Origin: a plasmid
Sequence record: NZ_CP090684.1
Direction: 5' to 3' (one strand)
Length of the DNA: 64,000 nucleotides
The notes beneath the pieces were generated by a model. That model was given only the letters and a program-made list of their open reading frames with translations, did no database searches and was not told where the DNA came from. How positions within the stretch are numbered: the first letter of the stretch is position 1; each line of letters opens with the position of its first letter. Positions 1 through 64,000 of the stretch are shown here, piece after piece. Both the position numbers and the translations under genes were made by a program.

Positions 1-818
1 GCATCAAAGCTAGCTTCGCCCGGATCTATGCCATGCTTCAAAAGCGCCTCGCGGACCTGGACCGCGCGGGTACTGAATGTGTCGACGTGATCGCGTGAAA
101 AGCCCTTCAGCTCGAAATCGATGCCGTTCTCCGCATACACAAGTTGGTAACCAAGATGTCGCAGGGCAGCCGCGAGCTCCGCTTTGTAAATGATGTCGCC
201 GCGCGCCCGTAGCGTGTACAACAGGTCGTTGGTAAGGCTGCGCCACGAATGGCGTGCCCCATCGTAAACAGCGGATACGATCACGTTGTGGTTATGAAGC
301 TGCGGCTCGTTCTCCCGGTTAGTTTCGTGCAGCACCGTCGCATACAGCAAGTTGCCGGCCACTTCCGGCCGGTTTCTTCCCTTTTCGTCTTTCACGCGAA
401 TCAGAGAAGCATGCTTCTCAAACCATTCCATCGTCCGCGCATTCGCTGCAAGGTGCGCCGCGATCACACGGTCGTCCTTCCCAACCAATGCCGCGATCGA
501 CACGCTTTTCGGCGGCGCAATCGTGAAGTCGATACCCGCCCGGCGCTTGTCCCCCTTACTGTTGTTCGCCAGATTCTGGATCTTGCCAGTGTCCGGATGC
601 GGCATCCGCCCGCTTAGGAATTGAATGAACTCCTCTTTCGTAACTGCCTTCCCCCTGATACCGAGAAAATCGGCACCGCGTCCCTGCCAGTGAGCCGTCG
701 CTTTCTCGTTTACATAGTAGTTGTCAGCCTTCTTCCCCGCGTCTTTGTTAAAAGACTTGTCGTGATATCTCGCAGCATCGGCGACGCTACGAATCGGTTC
801 CTTCGAAATCACCCTCAC
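1..818 (-). CDS. Conjugative relaxase, MOBF family (TrwC/TraI-like), N-terminal part; gene continues past the window start
   Basis: The minus-strand frame ending at 818 is open to the window edge. Hand translation gives VRVISKEPIRSVADAARYHDKSFNKDAGKKADNYYVNEKATAHWQGRGADFLGI...GIDFTIAPPKSVS...LLYATVLHETNRENEPQLHNHNVIV...DGARHSWRSLTND. This matches the TrwC relaxase architecture: Tyr-containing N-terminus, W.G.GA..LG motif, APKSVS, and the HxTxRxxDPQLHxH histidine triad. A GTG at 816-818 overlaps the stop of the upstream gene (GTGA). Confidence 0.8.
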   Translation of the reverse strand, partial: MRVISKEPIRSVADAARYHDKSFNKDAGKKADNYYVNEKATAHWQGRGADFLGIRGKAVTKEEFIQFLSGRMPHPDTGKIQNLANNSKGDKRRAGIDFTIAPPKSVSIAALVGKDDRVIAAHLAANARTMEWFEKHASLIRVKDEKGRNRPEVAGNLLYATVLHETNRENEPQLHNHNVIVSAVYDGARHSWRSLTNDLLYTLRARGDIIYKAELAAALRHLGYQLVYAENGIDFELKGFSRDHVDTFSTRAVQVREALLKHGIDPGEASFD

Positions 819-1288
819 ACCCCACTGAAGTCGAAGAATGCTGTCGCAGTGAATCCCGTTTCCCCTGCTTGCAGCGGGATGACAAGGCGTACCGGTTCGC
901 TTTCAAGGCGGTCGCGATGTGCGTATTCTGTCGCTCGATAAAGCAGCGTGCGAACGGTGCGACTTCCTGATCGCAAGTACACGCGAATTGCTGGGTAGAG
1001 CATCGTGGGTTTGCTGCTCGCCAGTTGCAATTCGACGGTTGCTGTCTTCCCGTTATGCGCAAGCACGCGGAGATCCGATACCGTGACTGTGGTCACCTGG
1101 TGGTCCTCGGGTAGATAACGGATCGCTCGAATTTCAGCGATTTCCGCAGCTGATAGAACTCGCGTTGCGCCGTCCTGGCGCCCTATCCAATCCGCAGCGA
1201 TGCCCCACAGTTGAGAGGAAAACAACCAGCTTACGATGACGGCGCCCGCGGCTACCATCAGCAGCCATTTTCGAAATAGCGACTTCAT
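815..1288 (-). CDS. Hypothetical membrane-anchored protein (157 aa) between the coupling protein and the relaxase
   Basis: ORF with a hydrophobic N-terminus (MKSLFRKWLLMVAAGAVIVSWLF). ATGA overlap with the stop of the upstream TraD gene and GTGA overlap with the relaxase start, suggesting translational coupling in the transfer operon. Confidence 0.5.
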   Translation of the reverse strand: MKSLFRKWLLMVAAGAVIVSWLFSSQLWGIAADWIGRQDGATRVLSAAEIAEIRAIRYLPEDHQVTTVTVSDLRVLAHNGKTATVELQLASSKPTMLYPAIRVYLRSGSRTVRTLLYRATEYAHRDRLESEPVRLVIPLQAGETGFTATAFFDFSGV

Positions 1289-3315
1289 CAGAACAACCCC
1301 TCATTTTCTTGCGAGACCGGCTCTCGACCGTCGCTATGTTCATCGCCACGCCCGACGTCGGCTGTCGGAAGCATCACTTCGCCAGTGTCTAGATCGGTGA
1401 CGATCCACTTTCCCTGCGTCGTTACGGCCGCCGTCGGACTGGTTGCCGCTGCCGCTGCCGCTGCAGCAGCTTGGGCCTTCATTGCTTCCGCCTCGGCCCG
1501 GACGCTTTCTATCGCATCTTGACCATCCGCGGCGGATATCTTGAACCGCGGATCGCGTGGCGGGTCCGGCTGCCTCTCGCGGAATCGCAAGGTTCGTGGC
1601 CACGGTCGATACCATCGAGGTAGCCAGTGGCGGTAGTTCACCAATGCCGGCGGAAAGTCACCGGCAACCTGAACGTATGCCATGCAGTTTTTCAGCAACC
1701 CAATCTTCGATGGCATGACCACCCACTTTTCGCGCTCGTCCTGGCTAAGCTGCCCCCCGTCACGCCAATCGGTCACGGCGATCGCCTGTCCCGCCCTGAC
1801 TACGGCTGTCTCACTCTTCCCCAAGCGCCGCGCCATTCGCTCCTGCATGTTCGGTTCATTGAGACGGAGCGTAACAGTGGTGTTGAAGCAGTTCATTAGC
1901 GTTTCGGCGCGGTCCGCACCCATGGACGTATTGAACTGCTTGTCTGCTTGAATGCCAGCGGCGACGCAAACCCCGTACTTCCGCAACTCCGCTTGCCGGG
2001 CGTCCAGCTTGATGTCACCAAGGACATGCGTTTCATCAAGAAAAAACCAATAGCGGTCCTCGTGACGAATTTCCCGGCGCGCGGCAATCGTCTGAAATGC
2101 CATCGTGATCAAGAGGCGAAATAGCGGTGCGAACATCGCATACGTGTCCTCGGTGCCGATGAGGAAAAGTCGCGTGTCGTCGTCCTTTTCGTAGAACTCG
2201 CGGAGCGTCCAAGTGCCGTCCTGAACCGCGGCGATTCCGTTCAAGTAGATGGCGATTGAACTGATCACCCCTTGACGCTGCCCCTTGGAGTCGCCGCCGA
2301 CTGCCGAGCTCGCAACAGAATTCTTGATCAAGAGCTCAAGCTCGTCCTCCGGCATGGAAAGGATGGCCTCGGAAATCAGGCGGGTATAGACCGCCCCGCG
2401 TTGACGCAAGCGTAAGGCCATCACCGAAAATAGCACTCGCGCTGCGTCCTCAAAGAATGCGCTCGCACCATGCACGACCCCCGCCTTAGGCGGCAAGAAT
2501 GCGTGTGCAAGCGTGTCCGAATCGTAGGTGTTCTCCATCTCCATGAACATCGACCAAGGGACCGAGCCAAGCAGGGCGGGATTAAAGAACAGGTCTTTTC
2601 CGGGACGGTAGTACGCTCGAAAGTATTCGCCGGCATGATCGTAAATTACCGACTTTCGGCCGCGCGCGAACACCTGGCCCATAAGATCGTGAATACCCAA
2701 CGATTTGCCTGTTCCTTGCGCCCCGACAAACATAATGCCCTGCATCGGCGCAGATCGAGGAAGGGCCACGTCAAGGACGGTATACGGCCCCGCCTCCTCG
2801 CGGCGTACAGCTTTCGACAGCTCTTCAGCCGAGACGACGTCCAACGCTCCGTCGACGCGCTTGTTCTCACGAGCCCGCCGACCGAGCCGCGCAAGGGACC
2901 GCCAAACCGCGTAATAGCCGGCCGCACCAAGTCCGACGCTGACCCACGCGACATATCGGAATGCCGTGACTGGCCGAGCAAGGTCGGGTACAACGTTCCT
3001 AAACTGAGGGGGAGTTAACCACTGGGCGAGCTCGCCGTCGGATTTGACGACGGTGAGGATCTTTTTCTCCCCAACACCATCGCGAATCCGCCAGCGTCGC
3101 GGTACCTCCTGATCGACGACGTGGGACAAGATATTGGCCTTAACGAGGTCGACATCATGAGCAGTAAGCGTGTTCATCCACCAGACGCTCGGCAGAACCA
3201 TCGCCGGCAACGCCCCGACAAAAAATGCCATCGAGGCAGCATGGACAGTCAGCTTGACCCGAGTCATGAAAAGCGCGCGTCCCGCGCCGGCATCGGAGAT
3301 TACCTTTTCGGTCAT
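1288..3315 (-). CDS. traD: Type IV coupling protein (TraD/TrwB/VirD4 family ATPase)
   Basis: 675 aa. N-terminal TM segments, Walker A (GAQGTGKS) and Walker B (WFFLDETH). Ala-rich C-terminal tail. GGAGG RBS 5 nt upstream of the ATG at 3315. Lies next to the relaxase. Confidence 0.85.
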   Translation of the reverse strand: MTEKVISDAGAGRALFMTRVKLTVHAASMAFFVGALPAMVLPSVWWMNTLTAHDVDLVKANILSHVVDQEVPRRWRIRDGVGEKKILTVVKSDGELAQWLTPPQFRNVVPDLARPVTAFRYVAWVSVGLGAAGYYAVWRSLARLGRRARENKRVDGALDVVSAEELSKAVRREEAGPYTVLDVALPRSAPMQGIMFVGAQGTGKSLGIHDLMGQVFARGRKSVIYDHAGEYFRAYYRPGKDLFFNPALLGSVPWSMFMEMENTYDSDTLAHAFLPPKAGVVHGASAFFEDAARVLFSVMALRLRQRGAVYTRLISEAILSMPEDELELLIKNSVASSAVGGDSKGQRQGVISSIAIYLNGIAAVQDGTWTLREFYEKDDDTRLFLIGTEDTYAMFAPLFRLLITMAFQTIAARREIRHEDRYWFFLDETHVLGDIKLDARQAELRKYGVCVAAGIQADKQFNTSMGADRAETLMNCFNTTVTLRLNEPNMQERMARRLGKSETAVVRAGQAIAVTDWRDGGQLSQDEREKWVVMPSKIGLLKNCMAYVQVAGDFPPALVNYRHWLPRWYRPWPRTLRFRERQPDPPRDPRFKISAADGQDAIESVRAEAEAMKAQAAAAAAAAATSPTAAVTTQGKWIVTDLDTGEVMLPTADVGRGDEHSDGREPVSQENEGLF

Positions 3316-3662
3316 GCCGCCTCCGCTATGACCTGAACGCCGCAGTCGTCAACGCGGACAAGTTGAAAATCGAGTACTTCCGTCGGCAACAGCATGGCCA
3401 GCTCCTCAGACCGCGCACCGAAATTGTCGCGCCATCTCCTATCAGGCATTCTCAGAAAATCGGCCGCTCGGATAGCTCCGTCACGTCCCACAAAAATCAT
3501 GTCGATCGCAGTAACGGTTGGCCCCCCCGCGAGTTGGTATTCGAACTGAAACGCACACTCGCTACGGGACGGACTCACGTAGGTCGAACACGTGACGCGG
3601 TATTTGCCTGGCCGCAAATGCACCGGCTCGTTTATAGAGGCAAACTTAATCGGCAGCAGCAT
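3312..3662 (-). CDS. Hypothetical protein (116 aa)
   Basis: ORF that overlaps the traD start by 4 nt. No recognisable motif. Confidence 0.4.
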   Translation of the reverse strand: MLLPIKFASINEPVHLRPGKYRVTCSTYVSPSRSECAFQFEYQLAGGPTVTAIDMIFVGRDGAIRAADFLRMPDRRWRDNFGARSEELAMLLPTEVLDFQLVRVDDCGVQVIAEAA

Positions 3663-4107
3663 CGGGGCCCCCTACCCTGAAGACACCTTCATCAAACGCG
3701 CGACTGATCCGCTCGCCTTCCCTCACCGAAGCGGTGATATGGCCTTTCACCTGTTCCCTCATTGGCGCCGGTATAGACGTCGCCATACCGGGTGGAATTG
3801 AAGCCGCGGCAACGGCCCCGGCCGAGAGGGCTGCCGTCTTTACCAACAGCGTATGCAGCTCCGCGTACTGGCCCCGGAGGGCCTCAAGTTGATCCAGCAA
3901 CACTTCATGCCGTCTGTCGTAGTTCGCTAAAGCGTCACGATGAAGAAGCTTCGCGTACGCGTTAGGGGTTAGCTTTCTCTTCCTGGCCTCTTCCTCCAGC
4001 ATCTCGAATTCCTTCCAGTCCACGCGGAAGTGGACAGATTTCAGAGTCACGGTTTGGTCTCTCCGCAAAAACTTGGTTTTGATATCGGGTGGTGCAATCT
4101 GCACCAC
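3646..4107 (-). CDS. Relaxosome accessory protein, MobC/TrwA-like (ribbon-helix-helix)
   Basis: 153 aa. The segment HFRVDWKEFEMLEEEARKRKLTPNAYAKLL resembles the MobC-family RHH region. It is the first gene of the transfer operon, reading away from the putative oriT gap. The start appears to be GTG. Confidence 0.55.
   Translation of the reverse strand: MVQIAPPDIKTKFLRRDQTVTLKSVHFRVDWKEFEMLEEEARKRKLTPNAYAKLLHRDALANYDRRHEVLLDQLEALRGQYAELHTLLVKTAALSAGAVAAASIPPGMATSIPAPMREQVKGHITASVREGERISRAFDEGVFRVGGPDAAAD
4089..4107. repeat. Inverted repeat GTGGTGCA-atc-TGCACCAC at the edge of the candidate oriT/promoter gap
   Basis: Perfect 8-bp arms with a 3-nt spacer, overlapping the mobC-like start codon. 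Followed by an AT-rich stretch (4110-4200). The GGTGGTGC core recurs in the 23.7-24.2 kb iterons. Confidence 0.35.
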
Positions 4108-4428
4108 TTACTAACCCAATGATTCTGTTGCTGATTCTAGACAGAAATTTACATCAGTGGAAGTAGTGATTATAATTGTGGTGCGCAAAAAAGCGCGATA
4201 AATCATCTGCTTGCGATGGTTTTGACGTCTGCACGGTACGTGCGTCATGTCTGTGCTTTTGTGGAGGGGCGGCTTTGACTTTCCCGCGATCGGATAGATG
4301 GCGGACAACGGCATGCGCCACGACAACAGGACGATGCCGGGAATTGCTTTTGAGGCGTGAGAAAGCGGGGATTCTCGGGCGCACGCAGCCGGCATCGTCC
4401 GGTCCATCATCACTATTCGAGGAGTCCA

Positions 4429-4743
4429 ATGAACCAGGAAAAATCAGGAACTCACAAGCCGCGCGGCCGCCGACCGGCAGCGTCTCTTGAGGAGAGGATC
4501 GCCGAGGCCGAAAGGCTCGTGGCGAGTCTGAAAGAGCAGAAGAAGCTTGAAGAGCGTCAGAACTTGGAGAGGAACCGTAAGGCGATTCTCGACCTGTTCA
4601 AAAGCGAAGGCGTCGATACGATTCCGATCGAAAAGTGGAAGGCGGCGATGCCGGAGCTGAAGACGGTCCTCGGCGTTGGTCGCGGTGCGACCGACGTCGG
4701 GAGCGGTGTAAGCGAAGCCAAAGGCGCGGAACAGGCGGCATAG
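4429..4743 (+). CDS. Hypothetical basic coiled-coil protein (104 aa), divergent from the transfer operon across the oriT gap
   Basis: ATG at 4429 with an upstream GAGGAG RBS. The product is basic at the N-terminus (KPRGRRP) with a heptad-like central region. Possibly an oriT-binding accessory protein; there is no H-NS C-terminal motif. Confidence 0.45.
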   Translation: MNQEKSGTHKPRGRRPAASLEERIAEAERLVASLKEQKKLEERQNLERNRKAILDLFKSEGVDTIPIEKWKAAMPELKTVLGVGRGATDVGSGVSEAKGAEQAA

Positions 4744-5408
4744 CGTTTTCCACAAATCCACGGCAGCGAACGGACGGCAGCGATTCGTTTGGATCGCAAG
4801 AGCCGTCCGCCGCGCGAGATATCCACAACGTCGTTTGTTGTGGGTATCTCATTCGGCGCGGGCTGCGGTGGGGCTTGTTGGGAAACGCGCTGCACTGGGC
4901 CACGGGCGGCTGCGGTGCGACCGGCGGTCGAAAGCGATCGCGGCGCGGATGCGCCGCGAGAGCGCCGGCCGACGTCGTCAATCCGACGTCAGGGAGTGTA
5001 GGCGGCGCAGCCGTCGAAACTCACTCAAAAATCACCTTATCCCGATCGGAGACGAGCGGGATCTGGATAGCAGCTTCCGACAACCGCGCTGTCCCCGAGA
5101 ATCGTTGATTTTTCGTGATCGGTACTCTCGCGAAAGGCTGGGGCTTCTCGCGAGCGGGTCACAGGGTGACCGGCTCGCGACGGCGCGAGCATGTGCATTG
5201 CGCAGCAATGCAATGCGGAGCGGATACCCGTACGGTAGATCTGACGAGTGGCGCGCTAGCGCCAGGAGACGGATCGGACGATTCAATTTGGAGCAAGGAA
5301 TTGCGCCAAATCTGGATAGCAGCGCTAGGGGCCCGAAACTGCCCACCCTAGCTCGCCGAGGTGCGACTTTCGCAGGCGAAAGTCGAGATTTCAATTCGGT
5401 GCGCCCTG

Positions 5409-5519
5409 CTACCCGCAAGCCTTCGATTCGAAGCATTCGCAACGCACGGCGAGCCGTCCATCGTCAAATTTCTTCACTTCGGCGGGCGTCGGCGCGCCGG
5501 GTGTTTCTACCTTGGTCAT
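5409..5519 (-). CDS. Small Cys-containing peptide (36 aa)
   Basis: ATG at 5519 with a GGAG RBS 8 nt upstream. Sequence MTKVETPGAPTPAEVKKFDDGRLAVRCECFESKACG. Confidence 0.3.
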   Translation of the reverse strand: MTKVETPGAPTPAEVKKFDDGRLAVRCECFESKACG

Positions 5520-5568
5520 AGTAACTCCGGGCTGTTGTGGCCCGCCGCAGCGGGCCGGATTGGCACAC

Positions 5569-5850
5569 TCAGCCGTGCACCGGGCAGGGGTTGCCGCTAT
5601 CGTTCTGGCAGTCGGGGCACTGCGAAACCGCGTCGCATTCTTCGGCCATCTGCTGCCCCCACTCCCACTCGGCGACCAGTTCCGGCACGTCCGCAAACAT
5701 CGTCGGCACGCTGTAGACCCCTGCCTGATAGTCGTAATACCCCTCGGCCTGCGCGTCGTACAGCGAGGCGATCACCAAATCCGATTGAGGGTCGACAATC
5801 GCTTTGATCTTTGCAAGCGCGTAGTTCACTCGAACATCCAAGCCACGCAT
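5569..5850 (-). CDS. Hypothetical protein (93 aa), acidic with a C-terminal CPDC..C motif
   Basis: ATG at 5850 preceded by an AGGAGA RBS. The GTG at 5868 is an alternative start. Confidence 0.45.
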   Translation of the reverse strand: MRGLDVRVNYALAKIKAIVDPQSDLVIASLYDAQAEGYYDYQAGVYSVPTMFADVPELVAEWEWGQQMAEECDAVSQCPDCQNDSGNPCPVHG

Positions 5851-5931
5851 TTTTATCTCCTGTATCACGTGTGGGTTCCGTCTCTTAAGTGATCGATAGC
5901 CCGGGCTGACCGGGGCGAACCTTCCGGGGCG

Positions 5932-6132
5932 TTACAGTGGCATCGGCGACCAAGCGCCGGGGGCGTGGCGGTACAGCGTGACGCGCTTGCGCTGGCCGTT
6001 CACCACCGTCTCCACGCGGACCGCGCGAACATCGTCTTCCTCGCGGCGCCACCGGTGCAGTACACGGATTTCCGCGTTCAGGTCACAGCCCAGAAAGAAA
6101 GCGGCGATGCGGCGAAGAAGATTCGATTTCAT
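5932..6132 (-). CDS. Small basic protein (66 aa), copy 1 of a duplicated gene
   Basis: GGAG RBS 7 nt upstream. The protein is identical to the product of 8738..8938. Confidence 0.5.
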   Translation of the reverse strand: MKSNLLRRIAAFFLGCDLNAEIRVLHRWRREEDDVRAVRVETVVNGQRKRVTLYRHAPGAWSPMPL

Positions 6133-6232
6133 GGTTGCTCCGTGCGGTTTAAGGGTTTCAGGCTGACCGGGACCCTAGATTCCGAGTCCCTTCGTAGGGT
6201 TTGTTTTAGCCCGACCGGCAGCTGCTTCTGTG

Positions 6233-6405
6233 CTGCCGCCAGTCCCCTGAGTTCGTCGTCCCGGCGACAAAGGAGCCCGTAGCCGCGCCCGGACAAGGGC
6301 GTGCCCGGAGGCCGCATGCGGAGCGCAGCCGCAGGCGAGCACCGAACGGGCGAGGACACGGCGAAGCGAACCCTTGGCCGGGCGCGGCGAAGGGCTACTG
6401 TCGCG
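6233..6405 (+). promoter_or_regulatory. Frpo/ssi-like structured element, copy A; candidate single-stranded-DNA promoter
   Basis: Conserved block ctgccgcc...cccctgagttcgtcgtccc.gcgac. Hairpin arms gcgcccggacaaggg (6285-6299) and cccttggccgggcgc (6371-6385). -35-like TTGGCC at 6374-6379, a 16-nt spacer, then -10-like TACTGT at 6396-6401, followed by gtcgcg. The promoter points away from the downstream minus-strand gene. Confidence 0.5.
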
Positions 6406-6655
6406 AAAAGGGACGGCGGACTCAGGGGACTGGCGACGGCGTGTCCGCGCGAGAGGGCAAAAACGCCGCGCGGCGAGCGCCCTTCATGCGGCCGCAGGCC
6501 GCATCACTTCAGGGGTGAATGTCCGAAAGGGCCGAAGGCCCTTTTCGGCTCCCGCGCAAGCGGGCATATCGCTAATCATGCCGCTTGGCGGCACTAGATG
6601 GCGGCGCTGCTTCGTCTACAGCGAAGCGAAGAAAAAGGCCCTTTCGGGCCTTACG

Positions 6656-6847
6656 TCAGAAACCGGTCTGCTCCCAATGCGCGCGTATTAGAAGGTACTC
6701 CCGCAGCCCGGTGCAACGTCCGTCAACGATGCCTCCACGGCGCACTCTCACCCACCCGTGTCCCATGATCGAAAGCAGCCCTCCGGTGCACTGGTGGATG
6801 GCGACAATGCAGAGTTCGACGGTATTTGCGCTGTCCGCTGTCTTCAT
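6656..6847 (-). CDS. Hypothetical small protein (64 aa)
   Basis: ORF directly downstream of 6844..7113. It ends where repeat copy A begins. Confidence 0.3.
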   Translation of the reverse strand: MKTADSANTVELCIVAIHQCTGGLLSIMGHGWVRVRRGGIVDGRCTGLREYLLIRAHWEQTGF

Positions 6848-7113
6848 ACCTCGGTGCCTCCGATCCACTCCTTACCGATAAAGACATCTGCGCCGAAGGC
6901 GTCGATCACACACTCGCACGCACGCGGACTGCCGAGCAGACCGACAAGCCGCTCTATCGTCCACGCACCGTCTGCGGGCACTTCGAGCAATACTGAGCCT
7001 CCGAGGTCGCGGAGAATTAGCGGCGGGACCGCATCCGTGCTTTCGGCGCTCACGGTCAGCAGACTGTCCTTGGCGGGAACGATTTTTACACCGCAGCGAG
7101 TCGGATAAATCAC
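6844..7113 (-). CDS. Hypothetical protein (89 aa)
   Basis: ORF in a co-oriented minus-strand operon. Confidence 0.4.
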   Translation of the reverse strand: MIYPTRCGVKIVPAKDSLLTVSAESTDAVPPLILRDLGGSVLLEVPADGAWTIERLVGLLGSPRACECVIDAFGADVFIGKEWIGGTEV

Positions 7114-7122
7114 CTGATTCTC

Positions 7123-7305
7123 CTAGTAACCTAGCCAGTCGAGCACTTCCTTACCCTCATACTCCGGGCGATCGCCAACCTCGGCGAGAAAGGCAGAAAA
7201 GCCGCCTTCGACATCGTGGCGTCCAATTTCGGCCTCGGCTTCAGCACGCGTTACTGTCATATCGCATGCGTCTTCGTAGGTGTATGCGGTCATTCCAATC
7301 TCCAT
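7123..7305 (-). CDS. Hypothetical acidic protein (about 60-85 aa)
   Basis: ORF 7123..7380. The internal ATG at 7305 avoids overlap with the upstream gene. Confidence 0.35.
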   Translation of the reverse strand: MEIGMTAYTYEDACDMTVTRAEAEAEIGRHDVEGGFSAFLAEVGDRPEYEGKEVLDWLGY

Positions 7306-7868
7306 CAGTAAAGCTGCTGGGTCGTTCGCCTGATCCAGTTCCTCGCGACAGCTCCATATGCGTTCAGAGCGAGTCGCCATGCAGGCGCATTCAGGGCGAA
7401 CAGCAGATAGCGGTGCGCAGTCGGGTCGATGCCTCCAGTACGTCCGATATTCATAAGCGCGTGCGCAGCGACGAGCGGCGGAACGTCGCTTTCAGCATAT
7501 TCGGCGTCGAACTGCTCCTGTGTCATCCACTGTGTTACGACGCGTCCACGTTCGACCGCAAGTACCTGCGTCGTGGCGCGCGTCTGGTGGCTGTAGCCGA
7601 AGGACAAGCGGATCGCCGGGTTCTCGTTAGCGTCCAGGTACACCGAGCTGCGCGTAGTCGGACGCGCCGGGTCGGTTCCGGTGAGCTGGCATTCGGGCGC
7701 GTCCGGTTCACGGTTGAAGGGCTCAACGGTTGGAATGATATGCGCCTTTGTCCGGACACGGTTACCCGTTTCGGCGTGTGCATAGTGGACGAATTCCAGC
7801 GTATAGGAACGTCCGGCGCGGTCGATGTCGGCGTAGTGCTCGCGGGTGATGGTGCATGGAATTTGCAT
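7305..7868 (-). CDS. Hypothetical protein (187 aa)
   Basis: ORF. No recognisable motif. Confidence 0.45.
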   Translation of the reverse strand: MQIPCTITREHYADIDRAGRSYTLEFVHYAHAETGNRVRTKAHIIPTVEPFNREPDAPECQLTGTDPARPTTRSSVYLDANENPAIRLSFGYSHQTRATTQVLAVERGRVVTQWMTQEQFDAEYAESDVPPLVAAHALMNIGRTGGIDPTAHRYLLFALNAPAWRLALNAYGAVARNWIRRTTQQLY

Positions 7869-7877
7869 GATGGTCTC

Positions 7878-8078
7878 TCAATTCTCGCGGGCGTCGAGCG
7901 CGCCCTGCAGCGCGACGGCCTGGAATGCGTTCAGGCCGGCGGCGTCGATGAACGTTTCGCGGTTGAAAATCATCACCGCGTAAACGTTGGCAAGCTCGCG
8001 CGCCTCGGCGCAAAGCGTGGGGCATTCGTTCGTGCCTTCCGGGGCCGGTGACGTGCGCGCCAGATATTGATTGCGCAC
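7878..8078 (-). CDS. Hypothetical protein (66 aa)
   Basis: ORF in the operon. Confidence 0.35.
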   Translation of the reverse strand: MRNQYLARTSPAPEGTNECPTLCAEARELANVYAVMIFNRETFIDAAGLNAFQAVALQGALDAREN

Positions 8079-8161
8079 TCGATCTGCTCAATAGTGGTTA
8101 GCGACATGGCTCAGCCCCTTTCTTCCGAATTTTTGATATCCAGTGGTTTCACGTCGCGCCT

Positions 8162-8671
8162 TCAAAATCCGATCTGGCTCCAGTGAGTCACCATCTGCTT
8201 GTATTCACCGCGCTTCGCCCGAAGCCAACGAAGCATTCGCGCGACTGCGGCTCGCCTCCGCGCGACTTGTCGGAGCGCATGCGGACCGCCGCAACAGAGA
8301 TCCTCCTCTTCATCGCGTTGACTGGTTGCCTCATTAAGATAGCCTGCTGCGATCGCTCGAAGCGCCGCGTTTCCCCGTGCATGAATCGCAACCAAGTCGA
8401 ACTCTTTCCAAGGATCCTCCACCTGAAAGGCACGGGCGTACTCCGCTAGGAGCGCCCCGACGAAACTCCACTTACCTCTACGCAAGTACTTGCAAGCCAA
8501 GTCGTATGCAGACGGTCGATGGCTGGCTATGCCAATCGCTTGCTCGAGCTCGAGGTACAGCATGTGCAATCCAGGATATTGAAATCGATCTGGAACGGCC
8601 CTTTTCCTGCCATACGGTTTGAACTGGAAGCTGAGGGCATCCACCGCGTCGTGGTTCTCGATATGCGTCAT
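8162..8671 (-). CDS. Hypothetical protein (169 aa)
   Basis: ORF. First large gene after the duplicated 66-aa gene, copy 2. Confidence 0.45.
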   Translation of the reverse strand: MTHIENHDAVDALSFQFKPYGRKRAVPDRFQYPGLHMLYLELEQAIGIASHRPSAYDLACKYLRRGKWSFVGALLAEYARAFQVEDPWKEFDLVAIHARGNAALRAIAAGYLNEATSQRDEEEDLCCGGPHALRQVARRRAAVARMLRWLRAKRGEYKQMVTHWSQIGF

Positions 8672-8737
8672 GGGCGACTCCTATTCATCGTTAGGTTGGA
8701 CGGCCCCGATCGCTCAGGGCACGCTTCGAGTTACCTT

Positions 8738-8938
8738 TTAGAGTGGCATCGGCGACCAAGCGCCGGGGGCGTGGCGGTACAGCGTGACGCGCTTGCGCTG
8801 GCCGTTCACCACCGTCTCCACGCGGACCGCGCGAACATCGTCTTCCTCGCGGCGCCACCGGTGCAGTACACGGATTTCCGCGTTCAGGTCACAGCCCAGA
8901 AAGAAAGCGGCGATGCGGCGAAGAAGATTCGATTTCAT
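8738..8938 (-). CDS. Small basic protein (66 aa), copy 2 of the duplicated gene
   Basis: Identical protein to 5932..6132. Sits inside a near-identical block of about 560 bp (8733-9290 versus 5925-6480). Confidence 0.5.
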   Translation of the reverse strand: MKSNLLRRIAAFFLGCDLNAEIRVLHRWRREEDDVRAVRVETVVNGQRKRVTLYRHAPGAWSPMPL

Positions 8939-9038
8939 GGTTGCTCCGTGCGGTTTAAGGGTTTCAGGCTGACCGGGACCCTAGATTCCGAGTCCCCTCG
9001 TAGGGTTTGTTTCTGCCCGACCGGCAGCTGCTTCTGTG

Positions 9039-9211
9039 CTGCCGCCAGTCCCCTGAGTTCGTCGTCCCGGCGACAAAGGAGCCCGTAGCCGCGGCCGGAC
9101 AAGGGCGTGCCCGGAGGCCGCATGCGGAGCGCAGCCGCAGGCGAGCACCGAACGGGCGAGGACACGGCGAAGCGAACCCTTGGCCGGGCGCGGCGAAGGG
9201 CTACTGTCGCG
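9039..9211 (+). promoter_or_regulatory. Frpo/ssi-like structured element, copy B
   Basis: Near-identical to copy A. -35-like TTGGCC at 9180-9185, a 16-nt spacer, then TACTGT at 9202-9207. Confidence 0.5.
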
Positions 9212-9498
9212 GAAAGGGACGGCGAACTCAGGGGGCTGGCGAAGGGCGCTGCACACCGCGCGAGGGCAGAAACGCCGCGCGGCGAGCGCCCACAAGCGGC
9301 CGTAGGCCGCTTCACTTCAGGCGTTCGGGAGAAAGGGGCTCAGCCCCTTTCGTCCGGCGAAGCCGGGCCACGGACACGTGTGGTCCGACCACATGAGATC
9401 AGGGGCGATTTCGCCTTGGGTCCATTGCAGCGCTACGGTGCGAATTGCCGCGTTTCCACCGCAGGCGCCTCGAGATCGCTTGGCGAGCTGGAGTGCAC

Positions 9499-10110
9499 CT
9501 AGCGCACTTGATCGAGCGGTCGGCATTGCGCCAGCCTTGACCGAAAGTGCTGCTCGAAGGCTTCCGCCAATACCGGGTCATTCCATGCGATCACCACGTT
9601 CTCGCTGTTCGATTTTGCGCCCGCCGCGGTGTAGTTGATGCTTCCAGTCTGGACGCTCCGGTGGTCCAGTATCATTGCCTTGTCGTGCATTAAGCGATAT
9701 CGGTCCACGACGCATATGGCAGCACCGGCGCGCGCGAGATAGTCGAGCCCGCGGCGGATGTAGCCATCTCGATCGTTCGCGATGCTTTCGCCATAGTCAA
9801 CGGCGATTGCAACGGGGACCCCCGCTCGTGCCTTCGCTGCCAGCGCCTCGATTAGCGGCCGATACGTCATTACGTACGCCAGGACGTGAATGGAACGATG
9901 CGCCGAACCCACGCCGTACAAGACGAGATCCATCCCCTTACCGTCCGGAGAAAAAGCATATGAGGTCACACGACCCTCGGGGGCTGCGGTCGTGAGCACC
10001 GTTGCGACGCTCGCGACTGGCGAGGCAAATGCCGCCAACGCGATCGCAAGCTCGGCAATACATCCGGCGATCACTGCGGGGGCTGTCCATGACAGCAGCT
10101 TTAGTGTCAT
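9499..10110 (-). CDS. Phospholipase-D-family endonuclease (Nuc-like, HKD motif) with an N-terminal signal/TM segment
   Basis: The run HDKAMILD followed by ...GSINYT fits the HxK..D..GSxN signature of PLD/Nuc nucleases such as pKM101 Nuc. Start MTLKLL at 10110 overlaps the upstream stop. Confidence 0.7.
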   Translation of the reverse strand: MTLKLLSWTAPAVIAGCIAELAIALAAFASPVASVATVLTTAAPEGRVTSYAFSPDGKGMDLVLYGVGSAHRSIHVLAYVMTYRPLIEALAAKARAGVPVAIAVDYGESIANDRDGYIRRGLDYLARAGAAICVVDRYRLMHDKAMILDHRSVQTGSINYTAAGAKSNSENVVIAWNDPVLAEAFEQHFRSRLAQCRPLDQVR

Positions 10111-10580
10111 GTCCGCGCGCTCCCCGAAGTAACCGGCCGGAGCCGTGCGACCGGGGGAAACTGATTCGCCGGGATGACGCGTCCAACGCTCACGTGTGTC
10201 TGGCAGCGATCGGCCTGCGTCGTCACGTAAACCCACGTCGCCGGATCGAGCGAAAACCGCGAGGTGACGATGCCCCCCTCGGCGATCGCCAGTTGATTCG
10301 CAAGATGCTCAGTCGACGGGAGCTCCGACCAATCTCCGATCGCGTGCCGAATGACGAACTCCATCTCACGGCGATCAAGTGACGCGAGCACCGCTCGAGC
10401 GGCTGTCGACATTTTGATGCTACCGGTCTCAACGATTGGGTGAAGAGGAAGCGCCTGCGCCACCTCACCGCGACCACTGACTAGATAACAATGCCATTCC
10501 GGCAGGAGGTCTCCAACGAGGGCGCGGGCTTGCAGCTGCTGACTGCTATCGAGCTCGAAAAAATAACGGATTGTGGGCAT
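10107..10580 (-). CDS. Hypothetical protein (157 aa)
   Basis: ORF sitting between the primase and the nuclease in the same operon. Confidence 0.45.
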   Translation of the reverse strand: MPTIRYFFELDSSQQLQARALVGDLLPEWHCYLVSGRGEVAQALPLHPIVETGSIKMSTAARAVLASLDRREMEFVIRHAIGDWSELPSTEHLANQLAIAEGGIVTSRFSLDPATWVYVTTQADRCQTHVSVGRVIPANQFPPVARLRPVTSGSART

Positions 10581-10583
10581 AGG

Positions 10584-12155
10584 TCACCGTTCAGTGGCGT
10601 TGGTCGATACAAGTTCCCTTGGCAGCATCACCCTGACCTGCTCCCGCACGGCCGCCAAACCTTCGGCGCTTGCGAGGTCATTGAAATCGGTCGGACGCCC
10701 GACGAGGGAGTTGAATACAGGCACGATCGCCTGGCATCTGAGGATCCGTGCTGCTTCGGCGGCTGAGTCGACACCTCTGTTGGACGTCGTGGACCGGACA
10801 TGCTTTCCGTCGCTCCCCGTGATCACATCAACGGTCACAGAACGAGCAACCCCGCAGCGGCATTCCACCGCAAGCCGGTACTTTCCGTGTGCGCTCGCAT
10901 GCCATTGCCCGTCCGCGATCGCATCGACGATTCTCACGGTTCGAGTCGCGTCCCGGGGTCCCGCGTTGACCTTGAAAGAGCATTCGGTCTCAGGCGCCAC
11001 GCTACCTAGTTCGGCAATCCGCGTGACGGCTGTCTCAAGAAAAAACTGGTCGTTGTCGGCGCAAACGAGCTTCGGTTGCCGCCGCGGCAGGACGTGCACG
11101 AGGTCTTTCGCAACCGCAACGAGGTTGCCTGCGTCGAAGCACACAACCACCGGTAGGCCCGTCGCTTCGTAAATCGACGCTCCCGTTGCGTACCCTTCCG
11201 AGAGCAGCACCGCCGGCGCGCTTACGAGGTCAGCGACACGTCGCGCGCCGATCAGGTGAAAGGCACCGGTCTTTCGCGCTCCCTTCGTGAATAGCTTGCT
11301 TCCGTCGGGACCGAGCGCCTGGACAGTTCGCAGCCGGTCTTGAATATCCCGTCCGGGAGCGATCAAGTATTCGTCGGATGTCGACTTGAAGTGCTCCAGG
11401 TTCAGCAGGGTAATCATGTCCATACCCCGGCCGCTCGCAATCCGGAGACCGTGCGCGGCTACCCCTTTGCGGGCCAAATACGGGTGCGCGTCACATTCGA
11501 CTTCCGGCAGGGTCACGAGCACCTTTAATGCCCTCGCCGCTATCTCGCGCTGCTCCTCGATCACCTTTGCAGCGCGCGCCGCACGGCGATCGCTATCGGC
11601 CGCCTCGAGTGCGGCGCGTTGCTCGCGTGTCAGGCGTCCCTTCTGAAAGCGCCACGGGCCAGATGCCCCCTTAAAATTTCGGATGTAACCCCGCCACTCC
11701 CCACCAACACGCTCGAGCTTGTAGCTTCCGCTGTTGCGTGGTCCGGCCGGCGTTTCGACTTTGGCCGTATGCCAGGCTCCATCCGCACGTACGGTGTCGG
11801 GGATAAGCCCAAAGGTACGCATCGCGAGGCTGAAGTCCGCGATCGCTTCCTCTGGGTCAATGCCGGCATTCGCAAGCACGGTCTCATCGACGATCCACTC
11901 GGCAAAAGGCGTCCGATCCATCGACGCGTCGATCCAGCAAAGGCGCCGATCGTAATCGAGATGCGCCCCGAGAGACCGAGCCTTCGGAATGTCTCTGGGG
12001 GGTACCGCAAGGTAAATTCGCTGCGCTTGCGATGCGTTGGACTTGATGTTTCCTTGCTGCCGTGACGATTTTCCCTGCGGAACTGAGGCGAGAAAGCGCT
12101 CAACGGCCCTGGCCTGCCCACTAGTCGAACGTTTTGCCATGGTTGTGCTGTACAT
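10584..12155 (-). CDS. DNA primase, Toprim-domain (conjugative TraC-type)
   Basis: 523 aa. The segment LSEGYATGASIYEATGLPVVVCFDAGNL is a Toprim acidic motif. N-terminal domain resembles the DUF5710 found in ICE/plasmid primases. Strong AAAGGAGGTG RBS 6 nt upstream of the ATG at 12155. Confidence 0.7.
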   Translation of the reverse strand: MYSTTMAKRSTSGQARAVERFLASVPQGKSSRQQGNIKSNASQAQRIYLAVPPRDIPKARSLGAHLDYDRRLCWIDASMDRTPFAEWIVDETVLANAGIDPEEAIADFSLAMRTFGLIPDTVRADGAWHTAKVETPAGPRNSGSYKLERVGGEWRGYIRNFKGASGPWRFQKGRLTREQRAALEAADSDRRAARAAKVIEEQREIAARALKVLVTLPEVECDAHPYLARKGVAAHGLRIASGRGMDMITLLNLEHFKSTSDEYLIAPGRDIQDRLRTVQALGPDGSKLFTKGARKTGAFHLIGARRVADLVSAPAVLLSEGYATGASIYEATGLPVVVCFDAGNLVAVAKDLVHVLPRRQPKLVCADNDQFFLETAVTRIAELGSVAPETECSFKVNAGPRDATRTVRIVDAIADGQWHASAHGKYRLAVECRCGVARSVTVDVITGSDGKHVRSTTSNRGVDSAAEAARILRCQAIVPVFNSLVGRPTDFNDLASAEGLAAVREQVRVMLPRELVSTNATER

Positions 12156-12367
12156 GAGACACCTCCTTTCTCAGAGGCGGATCGCGTCGAGCGGCAGGCA
12201 GCCGACCACAACGGTCAGCGCCGCTGCATGAAATTCTTTGCTTATCCCCTGCCCCGAAACCTTCCCGTTGCGTACCATCGCGTTCTCCGTTGGTTTTGAG
12301 CCGACCGGAACCCAAGATTCTGAGTCCCGGCGTACCGGCCGAGTCGACGCAGCGCTACCCGCAGCTG

Positions 12368-12523
12368 CTGCCGCCGTTCCCCTGAGTTCCTCGTCCCGCG
12401 AACTAGTCAGGTGAGGTGACCCGTCGGTCAAGGGGGCAAGCGAGGGGATAGGGGCGGGCAGTCGCGTAGCGACAACACGGCCCCGAGCGCCTTGACCGAC
12501 GGGCCGCCGAACCTACGGTCGCG
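12368..12523 (+). promoter_or_regulatory. Frpo/ssi-like structured element, copy C
   Basis: Perfect 14-bp stem: cccgtcggtcaagg (12420-12433) with ccttgaccgacggg (12490-12503). -35-like TTGACC at 12492-12497, a 16-nt spacer, then TACGGT at 12514-12519, then gtcgcg. Confidence 0.5.
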
Positions 12524-12652
12524 CGCAAGGACGAGGACAAAGGGGGGGACGGAGCTGCAGGGCAGGAATACCGGAGGCTCGGCGCCGCGCGGCGAGCGCC
12601 CATCGCGCGAAGCGCGACGCGACAGCGCGTCCGGATGGACGAAGAGCGAAGC

Positions 12653-12679
12653 GAAAAAAAAGCCCCGCTGGTGCGGGGC
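12653..12679 (-). terminator. Rho-independent terminator (minus strand) downstream of the 188-aa gene
   Basis: On the minus strand: hairpin gccccgc-accagc-ggggc followed by TTTTTTTT. Confidence 0.55.
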
Positions 12680-12957
12680 AAAACATGCTGCTTCCGAGGG
12701 CACGGCACGAGCAAACCGCAGCATGCTAAGAGCAGGAAAGAGCGAAGGTGAGCCTTTCCGGGAGCGCAGCGAGCGGCCGGCGAGGCGCTGGCAGCCCCGC
12801 CCGAAGGGCGCGGGGCGAGACTCCGCAGGAGGCTCGACGCTTAGGCCGCGCATCGCGCGGACGTAGCGCAACATAGCCGGTCTTTGCGGAGCAAAGACGC
12901 CCCAAGTGAATTCTTCGCATACCTCCTCAATTCGGTTACGTAAGCCAAGAGTGGCGT

Positions 12958-13524
12958 TCAATTTGCAACTCGCCGCTTCCGTTTCAAAATAAGAAACCGT
13001 ACACCTAGGCACACGAACAGGCCGCCCAGCAACAGCACACACATCGCCGCGTATCCAACTAGCACCCTTTTGACGAGATACCAATCGCGAGCTGCAGCGG
13101 TACAGCCCACAACCTCGCGGAAATCCGTCAGATCCTCCAGTGAGGGCACCACCCAACCAACTAAAGAAGCAAAGTGCGGAGCGAGTATCCATAGCAGTGC
13201 ACCAGCAGTCGCGATTGCGACGATATACGCGAAGAATGCGATCGCCCGACGCCGAAAAGACCACGATGTATCTGGCTGCTCGAGAGCCAGTTGGATGTGG
13301 TATCGGTCGGCGAGCTTAACGCTCGCGAATTCTTCCTCTATCGAACGACGCACGTCCGGCACCACCACACCATCCGATTCTGAGGAACGACTCGATGAAT
13401 CCCAGGCTCGCGATGGATATATGGTCGCCCCGGTCGCCGTGCGTAGTGCGTCGCGAAGGCGACCGGCACTGCGCACGGCGACGTGTTCCGGGGTGACGTG
13501 CTCATTCTGATTGGTCTCTCTCAC
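12958..13524 (-). CDS. Hypothetical membrane protein (188 aa)
   Basis: ORF with two C-terminal hydrophobic segments. It has its own sigma70-like promoter at about 13555-13590. Confidence 0.5.
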   Translation of the reverse strand: MRETNQNEHVTPEHVAVRSAGRLRDALRTATGATIYPSRAWDSSSRSSESDGVVVPDVRRSIEEEFASVKLADRYHIQLALEQPDTSWSFRRRAIAFFAYIVAIATAGALLWILAPHFASLVGWVVPSLEDLTDFREVVGCTAAARDWYLVKRVLVGYAAMCVLLLGGLFVCLGVRFLILKRKRRVAN

Positions 13525-13554
13525 GCATTAATTTCGTCCCGCTGGCGGGACGGT

Positions 13555-13590
13555 GGATAAATTTTAATCACCTTTGCACATGATTGCAAT
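13555..13590 (-). promoter_or_regulatory. Conventional sigma70-like promoter for the 12958..13524 gene
   Basis: On the minus strand: TTGCAA, a 17-nt spacer, then TAAAAT, followed by the palindrome gtcccgc-cag-cgggac ahead of the ATG. Confidence 0.4.
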
Positions 13591-13629
13591 TGATATGTAT
13601 GGAGCGGTTCACGCCCGAGGGAGGGGGAT

Positions 13630-13662
13630 CCAAGGGGGAACCGGGTCGGGGTTCCCCCTTGG
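13630..13662. repeat. Perfect 13-bp inverted repeat ccaagggggaacc / ggttcccccttgg with a 7-nt loop
   Basis: Seen directly in the gap between the ParB-like gene and the 188-aa gene. Confidence 0.5.
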
Positions 13663-13768
13663 TCGGCGTCCGCCGATATCCCGCTCGGCGCACGGCCCGG
13701 ACGATTTAGCGCCGCCAGGCGCGTTGAGGAAGGCGCCGTGCGACGCTGGATGGCGCGAGGTAGTGCAC

Positions 13769-13794
13769 AAAAAAAAACCCCGTCACCGACGGGG
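13769..13794 (-). terminator. Rho-independent terminator after the ParB-like gene
   Basis: On the minus strand: hairpin ccccgtcggtgacgggg followed by TTTTTTTTT. Confidence 0.6.
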
Positions 13795-13826
13795 CAAATT
13801 TGCGACTGCTCAGAGATATCGTTGAA

Positions 13827-16082
13827 TTAAGCCGCCGGCCGGCTTCCAGCGAGCACGTTCGGCGTCGGCGTCGCAAACGGCCACGGGAATCGCGCCGATT
13901 GAGTGACTCGGCCTCCCGCAAATTCCGTCGGCGCGACGTCGGCTGGCTTCACGCCGGTCTCAGCACCGTCCGGACTATCCGAGACCGTGTCAGGTTGCGC
14001 CGGTTCATCACCCAGCACTTCCTCGTGGGCTCCGAGATTGTCCGCCGTCGCGAGCTCGCCGTCCGCATCCTCCTGCTCATTACCGTCATCGCCGAAATAG
14101 GTTCGCGCGGTACGGACTTCGGCAGCAGCCATGAATTCGGGAAGCCAGTTCTTGTCGGCAAGCAGTTTTTCCGCTTCCTGCGCCGCCTCTGCCTTCTTCA
14201 TTTTCCCCAACCTCGCCCCATGCTCCTTCGAAATGACGTCACTCACGATCGCAACGATTCGATCCTTCGAGACATGATTAAGGTACGACTCGCAGGTGGG
14301 CTTCCAGTACTTCGTGAGGTCAAGTTCCAGAGCGCCGGCGAGCGCATTGATAGCATTCGGTTCTTCCGTGCGGCTCACACCATTCAGACTCAGAGCCGTG
14401 CAAACGGCGAGAATGTTCAGGACTACCGCTTGCGGCTGTTCGAGCAACCATCCGAACAGTTCGTTCGGGTTTTTCGGAATCATGCGAGTGACCGCCAGCA
14501 CCGACCGTGCAAGCTGGTCGTACTGGGGCAACTCCTTGATGCCGGGCACAGCTCGATCCGCGCTGTACATCGGCTGCTGTTCCTTGATCTGCACAGCACT
14601 GAGGTCGCTATAGTGCTCATAGACGAACTCCAGCAACAGTCGGTGTGCGACAGCGACGAGCGCAACGCCGGGGTTCGCAACAAGCGCGGTTTGAACCGCT
14701 GCCGTGCGGTGCGACGTCAGATTGAGCAGCAGTTTCTCCGAATGCAGCCCCTTAACCTTCTTGGTCAGGCTACGCGGGACCGACTGACCTGCCTCTTCCA
14801 TCATCGCACGCGCTTGCGCCCGATTCTCGCGACGCACCAAGCCGCGCACGATTTCAAGTGCTCCGTCGTAGCCGACCGTGACGATCGCCCCGCTCACTTT
14901 CATCTGCTCCGAGGTGAACTCTCCGTCGCGGTCGTCCATTTCCTGCATGATCGCGTAAAGCTGATTGCACTCGCCGTCCAGCTTTTCCCGGTCCTCGTCG
15001 CTGAGGTACGCAGCATCGCCCACTTCGGCATCGTAGCTTGCCTCGATTTTCTCGCTGAGTTCGTCGGCCCGCATTTGAGCTTCTTCGTATTTTGCCTTTT
15101 CGTCGCTAGTGAGCGGAACCGGAGTGGAATAAAGTTGCGTAAACTGGTTGCGGTCGTCATAGTCGAAGGTCGGTCGGGCTTCAACCCAATTCCAGCCTTC
15201 GGCCTTGATCGATTCGACCGTGCAGGCGATTTTCTCATCGAACAATCGAGCCAGCAGCTCACGATTGACGATGAAACCGTCATCTTGCTCCGCGAACAGG
15301 TCGCGCTCCACCTCTCCCCCGGCTGCTTCGTATGCGGCGACAGTCACGAATCGCACCATCCGGTCCCCGAACGACAGTTTCTCGCCTTTCAGCACATTGC
15401 GCAGTGCGTTAGGGCTCTGGTTCCAGTGTCCCTTTGCACCGAACCACGCCGCTTCCTGTCGCTCGTGGTTGTCGGTGATGGCAAGCGCCTTGATCTGTTC
15501 GAGGCTGATGACGTCCGCAGCAAACAGTTCAAAGAGCTTCGGGGAAACGTTCGCGAGCTTCAATCGACCGGCGACGACCTTCGGACTGACATTGAAGACT
15601 GCCGCAATGAACTCAGGGCTTCGGCCCTCGTCTGCAAGCGCCTTGTAGGCAGCGAATTGGTCTGCAGGGTGCGGGGGTACGTGCAAGTCATTTTCTGACG
15701 CACTAGCAAGGATCGCCTGCGCCTCCGAAATCTCGATGCAACGCACTTCATCGTCCATCGACATGTAGCCGCGCTCGACGTTGAACAGGAACGCTTGACG
15801 GCGCGTTTCCCCCGCGTCGACGCCCCACTCCTGCGCCTTCTTCGCCCTCTGCGGCATTTTATGCACAACGAGGTTCTGTAGTTGACCGACAGCAAGCATG
15901 TTGTCTGCGATTGCCACAATGGTCGCTTGATCGCGCTTCTTCTTACGCTGGTTATACGGCGAAGCGACCAGCCGTTTCAACGGAATCATCACTTCCCGTT
16001 GCCCTGCGCGAAGCATGTTCGGCATGTCGGCGGGCAGTGCATCGGCGTTCACGTTGGCGTCTTGTGCAATCACGGTTTTCAT
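13827..16082 (-). CDS. ParB/Srx-like nuclease-domain protein (751 aa)
   Basis: N-terminal segment VASPYNQRKKKRDQATIVAIADNMLAVGQLQNLVVHKMPQ is typical of the ParB N-terminal/sulfiredoxin fold. Long acidic C-terminal region. ATG at 16082 with a GAGGAA RBS. The longer ORF to 16298 runs into the repeat and is rejected. Confidence 0.7.
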   Translation of the reverse strand: MKTVIAQDANVNADALPADMPNMLRAGQREVMIPLKRLVASPYNQRKKKRDQATIVAIADNMLAVGQLQNLVVHKMPQRAKKAQEWGVDAGETRRQAFLFNVERGYMSMDDEVRCIEISEAQAILASASENDLHVPPHPADQFAAYKALADEGRSPEFIAAVFNVSPKVVAGRLKLANVSPKLFELFAADVISLEQIKALAITDNHERQEAAWFGAKGHWNQSPNALRNVLKGEKLSFGDRMVRFVTVAAYEAAGGEVERDLFAEQDDGFIVNRELLARLFDEKIACTVESIKAEGWNWVEARPTFDYDDRNQFTQLYSTPVPLTSDEKAKYEEAQMRADELSEKIEASYDAEVGDAAYLSDEDREKLDGECNQLYAIMQEMDDRDGEFTSEQMKVSGAIVTVGYDGALEIVRGLVRRENRAQARAMMEEAGQSVPRSLTKKVKGLHSEKLLLNLTSHRTAAVQTALVANPGVALVAVAHRLLLEFVYEHYSDLSAVQIKEQQPMYSADRAVPGIKELPQYDQLARSVLAVTRMIPKNPNELFGWLLEQPQAVVLNILAVCTALSLNGVSRTEEPNAINALAGALELDLTKYWKPTCESYLNHVSKDRIVAIVSDVISKEHGARLGKMKKAEAAQEAEKLLADKNWLPEFMAAAEVRTARTYFGDDGNEQEDADGELATADNLGAHEEVLGDEPAQPDTVSDSPDGAETGVKPADVAPTEFAGGRVTQSARFPWPFATPTPNVLAGSRPAA

Positions 16083-16188
16083 AGCATTCCTCAAAATTAA
16101 CATTGAAGTTGTGACGGGACCGCCGGGCCCCAAGATTCTGAGTCCCGGCGTAAGCCGTTCTGTCGAGTCGGCGGGCCGCGCTCCGCAG

Positions 16189-16344
16189 CTGCCGCCGTTC
16201 CCCTGAGTTCGTCGTCCCGCGACGATCGGAGCGAGGACCAGTGCATCGTCAAGGGGTGACGCGCGGGTCGGTGCGGGAGGGAGCGCAGCGACTGACACGG
16301 TCCCGCGCGCCCTTGACGTTGCGCTGGCCGCAGCTACAGTCGCG
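16189..16344 (+). promoter_or_regulatory. Frpo/ssi-like structured element, copy D
   Basis: Stem cgtcaagggg (about 16245) pairs with cccttgacg (about 16309). -35-like TTGACG at 16313-16318, a 16-nt spacer, then TACAGT at 16335-16340, followed by gtcgcgg pairing with the upstream ccgcgac. Confidence 0.5.
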
Positions 16345-16731
16345 GAGGTGGACGGCGAACGAGGGGGACGGAGATGAAGGCAGCACCCGTACCACGACGA
16401 GCCAGAACGCCCCGCGCGGCGAGCGCGCTATCCGAGCGGCGCGACGTCAGGAGCGCCGAGAGGCTGGAGGGATGGCCCGCGCCGGGGCAAGTCCGCGGGA
16501 CGCGGCGCAGCCCCAAGAGCGGAAGTGTTTGGTCTCCGGGCCGCCGCGTGCGCGGCTTGCGTGTCGGCCGGTAGTGCCGGCCGGCGCGCAAGGTGCGGCG
16601 GCCCGGCTGGCTTCCGGGCCCAGGTCCACCGTCAGTGCAGCGTCGGTAGGTCCGCGCCTTCTTCCGTTCCCACGCCCCACGAGAATTCGGCCAATACGTA
16701 TGGGGCGAGCGTCGCGCTCGCCCAACGATAG

Positions 16732-16923
16732 TTACGCGCTTTGCTCAGTGCGATCTCGGTTCTGCACGTGTTTCGTGATCGCGCGTCGCGCGCTAACTAA
16801 TGTCCTGCGGCGCTCTAGATCGAAACCTCCATCATTCCGCATGATCTGTGTTTGGACTGTCTCAACTCCCCGCTCGATCGAGACATGGATGAAATGCCCC
16901 TTGTAGCCAATGGTGTGAAACAT
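16732..16923 (-). CDS. Hypothetical small protein (63 aa)
   Basis: ORF whose start is adjacent to the stop of the 117-aa gene. Confidence 0.3.
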   Translation of the reverse strand: MFHTIGYKGHFIHVSIERGVETVQTQIMRNDGGFDLERRRTLVSARRAITKHVQNRDRTEQSA

Positions 16924-16924
16924 A

Positions 16925-17278
16925 TCAGACCACCTCAGAGACAGGGAAACCGGCTTCAGTGAGCTCACGGCGCGCATCGTCATCCCAGGTCGTCGGCGAC
17001 TCGGACTCACAGCGATACGCGTAGGCGATTGCCGCTTCGCGTGCGTCGGCCGACAGACCGCCGGTTACTTTGACCACGACCTCCCAGTATGTCCCGAAGT
17101 CGTGGGCGCTGCTCTTGATGAACAGGCTGGCACCGTCGGGGGGTTCGCCCAAGGTGCGCCTGATTTGGTTGATGAAGGCCGTGCATTCGGCTCGGCTACG
17201 CTCCAGGTAGCGCATGTCGCCCACTTGCGCACATGCCTCATCACATGGCGCTGGTCCAATCTCAATCGTTTCCACCAT
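16925..17278 (-). CDS. Hypothetical acidic protein (117 aa)
   Basis: AGGAGAG RBS 8 nt upstream of the ATG at 17278. Acidic composition. Confidence 0.5.
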   Translation of the reverse strand: MVETIEIGPAPCDEACAQVGDMRYLERSRAECTAFINQIRRTLGEPPDGASLFIKSSAHDFGTYWEVVVKVTGGLSADAREAAIAYAYRCESESPTTWDDDARRELTEAGFPVSEVV

Positions 17279-17374
17279 CGTACAGCTCTCCTAAAAAATA
17301 TAGACTGACCGGGCCCCAAGATTCTGAGTCCCGGCGTGAAAGGTTCTGGCGAGTCGGCGGGCCGCGCTTCGCAG

Positions 17375-17532
17375 CTGCCGCCGTTCCCCTGAGTTCGTCG
17401 TCCCGCGACGCCTCGAGCGACGAGCCGGCGACGCGTCAAGGAGTCAAGCGCGGGGTGGGCGCGGGAGGGAGCGCAGTGACCGACACGGACCCCGCGCGCC
17501 TTGACGCGGCAGAGGCCGACGCTACGGTCGCG
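17375..17532 (+). promoter_or_regulatory. Frpo/ssi-like structured element, copy E
   Basis: Stem cgcgtcaagg (17433-17442) pairs with ccttgacgcg (17499-17508). -35-like TTGACG at 17501-17506, a 16-nt spacer, then TACGGT at 17523-17528. Outer stem cccgcgac pairs with gtcgcggg. Confidence 0.5.
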
Positions 17533-17911
17533 GGGAATGGACGACGAACGAGGGGGACGGGGGTGCGGACAGTGCTTGCTCCGTGACGAGCCGGAACGCC
17601 CGCGCGGCGAGCGCGCTATCCGAGCCGGCGCGACGCGAGGAGCGCCGCGAGGCTGGAGGGATGGCCCGCGCCGGGGCAAGTCCGCGGCACGCGGCGCAGC
17701 CCCAAGAGCGGAAGTGTCCGGATTCCGGGCCGCCGCGTGCGCAGCTTACGTGCCGGCCGGCAGCGCCGGCCGGCGCGGAAGGCGCTGCCCGGCGGCCCGC
17801 ATGTCACCGGCGATCCCGGTCGAGGACTCGGATCGCCGTCCCTGCCAATTGCGGTCCGATGGCGGTCCCATGGAGTGCGGTCGAGCGAGTTGAAGCTCAT
17901 GAAGATGACGG

Positions 17912-18325
17912 CTACCCGTCCCCCTGCTGCCCGCTTCGGCGGGCCTGGGTAGTGCGCGCAGGAGTTCGACACACGCGGTGGGCATCCATAGATCCATCGA
18001 ACGCCGCGGGTGGATCGCTCACTCGGCGTCCGAAGTCAACAATGGCGCGGTCAACGTTCGACACGAAGAATTCAACAGCAATTGCCTGAACAGTCGGAGC
18101 AAGCACGCCCGCGTTCGGGTAAAGCCGGTCGAGCGTCGCCATTTGGCGGAGGACCAGTCTGCTAATGTCTTTCCACGTTCTGTGGGGAGCACGTTGCCAC
18201 GCGTATAAGGCGTCAGTAACGATCGTGTTGAGGATGATGCGAATTTGTGCGTTCCGAACGCGGTTCGATGTGGCAAGCGGCCACTCTCGCGGCAACGTCA
18301 CGGAATACAAGTTGGATTCCTTCAT
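17912..18325 (-). CDS. Hypothetical protein (137 aa)
   Basis: ORF. Confidence 0.4.
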   Translation of the reverse strand: MKESNLYSVTLPREWPLATSNRVRNAQIRIILNTIVTDALYAWQRAPHRTWKDISRLVLRQMATLDRLYPNAGVLAPTVQAIAVEFFVSNVDRAIVDFGRRVSDPPAAFDGSMDAHRVCRTPARTTQARRSGQQGDG

Positions 18326-18384
18326 GATGGATTGCGTGACGCGGACACCGGATTGAGTGCCCGCGTCCGATCAGTTTTTTCAGT

Positions 18385-18918
18385 TTAGAGGTCCGCCCAT
18401 GCAACGTCGGCTTTCGTTTCCACTTCGCCGCCGAACATATGCTCGACCTGATACCGCACGCGCGCACGTGCACCGTCGATCACAAGCGTTCCGCGACCAA
18501 AGTAGCGGCCCAGCAGAGCTCGTTGTTCTTCCGCCCGGAGCTTGCCGCGCCACTTACCGTTGCAGTTCCCGATGCGATTTACGAGGAATAGGCGCAGTTT
18601 CGCTGCCTGTTCGTGCTGGTTCGGCGGCGGCGTCAGCACAAGCACGCCGTCCCGGTCAATCGGCGCGAGGTTTGTGTCTCGGTAGGTGCGCTTGTATTGG
18701 GTTGGGCCGATAGCCAGCCCCCAATCGACCGTATGCTGAATCCGTTGCCGTGCCTCTGATGAAGAGCGGGCAACCACCGAATCGTATGCGCGGCCGGCGC
18801 GCGACTTCCGGATATTGAAGAACGGGACACCCGGTCGCGATTCGAATCGTTCGACGTCGATTTGATAGTGGCCATGCTTGCCACCACCCTCCCATCGCTC
18901 AACTAGTTGCGCAGTCAT
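18385..18918 (-). CDS. Hypothetical protein (177 aa)
   Basis: ORF. Confidence 0.45.
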   Translation of the reverse strand: MTAQLVERWEGGGKHGHYQIDVERFESRPGVPFFNIRKSRAGRAYDSVVARSSSEARQRIQHTVDWGLAIGPTQYKRTYRDTNLAPIDRDGVLVLTPPPNQHEQAAKLRLFLVNRIGNCNGKWRGKLRAEEQRALLGRYFGRGTLVIDGARARVRYQVEHMFGGEVETKADVAWADL

Positions 18919-19418
18919 GCTGCCTCCACACGACGGCCGAACAGCATCAGTGCGACTGCTTCGAGGCGTGCTGCTGTATCGATAAGGACGCCATCGTCGT
19001 CGGCAAGCACGGTGATGTAGCTGGATTCGCCGCGTGGACGACCAGCCGCATCTCGCGCAACGTGTACTACACTGACGCCGGCCGCCTGCAGCCCGCGCCG
19101 GGCATATTCCGCAAAGGTGTCTGCCTCGCCGTGCTCCCTTTCAACCCTTCGCATACGCTGCTGAATGCGTTCGATCTTGCGGACGGCAGCGCGCAATTCG
19201 CCCAATTCCGGGGTGAGACTGTTCAACACGACGCGATGGCCGAATGCCACTGCATGGTCGCGACTGACGAAGGCGCGAAGCTCAATCGTCCCCGAATACT
19301 CGTACCCCACCGCACTGACCACCGCGCGTTGAATCTCAACGACGAGTTCAGTAACGTTGTGGTCCCGTTCGACGTACAGCATGGCATGCAGTTGGGGTTT
19401 CGTTGCGCGTCGTGTCAT
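18915..19418 (-). CDS. Hypothetical protein (168 aa)
   Basis: Start MTRRATKPQLHAM at 19418. The longer ORF that runs into the repeat is rejected. Confidence 0.45.
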   Translation of the reverse strand: MTRRATKPQLHAMLYVERDHNVTELVVEIQRAVVSAVGYEYSGTIELRAFVSRDHAVAFGHRVVLNSLTPELGELRAAVRKIERIQQRMRRVEREHGEADTFAEYARRGLQAAGVSVVHVARDAAGRPRGESSYITVLADDDGVLIDTAARLEAVALMLFGRRVEAA

Positions 19419-19511
19419 TGCATAGCTCCGTGGATGTTTGCTGACCGGGCCCCAAGATTCGGAGCCCTTCGTAGGGGTTTCCTTTCGGCGGACGCTGATT
19501 GGGTCGCAGCG

Positions 19512-19667
19512 TTGCCGCCGTTCCCCTGAGTTCATCGCCCTGCGACTCCGGAAGTTCGAGGAGGCGTCGCGTCAAGGAGGCAAGGGCGGGGGCGGTGCGG
19601 GACGAAGCGCAGCGAAGGACACGGCCCCGCACGCCTTGACGCGAGGCTGACGAGGACTACGGTCGCA
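19512..19667 (+). promoter_or_regulatory. Frpo/ssi-like structured element, copy F
   Basis: Stem gcgtcaagg pairs with ccttgacgc. -35-like TTGACG at 19636-19641, a 16-nt spacer, then TACGGT at 19658-19663. The outer stem here is ctgcgac with gtcgcag, a compensatory change relative to ccgcgac/gtcgcgg in copies D, E and G. Confidence 0.5.
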
Positions 19668-20196
19668 GAACTGGGCGATGACGGGGAACGGTGCGTAACG
19701 CGTGACCTGCGATCGCGCGAAAGGCCCGCGCGGGTAGCGCCTGTTCGCGCAGCGAAGCGGAGCGACTGGAATGGGCGGCAAGCGCCGGGCGAAGCCCTGG
19801 AGCGTTCAGTTTGTTTCCCGGTCCGTGGCGAGTTTCCTCGCCACGGATCCGGCTCGATGCCGACAGCTTTACCGCTGAAAGGCCTGATATTGGGCAGCAA
19901 CGACCACTTAGGTCGCGCGTGTGGCGCTATGGTCGCCCCCGATCCCCCGACGCGTACTCCGAAATCGAGGGGGCGACCGCGCAAACCGCCCTCCTCTCGC
20001 GCTTTCGACGCTATTGGCGCCTGGTCCCGCATCGGCCCGATGCGACGAGCCGCAGCGAGTGCGAGTACCCTGCAATGGCAAAAAACCCCACAGCTCCGAC
20101 CGCGCGCACTTACGGGCGACCGTCGCTGCCGCCATCTCGGTGTTGTTTGACTGAAGGTGCTGGGCACGGACCTTGAGAATTCCAGCACTCGTTTGC

Positions 20197-21990
20197 TCAA
20201 AGCACGAACGGCAGGTCTGCTTGCGCACTGGAGGTCGTTGCCTTGTGTGCCCATGCAGTGCGCGCCGGCGACGGCAACGCCGCAAAACGCACCGCGCGGC
20301 GAAGCAGATCAGCAACGGCATAGTCGAGCGTTAGTCCAAGCCGATCTTTGAAATCTGTACGACGCGCGATCTCGTCGTGTTCTCGTTGCTGTGCTCGTGA
20401 CAATGTCAGCGTGCCATAGTTTAGGTACCAACGGTACCCAGCCGTGATGCCTCCAGGGAAGAATCCGGCATCATGCATTTCGACCAGGCGCTCGAATTCG
20501 AAGTCCAGGATCATCTCGGCCGATTCCTCGTCGACTTCGAACCGCTTACCGGTCGGCACCTCCCAAGTGGTTCGCCCGCCCTTGAGATGGTGAACTTTCC
20601 GAGCACATGGAGAGTCTTCAGTCAAAGCCTCGAACAGCGGATCTCGGAACCCTGTCCACTGATCCGCGGTGTCGTCCCAGTGCTCTCCGACATGCAGAAA
20701 CATAGGCTCCGGCATTGGCTGCGGCGCGACCGGCATAACGTCCGGAACATCGTATCGAACGCCGTTGCAGTAGATGTCACGATAGTCAGCCCATATCGCG
20801 AAGGGTGGTGCCAGGCCTTGAAGCGATTGCATAGCATCGACGGCAATCATCATCGTCAAGGGCAACGTTTGAAATTTGGGCCGCGATCCAGTGCGCTTTG
20901 CGCGGACCAGCTCGTCTCGGTCGATCGTCATCATGTACCGCACAAGCTCTCGCACAGTGGCCGCGTTGAATGTGTCCGGCTCTATGCAGATGTAGCCTTC
21001 TTTAATGGTACGACCGACCCAATTTCGGCGGGACCAGTCATACCGAATCGCACGGATGAACTTGTTGAGGCGGTTCAGTCCACTCGCATACGCGTAGCGA
21101 TCCTCATCAAATTTGATCATCTCTTCGAGCGATCGGTCTTCCGCCTGTTGGCACGTCCAACATCCTGTCCGCGCGTCGCAGTGCCCCCTGCGCTTCCGTT
21201 TTCCGGCCGACGCCTCTTCGAATGAGAGGTCTGAGACGATCGCGCAGCTGCTGTTGCCTGCGTGCGCATAGATTCGCGAGGTTTCTCGGAAGTCCGTGTA
21301 GGTAGACCGAAGACCTGACGTTACTTCGCCGATGTACTCCCAGACGTCCTCAGTCTCCCAGTCAGCGATCACACACAGCGTGAGGTCACCCTCGTCGTTG
21401 CGCACGGGTGTATCGGCACGATCGCCACGGGCTTGCATGCCGGCCTTCCGCTTCGCGCTTTCGGCAAACCTCGATCCGAGGCATACGACCGGCTCAGCAT
21501 ACCCCTGCTGCTTCGCAGCGCGCGCGAGTTGATTTCGGAACACTCTGGAAGGCTCGATCTTCAAGCTCACTGAGCAGTCCGAGTTCGTACCTGCATAGCT
21601 TGGGAGCGCTCGACCGCTGAGAATCGTGACCTGCCAAGAGGTGGCCAGTGACGGCGCGACCGTTTGCACGTGGACCCTGACGTTGTGCCGCTTTCCGTAC
21701 GCGTGCATTTTCGCCAACTCCCGCTGGGCGTGCGCTACGATCTCAGGCGACTCGACCCCGGTGTCAGCGGTAACGACGTAGACGACCGCCTCGCCTCCTT
21801 CTGCCGCGTGTCGACGGGCGGCTTCGAGAGTCAGCGCCGCTACGACGCCACTGTCCTTACCGGCGCTGAACTGGCAGATCGCGATACGGCGCTCGTGAAA
21901 TAGCCGCCGCAAGGCCGCGACGGCACGCTCTACTCGCTGATCAAGCGTCGGCCGTTGTTGAAGATGAGGAAACAAATCGATCGTTTGCAT
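20197..21990 (-). CDS. PAPS-reductase-like / PP-loop ATP-pyrophosphatase family protein (597 aa) with a CxxC segment
   Basis: The PP-loop SAGKDSGVVAAL is an SGGKDS-type motif. A later CWTC motif resembles DndC/IbrA-like enzymes that partner with ParB-like proteins. Confidence 0.65.
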   Translation of the reverse strand: MQTIDLFPHLQQRPTLDQRVERAVAALRRLFHERRIAICQFSAGKDSGVVAALTLEAARRHAAEGGEAVVYVVTADTGVESPEIVAHAQRELAKMHAYGKRHNVRVHVQTVAPSLATSWQVTILSGRALPSYAGTNSDCSVSLKIEPSRVFRNQLARAAKQQGYAEPVVCLGSRFAESAKRKAGMQARGDRADTPVRNDEGDLTLCVIADWETEDVWEYIGEVTSGLRSTYTDFRETSRIYAHAGNSSCAIVSDLSFEEASAGKRKRRGHCDARTGCWTCQQAEDRSLEEMIKFDEDRYAYASGLNRLNKFIRAIRYDWSRRNWVGRTIKEGYICIEPDTFNAATVRELVRYMMTIDRDELVRAKRTGSRPKFQTLPLTMMIAVDAMQSLQGLAPPFAIWADYRDIYCNGVRYDVPDVMPVAPQPMPEPMFLHVGEHWDDTADQWTGFRDPLFEALTEDSPCARKVHHLKGGRTTWEVPTGKRFEVDEESAEMILDFEFERLVEMHDAGFFPGGITAGYRWYLNYGTLTLSRAQQREHDEIARRTDFKDRLGLTLDYAVADLLRRAVRFAALPSPARTAWAHKATTSSAQADLPFVL

Positions 21991-22084
21991 GGCTGCTCTA
22001 TCCGCATGTTGGGTGGCGCCGGGCCCATAGATTCCGAGTCCCGGCGTAAGCCGTTCTGTCGAGTCGGCGGGGCCGCTGCTGCGC

Positions 22085-22238
22085 CTGCCGCCGTTCCCCT
22101 GAGTTCGTCGTCCCGCGACGATCGGAGCGAGGACCGGAGCAACGTCAAGGGCGACGCGCGGGGCGGTGCGGGATGGAGCGCAGCGACTGACACGGCCCCG
22201 CGCGCCTTGATGGTGCGCAGGCCGCAGCTACAGTCGCG
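22085..22238 (+). promoter_or_regulatory. Frpo/ssi-like structured element, copy G
   Basis: -35-like TTGATG at 22207-22212, a 16-nt spacer, then TACAGT at 22229-22234, then gtcgcgg. Stem caagg...gcgcgggg pairs with ccccgcgc...ccttg. Confidence 0.5.
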
Positions 22239-22404
22239 GAGATGGACGACGAATGAGGGGGAAGAAGGAGTCAGGGCGTGACGTCGCGCGAGACAGAACG
22301 CCGCGCGGCGAGCGCCCTTTCACGCGGCAAGCGCCAGCGGCGCCGCGTGACACAATTTCGGCCTTTTAGTGCGCAGGACGGTAGAACAGCGCACTCGTCA
22401 GATA

Positions 22405-22459
22405 CCGTCGCGCGGTACGGGTGGGGCTGGCGCACCGGTCCACCCGTACCGCGCGACGG
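22405..22459. repeat. Perfect 20-bp inverted repeat (ccgtcgcgcggtacgggtgg ... ccacccgtaccgcgcgacgg) with a 15-nt spacer
   Basis: Seen directly. It lies downstream of the 22484..22774 gene, at the distal end of repeat copy G. Confidence 0.6.
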
Positions 22460-22483
22460 CTGGTTCCTAACGCGGATCCGCGG

Positions 22484-22774
22484 CTAGAAGCGTCCGGCGA
22501 TCTTCGGTTCAATTACGGCGAAGAGCGCTGCCGACTGCTCGGCGTCGAGTCCGCTGGTAAGCGCGTAGTCGATGCAACGCAAAGCGACACGCTTCGCTTC
22601 CGCTTCGAGCGCACAAACGTCAAAGAGGCTGCAGATCATGTCGGGGTGCACGATAGACGCGAGTACGTCGAGTAGCGACTCATTGCGACTATCAATGCTG
22701 GCGTCTAGGACAGCCAAGGCGTCAACGAAGGGTTGTGGAAGCGTTCGGATCATGGCTGAAAAAAAGCCGGACAA
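22484..22774 (-). CDS. Hypothetical protein (96 aa)
   Basis: ORF. The last co-oriented gene before the AT-rich, G-tract and iteron region. Confidence 0.4.
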   Translation of the reverse strand: MSGFFSAMIRTLPQPFVDALAVLDASIDSRNESLLDVLASIVHPDMICSLFDVCALEAEAKRVALRCIDYALTSGLDAEQSAALFAVIEPKIAGRF

Positions 22775-23755
22775 GCCGCGGCCGCGTACATCAAACCACC
22801 GCGCGTGGTGGTTCTTGACCGACAGAAAATATTAATTCTTATCACTTAATGAAATGACGATACTTTTAAACGTATATTGCAAACGGAGCCATTGTACGGT
22901 TAAATTAACCGGCCCTGACGATCAGGGCGTCTCTAGCAGTTCTCTTTCCCAAAGGCAGTCAAAGGCCCGCGCAAGCGGGCCTTTGGCTTTGTGCAGCGGG
23001 CATGGCCAAAAGTTAAGCACGTCGGGCGGCCCTTGTTGCCCGCGTCCGCGCCGCACGTTAGATCCGACGCGTTCGTCGGGACCGCTTCCACTAAACCGCT
23101 ATCGATCGCTGGGCGCCCCGCACGCTCATAGGTGCGCCTTGCCGGGGCGTTGCGCCCTGTTGGTATGGTCAGTTTCGCGAGCGAACGCTTATCCGCGCGC
23201 TGACCGGTTGCCCAGCGCCCTCGGCGCCTCAACCCCTTTCGGACTCTTCCGGACCGCGCCAAGAGCCTCTACGCGCTTCCATGGGAGCCTTTTTCAGACC
23301 GCGAGCCCCCTCCTTGCAGAGCATGGGGTAGACGGTGGTTGCGCGAGGGCGCGTCTCGGCAATGGGCGAGCACACGAGCGCGTTGATCACCGGGGTGGCG
23401 GGCCACCCCGGTGATCTTTTACGCGCACTTGGGGGCCGGCGTGCCATAGGCACGTCGGCGCCTTAGTGCCTGCCGCGCGAAAGGGGTGACTTGAGGGGGG
23501 TGTTTCGTATCCATGCCCCGTAGGGGCCACGATATTGCAGTTCGGGGGGGGGGGCCGGGTGGGTGGGGCCGGCTTTAGCCGGCGAACCCGGCCGGGGGGG
23601 CTCTTTGGAGCCCCCCCTCACTGAGGGTGGCGCCGTTCCATTCCGGAGTTAAAACCAAGTTAAAAAATTCGGTTAACCGCGCGCGCGTTTACGCATTTGC
23701 TGAACGCCGGTGCACAAGGGACATGGGCTGATGAGGTGGTCCGTTCGACGCGCGA

Positions 23756-24145
23756 CCGGTGGTGCGAAAGACGATCTCTGCGGGACTGATAGACGCGCAC
23801 GGTGGCGCCATAGACGCACAGCATCCGGACTTATCCACAGATTCGGTTCCGGTGGTCCAATAGACGCCCGCAAAAAATACAGCGAACACATGGCACTCGC
23901 CTGCCGCGCCGGCTGGTCCTACTGCAGAAACCCTTACTGCGTAAGCTATTGAAAGAACATGACCTTCAACTCCGGTGGTGCGATAGACGTCCCGAACGGT
24001 GGTGCGATCGACACTTCAGGAGCGACAAAGCCTCGCGACAGAGTGGTGCAATAGACGCCGGATTATGGTGGCGTGATAGACACGACGCCTCGTCACCTCG
24101 CCGGGAACGTGTCGGTTAGCGTGAGGTGGCGCGATAGACGTATCA
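23756..24145 (+). repeat. Iteron array: at least 8 direct repeats of about 17 bp, consensus GGTGGYGCRATAGACRY
   Basis: Copies at about 23756, 23798, 23849, 23972, 23995, 24041, 24065 and 24123, with a degenerate copy near 24307. Irregular 20-120 bp spacing. No rep, parA or parB gene sits directly beside the array. Confidence 0.6.
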
Positions 24146-24405
24146 GCCGACGCAACAATCGATCGGTACAGTATCCATGCGAGCCGTATGAATTCTCCCG
24201 CCGGATACTCGGTCTCGATGCTGATACACGAGCGCGGTTTGGCAGTGGCGGCCTGCCCGTTGGAGTCCGGTTGATTAAGTTGCCGCACGCGTTGCGATCT
24301 CAATTACGGTCGCGATGGAGACGCTAGCCAGGCCGAACGCGCCGGTCCCTTCACTCAGATCCGAACCCTACGGAAGCTGGAAAAAAGCGGGTGGAGGTTC
24401 TCGTA

Positions 24406-24630
24406 TCAGTGAGGGTTCTGTGCGTCGAAGCAGTCCTCAACCCAAGCCCACCGACCGTTAGCAAGCCCGCACCATTCTTGCCCTTCTCCGGTCCATCGGT
24501 TGATTCGAACCGTACCTTCACGATCGTATTGGTACCGAAGCATGATGGCAGCAATCAGCACCGCGAAGGCAATCGCGAATGCAAGCCAGCTAAGTCCTTT
24601 GTCTGCGTTCATCTTCGCGACCTCGTTCAT
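24406..24630 (-). CDS. Hypothetical small membrane protein
   Basis: ORF with one hydrophobic helix (LSWLAFAIAFAVLIAAIML). Confidence 0.35.
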   Translation of the reverse strand: MNEVAKMNADKGLSWLAFAIAFAVLIAAIMLRYQYDREGTVRINRWTGEGQEWCGLANGRWAWVEDCFDAQNPH

Positions 24631-24646
24631 GGACCGCTTTCCGTTG

Positions 24647-24859
24647 TTATAGACCAAGAGCGCGACAGGCGTCTGCCCACGCCCACGATTCGCGTTGGCC
24701 ATAACCGACAGGCTTGCGCGAGTTAGGCTTCAGTTTGACGACATATCGCACGCGCCCTCCGGCGAACGTGCCGACTTCGCGCACTACCACTGCGTCCGGA
24801 TGTTTCGCTCTCAGGCGCTGTTTTGCCGTCATCGCTTTTCCTATCGCACTTCGCGGCAC
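24647..24859 (-). CDS. Hypothetical basic protein (70 aa)
   Basis: ORF. Confidence 0.25.
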   Translation of the reverse strand: MPRSAIGKAMTAKQRLRAKHPDAVVVREVGTFAGGRVRYVVKLKPNSRKPVGYGQRESWAWADACRALGL

Positions 24860-24889
24860 ATCGCGTGCCCCCTCGATCTGGCCGACCCG

Positions 24890-25210
24890 TTACTTCGGTG
24901 AGTGCGCCAGCACGACCGACCCAGCCGCGTATCCCGGCTCAGCGTTGAGGTTCCGCAACGGCACGATGAGGGAGACGCGTGAAACGACAGCATCCTCGCA
25001 TGTCTTTTCCGTGATGGTGATTTGCCAACCAATCGACGGCTGAAGTGTACCAACGTACTTGCAATGCGCAGCGTCACTCAGGCGGATTATCCGAGGATTT
25101 GCGTCTTGCAAGCTCGTCTCCAGCATCAAAGGAACTTGCTGGCCCGCTGCCGCGCTTGTTGCAAGCGTCGCCAGTGTCACAGTCAGCGACAGCTTCTTCA
25201 TCGCGTTCAC
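24890..25210 (-). CDS. Hypothetical secreted protein (106 aa) with a signal peptide
   Basis: N-terminus MNAMKKLSLTVTLATLATSAAAG looks like a signal peptide. Confidence 0.45.
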   Translation of the reverse strand: MNAMKKLSLTVTLATLATSAAAGQQVPLMLETSLQDANPRIIRLSDAAHCKYVGTLQPSIGWQITITEKTCEDAVVSRVSLIVPLRNLNAEPGYAAGSVVLAHSPK

Positions 25211-25212
25211 CG

Positions 25213-25398
25213 TTACAGGTCGTATTTCGCGCGCAATTCAACAATCCGCTCTAAGCGCGCGTGATGCGCCGCGCGAGCTTCTGCCGAAACGTCCGCGAGA
25301 TTCACCTTTCCGCAGGCGACCGACGTTTCCCATTGAGTCGTTTCCTCAACAAGGTTGACGAGCTCCCGCATTTCGCGCTTCATCATGTCGAACACCAT
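25213..25398 (-). CDS. Hypothetical protein (61 aa)
   Basis: ORF tightly packed with its neighbours. Confidence 0.3.
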   Translation of the reverse strand: MVFDMMKREMRELVNLVEETTQWETSVACGKVNLADVSAEARAAHHARLERIVELRAKYDL

Positions 25399-25413
25399 CC
25401 CTTTCCCCTGTTC

Positions 25414-25656
25414 CTAGCCGTTAGTGAGGCCGTGAGCACCCACGCCGCGCATGAGCCGTTGCGCAATAAGACGCACGATCGCGATCGCCTCTCCGTCGTC
25501 GGACGCGAGTTCACCAAGAAGCATGGCCCGCGCAACAGCATCGCACTGCGCCGGGACTGACGCTTGGGTGAGAACAACCGCGCTCTCGTAGCCCTCAGTG
25601 CCGAGCAGCTTCTGAACTGCTCGGTCAAAATCACTTCGCTTGACGTCCATCATCAC
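25414..25656 (-). CDS. Hypothetical protein (80 aa)
   Basis: ORF. Confidence 0.35.
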   Translation of the reverse strand: MMMDVKRSDFDRAVQKLLGTEGYESAVVLTQASVPAQCDAVARAMLLGELASDDGEAIAIVRLIAQRLMRGVGAHGLTNG

Positions 25657-25671
25657 GCCTTTTCTCAGTTC

Positions 25672-25863
25672 TCAGCCGCTCTGTTTTTGATGTGCCTGAG
25701 CTGCTTCGAGGCTGTCGAAGTTACCGCGGTGATCGCGACCTTGCCAAAGCATGAAACGAGACACACCGGAAACGACGTATCTTCCGATCGTCCACCCGCT
25801 AGCGTGTGACCAGCCGTAGGGCGATTCTTGCTTCCACTCTGCTTCTGCGACTACCTCGGACAT
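25672..25863 (-). CDS. Hypothetical protein (63 aa)
   Basis: ORF. Confidence 0.3.
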   Translation of the reverse strand: MSEVVAEAEWKQESPYGWSHASGWTIGRYVVSGVSRFMLWQGRDHRGNFDSLEAAQAHQKQSG

Positions 25864-26035
25864 CGTTCTGTTTTCCTACAGTTCGTGATTCGCGGGGCAC
25901 ATCAGCGCGGAGTCGCGCTCGCTGCTCGCGATAGCCTTCCATGTGAGCAATTGTTCAATCGAGTTGCTCGATCTCTGCCTTTTCCGACCCGCGCATTCCT
26001 GTATCAGCGCTTCGGTCATTTTGTTTTCTGCTAGG

Positions 26036-26293
26036 TCAGTGGCCGAGCGGCGCGACGATTTCAATTGCCGCTGCGATCGCGAGGTAGAAGCCGACGAGAC
26101 CGAATGCGATGATCCCGATCCGCCGACTGGGACCTGGCTGAATCTGGAAAAGGTGAGCCAACACCGTTCCAGTTTTCCGCCAACTGTCCATATACGCCGC
26201 ACTCAGCGACGTCTCCGACGACCAGATGAGCATCGCCATCTGGAAACTGACGATCAACATTACGGCTACCCCAAGCGCTTGCAGTACCAACAA
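26036..26293 (-). CDS. Hypothetical membrane protein (85 aa, two TM helices)
   Basis: Hydrophobic ORF. Confidence 0.4.
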   Translation of the reverse strand: MLVLQALGVAVMLIVSFQMAMLIWSSETSLSAAYMDSWRKTGTVLAHLFQIQPGPSRRIGIIAFGLVGFYLAIAAAIEIVAPLGH

Positions 26294-27013
26294 AATTTGC
26301 CTCTCTTCTTCGATGCCGGCGTGCCGGCGTTTTCTAGGTGCCGGCTGCTCCGGCCGTTCGCGCGCTCAACGACAGGACCAAGCCAGCGGCTCCGGGCCTT
26401 CCCGTTCAGTGTTCCGAGGAGTTGTCGCTGGGCGCGTTGCATAATCGATCACCCCAGGTGCTCGATCTGCCACCGGTAGGTATCCAACTCTGTATCTAAT
26501 TTCTGCGCCATCTCAATCTTTTCCTTGTGACCTTCGAGCCAGCATTGACTAGTTTCCGCACTCCTATCGGCTCGACGCGCTGACGGCGACTCATCAGTGG
26601 CGGGTAGCCACTAGCAACAGGATCACAACGGTGCCGGACGCGATCGCCGCGAAGGTGCTGGCCGGATGGGGGAGGTGCTGTGCAATCTCAAGGCCGAAAG
26701 ACAGACAGCCCATACCGAGAGTAGCCAGGGCCACCAAAGTTGCGAGCATTCGCATTTTTTGTTTCCTCTTTGTCAGCCTGAGCGCTACGCTTCGAACGAA
26801 ATCAGTTACGCGTGTGTGCCCGTTCCACCGTTTTCCTTCATGTCGGCAGCGCCGGCTTTTGCCGGTCAATCGTAGCGTCTGATCGGAGCAAGACCGCGTT
26901 GCTCGCGAAGCGCATCTTCTGCCCGCTCCATCGACGCCAAGCGGTACTGTGCTGACGAACAGTCCGGAGGGTCCAGCGCCCATACGTGCGGCTCCCGCGT
27001 ACGTGCCAGAGAC

Positions 27014-27676
27014 TCAATCTCGGCCTTCCTCGGCTCGTCGTTTTCGGATTTCATCATCGCGATTTTCACGTTGTCTGTCCCTCGGATCAATCACGTCGGC
27101 GAAAGCCGGCCGCAAGCGATCCGGGTCATAGAGTCCAAGTACCCGACCCAGACGCATCCCTACTGTCGGGCAGCCGAGCTTTTCCAGGTAGATCATCGCG
27201 CCCGCACACATGCTCTCCTGGCCGCTGGCCACATAGTTGCCATCGCCATCCCACTCCCCGCCAGTTCGCTCGTTATGCACGGTCTTGTGGCAGTGAAACG
27301 TGCCTCGATCGTCCTTCACCAAGGCGTCCACGATACCGTCGAGGCGGCCAGGCGCGAGCTCGATAGCCCCGACCTTGAGAAACGGGCAGTTCTCACATGG
27401 GCGACGCAGCTTGAAGTGCGAGTCATTTCCAGACGCCATTACGTTTTCCGTTGCGTAGATGCTGCGCGCGTTCGCGCCGTTACCGTCGGTAATACATGGG
27501 TCGCAGGCCTGCCTCCAAAGCTCCAAATTCCACTGCGAAACCGTGCGACCGTCCAAAGCTTTTCGTTCATTGCGTTTTCCGGTGCGGTATCCGCTGAACG
27601 TCGAAGTGGGCTGCTGCGTAACGCGCGTTGCAGTTCCAAACTTCCGCGCCGTCGCGGGTGAATGTCGCGCAACCAT
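27014..27676 (-). CDS. Hypothetical Cys-rich protein (220 aa)
   Basis: Motifs PCENCPF and FHCHKTVHN suggest a metal-binding site. Confidence 0.4.
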   Translation of the reverse strand: MVARHSPATARKFGTATRVTQQPTSTFSGYRTGKRNERKALDGRTVSQWNLELWRQACDPCITDGNGANARSIYATENVMASGNDSHFKLRRPCENCPFLKVGAIELAPGRLDGIVDALVKDDRGTFHCHKTVHNERTGGEWDGDGNYVASGQESMCAGAMIYLEKLGCPTVGMRLGRVLGLYDPDRLRPAFADVIDPRDRQRENRDDEIRKRRAEEGRD

Positions 27677-27840
27677 TCTTCACGACCATCCTTGCGCGCG
27701 GAAACACAGCACTGTGGCCATTCGCGGCTGCCGAGAATATTGTGCGCTCGCGGCACGTTGCCTCGTATTCACCGTCGGCAAGCATTCGGTTGGCTCGTTT
27801 GCTGTTCATCATGTTGACCTTGCTCAGTATTTTTCCTTGC

Positions 27841-28134
27841 TCAGTTTTCGAGCGTCTGACTCAATGCACAAACAGCATCGCTAAAAAGCCTAACCTGCCA
27901 ACCGAGCCCCTTATACACATCTTCGGCGGCGTCTCGCGCTCGTCGTACCTTCGCCACTCCCAAGGTGTAACCTCGTGCCTTCGTGCAGACCGTCACCGAG
28001 CCTGCCGGTCGTCCGCGTGCGTCGATTGCGGTGATTACGGTCCCTCGGGAATCGTCTTCTGCAATCCATCCTGCAGGTAGCTCGATCGGCAATCTTTCAG
28101 TTCCCACCATAGTTTCTCCGGTTTTCCGGCTCAC
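27841..28134 (-). CDS. Hypothetical protein (97 aa)
   Basis: ORF. Confidence 0.35.
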   Translation of the reverse strand: MSRKTGETMVGTERLPIELPAGWIAEDDSRGTVITAIDARGRPAGSVTVCTKARGYTLGVAKVRRARDAAEDVYKGLGWQVRLFSDAVCALSQTLEN

Positions 28135-28258
28135 AAATTTTCACTTTGCGTTGTCGTGCGGACACTGCTTCTGATTGTGGTCAGCCGGTTTCCCCCGAAC
28201 GGTCGCTGCGCACAATGTGGTGCACGACTCGTCTGGTCAACTTTTCGCTTCCCGTCCT

Positions 28259-28480
28259 CTATCGCGCCGTTGCCTTCAGCGGCATTCCTGTGCGCCTACG
28301 ACGCAATACGGTTTCGCCGACGGCGCTTGCTAGTGCAATCGCTAGGCTGGCGCACGTCGCCGCGAACCACGCGGGCACATCGAGCGGAAACGACCAAAGC
28401 ACGCCGACGCAGAAGACCGATCCGCCAAGAGCGAGGATCGTTGTGTATTTCAGGACTGAGATCGCGCGGTCGAGGTTCAT
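28259..28480 (-). CDS. Hypothetical membrane protein (73 aa)
   Basis: Hydrophobic ORF. Confidence 0.3.
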   Translation of the reverse strand: MNLDRAISVLKYTTILALGGSVFCVGVLWSFPLDVPAWFAATCASLAIALASAVGETVLRRRRTGMPLKATAR

Positions 28481-28526
28481 TGTCTTCCTTCCCGGGTTAT
28501 CGGTAAGCGTGCGTCGATCATGAAGG

Positions 28527-28781
28527 TCAATATAGCCTCTTTTTTCGTTGCGCGCAACGCTTACTAAGATCGATCAATGCTGCTTCGATCGCGGCTCTGT
28601 CCGTCCCAAAATGCCCGGACAGCGCAGCCAGCGCGGCTGTTGCCTCGGGCGACAGGCGGGTGCGATTCAAGATCCGCCCCCCCGACGCCTTTAGTGCCTC
28701 ATCTAAGGCGTTGACGCGCTGAGTAGCAGTCTTCGCTTCGCGGGTCGGCGGACGGCCTCTGGGGCGCTTTGCTTCAGTCAT
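28527..28781 (-). CDS. Small basic putative DNA-binding protein (84 aa) with an AT-hook-like RPRGRPP
   Basis: Internal start MTEAKRPRGRPP. The longer ORF was rejected. Confidence 0.35.
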   Translation of the reverse strand: MTEAKRPRGRPPTREAKTATQRVNALDEALKASGGRILNRTRLSPEATAALAALSGHFGTDRAAIEAALIDLSKRCAQRKKRLY

Positions 28782-29111
28782 TGGTCCCACCAAAATAGAA
28801 TGAGAGCGGCCTCGTGTGCGGCATGAGGCATGTCTTGGTGCAATATAACATTGCGCGCAACGGTTGCATCGATAGATGAACGCAGCGTTGTTTCTGCTGC
28901 GCATCTATGCTCGTAATGCCTCCACTTCGAAGACTGTTACGAGGAAGTCCGTCTGACGCCCGGTATGGGCGTTCGTACCCCGGAAATACGCGATTCCTCG
29001 GAAAACCGGCGCAGCGATCCGGTCGACGCTTGCCAACTGCATCGCGCGATATTCGCCGCCGTTTCAGTGCCCGCTGTTCTCGGCTACCATCCTGCGGTTT
29101 TCCAACAGACG

Positions 29112-29444
29112 ATGAACGACATGTTGACGGATATCGAGGCTCTTCAGGCCCAATTGCGTGAAGTGAACGCCCGACTCGCGGAGGTGAAGCGCGACGAGAA
29201 GCGTGCCGCACTGGACGCCATTCGCGAGCAGGTCGCGCTATACGGCATCTCCGAGGAGGAGCTTTTGCTGGCTGCAGGCTTTCGTAAGCCGCGTAAGCGC
29301 CGCACTTCGGCGAAATACTACGACCCGTCGACGGGTAAGGAATGGTCCGGATTCGGCCCTCGTCCGAAATGGCTGGTCGGGAAGAACCTCGACGACTATC
29401 GGATAGATCGCGCCCCGAAGCCGTGGTGGCCCGGCGAGTCGTAA
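29112..29444 (+). CDS. H-NS-family nucleoid-associated protein (110 aa)
   Basis: N-terminal coiled coil. C-terminal segment KYYDPSTGKEWSGFGPRPKW is an H-NS DNA-binding motif variant. Confidence 0.7.
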   Translation: MNDMLTDIEALQAQLREVNARLAEVKRDEKRAALDAIREQVALYGISEEELLLAAGFRKPRKRRTSAKYYDPSTGKEWSGFGPRPKWLVGKNLDDYRIDRAPKPWWPGES

Positions 29445-29578
29445 TACGCGGCGCCACGTCAAACGTCACACTGTCCAGACCGATTCTCTCGTGCGGTGGG
29501 ACGCTCAGCGTCCGGTGTTTATCGTGATCCGCGACTTGCTGTAACCTGCCTTTATGCCGCAGCTGACTGGAGACGTCG

Positions 29579-30373
29579 ATGTGCTATTCCGCCAAGGTCG
29601 AAGCTAACTACCGCGAATACGTGCGCCGCTACGGCGCCGACATGGACATCGAGTCATTCAGGCGCCTGTATTTTGCGCGTGCAGCGTCCGGCGACATCAA
29701 GATCCCGAAAGCGGTCGACGCGGCGCTTGCAGCAGCTGGAGACGACGAGATTTCGGCCGCGATCTTCGCGTATCGCACTCACCGTGCCAGCGAGCTTGAA
29801 TCCGAGCTCTTTAAGCAGCGGACACGGCTTGCGGCCGCGGAGAAAAAGCTGGCGGCGAAGGTCACCAAGGCCGCCAGCGAGGACGTTCGAATCGCCACCG
29901 ACAAGATCGAAGCGGCGATGCGCGGCCTCGAGGATCTTCGTCGGACCGACCTGCAGGAGCGCGATTCCCGAATTTTCCCTGGTTGGTATGCGCCCGTGTT
30001 GATTGAGCTCGATGGGAAGCGCGTGATTGTTCCGATGCGCTATCGGTGCCGACTGCCTGGATGGACGGAGCGCGATGAGAGGCAAAAGCCCGGCACCTAC
30101 AATGCGCGCGTCGATTCGTTGTCGACGGCGTGGCGCAAGGTGTTCGGGTTCTCGCATGGGCTAATGCTGGTCGACGCATTCTTCGAGAACGTGAAGCGCG
30201 ACGAGCGGAACGTCGTGCTGCGCTTTGATCCGACGCCCCGGCAGCACATGCAGGTCGCTTGCTTGTGGACGCGCACCGAAATCCCTGGCTCGGACGATCT
30301 CTGGTCGTTTGCGGCGATCACTGACGATCCGCCGCCGGAAGTCGCCGCGGCCGGACACGACCGATGCATCTGA
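29579..30373 (+). CDS. SRAP/YedK-like (DUF159) abasic-site processing protein, divergent variant
   Basis: Starts MCYS, so Cys2 is conserved, and ends HDRCI where canonical SRAP has HDRMP. Length 264 aa. Confidence 0.55.
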   Translation: MCYSAKVEANYREYVRRYGADMDIESFRRLYFARAASGDIKIPKAVDAALAAAGDDEISAAIFAYRTHRASELESELFKQRTRLAAAEKKLAAKVTKAASEDVRIATDKIEAAMRGLEDLRRTDLQERDSRIFPGWYAPVLIELDGKRVIVPMRYRCRLPGWTERDERQKPGTYNARVDSLSTAWRKVFGFSHGLMLVDAFFENVKRDERNVVLRFDPTPRQHMQVACLWTRTEIPGSDDLWSFAAITDDPPPEVAAAGHDRCI

Positions 30374-30649
30374 ATACTATTAGCCGTTAGACGATCGTAA
30401 CTCGTTGATTGAATGTGGATTTTGACAACGAATAGTTTGCCGCGCGCCGGCCACGTTAATACGATTCAATAATCGTCAGCTATCCTCCGACTGAGTTTCC
30501 AGCCATTGTCAAATGCCACGATCCTGAAGTCCCTTCCGGGTATTCGATCCCTAATTCGCCGTTGGACGAGTTCGCTGCCGCTTCCGGCATGACGGAATCG
30601 TGTATCGCTACCTGGCTTCAGCCCTACCCGCCTGCCACACGCCAACCGC

Positions 30650-31384
30650 TTGGACTCCATGACACCGACTGCAAAGCTCGCCTTGCTCACGTTACCGCCC
30701 GTGCTGGCGGCCTGTTTCGGCGCCCTCGCGGCCGCTTGGCGAGCGCCGGGCCCGAAAACGTCGAGCGTGATCCAGCATTTCACGGGCGGCATCGTGTTCG
30801 CGGCCGCCGCGCTTGAACTGCTGCCCCAAGACCGTGCGCATGCGTTGATTCCGGTCGTCGTCGGTTTCGTGCTCGGGATCGCACTGATGCTCGCGATCAG
30901 CGAGCTATCCGGATCGATCGAAACGCGCTTCGAGACAGCGCGGCTGCCGGTGAGCCTGATCATCATCACCGCGATCGACCTCGTCGTTGACGGCCTGGTG
31001 CTCGGCATTGCCTTTTCCGCGAGCGACGAAAGCGGCATCATCCTGACCGTCGCACTGACGCTCGAGGTGTTGTTCCTCGCCCTTTCGGTCAGCGCGGCGC
31101 TGGCCGCGGCTGGCATCGGCCGCTTGCTGTCGATCGTCGTTCCGGTCGCGCTCGCGGCCCTGCTGAGCGTCGCGGCCGTTGTCGGCAATGCGGCGTTCGC
31201 CGGGCTGCCGGCGAATATCTATGCAGCGCTGCTGGGGCTGGGCACCGTCGCTCTGTTGTACCTCGTCACTGAGGAACTGCTGGTCGAAGCGCACGAAGTG
31301 CCCGAATCGCCGTTCGCGACGGCTTCGTTCTTCATCGGCTTCATCGTGTTCTTCCTGATCGAAGGATCGGTGAAAGTCGGATGA
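30650..31384 (+). CDS. zupT: ZIP-family metal (Zn/Fe) permease, ZupT-like
   Basis: Eight hydrophobic helices. HEVPE motif in a C-terminal helix. Confidence 0.7.
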   Translation: MDSMTPTAKLALLTLPPVLAACFGALAAAWRAPGPKTSSVIQHFTGGIVFAAAALELLPQDRAHALIPVVVGFVLGIALMLAISELSGSIETRFETARLPVSLIIITAIDLVVDGLVLGIAFSASDESGIILTVALTLEVLFLALSVSAALAAAGIGRLLSIVVPVALAALLSVAAVVGNAAFAGLPANIYAALLGLGTVALLYLVTEELLVEAHEVPESPFATASFFIGFIVFFLIEGSVKVG

Positions 31385-31406
31385 ACCGGGCGTAACGGCG
31401 CGGCGG

Positions 31407-31910
31407 TTACCAGGTCGTCGCGCCAGTCGGATAGGTATCGACGATCCGCGTGCCGTTGACCGGCGTGACACCCTCGTCGCGTAACGCGGTCCAGAGATCG
31501 ATTGCATGTTCGCGCGACTTGCGGCTGCCGTCGTCGGCCAGCACGTTCAGCGCGATCACTTCGTCGCGTGTGGTCAGCTGCAGTTGCTCCTTCAGCTTGC
31601 GTGACTGATGCGACGCGGTGCGAACGTCGCCGAGCATGATCCGCGTCTCCGCGACCGCCGAATCGTCTCCGGTATCGGCCGGCACGAACGTCAACCAGCC
31701 GTTGTCGACTTCGCATAGCCCGCGCGCAAACCTCGCGGTCCACGCGCCGGCTGGCACGACCGCGAATTCGCAAAGCATCCGCTCGTTCGCGCGGCTGCCG
31801 ACGTCGTGGGCCGGCGCGTGCGACAGCGCACGTTCCGGCCAGCCTGCCGCCGTCGCGGCCGTCGACATCAGGCACGCCGCCAGCACGATTCCTTTCACGA
31901 TATTTCGCAT
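31407..31910 (-). CDS. Hypothetical secreted protein (167 aa)
   Basis: Signal peptide MRNIVKGIVLAACLMSTAATAAG. Confidence 0.5.
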   Translation of the reverse strand: MRNIVKGIVLAACLMSTAATAAGWPERALSHAPAHDVGSRANERMLCEFAVVPAGAWTARFARGLCEVDNGWLTFVPADTGDDSAVAETRIMLGDVRTASHQSRKLKEQLQLTTRDEVIALNVLADDGSRKSREHAIDLWTALRDEGVTPVNGTRIVDTYPTGATTW

Positions 31911-31936
31911 CGCCCCTCCTTTTCTTGAATCAACGA

Positions 31937-32212
31937 TCAAAGCACCGCGAAGCGGTTGTCGTGCGCGTCGACCATCGGCATCTTCTCGCCTCGATGAACG
32001 GTCGAGCGATGAACCTCCTGATTTCGCGCGACGGCGGCCGGACTCGCCGGATAGTCGTGATTCGGGCTCGGGATCACGCCGTCGTGGCGCGCACGCACGA
32101 GTTCCTGAAACACTTCCTGGCGGCTCTTCGGCTGCGCGGCCACGGCCTGCGAGAAGGCGGCAATCGACAGCGCGACGGCGGCAATGCCGATCAGCGGACG
32201 CGGAATGTTCAT
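31937..32212 (-). CDS. DUF4148-family small secreted protein
   Basis: Signal peptide plus ...SRQEVFQELVRARHDGVIPSPNHDYP, the characteristic Burkholderia DUF4148 motif. Confidence 0.6.
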   Translation of the reverse strand: MNIPRPLIGIAAVALSIAAFSQAVAAQPKSRQEVFQELVRARHDGVIPSPNHDYPASPAAVARNQEVHRSTVHRGEKMPMVDAHDNRFAVL

Positions 32213-32528
32213 GGGGTGGGCTCCTTACTGGAATTCCGTGACAGGAGCCGTCACTTTGATCCCGCGGCGGTGCGGATGCGTGACCGCTTCATGACGCTTT
32301 CGTCACCGTCCGCGCATCTTGTACATCGCAGTACGAATCGAAATCACCGCATGTTTCCGCACGCATGACACCGCGATGACATTTTTCTCATTTGTCCATC
32401 ACCTCCACGATCCGAACGCTTTCCAGAATCGCCACCGCAATCGCGATATTCCGGCCCGTCGCGACACAAGTTCGGCGCCGGCATCGAACGATGCACGAAA
32501 CGATCACCTTCAACTTCAGGAACACACC

Positions 32529-33689
32529 ATGAATAATCCGGTTCGACTCGTCATGATGTCGGGAGCGCTGCTGACGACCGCGCATGCTGCGCATGCCACG
32601 GAAGTGATGCTCTACGGCTTGTTCGATACTTCGCTTACGTATGTGTGGAATGCCGATGCGCAAGGCAAGAACCTCGTCGGCCTCGGTAACGGCAACCTGC
32701 TCGGCAACCGCTTCGGCGTGAAAGGCGCGGAGGATCTCGGCGGCGGGCTGAAGGCGATCTTCACGCTGGAAAACGGCTTCAACCCAAACACCGGCGCGCT
32801 CGGGCAAGGCAACCGGATGTTCGGCCGGCAGGCGTTCGTCGGGCTGGAAAGCGCGCGCTGGGGGACGCTGACGATCGGCCGCCAGTACGATGCGCTCGCC
32901 GATGTCGCATGGCCGATCACCGGCGATTTCTACTTCGGCAGCGTGTACGCGACGCCCGGCGACGTCGACAACTACGACACGTCGTCGCGCACCGACAACG
33001 CGGTGAAGTACACGTCACCCGTGGTCGGCGGCTTCCAGTTCGTCGGCATGTACGCGCTTGGCGGCGTAGCCGGCAAGAGCGGCGCCGGGCAAACCTGGTC
33101 GGCCGGCCTGTCGTACAGCAACGGCCCGTTCGACGCGGCAGGCGGCTACTACTACGCGGCCAACCGTTCATCGCTCGCCAATGGCATCCGGACCGGGTGG
33201 AACGGCACATCGGACGGCACATTCGACGGGTCGCTCGTCAACGGTGGCTATATCTCCGCGAAATCGATCGGCATCGCGCGCGGTGCGTTGCGCTACACCT
33301 TCGCGCCGTTCACGGTCGGCATCGACTACAGCAATGCGCAGTACAAGGCCGATGCGACGTCGGCCTTTCGCGGCACGCAGAAGTACGACACCGCGCGCGG
33401 ATTCTTCAACTATCAGACAACAGCCAGCCTGCTCGTCGGCGTCGGTTACAGCTACACGAAGGCGCGCGGCGATACGAGCGCGACCTACCATCAGGTGTCC
33501 GCCGGCGCCGACTACGTGCTGTCAAAGCGCACCGATCTCTATGCAGTCGGCGCGTGGCAGCGCGCGAATGGCGAACAGCGCACGCTCGACGGCGGCACGC
33601 AGCCAGCGCAAGCGTCGATCGGTTCCTACGGCTACGGTGGTACGCGCACGCAGGGCATCATCAATCTCGGATTGCGCCACCGGTTCTGA
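32529..33689 (+). CDS. Outer-membrane porin (Omp38/OpcP-like general porin)
   Basis: Signal peptide. Gly/Tyr-rich beta-strand periodicity. C-terminal ...GLRHRF ending in Phe. Confidence 0.8.
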   Translation: MNNPVRLVMMSGALLTTAHAAHATEVMLYGLFDTSLTYVWNADAQGKNLVGLGNGNLLGNRFGVKGAEDLGGGLKAIFTLENGFNPNTGALGQGNRMFGRQAFVGLESARWGTLTIGRQYDALADVAWPITGDFYFGSVYATPGDVDNYDTSSRTDNAVKYTSPVVGGFQFVGMYALGGVAGKSGAGQTWSAGLSYSNGPFDAAGGYYYAANRSSLANGIRTGWNGTSDGTFDGSLVNGGYISAKSIGIARGALRYTFAPFTVGIDYSNAQYKADATSAFRGTQKYDTARGFFNYQTTASLLVGVGYSYTKARGDTSATYHQVSAGADYVLSKRTDLYAVGAWQRANGEQRTLDGGTQPAQASIGSYGYGGTRTQGIINLGLRHRF

Positions 33690-34411
33690 ATCACGGCGAT
33701 CAACCATGCGGGCCGTGTGACGAAAATTTCATGTTCCGATCAACTTCGCGATGTGTCGTGGCGCTACGATCGGAACGGTGGCGGGCCCTGCCCGCTCCCA
33801 TCCACGCAGCGGGTCGCTGCCACACGGCACGATCACGCATTGGGCCCGGACTCATCGAGTACCGGGCTTTTTTTTGGGCGTTCGACGATCACGGCCTGGA
33901 ATTAGACTGCGGGAACAGGCATGGATGCGTCTTAACATGCATGTTCGGATTACCGCAGCGATGCCCGGCGTAGTCTACCTGCTCGCCCGGCATCAGATTG
34001 GCCGGTGCCGCCTTGCGGGCGGCGGCAGTGGTATCGGAACGAGTCGATACGCAGCCCGCGTACAACGGGACGGTCAGGGCTGCGATCAAGGCGAGGCGAA
34101 TGGCGGGACGAGGCAATTTCCGGTCCGGAATGAAGGTCTGAACGACGCCGCCCGCGATCGATGCGGCTGTCGCGATCGGCACGAATGCCGCCGGCGCATC
34201 GGCCAACGGCGGGCTTCATGTTCCGCTTCCCGCTCATCGCATCCGTGACGCGAACATGACGATTGCGTCATATCGACCGAGTCCGTCCAGTACATCCCGC
34301 ACCTCGCAATCTGACGCATTTTTCATCTCGCTATCACGATCACGCACGGCTGCTTTCGCATACTGGGTCCATGGTTCGCCACCCGGCGGCCCTGATCAAG
34401 GAGAGCACTCG

Positions 34412-34696
34412 ATGAAAACGGCAAAACTCGCAGCACTGTTCGTCACCGCCACGCTGTCGCTCGGCATGGCCACGCAGGCCGCGTTCGCCCAAACGCAAAC
34501 GCAGGGCAAGTCCCGCACGCAGGTGATCAACGAACTGAAGCAGGCGCAGCACGACGGCATCGTGCCGATCAACAAGACGCAGTACCCGCCGACCGCCGAG
34601 GTCGTCGCGCGCAACAAGGAACTGCACGGGATTTCGGTCCATGGCGGCGAGAAGAAGCCGCAGACCGACAACCACGACGCCCTCGCCGCGAAGTAA
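34412..34696 (+). CDS. DUF4148-family small secreted protein
   Basis: Contains KSRTQVINELKQAQHDGIVPINKTQYPP. Confidence 0.6.
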   Translation: MKTAKLAALFVTATLSLGMATQAAFAQTQTQGKSRTQVINELKQAQHDGIVPINKTQYPPTAEVVARNKELHGISVHGGEKKPQTDNHDALAAK

Positions 34697-34778
34697 TGAA
34701 CCGCAGCCACACGGCCGCCGGCGACGCGCCGCGCGAGGCCGCCTTGCGGCGAACGCGCGGGAGTGTCCGCCCGCGCTG

Positions 34779-36181
34779 TCAGGTGCTGATGGCGGCCGGC
34801 CGTCGCGGAAAGCGCAGCCAGAAGGTCGTGCGGCGGCCCGGCTCGCTGTCGACGCCGCATTCGCCGCCGTGATTGTCCATGATAGACCGGACGATCGCGA
34901 GGCCGAGCCCCGTGCCCGACGCCGAATTGTGGCGCGACGGATCGACGCGATAAAAACGCTCGAAAATCCGCCCGACGTGCTCCGCCGCGATGCCGGGCCC
35001 CGTATCCGACACGGCGATCGTCGTCGCACCGCCCTGCTCGACGCAATCGATCGTCACGACGCTGCCGCGCGGCGCATAGGTCAGCGCATTCGACAGCAGG
35101 TTGCTCAACGCGCGCTGGTACAGCGTCAGGTCCGCATCGACCCACGCATGGCCGTCGACCTTCACCGTCACGCCCGCGTCTTCCGCAAGCGGCTCGTAGT
35201 AGCCGGCCACCCGCTCCGCCTCCTCCGCCGCGTTCAGGCGCCGCACATCGATCGACGTGCCGGCCTGCTCCGAACGCGCGAGAAACAGCATGTCCTCGAT
35301 CATTCGCGACAGCCGCTGGTATTCGTCGATGCTCGACTCGATCACGCTCCGGTATTCGTCCGCGCTGCGCGGTTGCGACAGCACGACCTGCGCGGCCGCC
35401 TGCAGGTTCGTCAGCGGCGTGCGCATGTCGTGCGCAAGATTCGACGAGAACTGGCTCAGCCGCGTGAACGATTCGTTCAGCCGCGCGAGCATCCCGTTGA
35501 ACGCATGCTCGAGCTCCTTCAGCTCGCCGGACGTATCGAGTTCCGGCAGCGGATGCGCGAGCCGGCTCGACGACATCTGCTCCGCGCGCGCCGCGAACCG
35601 CCGCAGCGGGCTCAGCCCGAGCGCGGCGATGCCGTATGCGATCGCGGCCGCAAGCACCACGCCGAACACCTCGATCACGACGATCGTATAGGCATGCGTG
35701 CGCAGCAGCAGCACGTCGGCGCTGCGATCGTACTGCACGGCGACGCGCACCACCGGCGCACCCGCGCCGGCGAGCGGCACGGTCGTCAGCAGATACTGGT
35801 GTCTTGCGCCGGGCGGGGCGATGCCGACCGGCACGCGCCCGGCGTTCGTCAACATCAGCGGCGCGTACGGACGGAAGCCGGGCGTGCCGACGAGGCGCGT
35901 ACCGGCGGCATCGAAGATCGCGAGATCCATGTTCGGATGACCGTGCAACTGGTCGATCCAGATATCGGTGTTGCGCGCGACGTCGGCCGTCGTGCGCGCC
36001 TCGGCCAGGTGTGCGCCCAATGCGGCGGAAATACCGGCCATCTGCTCGGCTGCCGTCGTTTCGACACGGTTGCTCAGCGCTTCGTACAATGCGACGCCGC
36101 TCGACGCGAGGATCACCGACGTCGACAGGATGATCAGCGCGGTCAGCCGGCCGCGCAGCGTCCGCGGCAGCAGGCGCGCGA

Positions 36182-36185
<4 letters not shown>
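34779..36185 (-). CDS. czcS: Heavy-metal sensor histidine kinase
   Basis: Two TM segments. H-box [12 protein letters not shown]. HATPase motifs. ATGA overlap with czcR. Confidence 0.8.
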
Positions 36186-40110
<3,925 letters not shown>

Positions 40111-40205
40111 TCACCGGACGGGCCGCGCGGCCGGTCACCCGGCCGACCGGAAAGCAGGCCGCATAGCGGGCCGCCAGTCGCGCCACGGCGCACGCGTATT
40201 GCTGC

Positions 40206-41681
40206 TCATTCATGTTCCGCGCTCCCCTTGCCGAGCTCCGCCTTCAGCACGAAGCTGTTCGACGCCGCGTATTCCTGGCCGGGCTGGAGCCCCTTCAGCA
40301 CTTCCGTCGCGCGTTCGTCGCGCCGCCCCGTTTCGACGGCCTGCGCGACGAAGCCCTTCGGCGAGCGCACGAACACCGACGGCGCACCGTCGACGTCCTG
40401 CAGCGCGTCGCTCGCGACCGCGATCGGCACGCCCTGCCTGCCCGCGTCGACCGACACGTTCACGAACATTCCCGGGCGCCACACGCGATCCGGGTTCGGC
40501 AGCACGACACGCGCCGGCGCGGTGCGCGTCTGCTCGCCGAGCAGCGACCCCACGTAAGCGATCGGGCCGCTCGAACGCGATTCGAACGCGGTCGCGCTCA
40601 CCGTGGCATCGCGACCGACGCGCACGTCGTTGAGCCGCTGCGCGGGCACCGCCATCTCGGCCCACACGGTCGACAGGTCGGAGATCACGAACATGCTCGC
40701 GTCGGCGGCAATCGCCTCGCCGGGTGTCGCATGCTTCTCGACGATCGTGCCCGCGAACGGCGCGCGCAGTTCATAACGGTTCAGCGCACCCGCGCCGACC
40801 GGCGCATTCAGCGCGGCGAGCTTCTGCCGCGCGTTCTGCACGGCGATCTCGGCCTCGCGCAACTGCACCTGCGCCTGCTGGTAATCCTGCTCGGCAGAAA
40901 TACGCTCCTGCCACAGCGTGCGTTCGCGTTCGTAGGTTGCGCGCGCCCCCGCCAGACGGCGCTCGGCCGTCAGCAGCTCGCTGCGGCGGTCGGCCAGATC
41001 GGTGCTCGCGATCACCGCGAGCACCTGCCCTTTCGCGACGTTCTGGCCGAGCGACACCGACACCTGCTCGACGATGCCGGCCACGCGCGGCACCACGTGC
41101 GCGGTGCGATCCTCGTTGAACTTGATCTCGCCCGGCAACTGGAACGGCGTCGCGATCTGCGCGGGGCCGGCTTTCGCGAGCGCGATCCTCGACGTCGCCA
41201 GTTGTGCGTCGGTCAGCGCGATCGCACCGTCGGCGCGCGCGAACGGGAACGACGCGGCGTCGTTGCCGGACTTCACGTCGATCGTCGCATCGAACACGTG
41301 TGGTTTCGCGATCGACTGCGCGGACACGAACTTTTGGCCGGCCGCGTCGAATCGCAACGGTTCGTGCGTGCGATCGTAGCGCACCAGCGTGCCGGACACG
41401 GTCACGCCCTGGGTCGCCGGCTTGTCGTCGACGAACGGATAGACGACGAGCCGCGCGTCGCCGGGCTTTTCCGTCATCACGATCTCGACCGACAGCTTGC
41501 CGCGCTTGAGCACGACACCGCCGCGCGCGCCGACGCCGGCGGCGTCGGTCGGCTGCGCGGTTTCGGCGGCGGTCGGCGCCGACGCGCCGCTGCCGCCCCG
41601 CGTGACGGCGAGCGCGCCAATCACGATCCCTGCGCCGCCGAGCACGGCCGCCGCAATAACGAAGATTCTGCTGCGTGACAT
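40206..41681 (-). CDS. czcB: Membrane fusion protein of the czc efflux system
   Basis: ATG at 41681 with a GGAGGA RBS. Single TM helix followed by periplasmic MFP domains. Confidence 0.8.
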   Translation of the reverse strand: MSRSRIFVIAAAVLGGAGIVIGALAVTRGGSGASAPTAAETAQPTDAAGVGARGGVVLKRGKLSVEIVMTEKPGDARLVVYPFVDDKPATQGVTVSGTLVRYDRTHEPLRFDAAGQKFVSAQSIAKPHVFDATIDVKSGNDAASFPFARADGAIALTDAQLATSRIALAKAGPAQIATPFQLPGEIKFNEDRTAHVVPRVAGIVEQVSVSLGQNVAKGQVLAVIASTDLADRRSELLTAERRLAGARATYERERTLWQERISAEQDYQQAQVQLREAEIAVQNARQKLAALNAPVGAGALNRYELRAPFAGTIVEKHATPGEAIAADASMFVISDLSTVWAEMAVPAQRLNDVRVGRDATVSATAFESRSSGPIAYVGSLLGEQTRTAPARVVLPNPDRVWRPGMFVNVSVDAGRQGVPIAVASDALQDVDGAPSVFVRSPKGFVAQAVETGRRDERATEVLKGLQPGQEYAASNSFVLKAELGKGSAEHE

Positions 41682-41706
41682 GATGATCCTCCAGTAAGAG
41701 GCGCGC

Positions 41707-43014
41707 TTATTGCGCGACGGCCGCGAGCGGCGTGCCGACGAGCCGGCCGATATCGGCGCGGGCCGCATGGGCGCCGGCGAGCGCACGGACGTATTGCGAC
41801 TGGCCCTGGAACAGCGTGCGCTGCGCGTCGAGCACGTCGAGGAAGCTGAACTTCCCGAGTTCGTAGCCACGCCACATCGCGTCGAGCGCGAGGCGCGCGG
41901 CCGGCAGGATGTCGGACTTCAGCCGCTGCGCTTCCTGCTCGGCCGCCTCGAAATTCGCGTATGCCTGCGTCAACTCCAGCCGCAGGCGGGTGCGTTCGCG
42001 ATCGAGATCGGCGTTCGCGCGCTCGGCCTTGTGCGTCGCCTCGAGCAGCGCGCCCTTGTTCGTGTTGAACAGCGGAATCGGGATCGACACGCCGACCACC
42101 GCCTGGTTGTTCGGCACGCCGCCGGTGGTCACGCGCTTCACGCCGGCGCTGACCGTCACGTCCGGAATGCGCCGCGCGCGTTCGAGCGATATGGCCGCGT
42201 TCGAGCGCAGCATCTCGGCGCGCGCGACCCGCGCGAGCGGCGCATCGTCGAGTTGCGCGGTCAGCGCGGACAACGGCTCGACCGGCGGCACGGTTTCCAG
42301 GTCGCCGAGCACCGCAAGCCGGTCGTTGCGCGCCTCGCCCATCACCGCGTTCAGTTTCTCGCGCGCGACCTCGACACGGCCGCGCGCGGTCACGACTTCG
42401 ATCTGCACGCCGGCCGCCGCGACCTGCGCCTTGGTCGCCTCGACCGGCGACACCTTGCCGGCCTGCGCGCGACGCCCCGCGAGATCCGCCGAACGCGCGG
42501 CGATCGCGGCCGATTCTTCGGTCACCTGAAGCTGGCGCTGCGCGGCGAGCAGCCCGTAGAACGCGGCGATCACGTCGGCGCGCACGGCGGCGCCCTGCTC
42601 GTCGAGCGACGCGCTGGCCGCCTCCCGGCCGTACGACGCGACGTCGAGCCGTGCGCGGCGCTTGCCGCCCAACTCGATGGTCTGGTTGATCAGCGCGGTG
42701 GACGTGCGTTCGGCGCGACTGAAGCCTTCCTGCAGGAACGACACTTCGGGGTTCGGCCGCGCGCCGGCCTGCATCAGCACGCCGGCCGATGCATCGACAT
42801 CCGCGCGTGCGCCGCGCAGCGCCGGATTGTTCCGGGCCGCGACCGCGAGCGCGTCGGACAACGTCAACGACGACGCAGGAAGCGCATCGGACGGCGGTGC
42901 GCCGATCGGCGCGGCGGCGGCACCCGGGGCCGGCCCCGGCGACAGCGATGGCTGCGCATGAGCCGTCGCGGCCATCGCGAACACGATGGCCAGGGCGAGG
43001 TTGGGTTTGAGCAT
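41707..43014 (-). CDS. czcC: Outer-membrane factor of the czc efflux system
   Basis: Signal peptide MLKPNLALAIVFAMAATAHA. Repeats typical of the outer-membrane efflux protein family. Confidence 0.8.
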   Translation of the reverse strand: MLKPNLALAIVFAMAATAHAQPSLSPGPAPGAAAAPIGAPPSDALPASSLTLSDALAVAARNNPALRGARADVDASAGVLMQAGARPNPEVSFLQEGFSRAERTSTALINQTIELGGKRRARLDVASYGREAASASLDEQGAAVRADVIAAFYGLLAAQRQLQVTEESAAIAARSADLAGRRAQAGKVSPVEATKAQVAAAGVQIEVVTARGRVEVAREKLNAVMGEARNDRLAVLGDLETVPPVEPLSALTAQLDDAPLARVARAEMLRSNAAISLERARRIPDVTVSAGVKRVTTGGVPNNQAVVGVSIPIPLFNTNKGALLEATHKAERANADLDRERTRLRLELTQAYANFEAAEQEAQRLKSDILPAARLALDAMWRGYELGKFSFLDVLDAQRTLFQGQSQYVRALAGAHAARADIGRLVGTPLAAVAQ

Positions 43015-43189
43015 GTTGGTCCTGCGGTAACGGTTTGTGACCGATGCTACGATCACGCCGCAGCGCGAACATGACACGGTGATGACGTTTCCGTCATCTT
43101 GGGAGAGTCAAGAAAGCACTTCGGAAACCCACGGCTGGGGTAAAGGTTGTGTGAAAGTCTCGCTGCCCATCGATCATCAGATCTTTCTC

Positions 43190-43950
43190 TGGTACGCGCG
43201 CGGCGCCAGTTCCTCGGCCCTTTCCTAGCGCTCGCTGTATCGGTCGACCAGATTTGGGCCGTCGTCTCGGGTAGAGTGAACTTGACTGGCTCCTCCATAA
43301 CGTCAACGAGCCGATCGTAATGGGCCGACGGCTTCGTCCGCCCTGCTTCGTCGAATTCCGCGAACGCCTTGGCCGACGACGACTGGTTCGGGATCATCAG
43401 CATGCGCATCCAGCCTCAGAGCATGCGCATCCGGTTTACAGCGTTGAACGACTGAGATCCGCCGCCCACCTGCATCACCGCGAGCGTCTTGCCCTGCTTC
43501 GGCCGCACCGCGCCGACCGACGAAGGAATCCAGTCGATCCGTGATTTCATGATGCCGGTCATTGCGCCGTGCCGTTCCGGCGAGCACTACACTATGCCTT
43601 CCGCTCACGTCACCACCCCGCGCAACCCGGCCACCTTCGGGTGGCTCTCGGGTGCAAAATCGGACGAAGGCCGCCCACTTGGATTGAACACGCGTACCCG
43701 GCACCAATCGCTGTGAACGGCGGCGCAGCTTCCTCGACCGGCAAGCAGCTGAACAAGCGTTCATGCAGGGAGCCGTGCAGAAGCACGAGCCGGGGCGGAT
43801 GGGTCGACGGTGGCGTCGGCCGCGCCTTCCGGCACGAGGATCAGCGTGGTGTCGAACTGAGGCGGGTCGTCCAATTGTTCAGACGCGCTTGCCCTCCGCA
43901 TCGGTTACGACTCCGCCGCCTTCCTTGGTGCACGGACCTCTCTGCGGGTA
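43190..43950 (-). pseudogene. Degenerate remnant of the 3' end of a Grx-type arsC plus arsH (frameshifted)
   Basis: Minus-strand ORF 43053..43409 encodes [46 protein letters not shown]. This matches the ArsH C-terminus of the intact gene at 51835..52572 ([46 protein letters not shown]). Several other frames in 43300-43950 match arsC/arsH frames and their antisense, but in broken register. Confidence 0.55.
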
Positions 43951-44054
43951 GGCAATCGTCGGTCAGGTCACCGGTACCGTCCGCGGTCTGCATTAACTAC
44001 CCTGGCTCACTGTCTTCGGAAGGCATGGCGGTCCCCCCTCCCATTGTTTTAACG

Positions 44055-46658
44055 TTACGTGGCAGGCTCAGCTGCCGTGGCACTCTTGTCGAAAGGCTTG
44101 TAGGCCAGCAACCGCAGCGCGTTGGCAACCACGAGCAAGGTAGACCCCTCATGGAAGATGACCGCCGTACCGATGTTCAGCCCTAGCACGGTTGCCGGAA
44201 TCAGCACCGCCACGACGCCAAGACTCATCCACAGGTTCTGCTTGATGACGCGGCTCGTACTTCTCGACAGGCCCACAGCGAACGGCAATTGCGCCAGATC
44301 GTCGGCCATCAGTGCCACGTCGGCGGTCTCCAACGCAACATCGGAGCCTGCGGCACCCATCGCGATGCCCACGGTCGCGTTAGCCATGGCGGGTCCATCA
44401 TTGACGCCGTCTCCCACCATCGCCACCTTGCCGTGCTCGGTGCGCAGTTTCTTGATCTCCTCGACCTTCTGCTCGGGCATAAGGTCTCCTTGGGCCTCGG
44501 TCAGGCCAACGGTTTGCGCAACGGCCTCGGCCACCTTCTGGCTGTCGCCGGAAATCATAATTAGCCGCTCGATGCCGAGTTTCCTGAGTTCGCCCATGAC
44601 TCGGCCAGCGACGGGGCGCGGCGTGTCCATGACGCCGATCACGCCCAGGAAGCGCGCTCCCTTGCGGATGATCATCGTCGTATGTCCGTCGGCGATGAGT
44701 TTCTTGTTGGCCTCGTCGATGTCATCAGGGACGGTTGAATCAGACAGCTCCCTGAACAGAATCGGCTTGCCGATGTGGACAGTCTCGCCCCCTAACTGAG
44801 CCCGGACACCGCGCCCGGTGATGCTTTTGACATCCACAGCCTGCGGCAGATCGGTCTTGTCTCGCAGCCGTTCCTTCGCCCCGTTGACAATCGCCGCGGC
44901 GAGCGGGTGGTCGCTGTGTTCTTCCACCGCCAGCGCCACTGCCAGCAGTTCGTGCTCAGGCACGCCTTGAGCTGGGACCACCTCGGTGAGCTTCGGCTTC
45001 CCCTCGGTCAGCGTGCCGGTCTTGTCAAAGGCAATTGAGGTTAGCGTGCCCAGGTTCTCCAAAGGCCCACCACCCTTGACCAGCACACCGCTCCGCGCGG
45101 CGCGCGCTACGCCGCTGAGAACTGCACTGGGCACTGAGATTGCGAGCGCGCAGGGGCTGGCAGCCACCAACACGGCCATCGCCCTGTAGAAGGTGTGGGA
45201 GAATGGCTCATCGATAACAACACCAGCGCACAGCAGCAGACCGACCAACACCAGCACTGATGGCACGAAGATGCGCTCGAACTTCTCGGTGAACTGCTGT
45301 GTCGGCGAGCGCTGGGCCTCCGCCTCAGTGACCATCTTGATGACGCGCGCCATCGTCGACTGATCGGCCTTTCGGGCGACCATGATATCCATGGCGCCCG
45401 CGCCGTTGATCGTGCCGGCGAAGACGCGGCTCTCAGCCGCTACGCCCTCGAAGCGCCCGATTGTGATTCGGCCATCCTCGACGGGGCGCTTGTCGACTGG
45501 AACACTCTCGCCCGTGACCGGTGCCTGATTGACGCTGGAAGTGCCAACGACCACAACACCGTCCGCAGGCAGCCGCTCGTTGGGCTTCACGACGACGACG
45601 TCGCCTACTTCCAGCTTCTCCAGTGGCACAACCTCCGTCCCGGAATCGCGCCGCACCGTGGCCGTGTCAGGTGCAAGCTTGGTTAAGGCCTCGATGGCAC
45701 GCCGGGCCCTACCCATGGCGTAGTGCTCGAGCGAATGCCCAAGGCTGAAGAGGAACAGCAACAAAGCGCCTTCTCCCCAGGAGCCCAGAGCCGCGGCACC
45801 CGCAGCCGCTACGAGCATGAGCGTGTCGATCTCGAAACGCTTGGCACGCAGGTTCTCGATGGCTTCTTGGATGGTGTAGTAGCCGCCGAAGAAGTACGAA
45901 ACCACGTAGCAGTGGGTGGACAGCCATTCAAGACCGGTGCCGCGTCGCCCCACGAGCCATCCAGCCATCAGGAAGACTCCGGACAAGCAAGCAAAGATCA
46001 GCTCGGTCTTTTCGCCGAACAACCCGCCGTGTCGATGGCTGTGCTCGCCGCCCTCGTCTTTCCCGCAAGTGTGGTTGGCTCGCTGCAGCGCACGGTGGTC
46101 ATTGGCAGCCGCCTTATGCCCTGCCGTGCCGGAATCTGCGGATGCCTTGCAAGAGCGGACCGCCGTGGTCGGCTGAACAGCCGGCGTTGCCCAATTCACA
46201 GAGATATCGAGTAAGGTCAGGCGCTGCGTGAGATCGGACTCGTCAGTGAGGGAACGGTCGTATTCGATGCGGACAACGCCGCTTGGCGATACGTCGGCCT
46301 CAATGATCCCACCGAGTGAGCGCAGCTGCTCAGCAACACGCCTGGTGGCACGCACATGCATCGGCGCATTCACTCGTCCCACAATGTGCGCGAAGCGGCC
46401 CGCCACAGCGAGCCCTTCAGACCGAATCAGCTCACGCAGCCTGCTTAGTGAGATCACGGCGGGGTCGTAGTGCACACACAACTGCGGCTCTCCTTCAGCC
46501 GCGCCAGTGATATGAGCCCCTTCAATGCCAGGCCTGTCCGCCAGCTTGTCTTGCAGGCGGCTCACGCAGCGGTCTTCGGCGCCATATATGTCCGGCAGAA
46601 CCAACGGCAGATCCAGCCGCAGCTTCTGGATGTCGCTCATGAACGGCTCCATTTTCAT
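44055..46658 (-). CDS. PIB-4-type heavy-metal P-type ATPase (CzcP/CoaT-like)
   Basis: DKTGTLT and GDGVNDGPA motifs. SPC rather than CPC in TM6. HEGST in TM8. His-rich stretch ahead of TM1. Start MKMEPF at 46658; the 1008-aa extension to 47081 was rejected. Confidence 0.8.
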   Translation of the reverse strand: MKMEPFMSDIQKLRLDLPLVLPDIYGAEDRCVSRLQDKLADRPGIEGAHITGAAEGEPQLCVHYDPAVISLSRLRELIRSEGLAVAGRFAHIVGRVNAPMHVRATRRVAEQLRSLGGIIEADVSPSGVVRIEYDRSLTDESDLTQRLTLLDISVNWATPAVQPTTAVRSCKASADSGTAGHKAAANDHRALQRANHTCGKDEGGEHSHRHGGLFGEKTELIFACLSGVFLMAGWLVGRRGTGLEWLSTHCYVVSYFFGGYYTIQEAIENLRAKRFEIDTLMLVAAAGAAALGSWGEGALLLFLFSLGHSLEHYAMGRARRAIEALTKLAPDTATVRRDSGTEVVPLEKLEVGDVVVVKPNERLPADGVVVVGTSSVNQAPVTGESVPVDKRPVEDGRITIGRFEGVAAESRVFAGTINGAGAMDIMVARKADQSTMARVIKMVTEAEAQRSPTQQFTEKFERIFVPSVLVLVGLLLCAGVVIDEPFSHTFYRAMAVLVAASPCALAISVPSAVLSGVARAARSGVLVKGGGPLENLGTLTSIAFDKTGTLTEGKPKLTEVVPAQGVPEHELLAVALAVEEHSDHPLAAAIVNGAKERLRDKTDLPQAVDVKSITGRGVRAQLGGETVHIGKPILFRELSDSTVPDDIDEANKKLIADGHTTMIIRKGARFLGVIGVMDTPRPVAGRVMGELRKLGIERLIMISGDSQKVAEAVAQTVGLTEAQGDLMPEQKVEEIKKLRTEHGKVAMVGDGVNDGPAMANATVGIAMGAAGSDVALETADVALMADDLAQLPFAVGLSRSTSRVIKQNLWMSLGVVAVLIPATVLGLNIGTAVIFHEGSTLLVVANALRLLAYKPFDKSATAAEPAT

Positions 46659-46854
46659 ACAAATGGCCAGCCGGCCCGGAAGGTTCACCGGCCACCAGGG
46701 TGCTCCATCAGCAAGAGAGTCTATCAGTCCGTTCCAATCGCCGGCAAATAGCGCCGGCTGCGCTGCCCGAAGCAGATGCTCCGAGCTGAGATCAGGATAC
46801 CAATCAATCAGATAGGGGCCGACGTCGCGCGGGTCAGGACGTGAAATTCGCCAA

Positions 46855-46941
46855 CTTCCATTACGTCCAGTCTCTTCCGGTCCGTGACCCGAACGGGTTA
46901 TGGCGCCCCCCGCGTCTCGTCTAATCCCTCGCTGACAGGTT
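46855..46941 (+). repeat. 87-bp direct repeat, copy 1 (partner at 63164..63250)
   Basis: cttccattacgtccagtctcttccggtccgtgacccgaacgggttatggcgcc...cgcgtctcgtctaatccctcgctgacaggtt. One mismatch in 87 bp between the two copies. Confidence 0.9.
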
Positions 46942-47183
46942 GAAGGTCGGCCGGGATAAGCACTTATGCGAAGGTTCGCATATTCACGAATCCCGGCGGA
47001 CCCTCTACTAACTGTTACACGATGGTAAGTCGTTGTTTTGGTATGCACTTCCACTACGAACAGTTTGCCGCTCGCCAACATCGGAGCGCTCTAATTTTTG
47101 CCGTAGGTGCCCGCATCGCTCGAGTTTGCGCCCGACAAGGGGCCGCGGTTCGACACTATCAAATCCAGGCATTCCAATGCAGG

Positions 47184-47223
47184 GCCGAAATATCGACCGA
47201 TTTCTTTCCTGCTTTCGATATTT
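47184..47223. promoter_or_regulatory. 11-bp inverted repeat cgaaatatcga ... tcgatatttcg upstream of arsR; candidate ArsR operator
   Basis: Perfect 11-bp arms with an 18-nt spacer, ending 17 bp upstream of the arsR ATG. Confidence 0.45.
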
Positions 47224-47239
47224 CGACTACTATTGAAAC

Positions 47240-47575
47240 ATGGAAACAAACCAAACCATTGCCGCCCTCGCGGCACTCGCCCACGAATCCCGGCTCGCCG
47301 TCTTTCGTGCACTCGTGCAAGCGGGGCCGGAGGGCATGCCGGCCGGGCAGATCGCCACGCTGCTGGACGTGCCGCCGTCGTCGCTTTCCTTTCATCTGAA
47401 GGAACTGGCGCATGCACAACTCGTCACCAGCCGCCAGGAAGGCCGCTTCGTCTTCTACTGCGCGAACTTCGCCACGATGAACGGCCTGTTGGCTTACCTC
47501 ACGGAGAACTGCTGCGGCGGCAATCCCTGCTCGCCTGCGGGCGCGTGTTCCCCGGTCAAGGAGCAACACTCATGA
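47240..47575 (+). CDS. arsR: ArsR/SmtB-family metalloregulator
   Basis: HTH region plus a C-terminal Cys cluster (CCGGNPC...C). Confidence 0.8.
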   Translation: METNQTIAALAALAHESRLAVFRALVQAGPEGMPAGQIATLLDVPPSSLSFHLKELAHAQLVTSRQEGRFVFYCANFATMNGLLAYLTENCCGGNPCSPAGACSPVKEQHS

Positions 47576-48051
47576 AGCGCTTCCATGTGCACATCAGCGT
47601 GCCGGATCTCGTTGACAGCATCCGTTTCTATTCGGCGCTGTTCGCCGCTGAGCCGACCGTCGTCAAGAGCGACTACGCGAAATGGATGCTCGACGATCCT
47701 CGCGTCGACTTCGCGATCTCGCAGCGCGGCGCGGCGCCCGGTCTAGATCATCTTGGCGTGCAGGTCGAAAACGATGCCGAGCTGGCGGAGATGCATACGC
47801 GCTTGAACGGCGCCGCGCTGCCGGTCGACGAGCAAATCGGTACGGCGTGCTGCTACGCCCGCTCCGACAAGTACTGGACGGTCGACCCGCAAGGCATCGC
47901 ATGGGAAACGTACCAGACGCTCGGCGACGTCCCCACCTTCGGCGAATCCCGTAACGCGTCGGCGGCTGAATCGAATGCCGACGCTTCTGCTTGCTGTTCC
48001 CCTGCACGCGGCAAGCCGATCGGCGTGCCGGTGAAATCGTCCTGCTGCTGA
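47572..48051 (+). CDS. VOC/glyoxalase-family protein with a vicinal Cys pair, ArsI/CadI-like
   Basis: Glyoxalase fold (HVHISVPDL...HLGVQV). GTACCY carries the Cys-Cys pair. Cys-rich C-terminal tail. ATGA overlap with arsR. Confidence 0.55.
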   Translation: MKRFHVHISVPDLVDSIRFYSALFAAEPTVVKSDYAKWMLDDPRVDFAISQRGAAPGLDHLGVQVENDAELAEMHTRLNGAALPVDEQIGTACCYARSDKYWTVDPQGIAWETYQTLGDVPTFGESRNASAAESNADASACCSPARGKPIGVPVKSSCC

Positions 48052-48060
48052 GGTCCAACC

Positions 48061-48555
48061 ATGAGCGACAAGCCCTACAACGTGCTGTTCATCTGTACCG
48101 GCAATTCCGCCCGATCGATCCTGTCCGAGGGACTGATGAACCGCCTTGGCGAGGGCCGCTTCGTGGCGTACTCGGCGGGCAGTCATCCGAAAGGCGAGGT
48201 GAATCCGTTCGCGCTGCGCGAGCTGGCGCGTTGGCAATTGCCGACCGAAGGCTACCGGAGCAAGAGCTGGGACGAATTCGCGGCACCCGGCGCACCGGCG
48301 CTCGATTTCGTCTTCACCGTGTGCGACAAGGCCACCGGCGAGGTGTGCCCGATCTGGCCCGGTCAACCGATCACCGCACATTGGGGTGTGCCTGACCCGG
48401 CCGACGTCGAGGGCTCCGACGAACAGAAACAGCAGGCCATGCACGACGCCGCGCTGACGTTGAAGCGTCGTATCGACCTGCTGCTGTCATTGCCGCTCGC
48501 CAAACTCGACAACGTCGCACTGCAAAAGTCCCTGACCGAGATCGGGCAAAAGTAA
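48061..48555 (+). CDS. arsC: Arsenate reductase, LMW-PTPase family (thioredoxin-coupled)
   Basis: CTGNSARS P-loop (CX5R). Confidence 0.8.
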   Translation: MSDKPYNVLFICTGNSARSILSEGLMNRLGEGRFVAYSAGSHPKGEVNPFALRELARWQLPTEGYRSKSWDEFAAPGAPALDFVFTVCDKATGEVCPIWPGQPITAHWGVPDPADVEGSDEQKQQAMHDAALTLKRRIDLLLSLPLAKLDNVALQKSLTEIGQK

Positions 48556-48572
48556 CTTTGGATCGTCAACCC

Positions 48573-49067
48573 ATGACCACGAACGTACTGATCCTCTGCA
48601 CCCACAACTCGGCGCGCAGCGTGCTGTCCGAAGGGATGCTCAATCATTGGGCCGCGAAGCTCGGCAAGGACGTCCGCGCATACAGCGCCGGCAGTGCGCC
48701 GAGCGGTCGCCTCAATCCGTTCGCGCTGGAAGCGCTGACGACCGCTGGCGTCGACGTGAGCGGCTACCGCAGCAAGAGCTGGGACGAGTTCGTCGGCGAT
48801 GGTGCGCCGGAGATGCGCGTCGTCATTACGGTGTGCGACAGCGCGGCCGCCGAGACGTGCCCGTACTGGCCCGGCAGCCCCGTCAAAGTGCATTGGGGCT
48901 ACGCCGATCCGTCGAACGCGTTGGGCGGCGACGAAGGCAAGCGACTCGCCTTCGAACTCACGCGCCAGGCGATCGGCTATCGCATGCTGCAGTTGTTGGC
49001 GCTGCCGCTTGATCGCATGAGCAATGCCGAACTCCAGACGGCGTTGACCGAGATCTCGCAAAACTGA
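48573..49067 (+). CDS. arsC: Second LMW-PTPase-family arsenate reductase paralog
   Basis: CTHNSARS P-loop. A TTG at 48558 is an alternative start. Confidence 0.7.
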   Translation: MTTNVLILCTHNSARSVLSEGMLNHWAAKLGKDVRAYSAGSAPSGRLNPFALEALTTAGVDVSGYRSKSWDEFVGDGAPEMRVVITVCDSAAAETCPYWPGSPVKVHWGYADPSNALGGDEGKRLAFELTRQAIGYRMLQLLALPLDRMSNAELQTALTEISQN

Positions 49068-49130
49068 CCATTCGCATGGCGGTCCGCTGAACCGCGCGGC
49101 CGCCGACGACTTCAAGACTGAACCCTATCC

Positions 49131-50204
49131 ATGAACACGTCCAATGTCGCCCCGCCGGGCAAGGCCGTCGCAAAGCCTTCCATCAATTTCTTCGAACGCT
49201 ACCTCACCGTCTGGGTGGCGCTGTGCATCGTCGCCGGCATCACGCTCGGCCAGGTGCTGCCCGGCCTGTTCCAGCAGATCGGGCGGATGGAATATGCCCA
49301 GATCAATCTCCCGGTCGGGCTGCTGATTTGGGTGATGATCATCCCGATGCTGGTCAAGGTCGACTTTGGCGCGCTGCATGAAGTGCGTCAGCACGTCAAA
49401 GGCATCGGCGTCACGCTCGTCGTCAACTGGCTCGTCAAGCCATTTTCGATGGCGTTTCTCGGTTGGTTGTTCATCCGCCATCTGTTCGCGCCGATGCTGC
49501 CGACGGACCAGCTCGACAGCTACATCGCCGGCCTGATCCTGTTGGCCGCAGCACCGTGTACGGCGATGGTGTTCGTGTGGAGTCGACTGACGGGCGGCGA
49601 TCCGCTGTTCACGTTGTCGCAGGTCGCGCTGAACGACAGCATCATGGTGATCGCCTTCGCGCCACTGGTCGGCCTGCTGCTCGGCATGTCCGCAATCACG
49701 GTGCCGTGGGCGACGTTGCTTACGTCCGTCGTGCTCTACATCGTTATCCCGGTGATCATTGCGCAGATCCTGCGTAAGCGGCTGCTCGCGAATGGTCAGG
49801 CTGCATTCGATGCCGCGATGGCGAGGATCGGCCCTTGGTCGATCGCGGCGCTGCTGGCCACGCTTGTGCTGCTGTTCGCGTTCCAGGGCGAAGCGATCCT
49901 GAAGCAGCCTCTGGTGATCGCGCTGCTCGCGGTGCCGATCCTGATTCAAGTGTTCTTCAACTCGGCGCTCGCGTACTGGCTCAACCGCGCCGTAGGCGAG
50001 AAGCACAACATCGCGTGCCCGTCGGCGCTGATCGGCGCATCCAACTTCTTCGAGCTTGCCGTCGCGGCCGCGATCAGCCTGTTCGGTTTCCATTCCGGCG
50101 CGGCACTGGCTACCGTCGTCGGCGTGCTGATCGAGGTGCCGGTCATGCTGTTGGTGGTGCGCATCGTCAACCAGTCGAAGGGCTGGTACGAGTGCCGGAC
50201 CTGA
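49131..50204 (+). CDS. acr3: ACR3-family arsenite efflux permease
   Basis: Ten hydrophobic helices and an ACR3-like N-terminus (FFERYLTVWVALCI). Confidence 0.85.
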   Translation: MNTSNVAPPGKAVAKPSINFFERYLTVWVALCIVAGITLGQVLPGLFQQIGRMEYAQINLPVGLLIWVMIIPMLVKVDFGALHEVRQHVKGIGVTLVVNWLVKPFSMAFLGWLFIRHLFAPMLPTDQLDSYIAGLILLAAAPCTAMVFVWSRLTGGDPLFTLSQVALNDSIMVIAFAPLVGLLLGMSAITVPWATLLTSVVLYIVIPVIIAQILRKRLLANGQAAFDAAMARIGPWSIAALLATLVLLFAFQGEAILKQPLVIALLAVPILIQVFFNSALAYWLNRAVGEKHNIACPSALIGASNFFELAVAAAISLFGFHSGAALATVVGVLIEVPVMLLVVRIVNQSKGWYECRT

Positions 50205-50205
50205 C

Positions 50206-51438
50206 ATGTCCACGCATGCACCCCGCCCGCACGCATGGCTGACGCCGTCGCTCGGGCTGACGCAGATCGTCGGCTGGGGTTCCATGTTTTACGCGTACGG
50301 CGTCCTGATGCAACCGATGCAGGACGAGCTGGGTCTGTCGAAGCCAGTCGTCGTCGGCGCCTATTCGGTGGCGCTGCTGATCTCGGGGCTGTTGTCCACG
50401 TCGGCCGGCAGCATCATCGACCGCGTCGGCGGGCGCGCCCTGATGGCGGGCGGATCGTTGCTGGCGGCGCTGATGCTTGTCTGCTTGTCACGGGTGAATA
50501 ACGTGGTCGGGCTGTATCTCGTGTGGGCCGGCATCGGCGTTGCGATGAGCGCAACTCTCTACCAGCCTGCGTTCACCGTCATCACGCAGATATTCGGTAA
50601 CGACTACCGCCGCGCGATCACGCACCTGACCTTGTTCGGCGGTTTCGCCAGCACGGTGTTCTGGCCGCTGACGCAAACGCTGTTGCAGCACGTCGGATGG
50701 CGCGACACATGGCAGCTCTATGCCGGCGCGAATCTGGCGATCTGCGTGCCCGTGCATGTCGCGCTGCCAAGTCGTTCACACGCACCGCATGGCGTGACGC
50801 CAACGCAAACGGAACAGCCGGCCGCTAACCTTGGCGCTGTCCTGCGCGACCCGGCCTTCTATCTGGTGACCGCGGCGGTCACGCTCAATGCGCTGGTGTT
50901 CGCCGCGATGTCGCTGCACATGATCGCGGTCTTGCAGGCGCATGGCATTTCCGCCGCGAACGCGGCATGGGTGGGGGCGCTGGTTGGGCCGATGCAGGTT
51001 CTCGGCCGCGTGCTGGAAACGACGATCGGCAAACGCGCGAGCACGCGCCAGGTCGGCATGGCCGCGATGGCGTTGCTGCCGCTTTCGCTGGTCCTGCTCT
51101 TTGCGTCCGGGACGTGGCTGCCCGTGTACGTTGTTTTCGCGGCGCTGTATGGCATCGGCAACGGCGTCATGACGATTGTCCGCGGTGCATTGCCTGCGGA
51201 ACTGTACGGGCGAACCGCCTATGGCGCGATCAGCGGGGCGATGGCGACGCCCGTGCAGATTGCCATCGCCGCCGGTCCGTTCGTTGCATCACTCCTGTAT
51301 GTCGCCGGGAACGGCTATCCCGGCACGCTATTGGCCCTGGCCGGCATCGGCGCGACAGGTGCGATCCTGTTCCGCTACGCGATCTTGCATTTGCGCCATC
51401 ACGCTGTCCCTCTATCGAAGCAAGGAATCTCGACATGA
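50206..51438 (+). CDS. MFS transporter within the ars operon (ArsJ/ArsK-like)
   Basis: Twelve TM helices. Start abuts the acr3 stop and the end overlaps the downstream arsC. Confidence 0.65.
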   Translation: MSTHAPRPHAWLTPSLGLTQIVGWGSMFYAYGVLMQPMQDELGLSKPVVVGAYSVALLISGLLSTSAGSIIDRVGGRALMAGGSLLAALMLVCLSRVNNVVGLYLVWAGIGVAMSATLYQPAFTVITQIFGNDYRRAITHLTLFGGFASTVFWPLTQTLLQHVGWRDTWQLYAGANLAICVPVHVALPSRSHAPHGVTPTQTEQPAANLGAVLRDPAFYLVTAAVTLNALVFAAMSLHMIAVLQAHGISAANAAWVGALVGPMQVLGRVLETTIGKRASTRQVGMAAMALLPLSLVLLFASGTWLPVYVVFAALYGIGNGVMTIVRGALPAELYGRTAYGAISGAMATPVQIAIAAGPFVASLLYVAGNGYPGTLLALAGIGATGAILFRYAILHLRHHAVPLSKQGIST

Positions 51439-51857
51439 GCAACATCACGATCTATCACAACCCGGATTGCGGCACGTCGCGCAACGCGCTGGCCCTGATC
51501 CGCAACAGCGGCGAGGAGCCTGTCGTCATCGAGTATCTCAGGACGCCCCCGTCGCGGGAAACGCTGGTCAAGCTGCTGGCCGATGCCGGCCTGACCGTAC
51601 GCGAGTTACTGCGGGAGAAAGGCACGCCTTATGCGGAACTCGGTCTGGGCGATCCGAAGTGGACCGATGAGCAACTGCTCGACTTCATCGGGCAGCATCC
51701 GATCCTGATGAACCGGCCGATCGTGGTTACGCCGATCGGCACGAAGCTATGCCGGCCGTCCGAAGCCGTGCTGGATATCCTGCCGAACCCGCAGACGGGG
51801 CCTTTCACCAAGGAAGATGGCGAAGTCGTGATCGATGCGGAGGGCAAGCGTGTCTGA
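51435..51857 (+). CDS. arsC: Arsenate reductase, glutaredoxin-coupled ArsC/Spx family
   Basis: [19 protein letters not shown] carries the catalytic Cys in the CGTSR context. Confidence 0.8.
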
Positions 51858-52572
51858 GCAATTGAACGACATGCCGCAGCTCGACGCCACGCTGTTCCGC
51901 GTGCCGGACGCCGCTCAATTGCGGCCGGCGACACCGTCGACGCATCCGCCTCGACTCCTGCTTCTGTACGGCTCGCTGCGCGAGCGTTCGTTCAGCCGTC
52001 TGCTGGTCGAGGAAGCCGAGCATTTGCTCACGGCGATGGGGGCCGAAGTCCGTGTGTTCAATCCGAGCGGCTTGCCGCTGCCCGATGATGCGCCGGAAAG
52101 CCATCCGAAGGTGGTCGAGCTGCGCGAGCTGGTGATATGGTCGGAAGGCATGGTGTGGTGCTCGCCGGAACGACACGGCGCGATGACGGGGATCATGAAA
52201 TCGCAGATCGACTGGATTCCGTTGTCGGTCGGCGCAGTCCGGCCGACGCAGGGCAAGACGCTTGCGGTGATGCAAGTCAGCGGCGGTTCGCAGTCGTTCA
52301 ACGCCGTGAACCAGATGCGCGTGCTCGGACGCTGGATGCGCATGCTGACCATCCCGAACCAGTCGTCGGTGGCCAAGGCGTTCGCGGAATTCGACGAAGC
52401 GGGTCGGATGAAACCATCGCCCTACTACGATCGTGTTGTCGATGTCATGGAAGAGCTGGTCAAGTTCACTCTGCTGACCCGAGATATCGGCCCGTATCTG
52501 GTCGACCGGTACAGCGAGCGAAAGGAAAGCGCCGAGGAACTGTCGAAGCGCGTGAACCAGCGAAGTATCTAG
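51835..52572 (+). CDS. arsH: ArsH, NADPH-dependent FMN reductase
   Basis: Flavodoxin-like fold with [14 protein letters not shown]. The start is ambiguous: ATG at 51835 or GTG at 51850. Confidence 0.8.
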
Positions 52573-52593
52573 AATCCGGTCCAAGGAGTAAGG

Positions 52594-53022
52594 ATGGAGA
52601 TCCGCCCCGCCACTGTCGACGACCTAGCGTCGATCGAAACGCTGCTGCGTCAATGTGGCCTTCCCGTCGTTGGCGTCAGCGACCACTTGCGGAACTTCGT
52701 AGTCGCGACGGAAGGTTCAATGATGTGCGGATGCGGTGGCCTTGAGCACTATGGTGACGCCGCACTTGTGCGCTCTATTGCGGTAGCTGAACGTGCACGC
52801 GATTCTGGTCCGGGGCAACGTATCGTGTCGCGGCTCGTCGCCGAGTGTCATGCGCTACAAGTTCGGTCGCTTGTGCTGCTCACCACGACCGCGGAGCACT
52901 ATTTCACCCGTCTAGGGTTCGTGCGCGTTGCGCGTGGCGACGTAATGCCCTTGGTGTTGGCGTCGAGCCAATTCCAAGGCGTATGTCCGGGATCGGCCGT
53001 CTCGATGTTGCGAGTTCTGTAG
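52594..53022 (+). CDS. arsN: GNAT N-acetyltransferase, ars-associated (ArsN2-like)
   Basis: Acetyl-CoA-binding fold. It is the last gene of the ars operon. Confidence 0.6.
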   Translation: MEIRPATVDDLASIETLLRQCGLPVVGVSDHLRNFVVATEGSMMCGCGGLEHYGDAALVRSIAVAERARDSGPGQRIVSRLVAECHALQVRSLVLLTTTAEHYFTRLGFVRVARGDVMPLVLASSQFQGVCPGSAVSMLRVL

Positions 53023-53111
53023 CCATTGACGGGAGCACCAAGGGATCGGTCCGACAAGGGGGATCTGCTTGCCTTCGATGCGATTTACCGGTGGTCGCCC
53101 CCGGTCAAAGA

Positions 53112-53507
53112 TTATTGGCTGCCGTATTTCGCTTGCCAGCGCTTCATCTTCGTAATTTCTTCCTTTTGTGCTTTGACGATGCTTCGGGCAAGCCTTCTCA
53201 TCTCAGGATCCTTGCCGTACTTCAGTTCGGCTGCCGCCATATCGATTGCGCCTTGATGGTGCGGAATCATGTGGGAAACAAAATCTTTGTCAGCGTCGCC
53301 GGTGTAGGTCTGTCCTTGCATCCTTCGCATCATCCTCTGGTCTGCACCCTTGAAGGCTTGTACAGACGCCGAATTAGCTTTAGTCGACTGCCCCATATTC
53401 ATGTCTGGCATGGACGTGGCTTGCTGAGCACTCGTTGTACCGATCATCAGGCCGAGCGTTGCAATTACGTTGATGACGAACCACGGGATGGAAATTCGCG
53501 TTTGCAT
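53112..53507 (-). CDS. DUF305 periplasmic protein (copper-resistance associated)
   Basis: Signal peptide. HMIPHHQGAI motif. AGGAGG RBS ahead of the ATG at 53507. Confidence 0.65.
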   Translation of the reverse strand: MQTRISIPWFVINVIATLGLMIGTTSAQQATSMPDMNMGQSTKANSASVQAFKGADQRMMRRMQGQTYTGDADKDFVSHMIPHHQGAIDMAAAELKYGKDPEMRRLARSIVKAQKEEITKMKRWQAKYGSQ

Positions 53508-53658
53508 ATTTACCTCCTGATGCATAAAAATTATGCTTTCGGGAAACGAACAATTTTTGCTGGTCGAACTTTTTCCACTTTCGACACTGATTCGAGGCTT
53601 CATGACGGCGCAATCCACGCTCCTGTGCCGCGCACTAGTACCCCTTCGAGGAGAATCC

Positions 53659-55053
53659 TCATCGTTCCCGCGGGAATTGCAAGTGGAACGTCGTACTGAC
53701 GTCGTTACTCGAAACCTGGACTTGTCCCCGGTGCAGTTCCATGATCGATTTCACGATCGCGAGTCCCAGCCCGGCATTCTTCGAGGATCCATGACGTGAC
53801 GCGTCGACACGGTAGAAGCGCTCAAAGATTCGATCAAGATGTTCCGGCGCGATAGGCCGTCCGTGGTTGGTCACTTCAACGACGACGTATTGCAGCGAGC
53901 GAGACGAGGCGAGTTTGATTGCCGTGCCTGCGAACGCATGGTCCAAAGCGTTGGATATGAGGTTGCTCACCGCTCGTCGAAAAAGCGTTGCATCCGCGAC
54001 CACATGCGCGTCGCCGACGACGACAAAATTGACCCCCTTTTCGTCCGCAATGCTCTGATAATAGGACGCCAGTCGTTGCAGTTCCATCTCAGTATCAAGG
54101 TCCGATACCTTCAGGTGCAGGTGTGCATTCTCTGTACGTGCAAGGAACAGCATGTTCTCGATCATCCGTTGCAGACGTTCGCATTCTTCGATGTTCGAAT
54201 CGATCAACGCCTCATATTCGTCGCTCGTTCTCGGTCGCGACAACGTGACCTGCGACGAGCTGATCACGTTGGCAAGCGGGGTGCGCATATCGTGGGCGAG
54301 GTCGGAGGAGAACTGAGAAAGGCGCACAAACGCACGTTCAAGTCGATCCAGCATTCGATTGACCGACGACGCGAGTTCGCGGAGCTCCATCGGACCGCCG
54401 CGAATGTCGAGTCGCTCGCTCAAATTGTGCGCTTCGATAATTGACGTCTGGCGGCCCAGACTTTCCACTGGACGAAGGCCTCGACGTGCGATCGCATAGC
54501 CCAAGCCACCGAGCAATATCGCGCCGACGGCGACCGCCAGCCAGATGTCGACGCGATAGCTTTTCAGAAGCGACTGCCGGTCGGTCGCGGTCCGTACAAG
54601 GGCGATCCGTACATCTTCGCCTGACGGCAGCCTGTCGCGCGCGAAAACACAGCGTGATGGCCCGATTCCCGTCGGATCGCACGTGTATGGAATACGAGGC
54701 GGACGGTCGCTCGAGGCGATCGACTTCAACGTCACGCCCGGCGCGGCCGTGTGCTCGATCAGCGAATTGTTTTGCCCGTCGTAGATCCCAAGATACACAC
54801 CGGGATGCGAGAGCAGTACCTCGTGAAATACCGCAGGCGTTGCACGAATGGCCTGTACCGAACCGCTGGCGTGAGCCAACTGCAGAAACTGGCTCAGCTT
54901 GCCACCGATTTCGATGTCGTCGCGGCGCTGCAGTTCAATCGACAGGGACCGATACAGGTAAGCTCCAGTCAGCGCAAACGCTAGTCCTGCGACGACAGCG
55001 AAGGCGACGGTCAACCGAGTGAGCAGTGAGTAAGGTGCCGCCTTCCCCGTCAT
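53659..55053 (-). CDS. copS: Heavy-metal (Cu-type) sensor histidine kinase
   Basis: Two TM segments, H-box [12 protein letters not shown], HATPase domain. The symbol is assigned from context only. Confidence 0.75.
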   Translation of the reverse strand: MTGKAAPYSLLTRLTVAFAVVAGLAFALTGAYLYRSLSIELQRRDDIEIGGKLSQFLQLAHASGSVQAIRATPAVFHEVLLSHPGVYLGIYDGQNNSLIEHTAAPGVTLKSIASSDRPPRIPYTCDPTGIGPSRCVFARDRLPSGEDVRIALVRTATDRQSLLKSYRVDIWLAVAVGAILLGGLGYAIARRGLRPVESLGRQTSIIEAHNLSERLDIRGGPMELRELASSVNRMLDRLERAFVRLSQFSSDLAHDMRTPLANVISSSQVTLSRPRTSDEYEALIDSNIEECERLQRMIENMLFLARTENAHLHLKVSDLDTEMELQRLASYYQSIADEKGVNFVVVGDAHVVADATLFRRAVSNLISNALDHAFAGTAIKLASSRSLQYVVVEVTNHGRPIAPEHLDRIFERFYRVDASRHGSSKNAGLGLAIVKSIMELHRGQVQVSSNDVSTTFHLQFPRER

Positions 55054-55721
55054 GAACGGTCCTCGAGCACGTATCCCATGCCCCGGATGGTATGGATCAG
55101 TTTCTTATCGTACGCGTTGTCGACTTTGGCGCGCAGGCGCTTGATCGCGGCATCGACCACGTTCGTATCGCTATCGAAATTCATATCCCAGATCTGCGAG
55201 GTAATGAAAGTACGCGTCAAAACCTCGCCCTCTCGTTCAGCCAGGAGTTGCAACAATGCGAACTCCTGTGCGGTCAGGTCGATGCGATTGTCGCCGCGAC
55301 GCACTCGCCGCTTGAGGAGGTCAATCTCCATGTCCGCAACGAGCAGAATGTCCCGAATGCTCCGCGGTGCGCGCCGTAGCAACGAACGGATGCGTGCGAG
55401 AAATTCCGCGTAGGCGAACGGTTTGTGTAGATAGTCGTCTGCACCAAGTTCAAGCCCAGCGACCTTGTCCTCGATTGCTTCGCGGGCGGTCAGCATCAGC
55501 ACGGGTGTCTGCTTTTCCGCGCGGAGGCGCTTCAGCACCTCGAACCCGTCCAGCTCCGGGAGCATGACGTCGAGCACGACGAGGTCAAAATTTTCATGCA
55601 GCGCGAGAAACAATCCGATTTTGCCGTTCTCGGCAACATCGACGGTATAGCTCGCTTCCGTCAGTCCCTTTCGGAGATATGACGCCATTTTCGGTTCGTC
55701 TTCGACTATCAGTATCCGCAT
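55050..55721 (-). CDS. copR: Heavy-metal response regulator (OmpR family)
   Basis: Receiver domain plus winged helix. ATGA overlap with the kinase. Confidence 0.8.
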   Translation of the reverse strand: MRILIVEDEPKMASYLRKGLTEASYTVDVAENGKIGLFLALHENFDLVVLDVMLPELDGFEVLKRLRAEKQTPVLMLTAREAIEDKVAGLELGADDYLHKPFAYAEFLARIRSLLRRAPRSIRDILLVADMEIDLLKRRVRRGDNRIDLTAQEFALLQLLAEREGEVLTRTFITSQIWDMNFDSDTNVVDAAIKRLRAKVDNAYDKKLIHTIRGMGYVLEDRS

Positions 55722-56011
55722 GGGAGTGCAGTAGGACTGTCAACGGGTTCGACGCGGGGAGCGCTGCGCTCAGCATACGGCCGCGAAAGCGCGCAAAAAA
55801 TGACGGCCGGATGACAATTTTTTCATGAATCTCCGAGCGCCGGAACAGCGAGAGCCGTCCACCGCCGCTGGATGAAAAAATGGTCATCTTTCGACCACGC
55901 CGTCGTCACGCATCGGCCGTTAAGCTAAATACCGGCTATACCGCTTGTGGTTACACCCGGACACGTTCTCGATGTTATCGTTTCGAACTGCTCGTGCTAG
56001 ACTCCGCACCC

Positions 56012-56413
56012 ATGTCATATTGGCGCAAACTCTTCGTCGTCGTGCTGTTGGCACTGAGCCTGCCGGTTCAGTCGTTCGCGGCTATCTCGATGAATTGCGT
56101 CGCTTCGCATGCCGAAGCCAGCGAAACGCCGATCGTGCATGCCGGGCAGTCCATGTCCGGGCATCATCGCGACATGCATGGAGCGGCGCTCGCGGCCGAC
56201 GACCATCACACTTATCACCACGGCGGCGGTCATCACGCGCATTCATGTTCGACATGCGCAGCCTGCTGCTTCGGCACGGGATTACCCGCGGTTCCCTCCG
56301 TCGTCGTATCGTCGGACGTAACACGCGTCACCACCTCGATTCCGCCTTCTGCCGGTGTCGTGTCTTTCCTGACCGACGGCATCGAGCGACCTCCTCGCCA
56401 CACCCTCGTCTGA
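56012..56413 (+). CDS. His/Cys-rich secreted protein (DUF2946-like)
   Basis: Signal peptide. Motifs HHTYHHGGGHHAHSCSTCAACC. Confidence 0.5.
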   Translation: MSYWRKLFVVVLLALSLPVQSFAAISMNCVASHAEASETPIVHAGQSMSGHHRDMHGAALAADDHHTYHHGGGHHAHSCSTCAACCFGTGLPAVPSVVVSSDVTRVTTSIPPSAGVVSFLTDGIERPPRHTLV

Positions 56414-56500
56414 TTCTCCACCGCGGGTAATGCCCGCGATGTGCCATTCGTACTGACGGTCTTGCGTGGACCCGTCAGATGATTCACGACGAGAAAATTT

Positions 56501-56818
56501 ATGCGACTGATTTCTGCGGCGCTGCTCGGCGCGGCGGCTTCATTGCCGACGCTCGTGCACGCCACCACAACGATTCCCGACCCGACGGATGCCGCGGCCT
56601 CGGTCCCGGCGATTTCGGCGCCGTCGGCCTTCAACGGCTATCGCCCCTACAACGACGCCGACAACCCGACCTGGCAACAACTCAATCAAGCGGTCCAGGA
56701 GAAGCCGGCCAAGGGCGGCATGACGCACGGCGGCGCAATGGGCCACGGCGGCGCCATGAACAAGCCCGCTGGCGACCATCAGTCGAATCATTCGCAGCAT
56801 GGGGAGCCCGCCAAATGA
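56501..56818 (+). CDS. Small periplasmic His/Met-rich protein; putative metal-binding
   Basis: Signal peptide. Motif GGMTHGGAMGHGGAMNKPAGDHQSNHSQHG. Confidence 0.5.
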   Translation: MRLISAALLGAAASLPTLVHATTTIPDPTDAAASVPAISAPSAFNGYRPYNDADNPTWQQLNQAVQEKPAKGGMTHGGAMGHGGAMNKPAGDHQSNHSQHGEPAK

Positions 56819-58311
56819 TGAAGCGACTCGTTTCAACGCGCATGGGTGCGGGCGTTTCCATCATGGTGTTTCTGGCTGGCTGCACCACCTTCTCGAAGGA
56901 CGGTGGATTCGGTACGGTGTCGTCGACGGCTACGGAGCGGCTCGGTAAGGACGCGGTTATCGTCAAAACCGATGCCGATCGGGATGCAGTGGCGAAGCGA
57001 ACGCAGGAATTGCTCGCCAAGCCGCTGTCGATGGACGATGCCGTACAGGTCGCCCTGCTGAACAACCGAGGACTGCAGGCCTCGTATGCGGAATTGGGGC
57101 TGTCGGAAGCCGATTTGGTCCAGGCCGGGCGACTGCCGAATCCAGGCTTCACCTTCAGCCGCACGCGAGCGGGCAACGGCGACCTGAGCATCGGCCGCAC
57201 ATTCTCCGCGAACGTACTCAGTATTCTGACGCTGCCTTTCGCTGCCCACATCGAGGGCCGACGCTTCGAACAGACGAAGCTCGAGACTGCCGATACGATG
57301 CTGAAGCTCGCCGCCGAGGCGCGGCGGGCGTACGTCAACGCGGTGGCCGCGGAGCAGGCTGCCAAGTACGCGGAACAGGTAAAAGATTCGGCCGACGCAG
57401 GCGCCGAACTCGCTTCACGCATGCGGCAGGCCGGAAACTTCAGCAAACTCGATTATGCGCGAGAGCAAGCCTTCTACGCGGACTCGGTCGCCCAGGCCGC
57501 CAAGGCCCGGCAGCAAGCCGTATCGGCCAGGGAGAAACTCACGCGCACGATGGGCGTATGGGGCACTGGTACGCAGTACACCTTGCCTGAGCGTTTACCG
57601 GACTTGCCAAAGGACCGCCCGGAACTGAAAGATCTTGAGCGGTTTGCGATGCAGAACCGGCTCGACATCCAGGCAGCGAAGCTGCAGACGCAAGGCGTCG
57701 CATCGTCGTTGGGCCTCAGCAAGGCAACGCGGTTCATCAACGCAATCGATGTTGGTTACCAAAACAACTACGAAACCGACAAGGGTCACGAGCACGGCTA
57801 CGAAATCAGTATCGAGATTCCCATTTTCGATTTCGGCAGCGCCAAGGTCGCCCGCGCGGAAGCCATCTACATGCAGTCGGCGAACCGCCTTGCCCAAACG
57901 GCGATTGATGCACGATCGGAGGTCCGCGAGGCGTATTCCGCGTACGTGAACAGCTACGACGTCGCGAAACACTATCGCGACGAGGTTGTGCCGATTCGCA
58001 AGACGATTTCTGACGAACTTCTGCTCCGCTACAACGGCATGCTCGCCAGTGTCTTCGAACTGCTCGCCGACTCGCGCGAGCAAGTCGGCGCGGTGAACAG
58101 CTACATCGACGCGCTGAAGGACTACTGGCTCGCCGAAACGGATCTCCAGCAAGCGCTGGGCGGACGTTTACCGAGGGCTGGGGCCGAGCAAACCGAGCAG
58201 ACGCCTCCGGGGCCGAATTCCGCACCGCAGTCCGCCCCGAGACCGGCAGCCCGGCCGGAGCCTGCCTCGACCGCGCAACCGGCGCATGAAACGCATTCGG
58301 AAGGTAAATAA
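56815..58311 (+). CDS. Outer-membrane efflux factor (TolC/CusC family) lipoprotein
   Basis: Lipobox FLAGC. Two OEP repeats. Pro-rich C-terminus. Confidence 0.75.
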   Translation: MMKRLVSTRMGAGVSIMVFLAGCTTFSKDGGFGTVSSTATERLGKDAVIVKTDADRDAVAKRTQELLAKPLSMDDAVQVALLNNRGLQASYAELGLSEADLVQAGRLPNPGFTFSRTRAGNGDLSIGRTFSANVLSILTLPFAAHIEGRRFEQTKLETADTMLKLAAEARRAYVNAVAAEQAAKYAEQVKDSADAGAELASRMRQAGNFSKLDYAREQAFYADSVAQAAKARQQAVSAREKLTRTMGVWGTGTQYTLPERLPDLPKDRPELKDLERFAMQNRLDIQAAKLQTQGVASSLGLSKATRFINAIDVGYQNNYETDKGHEHGYEISIEIPIFDFGSAKVARAEAIYMQSANRLAQTAIDARSEVREAYSAYVNSYDVAKHYRDEVVPIRKTISDELLLRYNGMLASVFELLADSREQVGAVNSYIDALKDYWLAETDLQQALGGRLPRAGAEQTEQTPPGPNSAPQSAPRPAARPEPASTAQPAHETHSEGK

Positions 58312-58312
58312 C

Positions 58313-59608
58313 ATGGTGTCCCGTCGACAATTTCTCAGCGGCTCGGGGGCCGCAATCCTCGGCGCCGCGATGGTCAGCAAGGCCGGCGCGGCTTCGTTGC
58401 CGGAAGCACCGACCATGGCAAAGGCGACGATGCAGCCGCCGCTCGTGCCACCCAACGGTCGGCCATACACACCGGTCGCGACGTTGAACGGCTGGACGCT
58501 GCCGTGGCGCATGAAGAACGGCTGGAAGGAGTTTCACCTGACAGCCGAGCCCGTCGTGCGCGAAATGGCTCCCGGGATGAAGGCCAATCTGTGGGGTTAT
58601 AACGGTCAGTCGCCTGGCCCGACGATCGAGGCCGTCGAAGGCGACAAGGTCCGCATCTTCGTCACCAACAAGCTGCCGGAGCACACCACGATCCACTGGC
58701 ACGGGATGCTGCTACCGAACGGCATGGACGGCGTCGGCGGCTTGACGCAGCCGCACATCCCGCCCGGCAAGACGTTCGTCTACGAGTTTCAGCTCGAGAA
58801 GCATGGCACGTTCATGTATCACCCGCACGCGGACGAGATGGTTCAGATGGCGATGGGCATGATGGGCATGTTTATCGTGCACCCGAAGGACCGCAGCGTG
58901 ATGCCGGTCGACCGCGATTTCGTGTTCCTGCTGTCCGCCTATGATATCGACCCGGGCAGCTTCACGCCGCGTGTGAACGAGATGACCGACTTCAACATGT
59001 GGACGTTCAACTCACGCGTATTCCCTGGCATCGATCCGTTGCCAATTCGGGCCGGCGACCGCGTGCGCATCCGGTTCGGCAATCTGACGATGACGAATCA
59101 CCCGATTCACCTGCATGGCTACCACTTCGAAGTGGCGGGTACGGACGGCGGCTGGATCCCGCCGGCCGCTCGTTGGCCGGAGGTGACGGCCGACGTCGCC
59201 GTCGGCCAGATGCGCGCAATCGAGTTCACCGCCGATCGTCCTGGCGACTGGGCGTTCCATTGCCACAAGTCGCACCACACGATGAACGCAATGGGCCATA
59301 GCGTTCCGAACATGATCGGCGTGCCGCAGAAGGACTTGGCCAAACGCATCAACAAGCTCGTTCCCGACTACATGGCCATGGGCAGCACCGGTGGCGCAAT
59401 GGGCGAGATGGAGATGCCGCTACCCGACAACACACTGCCGATGATGACCGGTACGGGCCCATTCGGGCCGTTGGAGATGGGCGGCATGTTCACAGTCGCC
59501 AAGGTCCGGCAAGGGCTCGGGCGGAACGACTATCGCGACCCGGGCTGGTTCAAGCATCCCAAAGGCACCGTCGCATACGAATACACCGGTGAACTGCCGG
59601 ACAGTTGA
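58313..59608 (+). CDS. Multicopper oxidase (short CopA/CueO-like), Tat-exported
   Basis: Tat motif SRRQFL. Copper-site motifs HWHG, HPH, HLHGY, HCH..H. Confidence 0.8.
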   Translation: MVSRRQFLSGSGAAILGAAMVSKAGAASLPEAPTMAKATMQPPLVPPNGRPYTPVATLNGWTLPWRMKNGWKEFHLTAEPVVREMAPGMKANLWGYNGQSPGPTIEAVEGDKVRIFVTNKLPEHTTIHWHGMLLPNGMDGVGGLTQPHIPPGKTFVYEFQLEKHGTFMYHPHADEMVQMAMGMMGMFIVHPKDRSVMPVDRDFVFLLSAYDIDPGSFTPRVNEMTDFNMWTFNSRVFPGIDPLPIRAGDRVRIRFGNLTMTNHPIHLHGYHFEVAGTDGGWIPPAARWPEVTADVAVGQMRAIEFTADRPGDWAFHCHKSHHTMNAMGHSVPNMIGVPQKDLAKRINKLVPDYMAMGSTGGAMGEMEMPLPDNTLPMMTGTGPFGPLEMGGMFTVAKVRQGLGRNDYRDPGWFKHPKGTVAYEYTGELPDS

Positions 59609-59673
59609 TTTACACAACAAGGTCGGGGCACGCCCGACCGTCGGTTTCATCACCTCAACTCTGGAGAAGCACG

Positions 59674-60021
59674 ATGAAGAAAGCACTGTTCTCGATTGCA
59701 ATAGGCTGCGCCCTGGCGTTCTCTGCGTCGACGTACGCGGCAGGCGACATGGGCAACATGGACATGAGCGGTGGCACAAAGCAAAGTACCGACGCGAAGA
59801 GCAGCATGTCGCACGGCGAGATCAAGAAAGTCGACACGACTGCAGGCAAGCTGACCATCAAGCACGGTCCCCTCGAAAACCTTGGCATGGAAGCGATGAC
59901 GATGGTGTTCAAGGCCAAGGATCCGGCGATGCTGTCGCAGGTGAAGGTCGGCGACAAGATCGATTTCGTCGCCGAGGAAGTCAACGGCGCACTGACGGTC
60001 GTCAAGCTGCAGAAGCAGTGA
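59674..60021 (+). CDS. cusF: CusF-like periplasmic Cu(I)/Ag(I)-binding protein
   Basis: Signal peptide. Met-rich N-terminus. OB-fold segment KKVDTTAGKLTIKHGPLENLGMEAMTMVFK with the conserved H/M/M/W-type metal site. Confidence 0.7.
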   Translation: MKKALFSIAIGCALAFSASTYAAGDMGNMDMSGGTKQSTDAKSSMSHGEIKKVDTTAGKLTIKHGPLENLGMEAMTMVFKAKDPAMLSQVKVGDKIDFVAEEVNGALTVVKLQKQ

Positions 60022-60082
60022 CGACAATCGACGGGGACGCGCAGCCGCGGTCCCTGTCTCATTCTTCGAGACGAGCAACAAT

Positions 60083-60457
60083 ATGAAGATTTTGACCCTC
60101 AGACATTTTGCCGGCCTCGCCGTCGCTAGTGCTGTTGCGTTCGCGCCCATCGCCGCGCTCGCACACGGCAAACTGGAAAGCGCAACGCCGGCGTCGGGCA
60201 GTACCGTCGACGTCGCGCCGGACGCATTGCGCCTGACCTTCAATGAAGACCTCGAGTCGACCTTCAGCTCGGTGAAAATCGCCGATGCTACGGGTGCGCC
60301 GGTGACGAAAGAAAAGGCGAAGATCGATGCGTCGAATCCGCGCGTCATGACGCTCGTCGTACCGAAGCTCGCGTCGGGAGCGTATACGGTTCAGTGGGCC
60401 GTCATGACTTCGGACGCGCACAAGACCAAGGGTACGTACACGTTCAAGGTGAAGTAA
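60083..60457 (+). CDS. copC: CopC periplasmic copper-binding protein
   Basis: Signal peptide. HGKLESATPA carries the His1 Cu(II) site. Length 124 aa. Confidence 0.8.
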   Translation: MKILTLRHFAGLAVASAVAFAPIAALAHGKLESATPASGSTVDVAPDALRLTFNEDLESTFSSVKIADATGAPVTKEKAKIDASNPRVMTLVVPKLASGAYTVQWAVMTSDAHKTKGTYTFKVK

Positions 60458-61398
60458 TGAACGACGGGTTCCTGGGCATCCTGCGTCTGATCGCCGTAGC
60501 GATCCAGAACGTTGGCTTCGCCGTCATCGTAGGCGCGTTGCTCAGCAGTCAATGGCTCGCGCGCGGTGACTCCACGTGGCAAGCCGACGTGGGCCGACGG
60601 CTCGTCCTGACAGTCCGGATGGCGTCCACGCTTGCTCTGCTCGCGAGCGTGTTGTCGTTCTGGGCACATTGCGCGCTGATGAGTGAGTCAACGTTGCTTG
60701 AGGCCGGGCCCGCGGTGTGGTCGATGCTCGTGGGAACCGGCTTTGGACACGCGTGGCTGGTCGCTGCAGTTTTCATGGTTTGCGTGGTCGTGCTGGCATT
60801 GCTGCGATCGGGTAGCGATGGGAGTTTCCCGACCGGAATCTGGCTTGCTTTGGCCGCCGTAGCATTGGCACGCAGCAATGGCGGACATCCAGTCGATTCC
60901 GGACTCTTCAGCCTTCCGGTGTGGGTCGATTGGTTGCATTTGCTAGCCATCAGCGCGTGGGTCGGGCTCGTTCTCGTGACGACCTACGTCGTCATGCCGC
61001 GGCTGCTCGATGCCCCTGGAAGCGAACGGCAGACCAGTGCATCATTCGTGCAATCGCTGTCCGACACCTCGACGTACGCGTTGGTGATTTTGTTCAGCAC
61101 TGGCGCATACAACGGCTGGCGAGGCGTCAGTACGCCGGCGAATTTGTGGACATCGACGTATGGACAGATCCTACTGCTGAAGTTCGTGCTCGTGCTGGTC
61201 GCCGCCGCGCTGGGCGGACACAATCGCTTCTTTGAAATGCCGACGCTAATGTCGACGCTGAAGAACCCTGCTCAAGAAGTCCCGACCGTGCCGCTTCGAC
61301 GATTCAGTACGGTGCTTCACGTCGAGTCACTGATTTTGCTTGGTGTCTTGATGGTAGCGGCCGTGCTCGTATCGAGCCCGTTGCCGGGAACCACATAA
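60457..61398 (+). CDS. copD: CopD inner-membrane copper-resistance protein
   Basis: Eight TM helices. One-nucleotide overlap with copC. Confidence 0.8.
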   Translation: MNDGFLGILRLIAVAIQNVGFAVIVGALLSSQWLARGDSTWQADVGRRLVLTVRMASTLALLASVLSFWAHCALMSESTLLEAGPAVWSMLVGTGFGHAWLVAAVFMVCVVVLALLRSGSDGSFPTGIWLALAAVALARSNGGHPVDSGLFSLPVWVDWLHLLAISAWVGLVLVTTYVVMPRLLDAPGSERQTSASFVQSLSDTSTYALVILFSTGAYNGWRGVSTPANLWTSTYGQILLLKFVLVLVAAALGGHNRFFEMPTLMSTLKNPAQEVPTVPLRRFSTVLHVESLILLGVLMVAAVLVSSPLPGTT

Positions 61399-61474
61399 AT
61401 TCGTCGGTCCCTCCGTCCACGCAGGTGGTCTGTCACTCATGTGCGAGTTGCGCGTGAGCGGGCCATCTCTTTGC

Positions 61475-61504
61475 AGCCCGGCCCTCCAGCCGGGCTCTTT
61501 TTTC
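61475..61504 (+). terminator. Rho-independent terminator after copD
   Basis: Hairpin agcccggc-cctcca-gccgggct followed by CTTTTTTC. Confidence 0.6.
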
Positions 61505-61654
61505 ATTCCGCATTGCGTTTGGTCGACGATTCCAGATGAAGGACGCGTGACCAAAAGATCATATTCATGTCACGGCTCGATCAGTGGCTGCTCTCCACAA
61601 TGACTTTCAATGGAGTCGCATGTGCGGTTCCATGCCTCGCAATGGAGAGAAAAC

Positions 61655-61987
61655 ATGAAACTTCAAATCGTCGCCGCCCTCATAGTGGTCGCCTGTGCCG
61701 CCACGTCCGCGTCTGCATTCGCTGATAGCGGGCACGGTTATCCCGACGTTACGCGAAACGGCAGCGTGGTATCGAACGAAAGCGTTGCTGCACCGGCAAC
61801 GGCGCAAATTGAAAACACGGTATCGCGCGGCAAGACCCGAGAGCAGGTTCAACAGGAACTTATTCAGGCTTATCACGATGGTTTGCTGCCAACGAGCAAG
61901 CATGACTATCCGCCCAGCGAAGCGACTATCGCGCGCAACAAGGAACTCCATCAGTTAAGTGAGCCGAAGTGGGCCGCACAGCATTGA
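61655..61987 (+). CDS. DUF4148-family small secreted protein (third paralog)
   Basis: Contains KTREQVQQELIQAYHDGLLPTSKHDYPP. Confidence 0.55.
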   Translation: MKLQIVAALIVVACAATSASAFADSGHGYPDVTRNGSVVSNESVAAPATAQIENTVSRGKTREQVQQELIQAYHDGLLPTSKHDYPPSEATIARNKELHQLSEPKWAAQH

Positions 61988-62097
61988 GGCACGCACCGTT
62001 GCGGAAAGCCAGGCGTTGCTCAGCCTGAACGTACACGACTCCGGCCATATTCCATGTGGAACGTAGGCTCGCCAGACCAGATAGAGGAGTTCACGCG

Positions 62098-62295
62098 ATG
62101 AGACCGATACCCGGCATATGGATTTATGTGACGGCGATTACTACGGTCCTGGCTCTTGATGGATGTGCGAGCGCGACGGGCAATACGGATGGGAAGACGC
62201 GGATGCCGGACTCCCGTTCCGCAACGACCCGATTACCGAAGTCCTATCCGTGTCAAAATCTGCACGTGCGTTCGGCGAATTGCCCGCCGCGCTGA
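62098..62295 (+). CDS. Putative small lipoprotein (65 aa)
   Basis: Lipobox LALDGC. Confidence 0.3.
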   Translation: MRPIPGIWIYVTAITTVLALDGCASATGNTDGKTRMPDSRSATTRLPKSYPCQNLHVRSANCPPR

Positions 62296-62364
62296 CGGCA
62301 ACGTGTGCCACGCCTCTTGCGTGCGCGATATCACCGACGCCGGGCGTGGCACGGAGCTGACCGT

Positions 62365-62694
62365 CTACTGAGCCATCGTCCGGCATTCCTGAGCGCAGCG
62401 TCGACAAACTTGTGCGCATTCTTTGCAATGCGCATGTTGATGTTTCTCGCATTCGGTTGCGCACGCGTCGCACAAAGTCGCGCAACTCGAGCAAACTGCC
62501 TTGACTTGCTTGCTGCCTCGCGCCATCGCTGCGGAAGCGAGGCGGCACAGCGTGGCGCAATCCAGGTCGAGTTTGATGCAGTCAATAAGCTGGCCGACTT
62601 GGGTCTCTTCAAGACACGCGGCCGCGCAATGATCGCAAGCGGTCGCGCAAGCGTCGCAGGCCGAGATGCATGTCTGGTATTGTTGATGTGCCAT
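62365..62694 (-). CDS. Cys-rich four-helix-bundle copper-binding protein (DUF326 family)
   Basis: Repeated CxxxC motifs (CISACDACATACDHCAAAC ... CSSCATLCDACATECEKH). Start MAHQQYQ at 62694. Confidence 0.65.
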   Translation of the reverse strand: MAHQQYQTCISACDACATACDHCAAACLEETQVGQLIDCIKLDLDCATLCRLASAAMARGSKQVKAVCSSCATLCDACATECEKHQHAHCKECAQVCRRCAQECRTMAQ

Positions 62695-62855
62695 TTTGAC
62701 TCTCCTATCGTGGACTGCCCGGATCGGGCCCGACTCGTCGCGCAAGCGTTGTACCCACATTCCGGATTAGCCCCACGCGGCTCCAGTGGCGGGGACGTTT
62801 CAGCGTTGAAACGTCAGTACAATTCCGATGTAATCACCGGCATCGGCGGACTATA

Positions 62856-63233
62856 ATGCTGGCTATGAAATTGCTCCGGACCTTCATCCTGTCGCTGCTC
62901 TGCGCGGTGCTGCCCATCAGCGGGCTGGCAGCCAGTGGCTTGACCGGTGAATGTCCGATGCAGCAAACCATGTCCATGGGCGCGGATGCCAGCATGTCCG
63001 GCGATATGCCGGGCTGCGATTTGATGAAGTCCTCGTCCGTCGATAAAGCCAAGGCCAAGAGCGTGTTCTGCAAAGTGACCGCCCAGTGTCAGTTCGGCAG
63101 CCTCTATCATCCAGCCGCCAAGACCGACATCAGCCGTCCCGCTGCGGTCGGTACGCCCGTCATCTTCCATTACGTCCAGTCTCTTCCGGTCCGTGACCCG
63201 AACGGGTTATGGCGCCCTCCGCGTCTCGTCTAA
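62856..63233 (+). CDS. Met/Cys-rich periplasmic protein, putative metal-binding
   Basis: Signal peptide. Motif GECPMQQTMSMGADASMSGDMPGCDLMK. The last 23 codons lie inside the 87-bp repeat. Confidence 0.45.
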   Translation: MLAMKLLRTFILSLLCAVLPISGLAASGLTGECPMQQTMSMGADASMSGDMPGCDLMKSSSVDKAKAKSVFCKVTAQCQFGSLYHPAAKTDISRPAAVGTPVIFHYVQSLPVRDPNGLWRPPRLV

Positions 63234-63250
63234 TCCCTCGCTGACAGGTT
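63164..63250 (+). repeat. 87-bp direct repeat, copy 2 (partner at 46855..46941)
   Basis: See copy 1. Confidence 0.9.
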
Positions 63251-63323
63251 CACCGCAGTTGCGGTGAGGTTCGTCCTATGCCGGACGTGGAATCCCTATG
63301 GGATTTCGCATTGGGGTTAGAAC

Positions 63324-64000
63324 ATGCTATTCATTTTCGGCACGCCGCTGCGTCGGCGTGTTCCTTGGCGTGCGCACGCGCTTGTTTCTGCGCTATTCCT
63401 CGCGGGTGTCGTTCATGCCCAGCAGGCACCGATGACGCTTGATGCTGCGCTACAGTCGGCGACCGATCGCTCCGCATCGATGCAGGCTGCGCAGGCGTCC
63501 GTCCGCGCCAGTTCCGAGGCGGCAGTCAAAGCCGGCCAACTTCCGGACCCGATGCTCAAGGCGGGTATCGACAACCTGCCGATCAACGGTCCTCAGCGCT
63601 TCACCGTCGGCCAGGACTTCATGACGATGCGGCGCATCGGCATCGAGCAGGAATGGGTCTCCGGCGACAAGCGGCGGCTGCGCTCGGCGCTCGCCGACCG
63701 AATGGTCGGGCGCGAGCGCGCCGGCTACCTCGTGCAACTCGCGAACGTGCGGCAGCAAACCGCCACGGCCTGGCTGAACGCCGTGTACGCGAAACAGGCG
63801 CTCGCCCTGCAACAGGCGCTGCTCGACCACATGCATCACGAGCTGGCTGCGACGAAGGCGTCATATCGCGGCGCCAAGGCCGGCGCGTCTGATGTGGTGC
63901 AAGCGCAGGCGATGCTTGCGCAGACTCAGGATCAGGTGCTCAAGGCGCAACAGACTTATCAAACAGCGCTCATTGGGCTGTCGCGCTGGACGGCCGCTCC
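63324..64000 (+). CDS. Outer-membrane efflux factor (CzcC/CusC family), N-terminal part; continues past the window end
   Basis: Hand translation from the ATG at 63324 gives MLFIFGTPLRRRVPWRAHALVSALFLAGVVHAQQAPMTLDAALQSA...LKAGIDNLPINGPQRF. The frame is open to the window edge. Confidence 0.7.
   Translation, partial: MLFIFGTPLRRRVPWRAHALVSALFLAGVVHAQQAPMTLDAALQSATDRSASMQAAQASVRASSEAAVKAGQLPDPMLKAGIDNLPINGPQRFTVGQDFMTMRRIGIEQEWVSGDKRRLRSALADRMVGRERAGYLVQLANVRQQTATAWLNAVYAKQALALQQALLDHMHHELAATKASYRGAKAGASDVVQAQAMLAQTQDQVLKAQQTYQTALIGLSRWTAA

Follow-up and report, generated by a model that had tools for sequence, protein, structure and literature searches.

The stretch of plasmid DNA analysed here (the window; 64 000 nucleotides of NZ_CP090684.1) carries on its minus strand, at 5409-22774, about 22 genes in seven blocks, each lying behind a conserved DNA hairpin, which raises the question of what this gene set represents and how it might be expressed. 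Our preferred reading, to which we assign a probability of roughly 0.7 on sequence grounds, is that it is the leading region of an MOBF/MPF_F conjugative Burkholderia plasmid and that its seven units are headed by Frpo-type single-strand-promoter hairpins belonging to a new sequence family.

Every open reading frame (ORF) in 5409-22774 that shows a coding signature or has a homologue lies on the minus strand, and the candidate genes all point towards a conserved oriT-like block (4770-4882). This candidate oriT (4770..4882, plus strand) contains nested inverted repeats (4770-4809, and 4816-4829 with 4837-4850) followed at 4865-4882 by GCGGTGGGGCTTGT/TGG, the putative nic region of the plus strand; we take the nic position from its likeness to the F nic sequence. 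The inverted repeat and GCGGTGGGGCTTGT/TGG (4816-4882) are near-invariant in four plasmids, although the genes are only 35-90% identical. The block separates the T4CP/relaxase genes from the first of the leading genes, with the T4CP gene and the N-terminus of the MOBF relaxase (HETNRENEPQLHNH) to its left on the minus strand, an arrangement that mirrors the leading-region gene layout of the F plasmid. The placement of these genes, the near-invariant block and the F-like layout bear out an earlier note on this DNA, which had described a conjugative leading region with all genes oriented toward oriT. ParB, primase/helicase and PAPS reductase are among the gene families known from leading regions (PMC11541004). 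Family searches and comparison with the F leading region found no ssb, psiB, ardA or klcA, genes usual in leading regions, in 5409-22774. The plus strand would be nicked near 4879 and would enter the recipient 5' end first and, since it enters first, would be the template for all of the minus-strand leading genes.

A search with nhmmer located exactly seven copies of an element of about 360 nt in the 64 kb, all in plus orientation, all within 6140-22350 and one heading each gene block, so that in the window the family is confined to the leading region. The earlier note had given the ParB-like and PAPS-reductase-like genes a repeat element each, which is true but understated. The copies are E1 (6142..6516; nhmmer 1.4e-80; DNA fold −120.2 kcal/mol, z −6.2; promoter-like arms), E2 (8948..9322; 7e-77; z −6.4), E3 (12279..12638; 2.4e-72; z −2.6), E4 (16099..16464; TTGACG-N16-TACAGT at 16313-16340), E5 (17286..17653; 1.9e-85; z −3.1), E6 (19419..19771; 4.2e-78; z −4.1) and E7 (21994..22349; 2.9e-83; z −4.6). 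Each copy lies upstream of a unit, its end 25-39 nt from the opening ATG. Three sister plasmids contain 10-11 copies each, always heading an operon, and blastn detected the family in 109 plasmids, where among the matches listed none overlaps an annotated feature. An additional invariant block, CCGGGnCCCnAGATTCnGAGTCCCGG, adjoins the RBS in each element.

The plus strand of the element forms a long hairpin with imperfect pairing. Over 44 pairs in 30 copies, pairing holds in 89.2% of cells, compared with 32-46% when the partners are slid, and compensatory changes occur in 96 cells, compared with at most 42 in the slid controls; none of 500 shuffles reached the observed pairing or compensation values. 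Most of the compensatory changes fall in the spacer between the −35 and −10 hexamers, which are themselves fixed. The stems contain 66 G.T cells versus 20 A.C cells, and the plus-strand fold is more stable than the minus-strand fold in all seven elements (z −2.6 to −6.4). The right-arm pattern is given as TTGAC-N16-TAnnnT in 30/30 copies, the E1/E2 sub-type having TTGGCC as its −35 together with a longer apex (alignments A1 and A2), and in every copy the right arm has a −10 hexamer with A2/T6 at a spacing of exactly 16 nt. Only three to four of the six positions of this −10 match the consensus, and the spacer, at 16 nt, falls short of 17.

From these features we infer that the element acts as a promoter that works only while the DNA is single-stranded. 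The right arm of the plus-strand hairpin would supply the non-template −35 (TTGACG) and −10 (TAnnnT) at 16-nt spacing, with the key −10 adenine located in an internal loop, and the left arm would be the template strand, running straight into the genes. Host RNA polymerase would transcribe each unit off the incoming single strand, ahead of the complementary strand, and duplex formation would remove the hairpin promoter; the hairpin transcripts may additionally prime complementary-strand synthesis, as with Frpo. The single-strand promoter logic resembles that of the Frpo/ssi promoters of F and ColIb-P9, whereas the window elements form a separate sequence family, with no similarity to Frpo detected by nhmmer in the F leading region. 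The precedent comes from F, with its Frpo and HerB (PMC13370423; PMC7736820). In duplex form, the right-arm promoter faces the opposite way to the genes and might have activity of its own.

The elements could instead be ordinary duplex promoter/operator modules whose inverted repeats bind a plasmid repressor, as in the CUP elements of IncN pKM101, which are repeated, repressor-bound upstream sequences and offer a leading-region precedent (PMC6289460). The invariant block near the RBS could then be the operator, and a 66-residue basic protein, always the first product after the E1/E2 sub-type, could be the regulator. We consider this unlikely: the duplex counterpart facing the genes, on the minus strand, keeps a −35 but has the A2/T6 −10 in only one of 30 copies, the roughly 40 stem base pairs kept by compensatory changes go far beyond the needs of an operator, and the G.T wobbles and the stability asymmetry favour plus-strand folding. 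The same asymmetry makes it very improbable that the conserved hairpin functions in RNA, whether as structure in a 5' UTR or as an antisense transcript, and not in DNA. DNA hairpins can in general form in transcripts too, and Rfam returned only weak sRNA-like matches nearby, at 12654-12745. However, an mRNA would have the sequence of the minus strand, where A.C mismatches replace the 66 G.T wobbles and the folds are less stable in 7/7 elements; the Rfam matches are sub-threshold and coincide with a terminator, and upstream of the hairpin no promoter is evident from which it would be transcribed in full toward the genes.

There seems equally little to recommend the elements as sequences for recombination or mobility, either attC-like sites or repeats of the MITE/REP type, by which cassettes are shuffled and in which the hexamers are incidental. 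attC sites likewise function as folded single strands, a precedent that counts toward such a role, as does the variation of the element-bounded units among sister plasmids (seven in the window versus 10-11, methyltransferase and DUF3560 modules being present in some and lacking in others). Against it, no integrase was found near the elements, which have a single orientation, fixed relative to the genes, and are confined to the leading region; moreover, the −35, TAnnnT and the spacer length of exactly 16 nt are kept in 30/30 copies, while the sequence of the spacer is free to vary.

Among the genes, 13827..16082 encodes a HerB/YfjB-type ParB-like protein of 751 residues with a ParB N-terminal domain, an HTH and two C-terminal domains, directly followed by an intrinsic terminator (13777..13795, minus strand). 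It is a full-length homologue of F YfjB/HerB (29% identity over 669 residues, E 5e-62) and also matches Spo0J (1VZ0; E 0.0013) and PRTRC_parB (1.5e-9). The HerB/YfjB family has been described (PMC13370423), and F HerB/YfjB binds both CTP and the chromosome of the host, whose transcription it reprograms. The gene at 20197..21990 encodes a 597-residue DndC-like PP-loop protein with an N-terminal PAPS-reductase/TtuA-like domain, conserved cysteines and a C-terminal half without a known fold; SAGKDS (residues 42-47) and CWTC (277-280) are invariant in 39 homologues. Pfam matches it to PAPS_reduct (4.4e-6), and DndC models match at 2e-32 to 2e-34 with a score of 112.6 bits, far under the 290.4 cut-off. 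By homology it is a stand-alone DndC-like PP-loop enzyme, probably Fe-S dependent, for which thiolation-type nucleic acid modification is our best guess.

The earlier note had paired these two genes, recalling IbrA/IbrB- or Dnd-type systems, and such a DNA-modification module might shield the incoming plasmid. The genes share the leading region in the window and in two sister plasmids, and the DndC-model matches point the same way, but the shortfall from the DndC cut-off does not, and the ParB-like protein, with its four domains, is homologous to HerB over its full length. The pairing is not supported and has little chance of being correct, as the genes are 4 kb apart in separate promoter units and are distributed independently. 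In NZ_CP048444, IS408, DUF3560 and methyltransferase modules sit between them; F has HerB without a DndC-like gene in its leading region, pI has HerB only (36 kb examined), and in IncC and a Cupriavidus plasmid the DndC-like gene has no ParB-like neighbour. Phosphorothioation requires a P-loop NTPase partner (PMC12914056); a real Walker A NTPase motif is present in none of the 23 gene products, which thus include no such partner, and DUF3440 was not found by Pfam.

A Nuc-type PLD endonuclease of 203 residues (9499..10110; Pfam PLDc_2, 1.8e-18) aligns with pKM101 Nuc (PDB 1BYR; E 1.1e-24) through the HxK..D..GSxN motif and, with its hydrophobic N-terminus, is probably exported. The TraC/Sog-type Toprim primase (10584..12155; 523 residues) has an N-terminal DUF5710 domain (27.2 bits), an EGYATG motif, a PHROG 'DNA primase' match (4.4e-58) and a Toprim_3 score of 26.9 bits, slightly below the 27.2 cut-off; tblastn matches genes annotated as 'DNA primase TraC' or LPD7 (Sog-type). 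By homology, it would prime the complementary strand. Between the two genes lies a 157-residue ORF (10107..10580; dN/dS 0.16), the eight homologues of which are all full-length at 157 residues and all from Burkholderia. The note's assignments of the endonuclease, the primase and the SAGKDS/CWTC protein hold, as does its duplicated 66-residue basic protein; for the 751-residue product 'ParB-like' stands, but the 'nuclease-domain' label is without support. Its roughly 20 small proteins come to about 18, one of them frameshifted in the window.

These lineage-restricted small proteins are candidates for establishment or anti-defence roles because of their leading-region position; none matches Pfam, PHROG or PADLOC anti-defence/defence families or any F leading-region protein. 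Most of those with a homologue in two sister plasmids have dN/dS values of 0.05-0.29, the range in which the known genes also fall. The 66-residue protein (K+R 13, D+E 7) is encoded by identical copies at 5932..6132, first after E1 (dN/dS 0.06-0.11 versus sister plasmids), and 8738..8938, first after E2, within a duplication of about 590 nt that includes the upstream element; four plasmids have two copies each. The first unit ends with a 36-residue ORF (5409..5519; 92% identical in NZ_CP048444, with no homologue found in pBPSE01 or pI), near an acidic 93-residue ORF (5569..5850; K+R 4, D+E 15, CPDC; coding signature, RBS and ATG; 100% identical in NZ_CP048444, no family match found).

Unit 2 ends in a terminator-like hairpin (6635..6652, minus strand), above which lie ORFs of 63 residues (6656..6847, longest ORF start 6868; 70% identity with a gene annotated in pBPSE01, dN/dS 0.10), 89 residues (6844..7113; annotated in NZ_CP048444, homologues at 39% identity in pBPSE01 and pI), 56 residues (7123..7293; acidic, phrog_25588 of unknown function at 2e-12, 82% identical in both sister plasmids, dN/dS 0.08) and 187 residues (7305..7868; no family match, homologues at 61% and 44% identity, dN/dS 0.15-0.26). 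The frameshifted gene (7878..8107; Pfam DUF3717, 7.1e-10 on the 3' frame) is split in the window versus intact in L001, and a 169-residue ORF of unknown family (8162..8671) is 98% identical in NZ_CP048444, with no homologue found in pBPSE01 or pI at 1e-5.

A strong intrinsic terminator (12662..12679, minus strand; seven G-C pairs, then T8) lies at lower coordinates than a 188-residue ORF (12958..13524; homologues at 33-36% identity, dN/dS 0.24) that has flanking terminators and its own duplex-type promoter-like site (13589-13561), so hairpin dependence is not general to all genes here. Further ORFs encode 63 residues (16732..16923, longest ORF start 17010; conserved part residues 30-83, 59% identical to an annotated pI gene), 117 residues (16925..17278; acidic, K+R 11, D+E 21, 63% identical in pI, no family match) and 137 residues (17912..18325; homologues 55-57% identical, dN/dS 0.16-0.19). 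A 177-residue ORF (18385..18918), the C-terminal ~75 residues of which form a widespread, unnamed small domain, has its start overlapped by the stop of a 167-residue ORF (18915..19418; annotated at 167 residues in two sister plasmids, dN/dS 0.11-0.14). Beyond E7 lies a 96-residue ORF without its own element (22484..22774), which is 64% identical in pBPSE01 (dN/dS 0.29).

The genes at 5409-22774 make up a true leading-region set and, broadly, one of a kind already known. Three things set it apart from the F-type pattern: its promoters appear to form a new, structurally well-supported family of Frpo-like hairpins present in 7-11 copies per plasmid; the usual ssb, psiB and ardA genes were not found; and the early genes code for a primase, a nuclease that may be exported and a DndC-like enzyme that stands alone. 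The closest match to the window is the Burkholderia multivorans plasmid NZ_CP048444 (97% identity), which is typed as MOBF/MPF_F, and syntenic regions are found in B. pseudomallei pBPSE01 and Paraburkholderia dioscoreae pI. A relaxase N-terminus of the TrwC/TraI type (HETNRENEPQLHNH) lies at the left end of the window on the - strand and the T4CP gene occupies 1288..3315 on the same strand. Between these genes and the leading genes is a non-coding block (4735-4882) that is almost invariant in the four plasmids, whereas the proteins of the same plasmids are only 35-90% identical. Inverted repeats nested in one another are found in this block, and after them the + strand reads GCGGTGGGGCTTGT/TGG, which we take to resemble the nic region of F. 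Because the inverted repeat is 5' of the putative nic on the + strand, this strand would be transferred 5' to 3' and everything to the right would enter first. The layout is shared with F, in which the leading genes read toward oriT and the tra genes away from it. We infer the nic site and the transferred strand in this way, and the assignment of 5409-22774 as a leading region is well supported.

Genes were called from the GC1/GC2/GC3 pattern, homology and dN/dS; calling based on GC3 was dropped, as it gave no discrimination at ~60% GC. Every open reading frame (ORF) in 5409-22774 with a coding signature or a homologue is on the - strand, in agreement with the earlier note, which had described all these genes as reading toward the oriT. 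Most of these genes fall into units headed by copies of a ~360-nt hairpin element (E1-E7). E1 precedes genes for proteins of 66, 93 and 36 aa, and E2 heads a tightly packed series (66 aa, 169 aa, DUF3717, 187 aa, 56 aa, 89 aa and 63 aa) with a terminator at 6652-6635. The primase, a 157-aa protein and the Nuc-type nuclease are encoded behind E3, and the ParB-like gene, followed by a strong terminator, behind E4. The E5 unit encodes proteins of 117 and 63 aa and the E6 unit proteins of 167, 177 and 137 aa, while the DndC-like gene behind E7 is monocistronic. The gene for a 188-aa protein (12958..13524) has a sigma-70-like promoter of its own (13589-13561, - strand) in an AT-richer stretch, with a strong terminator on either side (13795-13777 and 12679-12662). 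Because of this conventional promoter-like site and the flanking terminators, it would not be hairpin-driven; it stands as a conventional unit amid the hairpin-headed ones.

The small ORFs, previously put at about 20, are present as a set, but their count is about 18 and one of them is frameshifted. This is the DUF3717 gene (7878-8107): what looks like a 1-nt indel near 8048 divides it between two frames, and either the sequence is in error there or the gene has recently become a pseudogene. NZ_CP048444 has the uninterrupted gene (76 aa). Between E3 and the primase start, 12173-12277 (- strand) may encode a 34-aa leader preceded by a ribosome-binding site, and the counterpart of this position in pBPSE01 holds an annotated 91-aa gene. 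NZ_CP048444 has the ParB-like and DndC-like genes in the same order as the window, with extra modules inserted. Element-headed units that are missing from the window occur in this plasmid (139173-161953) and in pI (92000-128000); among their products are a DUF3560 protein and a small methyltransferase of the MTS type, and in pI the DUF3560 protein (651 aa) has a domain of that methyltransferase type as well. It appears that whole units come and go between elements, and one holds a copy of IS408.

The element is found in exactly seven copies in the 64-kb window, all of them within 5409-22774, to the right of the oriT-like block and in + orientation (7/7). Each heads a - strand unit, with the first start codon of the gene block 25-39 nt downstream of the element's end. 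A repeat element had earlier been assigned to each of the ParB-like and PAPS-reductase-like genes, which is true of both but not limited to them. The three sister plasmids carry 10, 11 and 10 copies, always heading an operon. A blastn search located the element in 109 plasmids, including 80 from Burkholderia, together with plasmids from Mycetohabitans, Paraburkholderia, Pandoraea, Ralstonia, Pseudomonas and Delftia, and no overlap with annotated features was seen among the element matches listed. A search of Rfam at E<=1 over 3000-25000 returned three sub-threshold matches only, two of them on a terminator.

When folded, the GC-rich element forms a long imperfect hairpin. Covariation was assessed on 30 aligned copies and 44 structural pairs, using slid partners and 500 shuffles as controls. 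Paired cells amounted to 89.2%, compared with 32-46% when the partners were slid. Compensatory changes were seen in 16 pairs, mostly between two invariant boxes; they affected 96 cells, whereas the slid controls reached 42 at most, and the observed values of pairing and compensation were reached by none of the 500 shuffles. The right arm of all 30 copies carries CCTTGAC(G), a spacing of exactly 16 nt and TAnnnT, and the -11 adenine of this promoter sits in an internal loop. In duplex form, the complement of the left arm is what faces the genes; there the -35 is kept and a hexamer with A in second and T in sixth place is found in only one of the 30 copies. Since the gene-directed -10 is nearly absent from the duplex, a gene-directed promoter would form only when the + strand folds on itself. 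The right arm of the folded strand would then act as the non-template strand and the left arm as the template, continuing into the genes. G.T wobbles exceed A.C cells (66 versus 20) and the fold is more stable for the + strand than for the - strand in all seven elements (z -2.6 to -6.4), which indicate that the + strand is the strand selected to fold. Since the mRNA has the sequence of the - strand, the wobble and stability bias toward the + strand argues against a structure acting at the level of RNA.

As judged from sequence, this arrangement matches the Frpo/ssi mechanism, in which hairpins serve as promoters on single-stranded DNA, known for F and ColIb-P9 (PMC7736820; PMC11541004). In the leading region of F, Frpo single-strand promoters drive ssb-yfjA-yfjB/herB-psiB. 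The window has in common with F a relaxase of the MOBF class, leading genes that have the (here putative) transferred strand as template and are directed at oriT, a -35 and -10 borne on a stem and a full-length HerB homologue behind a hairpin promoter, which in the window is a predicted one. It differs from F in the GC-rich nature of the elements, in the 7-11 homologous elements per plasmid of its group and in that no ssb, psiB or klcA homologue was found. The element family was not found in the F and IncC loci examined, and an nhmmer profile of the element gave nothing at E<=1e-5 against F 50-68 kb; the elements would thus be either an analogue of Frpo/ssi or a relative too distant to detect. 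A different precedent is offered by the CUP elements of the IncN plasmids pKM101/R46, which are described, in the account relayed by PMC6289460, as ArdK-binding duplex promoter regions (Delver and Belogurov 1997). These also occur as several conserved upstream copies, each heading a leading-region unit, and the CUP-bearing plasmid group carries the Nuc endonuclease, whose structure (PDB code 1BYR) the PLD protein of the window matches better than any other. In contrast to CUP, however, the hairpin of roughly 40 pairs in the window's elements is kept by compensatory change and its gene-directed -10 is present only when folded, favouring a promoter of the Frpo/ssi kind.

Several further features of the elements deserve mention. 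E1 (6142-6516) and E2 (8948-9322) belong to a sub-type, always upstream of the 66-aa basic gene, in which the apex is longer and the -35 (TTGGCC) weaker. The duplication of this basic protein, recognized earlier, is exact, the two copies being identical; all four plasmids examined have two copies of the pair made up of an E1/E2-type element and the 66-aa gene, which points to a function of the protein in regulation or through dosage. From the hairpin base toward the first start codon, all seven elements share a block that hardly varies, CCGGGnCCCnAGATTCnGAGTCCCGGCGT (16121-16151; the others at 6165, 8971, 12303, 17307, 19443 and 22017). It is a short inverted repeat, CCGGG..CCCGG, around two GANTC motifs, with GAGTC in 27 of 30 copies, and may serve as an operator, as a hairpin in the 5' UTR or as a site sensitive to methylation. 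In the duplex, the right arms of E1-E7 (e.g. 16313-16340, + strand) form a promoter that faces away from the unit it belongs to and toward the last part of the next unit upstream, at the 3' end; this could give rise to antisense RNA after complementary-strand synthesis, a possible shut-off switch.

The recognisable genes include the two enzymes of DNA metabolism that the earlier note had identified as a Nuc-type PLD endonuclease and a TraC-type Toprim primase, and both identifications are upheld. The PLD protein (9499..10110, 203 aa) matches pKM101 Nuc (1BYR) with an E value of 1.1e-24 and the residues HDK...D...GSxN aligned, and PLDc_2 of Pfam with an E value of 1.8e-18; a single HKD motif and overall homology to Nuc place it in the Nuc family. 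Its N-terminus carries a hydrophobic segment, MTLKLLSWTAPAVIAGCIAELAIALAAFASP. Nuc of pKM101 is periplasmic, and the nuclease of the window may be exported. The 523-aa primase contains DUF5710, is borderline for Toprim_3 in Pfam (26.9 bits, with a cut-off of 27.2) and matches the PHROG 'DNA primase' at 4.4e-58; it displays EGYATG, an EGYATA-type motif, and CADNDQ, with the acidic DxD. In 4239 plasmids it has ~25-30% identical homologues, over residues ~45-370, whose genes carry the annotation 'DNA primase TraC' or LPD7, and its alignment with TraC, LPD7 and zincin proteins is confined to residues ~45-383. No C-terminal LPD7, ArdC or zincin region was found in it using Pfam and alignment. The Toprim primase domain is shared with RP4 TraC and ColIb-P9 Sog, of which only the primase part aligns here. 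TraC and Sog are made in the donor and then transported into the recipient. The primase of the window would be made in the recipient, because its gene sits behind a leading-region hairpin.

The 751-aa ParB-like protein had been taken for a 'nuclease-domain' partner of the PAPS-reductase-like protein. It aligns instead over its full length with YfjB of F (BLASTP; 29% identity over 669 columns, E 5e-62; query residues 24-666, subject residues 29-647 of 652), and its residues 32-660 are covered by phrog_7783. YfjB has been given the name HerB in a 2026 preprint, where it is described as a ParB-like protein that is induced zygotically, binds CTP and forms dimers through a novel domain at its C-terminus; it binds the recipient chromosome and reprograms host transcription, and its gene is located in the F leading region together with Frpo1 and Frpo2 (PMC13370423). 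The four-domain architecture of HerB (ParB N-terminal domain, HTH, D3 and the D4 dimerisation domain) extends over the full length of the window's protein. With motif positions taken from the same preprint (PMC13370423), GETRRQA aligns with GGRRLAA at the CTP-binding Box II (GxxRxxA), and SEN with TEN at the Box III glutamate. ParB-family proteins are the fifth most common leading-region family (Samuel et al. 2024, PMC11541004). The ParB-like protein is best filed as a HerB homologue and not as a nuclease-domain partner of the PAPS-like gene; it would be the first HerB homologue to be placed outside Enterobacterales plasmids.

The earlier note had likened the ParB-like and PAPS-reductase-like genes to pairs of the IbrA/IbrB or Dnd type. 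The presence of PAPS-reductase-family and ParB-family proteins on one mobile element is a trait that the window has in common with IbrA/IbrB. The latter, however, consist of a PAPS_reduct plus DUF3440 protein encoded beside a short ParB-like protein, whereas the genes of the window are 4 kb apart in separate units, the ParB-like protein is of the 750-aa HerB type and DUF3440 was not found using Pfam. Only HerB was found in the examined regions of F and pI, and only the DndC-like gene in those of IncC and a Cupriavidus plasmid. The two genes are distributed independently, and on this account neither an IbrA/IbrB nor a Dnd pairing is supported.

The PP-loop SAGKDS and the CWTC reported earlier are both present in the 597-aa DndC-like protein. 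Residues S42, G44, K45, D46 and S47 as well as C139, C249, C271, C277 and C280 are invariant in 39 homologues (34-90% identical), and all five cysteines, CWTC among them, are in the N-terminal domain. Models of DndC cover only the N-terminal ~310 residues (2e-32 to 2e-34), and the curated DndC score was missed (TIGR03183; 112.6 bits versus a cut-off of 290.4). In a confident AlphaFold model (pLDDT 87, pTM 0.86), the N-terminal domain resembles APS/PAPS reductases and the Fe-S sulfurtransferases TtuA and LarE, and the C-terminal half (~300 residues) gave no match in the PDB. The window's protein shares with DndC, SspD and BrxP the PP-loop SxGKDS and conserved cysteines including CxxC, but differs from them in its solitary gene, in a score far under the cut-off and in a C-terminal half without a known fold. 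Phosphorothioation by Dnd, Ssp or BREX-4 requires a P-loop NTPase partner (PMC12914056). No NTPase of the DndD/SspC/BrxC type, DndE or DndA was found near the DndC-like gene, and a real Walker A NTPase motif was found in none of the 23 gene products, the primase N-terminus having one chance pattern match. A 774-aa ATPase near the Cupriavidus homologue was considered as a DndD-like partner and rejected, as it is SbcC-like and has no homologue in the window; its neighbour looks SbcD-like from a motif read by eye.

A PAPS-reductase family is among those encoded by leading-region genes (Samuel et al. 2024, PMC11541004). Of the plasmids in PLSDB, 2648 carry a homologue of the DndC-like protein, and most of these are conjugative. 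The IncC gene lies within a one-directional array together with a Dcm methyltransferase and a Toprim protein. A distant homologue (38% identity) on a metagenome contig (8022-12007) adjoins a second PAPS_reduct gene and a DUF1643 gene, with genes for a relaxase-like helicase and a T4CP nearby; on certain elements, members of the family may thus act together with a paralogue. Our best guess, offered with low confidence, is that the enzyme carries out a thiolation-type modification of nucleic acid. A more specific proposal, which we consider improbable, is that it would be made from the entering strand within minutes and, using host sulfur-transfer proteins and no DndD-type partner, would thiolate or otherwise modify the entering plasmid DNA, either on the backbone, as phosphorothioate, or on a base. 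M.EcoGIX and M.BceJIII are single-strand-specific leading-region methyltransferases. If the proposal were true, the DndC-like enzyme would be their sulfur-based counterpart and, as the family is present in 2648 plasmids including IncC, would represent a widespread undescribed anti-restriction chemistry.

When compared with Pfam, NCBIfam, PADLOC and PHROG, the small ORFs matched DUF3717 and a single PHROG without an assigned function, and nothing else. A screen against anti-defence families such as ArdA and KlcA had been suggested for them, and no family match emerged among the ORFs tested: Pfam yielded no match to ArdA, ArdB/KlcA, ArdC, PsiB, PsiA or SSB, and in a tblastn comparison of all the genes with the F leading region and the IncC array only HerB and the DndC-like gene matched. 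The small ORFs nevertheless appear mostly to be real genes. At least one homologue in the sister plasmids was found for 13 of the 14 compared, and dN/dS is 0.05-0.29 for the ten with unsaturated synonymous sites, the same range as for the four recognised genes (0.05-0.24). Word-indexed searches for close relatives yielded no more than 13 for the 177-aa protein and 8 for the 157-aa protein, all in Burkholderiaceae; to judge from these two proteins, the small ORFs are probably limited to this lineage. The C-terminal ~75 residues of the 177-aa protein constitute a small domain that an HMMER profile search detected in 152 protein clusters, mostly stand-alone proteins of 80-110 aa, with one copy inside a MuF-type phage head protein; the domain has no name in Pfam or PHROG. 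An AlphaFold model of the 177-aa protein (pLDDT 80, pTM 0.48) had no significant match in the PDB. WGR and PUR-alpha folds were its top PDB matches, but with E values of only 0.19 these were not relied on.

Early expression off the incoming single strand is thought to help plasmids evade host defences. To our knowledge, well-defined single-strand promoters come almost only from enterobacterial plasmids and were found via similarity to Frpo. The elements described here constitute an independent sequence family in Burkholderiales plasmids, including those of clinical B. multivorans, B. cenocepacia and B. pseudomallei. They would pinpoint the 'early' genes, in seven units in the window and 10-11 in the sister plasmids, and so provide a short testable list of candidates for establishment or anti-defence functions, none of them characterised in Burkholderia. 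A widespread solitary DndC-like enzyme is also flagged as a leading-region gene.

Additional conserved features flank the leading genes. A 104-aa gene without a family match lies at 4429-4743 (+ strand), between the tra genes and the oriT-like block; its position is kept in all sister plasmids and it may encode a relaxosome accessory protein. A further conserved non-coding block (5190-5320), between the oriT-like block and the first gene, contains three palindromes (CATTGC..GCAATG, GGCGCGCTAGCGCC and TTTGGAGCAA..TTGCTCCAAA), and a direct repeat, ATCTGGATAGCAGC, is found at 5062 and 5310; these may be sites for accessory proteins or a priming site. At the other end, in 22775-30373, the run of small - strand ORFs goes on to about 28480 without more hairpin elements, and a family scan including Pfam gave no matches for the ORFs beyond 22774. 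The run ends at an H-NS-like gene (28965..29444, + strand) and a gene for an SOS-response-associated peptidase (29579..30373, + strand), as it does in pBPSE01.

Follow-up and report, generated by a model that had tools for sequence, protein, structure and literature searches.

The window analysed here, a 64-kb stretch of a conjugative Burkholderia plasmid, contains homologous hairpin modules that probably make up a family of single-stranded-DNA promoters, most likely active only while incoming DNA is single-stranded. We infer all three components of this role, namely recognition by RNA polymerase, activity restricted to the single strand, and early expression in the recipient. On the best reading the modules would be a new sequence family, analogous to the Frpo and ssi elements and only locally similar to ssp2 of the F plasmid. 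Single-strand promoters are known from E. coli plasmids, but in searchable papers not from the bacterial group of Burkholderia.

Repeat finding and nhmmer agree on seven modules, all on the + strand and one in each of the gaps where an earlier note on this DNA had placed one; neither found further copies elsewhere within the 64 kb:

6234..6432, + strand: module A, A-type with a long loop; -35 TTGGCC at 6374-6379, -10 TACTGT at 6396-6401; about 100 nt upstream of the minus-strand gene starting at 6132
9040..9237, + strand: module B, near-identical duplicate of A; -35 TTGGCC at 9180-9185, -10 TACTGT at 9202-9207; upstream of the gene starting at 8938
12369..12547, + strand: module C; -35 TTGACC at 12492-12497, -10 TACGGT at 12514-12519; upstream of the DUF5710/Toprim gene at 10584-12155
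16190..16370, + strand: module D; -35 TTGACG at 16313-16318, -10 TACAGT at 16335-16340; upstream of the large gene at 13827-16082, annotated as ParB-like in a twin plasmid
17376..17559, + strand: module E; -35 TTGACG at 17501-17506, -10 TACGGT at 17523-17528; upstream of the genes at 16732-17278
19513..19687, + strand: module F, with a compensatory CTGCGAC/GTCGCAG pair; -35 TTGACG at 19636-19641, -10 TACGGT at 19658-19663; upstream of the genes at 17912-19418
22086..22263, + strand: module G; -35 TTGATG at 22207-22212, -10 TACAGT at 22229-22234; upstream of the PAPS-reductase-like gene at 20197-21990
6462..6484, + strand: box AACGCCGCGCGGCGAGCGCCC, 3' of the module A hairpin, with counterparts near 9271, 12581, 16407, 17595, 19721, and 22297

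Modules A and B are 99% identical over 300 nt (repeat comparison) and are a recent duplication, so that the window holds six independent copies.

Each of the seven modules forms a long imperfect hairpin whose 3' arm contains TTGNNN, exactly 16 nt, and TANNNT, in agreement with the exact spacing claimed earlier. The pattern CCTTGNNN-N16-TANNNT occurs seven times in the window, always on the + strand and within modules, against 0.37 occurrences expected by shuffling (0 of 100 shuffles reach seven). Throughout the module family the spacer is 16 nt long in every copy while its sequence varies, and among 23 representative copies TTG, T-12, A-11, and T-7 are invariant. T-7 stays constant while its pairing partner switches between A and G (alignment pair 42-188), and A-11 is unpaired in nearly all module folds. 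Counting against the promoter reading, two divergent relatives have TATGCG, without T-7, and the module -10 (TACNGT), itself weak, leads into a G+C-rich helix of 6 bp that needs melting. Of a set of 51 distinct copies, drawn from the window and 10 plasmid loci, 46 have an additional conserved box that the earlier description lacked, AACGCC(C)CGCGCGGCGAGCGC, at a distance of 61-76 nt from the -10 on its 3' side; in some copies this box joins the outer closing pairs of the hairpin.

As single-stranded DNA, copy D folds with -67.3 kcal/mol (z = -7.5). The earlier observation is confirmed, with some corrections. The "conserved block" is the 5' arm of a long lower stem, pairing with GGACGRCGAAC..GGGGGA on the 3' side. 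The hairpins are also larger than described, at about 190 nt, with outer closing pairs that extend them to about 270 nt (-91 to -112 kcal/mol). The stem pairs quoted earlier, including the ctgcgac/gtcgcag change in copy F, are present in the sequence. Covariation was assessed on an alignment made independently of structure (MAFFT, A2), with a non-redundant set of 23 copies from 8 replicons. In A2, 84.8% of cells are paired, compared with 36-45% when the partners are slid, and 106 cells, which are not independent events, are changed on both sides, compared with 19-40; none of 500 shuffles matches these values. In the -35/spacer stem, 11 of 17 pairs covary. The folding and covariation analysis proposed in the earlier note thus yields a stable hairpin, favored on the + strand, whose stems covary strongly.

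In every one of the 51 copies the more stable fold is that of the + strand (-66.7 vs. -56.0 kcal/mol for the - strand), with no such bias over the whole window (-38.0 vs. -38.1) or in the perfect palindromes at operon ends. G:T pairs outnumber A:C in the module stem cells (70 vs. 28) and in minimum-energy folds (means of 2.96 vs. 1.17). Covariation and tolerance of G:T (or G:U) would fit + strand RNA equally as well as + strand DNA, and the modules could in principle encode a structured non-coding RNA, antisense to the operon leaders. This seems very unlikely: no + strand promoter was found 5' of the module, no Rfam family matched at E up to 5, the related plasmid pBCJ2315 (below) has no plus-strand start site near its module, and the constant orientation to oriT and the fixed-spacing internal -35/-10 would be left unexplained.

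Which strand enters the recipient can be predicted from the following features:

4231..4253, + strand: predicted oriT nic region, with inverted repeat GCACG-gta-CGTGC, then GTCATGTCT/G; similar to R388
1288..3315, - strand: gene for a TrwB/TraD-like type IV coupling protein, reading away from oriT; Pfam TrwB_AAD_bind, E = 4e-66

The R388 nic core GTGCGTNNTGTCTR has a single match in the window, at 4240-4253 on the + strand (0.04 expected), and by this similarity the nick is predicted between 4252 and 4253. Of the essential R388 nic positions (nt 12-25), 11 of 14 are identical; one of the mismatches falls on position 20, where changes are tolerated, and there is a purine at position 26. This region sits in the gap adjoining the relaxosome and coupling-protein genes, is conserved in pBPSE01 and in P. 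dioscoreae and Pandoraea plasmids, and has a gene geometry identical to that of R388 and mirrored in F. The R388-like nic core and this geometry together predict that the + strand is transferred, as the earlier note had supposed, and place the modules in the leading region. The relaxase gene lies to the left of the coupling-protein gene at the window edge, its reading frame stopping at position 10-12, and a 97%-identical plasmid has a MobF relaxase and T4CP annotated in the same order. In the closest relative an IS element interrupts the relaxase gene; this and the stop of the reading frame in the window count against the main reading, as the plasmid may no longer be proficient in transfer.

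No minus-strand sigma-70-like promoter scoring at least 8/12 was found in the seven module gaps; like the outcomes for strand and folding, this favors the interpretation given in the earlier note. The only inter-unit gap without a module does have one:

13561..13589, - strand: conventional sigma-70-like promoter, TTGCAA-17-TAAAAT

The unit it precedes (12958-13524) also has a terminator-like hairpin, and the gene at 22484-22774 has no module either, so that the claim of a module before every operon holds for seven units and was overstated for these two. Terminator-like hairpins insulate the gene units. From the geometry of the -10, the module D transcript is predicted to start near 16215 (minus strand), so its leader would be about 133 nt long.

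Homologues were also sought elsewhere, as the earlier note had suggested. By blastn the module family is present in 138 plasmid records, of which 113 are typed as conjugative, always in unannotated gaps. A covariance-model search gave 68 strong matches (66-122 bits, with 16-44 bits for the reverse strand at the same sites) and as many as 12-13 copies per replicon (pOLGA2 and the P. dioscoreae plasmid). All 51 copies in the set have one orientation relative to the relaxase, and this holds whether the relaxase context is MOBF, MOBP with MobC, or a Tn4371-like element. pBPSE01 and the P. dioscoreae plasmid together have 21 modules upstream of unrelated genes on the opposite strand; the distance to the annotated start codon is 79-109 nt for 20 of them and 335 nt for the remaining one. 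Such copy numbers, with the recent A/B duplication, might bring to mind a MITE- or REP-like dispersed repeat that is selfish and does nothing for the plasmid; with a strictly single orientation, confinement to the leading region, a fixed distance to start codons, compensatory evolution that spans genera, and no copies in the rest of the 64 kb, this is hardly credible.

Published transcript data are available for the relative pBCJ2315. In dRNA-seq of biofilm-grown B. cenocepacia J2315, positions 66,876-79,508 of pBCJ2315 have no minus-strand start site, and the same table (PMC4603805 Table S2) has no plus-strand start site at the places where transcription would begin if the pBCJ2315 motifs worked as duplex promoters. 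The minus-strand silence covers the whole leading region in established cells. It is negative evidence, from a plasmid with one canonical copy only, and repression would look alike. The modules might, then, act as double-stranded operator/promoter cassettes for a plasmid repressor, comparable to the R388 network, or as minus-strand structured 5' leaders transcribed from a conventional promoter further upstream. Repression could explain the silence, the 5' arm block is conserved far beyond pairing needs, and most copies have a palindromic box, CGCCGCGCGGCG. We consider this unlikely: in all 51 copies it is the + strand that folds better, and this strand is not mRNA-sense and carries the G:T pairs; no minus-strand promoter-like site was found upstream of the modules; the compensatory changes imply that the bases pair, something not required of an operator; and the invariant TTG-16-TA...T would be unexplained.

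If the modules are single-strand promoters, the + strand would be nicked at about 4252/4253 and enter the recipient 5' end first, so that each minus-strand gene unit would arrive before its own module. Once inside, the module would fold as a long imperfect hairpin, its upper stem offering a duplex -35 and its -10 lying, with an unpaired A-11, inside an internal loop; the 3' arm would carry both elements. Reading the 5' arm as template, host sigma-70 RNA polymerase would leave the hairpin at its base in the direction of oriT and cross a common leader of some 130 nt before reaching the genes. Complementary-strand synthesis would abolish the hairpin; the motif would then face away from the genes, leaving the units silent. 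Two further roles, shown for Frpo and ssp2 in F, are possible: the transcripts might serve as primers for the complementary strand, and the hairpins might delay its synthesis.

Validated hairpin promoters precede leading-region operons in F and pESBL: Frpo1/2, ssi1-3, and classes 2-3 (PMC9849209, PMC12672017). Class 2, or ssp2, comprises the yfgB/ardB promoter of F and the ardA and klcA promoters of pESBL. Like the modules, ssp2 has its -35/-10 on the 3' arm of the transferred strand; F ssp2 folds with TTGCAT-15-TAAGAT there and the -10 partly unpaired. The A-type profile matches the transferred strand of F ssp2 at and 5' of the -35 (GCGGCGAAGCGTACCCTTGC, E = 3.6e-4). Only about 38 nt can be aligned, the rest of the hairpin cannot, and the two differ in spacer (15 vs. 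16) and -10 (TAAGAT vs. TACNGT); for this local similarity, homology and convergence cannot be told apart.

An element in the leading region of R388 (IncW), and its relatives, have in common with the modules the A-type apical domain CAAGGG..GCCGCAYGCGGAGCGCAGCC..GGCGAGCACCGAACGGG..GGCGAAGCGNACCCTTG. The R388 element likewise precedes a leading-region operon and is on the strand that bears nic, but it has neither the conserved lower stem nor the TACNGT -10; it is unannotated, and we found no published description. With module A as query 320 plasmid records matched, many through the apical segment only.

The ssoA and ssoU origins of rolling-circle plasmids are orientation-specific, folded single-stranded DNA that host RNA polymerase reads as a promoter; unlike the modules, they yield a short primer for lagging-strand synthesis and are not placed before genes. 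The A-type apical domain also occurs in a RepL/MOBV plasmid of 2.5 kb, where it has no neighboring gene that it could express. This, its presence in R388, and the fact that in F Frpo transcripts prime DNA synthesis and ssp2 stalls conversion lend something to the idea that the hairpins are only single-strand initiation or roadblock signals (sso/ssi-like priming or pacing), without expressing adjacent genes. That idea is improbable given the fixed 79-109 nt to the start codons of unrelated genes, the shared leader, the insulated units, and gaps in which no other promoter was found; it is in any case compatible with the promoter reading, not exclusive of it.

The earlier term "Frpo/ssi-like" suits the modules in their probable mechanism and geometry, but not as family membership: no sequence similarity to Frpo/ssi class 1 was found with nhmmer (E<=10) or, on the F leading region, with a covariance model (E<=1). 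Unlike class 1, the modules are G+C-rich, have mostly betaproteobacterial hosts, number 7 to about 13 per plasmid, and share a leader and an almost invariant 35-nt block in the 5' arm. Like Frpo1/Frpo2 of F and ssi1-3 of ColIb-P9/pESBL (class 1), they are long imperfect hairpins on the transferred strand, in multiple copies, upstream of leading-region operons reading towards oriT; in both, the stem reconstitutes a -35 and a -10, and complementary-strand synthesis is predicted to switch the promoter off.

A repeat search of the window recovered a family of seven homologous copies in the same seven gaps for which the earlier note had proposed them, and a profile built from the copies matches exactly seven sites in the 64 kb, all on the plus strand. 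The composite motif CCTTGNNN-N16-TANNNT also occurs seven times, always on the plus strand and within a module, against 0.37 expected from shuffles.

Modules in the window, with the leader motif and 3′ box of each
6234-6432, plus strand: module A; leader motif at 6162-6215; box at 6462-6484
9040-9237, plus strand: module B; leader motif at 8968-9021; box at 9271-9293
12369-12547, plus strand: module C; leader motif at 12300-12353; box at 12581-12603
16190-16370, plus strand: module D; leader motif in the left flank; box at ~16407
17376-17559, plus strand: module E; leader motif in the left flank; box at ~17595
19513-19687, plus strand: module F; leader motif at 19440-19493; box at ~19721
22086-22263, plus strand: module G; leader motif in the left flank; box at 22297-22319

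Read 5′ to 3′ on the plus strand, a module begins with a nearly invariant block, CTGCCGCCGTTCCCCTGAGTTCGTCGTCC, which is the 5′ arm of the lower stem. It continues with CGCGAC, whose partner GTCGCG lies directly 3′ of the -10; a purine-rich stretch (..AAAGGAG..) facing the -10; a variable arm ending in an invariant CAAGG; and an apical domain of 45-80 nt. The return arm consists of CCTTG, whose TTG opens the -35; a 16-nt spacer paired to the variable arm; CTAC(N)GT, whose A stays free of pairing in almost every minimum-energy fold; GTCGCG; a bulge of 4-6 nt, on this arm only; and GGACGRCGAAC..GGGGGA, closing the lower stem. The stem sequences quoted in the earlier note, including the change to CTGCGAC/GTCGCAG in copy F, are all present. 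Its hairpin is real and stable (-67.3 kcal/mol for copy D as single-stranded DNA, z = -7.5), but was drawn too small: the conserved block is itself paired, and with outer pairs included the structures extend to about 270 nt, at -91 to -112 kcal/mol. The description also lacked a box, AACGCC(C)CGCGCGGCGAGCGC, present in 46 of 51 family copies at a distance of 61-76 nt on the 3′ side of the -10 and holding a palindrome of 10-12 nt; operator, outer stem, and priming signal are candidate roles for it.

On the other flank, between module and start codon and so inside the predicted 5′ UTR, are a conserved leader motif, GATTC(Y)GAGTCCC, and small hairpins. One leader, together with a 66-aa gene and part of modules A and B, is included in a 300-nt direct duplication (5932-6231 and 8738-9037, 99% identity); recombination between the two repeats could delete the intervening 2.8 kb.

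That the modules are a real structured element is strongly supported. A MAFFT alignment of 23 copies less than 93% identical to one another, fitted to no structure, was compared with a hand-specified structure of 51 pairs. Paired cells make up 84.8%, vs. 36-45% when partners are slid by 1-3 columns; both sides have changed in 106 cells (19-40 in the slid controls); and the covariation score is 0.272 (0.05-0.07 slid). None of 500 shuffles matched these values, and in the stem formed by the -35 and spacer 11 of 17 pairs show compensatory changes. The conserved hairpin with covariation foreseen in the earlier note is therefore confirmed, as an imperfect single-strand fold.

The fold also has a preferred strand. 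In all 51 copies the plus strand folds more stably than the minus (mean -66.7 vs. -56.0 kcal/mol), with no such bias in folding windows across 4-34 kb (-38.0 vs. -38.1) or at the perfect palindromes of operon ends. Within the defined helices G:T cells outnumber A:C cells by 70 to 28, and minimum-energy folds contain 2.96 G:T pairs on the plus strand vs. 1.17 on the minus (p = 0.0009); a crude count over whole arms is weakly skewed (85 vs. 62, p = 0.07), the excess being clear only within defined helices or minimum-energy pairs. A plus-strand RNA as the folded molecule ranks low among the readings considered. One-sided changes in the lower stem are nearly all from T:A to T:G, with a constant 5′ arm. 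This arm thus carries an extra sequence constraint, as expected of the template for the first 35 nt of every transcript.

TTGNNN-16-TANNNT is present on the 3′ arm of every copy, oriented into the downstream genes. The spacing of exactly 16 nt, already remarked on for the seven modules, holds for all copies (two short-loop Ralstonia copies were judged by eye), its sequence varying freely. TTG, T-12, A-11, and T-7, the positions read most stringently by sigma-70, are invariant in 23 representatives, and T-7 is fixed though its partner alternates between A and G (pair 42-188). The -35 is wholly duplex; the -10 lies opposite an asymmetric loop, leaving A-11 free. A divergent subclass of hairpins shares the CAAGGG/CCCTTG stem and 16-nt spacing with the modules, with TATGCG as its -10 and a different lower stem:

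L008 (pBCJ2315) 11756-11883: divergent-subclass hairpin, upstream of another leading-region operon
L007 (Pandoraea plasmid) 8407-8554: divergent-subclass hairpin, upstream of another leading-region operon

Conventional promoters were also sought in the gaps, as the earlier note had suggested. Scans with a consensus and, more loosely, with a minimum of 8 matches out of 12 found no sigma-70-like site on the minus strand of the seven module gaps; the module motifs are the sole promoter-like sequences there. The proposal of a module before every operon stands for these seven, but not for an eighth gap:

13525-13826: gap without a module
13589-13561, minus strand: promoter-like TTGCAA-17-TAAAAT, conventional in appearance, within this gap

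A perfect hairpin (13620-13662) lies in the same gap, as does a terminator (13795-13777). In several gaps the preceding unit is provided with terminator-like hairpins. Long perfect palindromes near the stops of upstream genes (22405-22460, 19810-19850, and 16556-16600), in which both strands fold equally well, are probably terminators without T-runs.

Some evidence on transcription in established cells comes from pBCJ2315 (B. cenocepacia J2315, NC_011003.1), which carries one canonical module and one divergent copy. For biofilm-grown J2315, dRNA-seq lists 104 plasmid start sites (PMC4603805 Table S2). In this list there is none on the minus strand at 66,876-79,508, the whole leading region, and none on the plus strand at the points expected if the module motifs were active as duplex promoters. 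A promoter confined to single-stranded DNA would be expected to give such silence, though repression of the leading region would look identical. The silent region includes a gene annotated as a DNA methyltransferase (73,946-74,599), presumably M.BceJIII.

Whether the plus strand is the one transferred, as the earlier note assumed, depends on the origin of transfer. The first 23 kb of the window are 97% identical to a Burkholderia multivorans conjugative plasmid typed as having a MOBF relaxase and MPF_F. At the left end the minus strand bears the beginning of the relaxase region, a gene for 157 aa, and that for the coupling protein; two small accessory genes and an A+T-rich gap follow, and from 5.4 to 22.8 kb there is a series of minus-strand genes with gaps of 0.5-0.8 kb between them.

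1288-3315, minus strand: coupling-protein gene (Pfam TrwB_AAD_bind, E = 4e-66)
4231-4253, plus strand: predicted nic region GCACGgtaCGTGCGTCATGTCT/G, by similarity to R388 nic, in the gap adjoining the accessory genes

The corresponding R388 region is GCGCACCgaaaGGTGCGTATTGTCT/A, checked in R388 at 100% identity. R388 nic requires nucleotides 12-25, with free choice of base at position 20, and a purine at position 26 (PMC4176350). The window candidate is identical at 11 of 14 essential positions, with position 20 as one of the mismatches, and has G after the predicted nick. Its core pattern (4240-4253) occurs once in the window (0.04 expected), and the stretch is kept in three related plasmids. 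The arrangement is that of MOBF (R388/TrwC-type) origins: an inverted repeat, then a conserved stretch of about 8 nt expected to be single-stranded, then the predicted nick, on the strand that would bring in the relaxase genes last. In R388 the relaxase, coupling-protein, and TrwA genes come first, then nic on the opposite strand, then leading genes on the same strand as the first three; the order around the predicted nic is the same. In F, too, the nic sequence is on the strand templating leading genes. From the R388-like nic, the gene order, and the F geometry, the plus strand is predicted to be transferred, with the nick at 4252/4253. The modules lie 2.0-17.8 kb 3′ of this point on the same strand, in the leading region, upstream of minus-strand genes which that strand would template; each gene unit is predicted to enter the recipient ahead of its own module.

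Several other features of this end may be mentioned. An A+T-rich stretch lies in the oriT region, which also contains GGTGGTGCAatcTGCACCAC, a conserved inverted repeat at about 4090-4109, and TTGTGGTGCGC at about 4177-4187. A small plus-strand gene 3′ of nic (4429-4743) would be the first to enter, yet is on the wrong strand for single-strand transcription. Between it and the first leading gene, a 660-nt non-coding stretch contains two strong plus-strand folds (4760-5030 and 5100-5400; -88.9 and -76.4 kcal/mol), each better than on the minus strand; the -35/-10 motif is absent from both, and they might serve in priming or termination. At the edge of the window, the reading frame of the relaxase (10-246, minus strand) has just 78 aa, with a stop at 10-12, and in the 97%-identical plasmid an IS5-family element splits the relaxase gene at the matching place (L001 4342-5334); the plasmid may thus be unable, at present, to transfer itself. 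Further along, a G+C content of 0.66-0.73 at 34000-43000 (about 0.60 elsewhere in the window) suggests a segment of different origin.

Homologs of the modules are indeed found in the transfer regions of other plasmids and integrative elements. A blastn search with copy D matched 138 plasmid records, of which 113 are typed as conjugative; the matching DNA is unannotated in every case. The hosts are Burkholderia (109), Paraburkholderia, Pandoraea, Mycetohabitans, Ralstonia, Pseudomonas, Delftia, Citrobacter, and a few others. At all ten loci examined the modules are on the strand opposite to the neighboring genes, with relaxase genes on the far side, reading away. This orientation is the same with MOBF relaxases, with a MOBP relaxase and MobC (Ralstonia pHA4-1), and in Tn4371-like integrative elements carried by Citrobacter and Pseudomonas plasmids. 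A covariance model of the 131-position core gives 68 strong copies (66-122 bits, vs. 16-44 bits for the opposite strand at these sites), with up to 12-13 per plasmid. Among the pattern matches listed for genome contigs, which are mostly chance, nhmmer found true copies only in Caballeronia, Burkholderia, and Paraburkholderia, those of the first two co-oriented within each contig; breadth outside plasmid collections is under-sampled here, the contig pattern being too degenerate. A MITE- or REP-like repeat was considered as an explanation of the modules and rejected.

In pBPSE01 and a P. dioscoreae plasmid, 20 of 21 modules lie 79-109 nt upstream of annotated start codons (the exception is at 335 nt). 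The genes behind them are unrelated (among them ParB-like, DUF5710/Toprim, PAPS-reductase-like, methyltransferase, DUF3560, and many small unknowns), and this near-constant distance indicates that the module travels with a leader. Most small leading-region proteins match no Pfam family.

Overall the interpretation offered in the earlier note is supported, with corrections to hairpin size, the additional box, and "every operon." The modules are quite probably a new sequence family of single-stranded-DNA promoters, resembling Frpo/ssi in mode of action rather than in sequence family. Host RNA polymerase would transcribe from the single- and not the double-stranded template, giving early, transient expression in the recipient. 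Validation of single-stranded-DNA promoters has so far been limited to enterobacterial IncF and IncI plasmids, and their spread elsewhere and their defining features are an open question (PMC11541004, PMC12672017). The family provides a search model for annotating leading regions, and a large natural mutagenesis series of at least 68 copies from Burkholderia, Paraburkholderia, Caballeronia, Pandoraea, Ralstonia, and Tn4371-like elements, showing which pairs are obligatory and which bases fixed. Leading regions of clinically relevant Burkholderia plasmids, full of unannotated genes, become candidate early-expressed establishment or anti-defense loci; one relative carries the single-strand methyltransferase M.BceJIII.

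With module A as query, 320 plasmid records were matched, many in the apical segment only. The apical domain of the long-loop copies (A, B, and relatives) is ~75-90% identical in many of these, including IncW R388 and Xanthomonas, Comamonas, Salmonella, and Citrobacter plasmids:

window 6290-6380: apical domain of modules A/B
L012 (plasmid record) 9713-9810: apical domain
L133 (plasmid record) 1218-1302: apical domain

In the R388 leading region it belongs to an unannotated element on the nic strand, upstream of an operon; it is also found in a RepL/MOBV plasmid of 2.5 kb, perhaps as a single-strand origin. A literature search on its sequence returned nothing relevant and no published name.

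A wider and more tentative view, which we think possible but would not favor, is that the Burkholderia modules are one branch of an undescribed superfamily. Its members, in R388, Xanthomonas, Comamonas, and enterobacterial plasmids and the tiny rolling-circle-type plasmid, would have a common apical domain onto which differing basal stems and leaders were grafted. In Burkholderiaceae this would have become a portable cassette of hairpin promoter plus leader, behind which new establishment or anti-defense genes were inserted, which would explain 7 to about 13 copies ahead of unrelated genes. If so, general rules for sigma-70 on hairpins might be read from it: a duplex -35, a fixed 16-nt spacer, an A-11 left unpaired, and, at the start site, a bulge in the non-template strand.

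The kind of element is already established. Frpo was reportedly described by Masai and Arai in 1997, and F ssp2 has been described in the literature as a roadblock. The hairpin promoters Frpo1/2 act in vivo (PMC9849209); in pESBL there are six, with mapped 5′ ends and in three classes (PMC12672017); and Samuel et al. made a BLAST-based survey (PMC11541004). Neither the Frpo, pESBL, ssp2, and Samuel et al. papers (PMC9849209, PMC12672017, PMC11541004) nor the M.BceJIII study, on the same plasmid group (PMC7736820), mention the Burkholderia family, and Rfam has no match in the 64 kb at gathering score or on the modules (4-24 kb) at E up to 5.

"Frpo/ssi-like" is a fair description of the probable way of working, but not of sequence-family membership. 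Class 1 Frpo/ssi elements have no sequence homology to the family: nhmmer --max and the covariance model find nothing in the F leading region, including the Frpo1/Frpo2 hairpin regions located there by folding, ruling out membership in the Frpo sequence family, and local alignments score no better than shuffles. With the experimentally supported ssp2 of F, of class 2, the likeness is local. The whole-family profile and covariance model do not match it, but the A-type (long-loop) profile does, over 38 nt at the -35 flank on the transferred strand (L011, the F plasmid, 6518-6556, minus; E = 3.6e-4). The fold of ssp2 is alike: its transferred strand carries TTGCAT-15-TAAGAT on the 3′ arm, the middle of the -10 being unpaired. 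At the -35 itself and on its 5′ side, GCGGCGAAGCGTACCCTTGC is common to ssp2 and the R388 element, and module A agrees with ssp2 at 17 of 18 nt. This likeness could reflect homology or a convergent upstream element. A distant relationship of the family to class 2 is possible; on the tentative superfamily view, the shared apical domain would probably be related to ssp2.

Follow-up and report, generated by a model that had tools for sequence, protein, structure and literature searches.

A conserved leader stem-loop at predicted single-strand promoter cassettes in the leading region of a Burkholderia conjugative plasmid

Introduction

Single-strand promoters act as a switch for the expression of anti-defence and establishment genes within minutes of plasmid entry, and those characterised so far belong to enterobacterial classes alone. 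They comprise Frpo/ssi (class 1) and the class 2 and class 3 single-stranded-DNA promoters of IncF and IncI1 plasmids (Masai & Arai 1997; PMC9849209; PMC12672017; PMC11541004). In these systems a long imperfect hairpin on the transferred strand rebuilds the -35 and -10 elements, and several such hairpins are placed along the leading region before co-oriented establishment and anti-defence operons. The HerB/YfjB gene of F, for example, is under the validated single-strand promoter Frpo2 (PMC13370423; PMC9849209). The transcripts of Frpo can have two fates, as mRNA or as the primer in an RNA-DNA hybrid (bioRxiv 10.64898/2026.01.09.698686). How RNA made from a naked single strand stays available to ribosomes, rather than becoming a primer hybrid, is a question for the whole field.

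Repeated elements before leading-region genes have also been described for duplex DNA. According to Delver & Belogurov (1997), as relayed in PMC6289460, the CUP of the IncN plasmids pKM101/R46 carries a 13-bp duplex operator for the repressor ArdK and works with conventional promoters. In the Bacillus plasmid p576, a ribbon-helix-helix repressor binds the Reg576 operators, which are heptamer repeats in duplex DNA at ordinary promoters, and the authors expressly set these operators against single-strand promoters (PMC6294495). At the RNA level, lambda nut boxB and HK022 put are promoter-proximal stem-loops of the nascent transcript with sequence-specific loops. Hairpins known to stabilise mRNA from the leader, such as the ompA 5' hairpin, need to be only a few nucleotides away from the 5' end, and their loops are not conserved.

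Here we describe a stem-loop which shares some traits with these systems and differs from them in others. It forms the left border of a family of cassettes that look like a separate and very prolific class of single-strand promoter, with 7 copies in the DNA studied here, up to 13-14 in relatives and occurrences on more than 120 metagenome contigs. Its members occur on both plasmids and ICEs of Burkholderiales; the carriers include Burkholderia plasmids that come from human sputum and further human-associated samples. No published description of the Burkholderia cassette or of its hairpin was found in our literature searches.

The cassette as a predicted single-strand promoter

The stretch of DNA that was analysed, 64 kb long and called the window from here on, represents the leading region of a conjugative Burkholderia plasmid (MOBF/MPF_F) and shares 97.6% identity with a plasmid of B. 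multivorans. The T4 coupling protein (T4CP) gene occupies 1288-3315 on the minus strand. In the homologous plasmids, the MobF relaxase, T4CP, a gap and an array of co-oriented small operons, with a cassette before each operon, form a layout identical to that of F, so the plus strand should be the transferred strand (T-strand), as a prediction. The search for nic/oriT gave several inverted repeats at 4808-5385 and no identified site.

A profile search with nhmmer returned exactly seven cassettes of about 320 nt in the window, each starting with the conserved block that forms the stem-loop: A (6159-6485), B (8965-9293), C (12297-12603), D (16118-16431, the reference copy), E (17301-17620), F (19437-19746) and G (22019-22321), all on the plus strand. 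This strand of the cassette, the one predicted to be transferred, folds into an imperfect hairpin of about 260 nt which rebuilds TTGACG-N16-TACnGT, the -35/-10 being carried by the right arm, as in cassette A. In copy D the long hairpin spans 16156-16409 and the hexamers TTGACG-N16-TACAGT are at 16313-16340 on the plus strand, the right arm acting as non-template once the single strand is folded. Transcription is expected to start in the region of a 5-nt bubble (16345-16349), with position 16217, or one close to it, as the predicted first template base. The long hairpin was present in 63/63 copies tested, with a median span of 257 nt and a median dG of -105 kcal/mol, and the DNA folds of two cassette copies gave z values of -4.5 and -6.3. 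The motifs CCTTGAC and CTACnGTCGC are conserved in every copy, and on the complementary strand the -10 that would point leftward is degenerate (TCCGAT). From this modelling we think that the cassette is most likely a Frpo-like single-strand promoter, probably active only while the conjugative plasmid is still single-stranded.

Two further blocks of the cassette are relevant for interpreting the stem-loop. Block D3 (16182-16222 in copy D, minus strand) belongs to the left arm and would template roughly the first 30 nt of the transcript. No other block of the cassette is as well conserved: D3 has 1.69 bits per column compared to 0.98 for its right-arm partner, and this excess in the template arm points to a constraint on the whole transcript. 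Block D7 (16409-16430, plus strand), a conserved GC mini-hairpin (CCGCGCGGCGAGCGC), is the right border and adjoins the base of the long hairpin on the flank opposite the leader stem-loop. As D7 is as conserved as the stem-loop block, yet lies outside the predicted transcript, constraints at the DNA level on the hairpin flanks do exist.

The resemblance to the IncF and IncI1 promoters extends to the genes that are driven. Copy D drives, by prediction, a full-length HerB/YfjB homologue (E 5e-62), and DUF932/YgeB-like genes are found downstream of cassettes in relatives. Nevertheless, several differences are clear. An nhmmer profile of the cassette had no match in the leading region of F and the best blastn hit had an E value of 2.2; without sequence similarity to Frpo/ssi, the cassette would be a new sequence class and not a Frpo homologue. 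There are 7-14 cassettes per plasmid or leading region, whereas the IncF and IncI1 promoters number 2-6 per plasmid. The promoter activity of the cassette is predicted, whereas that of Frpo2 of F is validated. Finally, neither Frpo1 nor Frpo2 of F is followed by anything comparable to the strong, conserved stem-loop that stands, with its constant loop, between hairpin base and RBS. The Burkholderiales class has an element that the F and IncI promoters are without, a leader stem-loop as tightly conserved as the -35/-10.

Architecture and placement of the leader stem-loop

The pattern CCGGNNCCNWAGATTC has seven exact matches on the plus strand of the window, compared to 0.01 expected from 100 shuffles, starting at 6167, 8973, 12305, 16123, 17309, 19445 and 22019; a repeat finder names the same family D4. 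All seven hairpins reported in the first-pass annotation are thus real repeats at the positions given there. In the RNA sense the stem is 5'-CCGGGACUC / GGGKCCCGG-3' and the loop nGAAUCUw, whose constant part GAAUCU reads AGATTC on the plus strand. The hairpin was rightly recognised in that annotation, but its division into stem and loop has to be revised: since the helix is longer and the loop shorter than claimed, half of the supposed loop core ending in GAGuCCC is stem. The stems described as shifting between GGGAC/GUCCC and CCGGG/CCCGG also exist, but both are in one register around a shared GGG/CCC core, which one variant lengthens inward and the other outward.

All copies are read from the minus strand. 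Copy A (6165-6193) has a GGGACUC/GGGUCCC stem with the loop GGAAUCUA and an RNA dG of -13.6 kcal/mol, and it lies 32 nt 5' of the ATG at 6132 of a 66-aa ORF. Copy B (8971-8999) is at the same distance from the ATG at 8938 of a duplicate of this ORF. Copy C (12299-12336; dG -19.3) is followed after about 20-26 nt, a range set by the choice of base pair, by the ATG at 12278 of a 35-aa ORF and then by the DUF5710/Toprim gene (ATG at 12155). Copy D (16121-16150; CGCCGGG.CUCAG/CUUGG.CCCGGCG; dG -20.4) precedes by 38 nt the ATG at 16082, where the HerB/YfjB-like gene of the ParB family starts. Copy E (17308-17335) lies 29 nt 5' of the ATG at 17278. Copy F (19443-19470), 24 nt 5' of the ATG at 19418, is a one-base-deletion variant in which the register is shifted and the helix retained (GGGCUCC/GGGGCCC). 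Copy G (22017-22046) precedes the ATG at 21990 of a PAPS-reductase-family gene by 26 nt.

The distance from hairpin base to start codon is 24-38 nt for the seven copies of the window (for copy C about 20-26 nt, according to the base pair chosen), and across 12 plasmids the median is 30.5 nt, with 55/58 copies between 19 and 47 nt. The claim that the hairpin is upstream of the RBS holds, but it is somewhat nearer than the proposed 20-40 nt, at roughly 10-28 nt from the Shine-Dalgarno sequence. Its location in the predicted 5' UTR of the minus-strand mRNA is supported, at about +67 to +97 of a leader of some 135 nt when counted from the predicted start. It is also separate from the long promoter hairpin, as had been suggested, and sits just outside the base of that hairpin with a median gap of 8 nt. 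In nearly all of 64 copies the stem is followed 3' by UCAGC and then by a C/A-rich linker.

Conservation across relatives

The first-pass annotation named the absence of the hairpin from homologues as an observation that would speak against a functional element. The stem-loop is retained in 79/79 cassette copies with an intact left end, from about 12 genera (Burkholderia, Paraburkholderia, Caballeronia, Pandoraea, Mycetohabitans, Ralstonia, Variovorax, Rhodoferax, Pseudorhodoferax, Achromobacter, Stutzerimonas and Pseudomonas). The loop GAAUCU is intact in 74 of these copies and has one purine change in the other five, leaving the core AAUCU invariant. With 1.47 bits per column, compared to 1.61-1.63 for the -35/-10 hexamers and 0.72 for the adjoining 38-nt linker, the stem-loop block is conserved on a par with the promoter hexamers. 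It is found at cassettes exclusively and never elsewhere, and it is common to MOBF/MPF_F plasmids, MOBP plasmids and chromosomal elements. When genome contigs were scanned with the 16-mer CCTGAGTTCNTCGYCC, specificity was too low: of 120 loci only 15 had cassettes, and about 105 were chance matches.

This conservation bears on the idea that the block has no function of its own, being either young duplicates homogenised by recombination or what is left after part of the left arm (D3) was duplicated. Copies inside one plasmid are often near-identical, the block is about 65% similar to D3, covariation is weak (see below), and one natural cassette (L003 17552-17787) retains its promoter without the stem-loop. 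However, neither origin would be expected to keep the block at the level of promoter hexamers, with the adjoining 38 nt at half that information content, across genera and backbones, nor the loop sequence so nearly constant in copies retrieved by an independent search. We therefore consider a functionless block very unlikely.

The way in which the conservation is distributed within the block is also informative. The loop and the 3' arm (GAAUCUwGG..CCGG) are better conserved than the paired 5' arm, and the most conserved half, CCGGnnnCCwAGATTC on the plus strand, is at the extreme edge of the cassette. A duplex-DNA binding site for a plasmid protein, either an operator of the ArdK or Reg576 kind or a parS-like loading site for HerB/ParB, would have to be reconciled with this pattern. 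The block does form an imperfect 9-bp inverted repeat with an 8-bp centre, present 7-14 times per leading region, and D3 holds a similar direct-repeat motif, CCCCnnGAnTTCnnnGTCCCG. Like the block, the Reg576 motifs are short, conserved and upstream of several establishment operons, and repressor operators are common to the establishment genes of p576 (PMC6294495). IncN CUP shares with the cassette the conserved upstream repeats before many leading-region genes of a conjugative plasmid, and those repeats are ArdK operators, as far as the account in PMC6289460 goes. Furthermore, a HerB homologue is encoded here, HerB is without a known loading site (PMC13370423), and in the distant clade II the cassette is often directly upstream of a HerB-like gene. 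Yet an invariant centre with one arm far stronger than the other is the opposite of what a dimer operator should show, and the strand bias of pairing described below would be meaningless in duplex DNA. The block also lies some 70-95 nt past the predicted start of a promoter that is expected to be off as duplex, and its location downstream of the start, its asymmetry and its RNA-sense pairing bias set it apart from what PMC6289460 relates of IncN CUP. The motif never occurs away from cassettes, for instance at the promoter of a regulator, it is common to all three kinds of backbone, and F has HerB with no such site beside Frpo. On these grounds we find a duplex binding site quite unlikely.

The same 9-bp arms and invariant 8-bp centre could be taken for the core site of a site-specific recombinase, enabling the shuffling of leading-region operon cassettes, since recombination between sites needs an invariant crossover region. 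The gene content between cassettes is indeed mosaic among plasmids. Homologous recombination between the 320-nt cassettes, however, accounts for this mosaicism, and the annotated leading regions of four homologues of the plasmid (L001-L004) include no recombinase gene, which makes such a site highly improbable. The block has, to our knowledge, no resemblance to dif.

Folding as RNA and as transferred strand

The suggestion that the hairpin is an RNA-level element is favoured by comparing the folding of both strands. The mean dG is -16.2 kcal/mol in the RNA sense and -10.8 kcal/mol in the plus sense, the RNA sense being the stabler in 48/48 unique sequences, and the z values against shuffles are -2.66 and -1.24, respectively. 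In the 12-pair helix 78.9% of positions are paired in the RNA sense compared to 62.5% in the plus sense. The stem is stabler as RNA than as T-strand because its G·U pairs, 107 of 504 in the RNA-sense MFE structures, turn into C·A mismatches; at one pair of the aligned clade-I sequences U·G is found in 30/30 in the RNA sense and, correspondingly, C·A in 30/30 on the plus strand. Within the full 5' UTR the median probability of the hairpin is 0.996, and it exceeds 0.5 in 59/64 copies.

Most of the stem-loop signal is nonetheless sequence conservation. Covariation is weak, with double changes at 1/12 pairs and a covariation score matched by 33/500 shuffles, and the paired fraction is not clearly over that of column shuffles (51/500). 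Support for the helix comes from one-sided changes of the G·U type, from register-shift variants and from the strand asymmetry. In the indel variants a register shift preserves the helix, every A-deleted variant having N=C and K=G, and copies without the outer CC/GG pairs have an inner A-U pair in 6/6 cases. RNAalifold on a MAFFT alignment of 62 leaders returned a meaningless consensus (-0.73 kcal/mol) because the indel variants were misaligned, and ungapped sub-alignments were used instead.

The distant clade II keeps the sequence with a stem that is often weak: the median dG is -9.4 kcal/mol, 12/31 sequences are weaker than -8 kcal/mol, and the RNA sense folds better in 23/31. Such retention fits sequence-specific recognition, which is equally possible at the DNA level. 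It thus speaks also for an element with a structural or recognition role in the transferred strand once this is folded; the block and D7, as small GC hairpins flanking the promoter hairpin, would either stabilise or delimit it against SSB or offer a priming or loading site on single-stranded DNA to a host or plasmid protein. The DUF5710/Toprim protein encoded in the region (10584-12155), which is primase-like, would be a candidate. The short distance between block and hairpin base, the equally conserved D7 that is untranscribed in single-strand mode, the position of the best-conserved half at the cassette edge and the presence of a local DNA hairpin in 38/63 plus-strand MFE folds are all in line with this reading. 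Against it, the plus-strand helix is markedly weaker, with its constant C·A mismatch in clade I and a mean of -5.1 kcal/mol with DNA parameters, no primase trinucleotide is conserved (whether CTG is present is decided by the variable n), and Frpo1 and Frpo2 of F function without such a flank. We think that a DNA-level role is possible, while on balance unlikely.

Regulatory and other readings of the block

An attenuator was among the roles first proposed for the hairpin, and this part of the proposal did not survive. A GC-rich hairpin within a long leader may recall an intrinsic terminator or a transcriptional attenuator that halts part of the transcripts before the gene, the more so in copy E, where UAUAUUUUUU does follow as had been noted. 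This run begins about 9 nt past the stem and is restricted to copy E, the sole copy with a U-run after it; otherwise there is no U-tract after the stem, where UCAGC and the C/A-rich linker stand. A terminator scan flagged 0/7 copies, whereas it flagged three true terminators of the window, at 6635-6652, 12662-12679 and 13777-13795, between operons. No conserved AUG or leader ORF was found in the leader and no alternative anti-terminator pairing. The RBS is not affected either: the unpaired probability of positions -15 to +6 is 0.543 in the native leader and 0.541 after in silico deletion of the hairpin (p = 0.61), and 0.527-0.530 with the arms shuffled. The stem-loop is therefore not an intrinsic terminator nor an RBS-masking attenuator, and termination at this point is scarcely credible. 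The same accessibility calculation, showing no change, speaks against a role as insulator or in opening the RBS.

Several other candidates were considered and discarded. Rfam 15 gave nothing at gathering score in the 64-kb window, with chance-level matches around copy D (E 0.7-10). The window holds no tRNA or tmRNA, and the resemblance of CGAAUC to a tRNA T-loop fails because the closing pair is impossible and ARAGORN finds no match. A sigma-54 promoter (GG-N10-GC over the 3' arm and UCAGC) fails, by eye, on its spacing in copies D and G as well as in a number of copies from clade II. A GGA loop of the CsrA type would be formed only if n = G, as in 26/66 sequences. GANTC, the site of CcrM/HinfI, occurs twice in the block of either clade, but variants with a single site or without any exist, and the window shows neither enrichment nor depletion, with 226 sites compared to 221 expected. 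By inspection, there is no complementarity for pairing of the loop or 3' arm with the D3 RNA.

A proposed role at the exit of the promoter hairpin

The reading that we prefer is that the stem-loop is a self-contained leader module which acts in cis on the transcript of the predicted Frpo-type promoter cassette, and we give it about an even chance (roughly 50%). After conjugative entry, the plus strand would fold every cassette into the imperfect hairpin of about 260 nt and thus rebuild the sigma-70 -35/-10. RNA polymerase would then initiate within the stem, transcribe the left arm for about 60 nt and exit at the hairpin base, the stem-loop block being the first stretch transcribed past this base. 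In the nascent RNA the block would fold into a stem of 9-12 bp, containing G·U pairs, with the constant loop nGAAUCUw on top, followed by 20-40 nt of an unstructured, G-poor linker, the Shine-Dalgarno sequence and the start codon of the downstream operon. Its most likely role would be to mark the switch from hybrid-prone, promoter-proximal RNA to free, translatable and stable mRNA, by means of 5' protection, of release from the single-stranded template or of both. A device at the hairpin exit is made plausible by the two fates of Frpo transcripts. The constant loop fits recognition by a factor, to which it would be shown on top of the stem; this factor is probably host-encoded, as the element is common to unrelated plasmid and ICE backbones.

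A discrete and mutable element of 30 nt at the hairpin exit would offer a direct handle on the choice between mRNA and hybrid. If it should be only a stabilising hairpin, the finding would be modest, but still useful for the annotation of leading regions and the discovery of early-expressed genes. Like the ompA-type hairpin, the stem-loop is stable, located in the 5' UTR and does not occlude the RBS. It differs from that type in its invariant loop and in its start, some 65 nt from the predicted 5' end. A single-stranded A/U-rich linker immediately precedes it, so processing could make the hairpin 5'-terminal.

A more specific version, which we think is unlikely, is that D3, through the first 30 nt or so of the transcript, and the stem-loop together make up a cis-acting RNA device for transcription of single-stranded templates. 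Forming where the polymerase exits the promoter, it would peel the RNA off the template or modify the polymerase in a put-like manner, and so decide between free mRNA and the hybrid that primes the second strand, its GAAUCU loop being read by a conserved host factor. Compared to nut boxB, the leader has no boxA, no GNRA-like pentaloop, no N-like protein and no Rfam match, and, compared to both nut and put, there is no sign of intra-operon terminators that would need to be overridden. As in HK022 put, the leader holds two hairpins (HP1 and the stem-loop), which are about 20 nt apart and not adjacent as they are in put.

Copies and anatomy of the leader stem-loop

A repeat finder recovers a seven-member family on the plus strand, at 6165, 8971, 12303, 16121, 17307, 19443 and 22017, with the consensus GACCGGGcCCCwAGATTCnGAGTCCCGGCGT, and a search with the degenerate pattern CCGGNNCCNWAGATTC gives seven exact hits, every one of them on the plus strand (0.01 expected, 100 shuffles). 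The seven conserved hairpin copies described in the first-pass annotation are thereby confirmed, with coordinates right within 1–3 nt by both searches. Alignment and nhmmer identify these blocks as the left ends of seven cassette copies (A–G, with D as the reference) of ~320–340 nt.

The copy D stem-loop lies at 16121–16150, just outside the base of a long hairpin at 16156; on the predicted transcript it spans about +67 to +97. The stem base of the element precedes the start codon by 24–38 nt in the window's seven copies, and by a median of 30.5 nt among 12 plasmids (19–47 nt in 55 of 58 copies). In the RNA sense the stem-loop reads 5'-(CG)CCGGGACUC nGAAUCUw GGGKCCCGG(CG)-3'; the hairpin seen earlier thus stands, but much of its presumed loop (GAGUCCC) belongs to the stem, as one of the two arms. 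In a loop-anchored alignment of 66 unique sequences, the loop AAUCU is found in all and the G before it in 62, while the 3' arm, GG..CCCGG, hardly varies and the 5' arm is less conserved. All seven copies are also predicted to form another RNA hairpin in the leader, HP1 (CGGCGG...CCGCCG, variable loop; minus strand, window about 16170–16197, RNA nt ~20–48 of each leader), so that the leader is predicted to be a two-hairpin RNA.

Pairing in RNA and in DNA

The element is a conserved stem-loop with a bias to the RNA sense. With the same energy model, the mRNA-sense (minus-strand) hairpin is stabler than its plus-strand version in 48/48 unique sequences, with mean dG values of −16.2 vs −10.8 kcal/mol, and z scores against dinucleotide shuffles of −2.66 and −1.24, respectively. 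G·U pairs make up 107 of the 504 pairs in the RNA-sense structures. Thirty distinct clade-I sequences, aligned without gaps, have 78.9% of the 12-pair helix paired in the RNA sense and 62.5% on the plus strand, and one of its pairs is U·G in the former and C·A in the latter in 30/30. When DNA parameters are used, the plus-strand hairpin reaches a mean of just −5.1 kcal/mol. When the RNA hairpin is considered in its full leader, its pairing probability exceeds 0.5 in 59 of 64 copies, and the median is 0.996.

The helix is kept by different routes: an inner A-U pair is always there when the outer CC/GG pairs are missing, and the variant with a one-base deletion always has the two changes by which a 7-bp stem forms again, in a shifted register. 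Strict covariation is weak, with double changes at 1 of the 12 pairs, and in 51 of 500 trials the paired fraction of the shuffled columns is as high as that of the real ones. That the element has no function of its own we consider improbable.

A wider sample of 15 more genomes and 120 metagenome contigs was also analyzed. Loop invariance in the metagenome set is by construction, as the retrieval pattern fixed the loop; the nhmmer-based sets carry no such constraint. The sample contains a second clade, from Variovorax, Rhodoferax, Achromobacter, Stutzerimonas and IncP-type Pseudomonas plasmids, in which GAAUCUwGGAAUCCGG is kept with a weaker stem (median dG −9.4, 12 of 31 stems weaker than −8 kcal/mol, RNA sense better in 23 of 31).

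The clade I block also holds two GANTC (CcrM/HinfI-type) sites, GATTCnGAGTC, which in six window copies lie at 6178/6184, 8984/8990, 12316/12322, 16134/16140, 17320/17326 and 22030/22036; on the plus strand, the GAGTC adenine falls in the C·A mismatch. Clade II has two as well, differently positioned (GATTCCTAGATTC). GANTC shows no overall enrichment in the window (226 vs 221 expected).

The cassette as a predicted single-strand promoter

The cassette's plus strand forms a long, imperfect hairpin, with z scores of −4.5 and −6.3 in two copies; the hairpin was found in all 63 copies folded, with a median span of 257 nt and a median dG of −105 kcal/mol. The right arm carries promoter hexamers conserved in every copy (TTGACG-N16-TACAGT, plus strand, 16313–16340 in copy D). 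As this arm is the non-template in the folded strand, transcription would proceed down the left arm, toward the minus-strand genes. The pairing map of copy D has a 5-nt bubble right after the −10 and predicts the first template base near 16217, hence a 5' UTR of ~135 nt. In duplex form, the same hexamers make a reasonable rightward sigma-70 promoter, oriented antisense to the upstream operon at its 3' end, and the leftward −10 on the opposite strand is degenerate (TCCGAT). Every cassette on established plasmids might yield an antisense RNA.

The setting is that of a conjugative plasmid leading region. A Burkholderia multivorans plasmid is 97.6% identical to the window, in which a TrwB/TraD-type coupling protein is encoded at 1288–3315 (minus strand). 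Four homologous plasmids share the order MobF relaxase, coupling protein, ~1.5-kb gap and co-oriented array of small operons, the same layout as in the F leading region; the latter has no detectable similarity to the cassette. One cassette precedes each array operon (9–14 per plasmid), whose products are ParB-like, PLD-nuclease, DUF5710/Toprim, methyltransferase, ArdC-like zincin, DUF3560, DUF932 and PAPS-reductase-family proteins. From this gene order the plus strand would be the transferred strand, an assignment that stays inferential because nic was not located: an inverted-repeat cluster at 4808–5385, between the coupling-protein operon and the first cassette (e.g., 5364–5385, CGACTTTCGC/GCGAAAGTCG), is likely the oriT region, and no nic site was identified in it.

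The gene after copy D (13827–16082, minus strand) encodes a full-length HerB/YfjB homologue of 751 aa, with 29% identity over 669 aa to F YfjB/HerB (E 5e-62). The latter is a ParB-like CTP-binding "host expression reprogrammer", and in F its gene is under the control of Frpo2, a single-strand promoter (PMC13370423; PMC9849209). In clade II, the cassette often lies directly upstream of HerB/YfjB homologues. Between cassette C and the DUF5710/Toprim gene there is just a 35-aa ORF (12171–12278, minus strand); its pBPSE01 counterpart (15858–16133 of that locus) has 91 aa, and the window ORF may be truncated.

In our view the cassette is most suitably placed among the known single-strand promoters, as a new sequence class; as a predicted promoter, it would stand beside classes 1–3 described for IncF and IncI plasmids (PMC12672017). 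The leader hairpin is an added part, which the characterised classes do not have: F Frpo1 and Frpo2 have no similar element from the hairpin base to the RBS, and the stem-loop is not a general Frpo feature. No description of cassette or leader hairpin was found in the searchable literature, and the stem-loop has no Rfam entry.

Conservation and possible roles

The leader block is conserved at 1.47 bits/column, against 0.72 for the adjacent linker and 1.61–1.63 for the −35 and −10. The most conserved part of the cassette is D3, the left-arm block from which the first ~30 nt of RNA are copied, with 1.69 bits vs 0.98 for its right-arm partner, which indicates constraint on the transcript itself. 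D3 (16182–16222) and the leader block (16121–16151) have CCCCnnGAnTTCnnnGTCCCG in common and ~65% identity. On the opposite side, just outside the long-hairpin base, there is a small GC hairpin, D7 (CCGCGCGGCGAGCGCC), at the right border of each cassette (16409–16430 in copy D, 6463–6482 in copy A; 1.42 bits/column). The equal conservation of D7, which flanks the long hairpin outside the predicted transcript, speaks for a function at the level of DNA, in the transferred strand once folded, as do the location of the element's most conserved half at the cassette's outer edge and the preservation of sequence over structure in clade II. We regard this main rival as unlikely.

A protein site on duplex DNA would be an ArdK/CUP-like (PMC6289460) or Reg576-like (PMC6294495) operator, or a loading site for a HerB-like ParB protein, the HerB loading site being not known (PMC13370423). 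It fits poorly with the asymmetric conservation and the strand bias, and we give it little credence. An independent operator-like motif was also discarded, as the motif was never seen away from a cassette.

A terminator is the least credible of the readings. A scan that finds genuine inter-operon terminators on the minus strand (6635–6652, 12662–12679 and 13777–13795) flagged 0/7 copies, and what comes after the stem is UCAGC and a C/A-rich linker rather than U's, a U-run being present in copy E alone. The RNA-level reading of the first-pass annotation is partly supported, by the pairing bias. The attenuator that it offered as an option is rejected for want of a terminator flag and a U-tract; its other options, a stability element or a protein-binding site, may still apply. 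Masking or opening of the RBS was discarded as well, as deletion of the hairpin takes predicted SD/start accessibility from 0.543 to only 0.541 (p = 0.61).

We put at roughly one half the probability that the element is an RNA-level leader element acting in cis, and any particular sub-mechanism is considerably less probable. In the predicted transcript, the stem-loop is the first sequence transcribed once RNA polymerase exits the self-paired promoter, and an unstructured linker and the RBS follow. Frpo-type transcripts have two fates, as mRNA or as RNA-DNA hybrid primer for second-strand synthesis (bioRxiv 10.64898/2026.01.09.698686). Beyond the long-hairpin base no non-template strand would be available for displacing the RNA, and strong self-folding right at the hairpin exit would halt propagation of the hybrid. 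If the upstream part were processed off, the stem-loop would be left as a 5'-proximal protective hairpin. Only if the element does govern the choice between mRNA and primer on single-stranded DNA would its importance be high; otherwise it is moderate.

Spread and rearrangement of the cassette

The cassette is matched by 141 plasmid records, mostly conjugative, from Burkholderia, Paraburkholderia, Pandoraea, Mycetohabitans, Ralstonia, Pseudomonas, Delftia and others. The constant loop is common to unrelated backbones (MOBF/MPF_F, MOBP and chromosomal elements), which suggests recognition by a putative host factor. That the block is instead the core site of a recombination process seems to us very improbable.

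A 300-nt duplication, 99% identical (5932–6231 and 8738–9037), spans a 66-aa ORF (ATG 6132 and ATG 8938) and the left ends of cassettes A and B; therefore, this gene is present twice in the window, each time behind its own cassette. Cassettes D and E share another 163 nt right of D7, 90% identical (16437–16599 and 17626–17788), with a GC hairpin GGCCGG-N6-CCGGCC that matches PtaRNA1 at chance level (E 0.68). Natural truncated cassettes precede the DUF6878 operon in two homologous loci (L003 17552–17787; L001, pBPSE01, 22226–22390): one keeps D3 and the promoter and lacks leader hairpin and HP1, and the other is the right half only and therefore cannot form the hairpin. In Ralstonia pHA4-1, an IS21-family element splits a cassette ~25 nt right of the hairpin block (L010 12260–12316 and 15002–15229), and another cassette, on a Pseudomonas IncP plasmid, directly adjoins an IS21 (L011 about 9226–11548).
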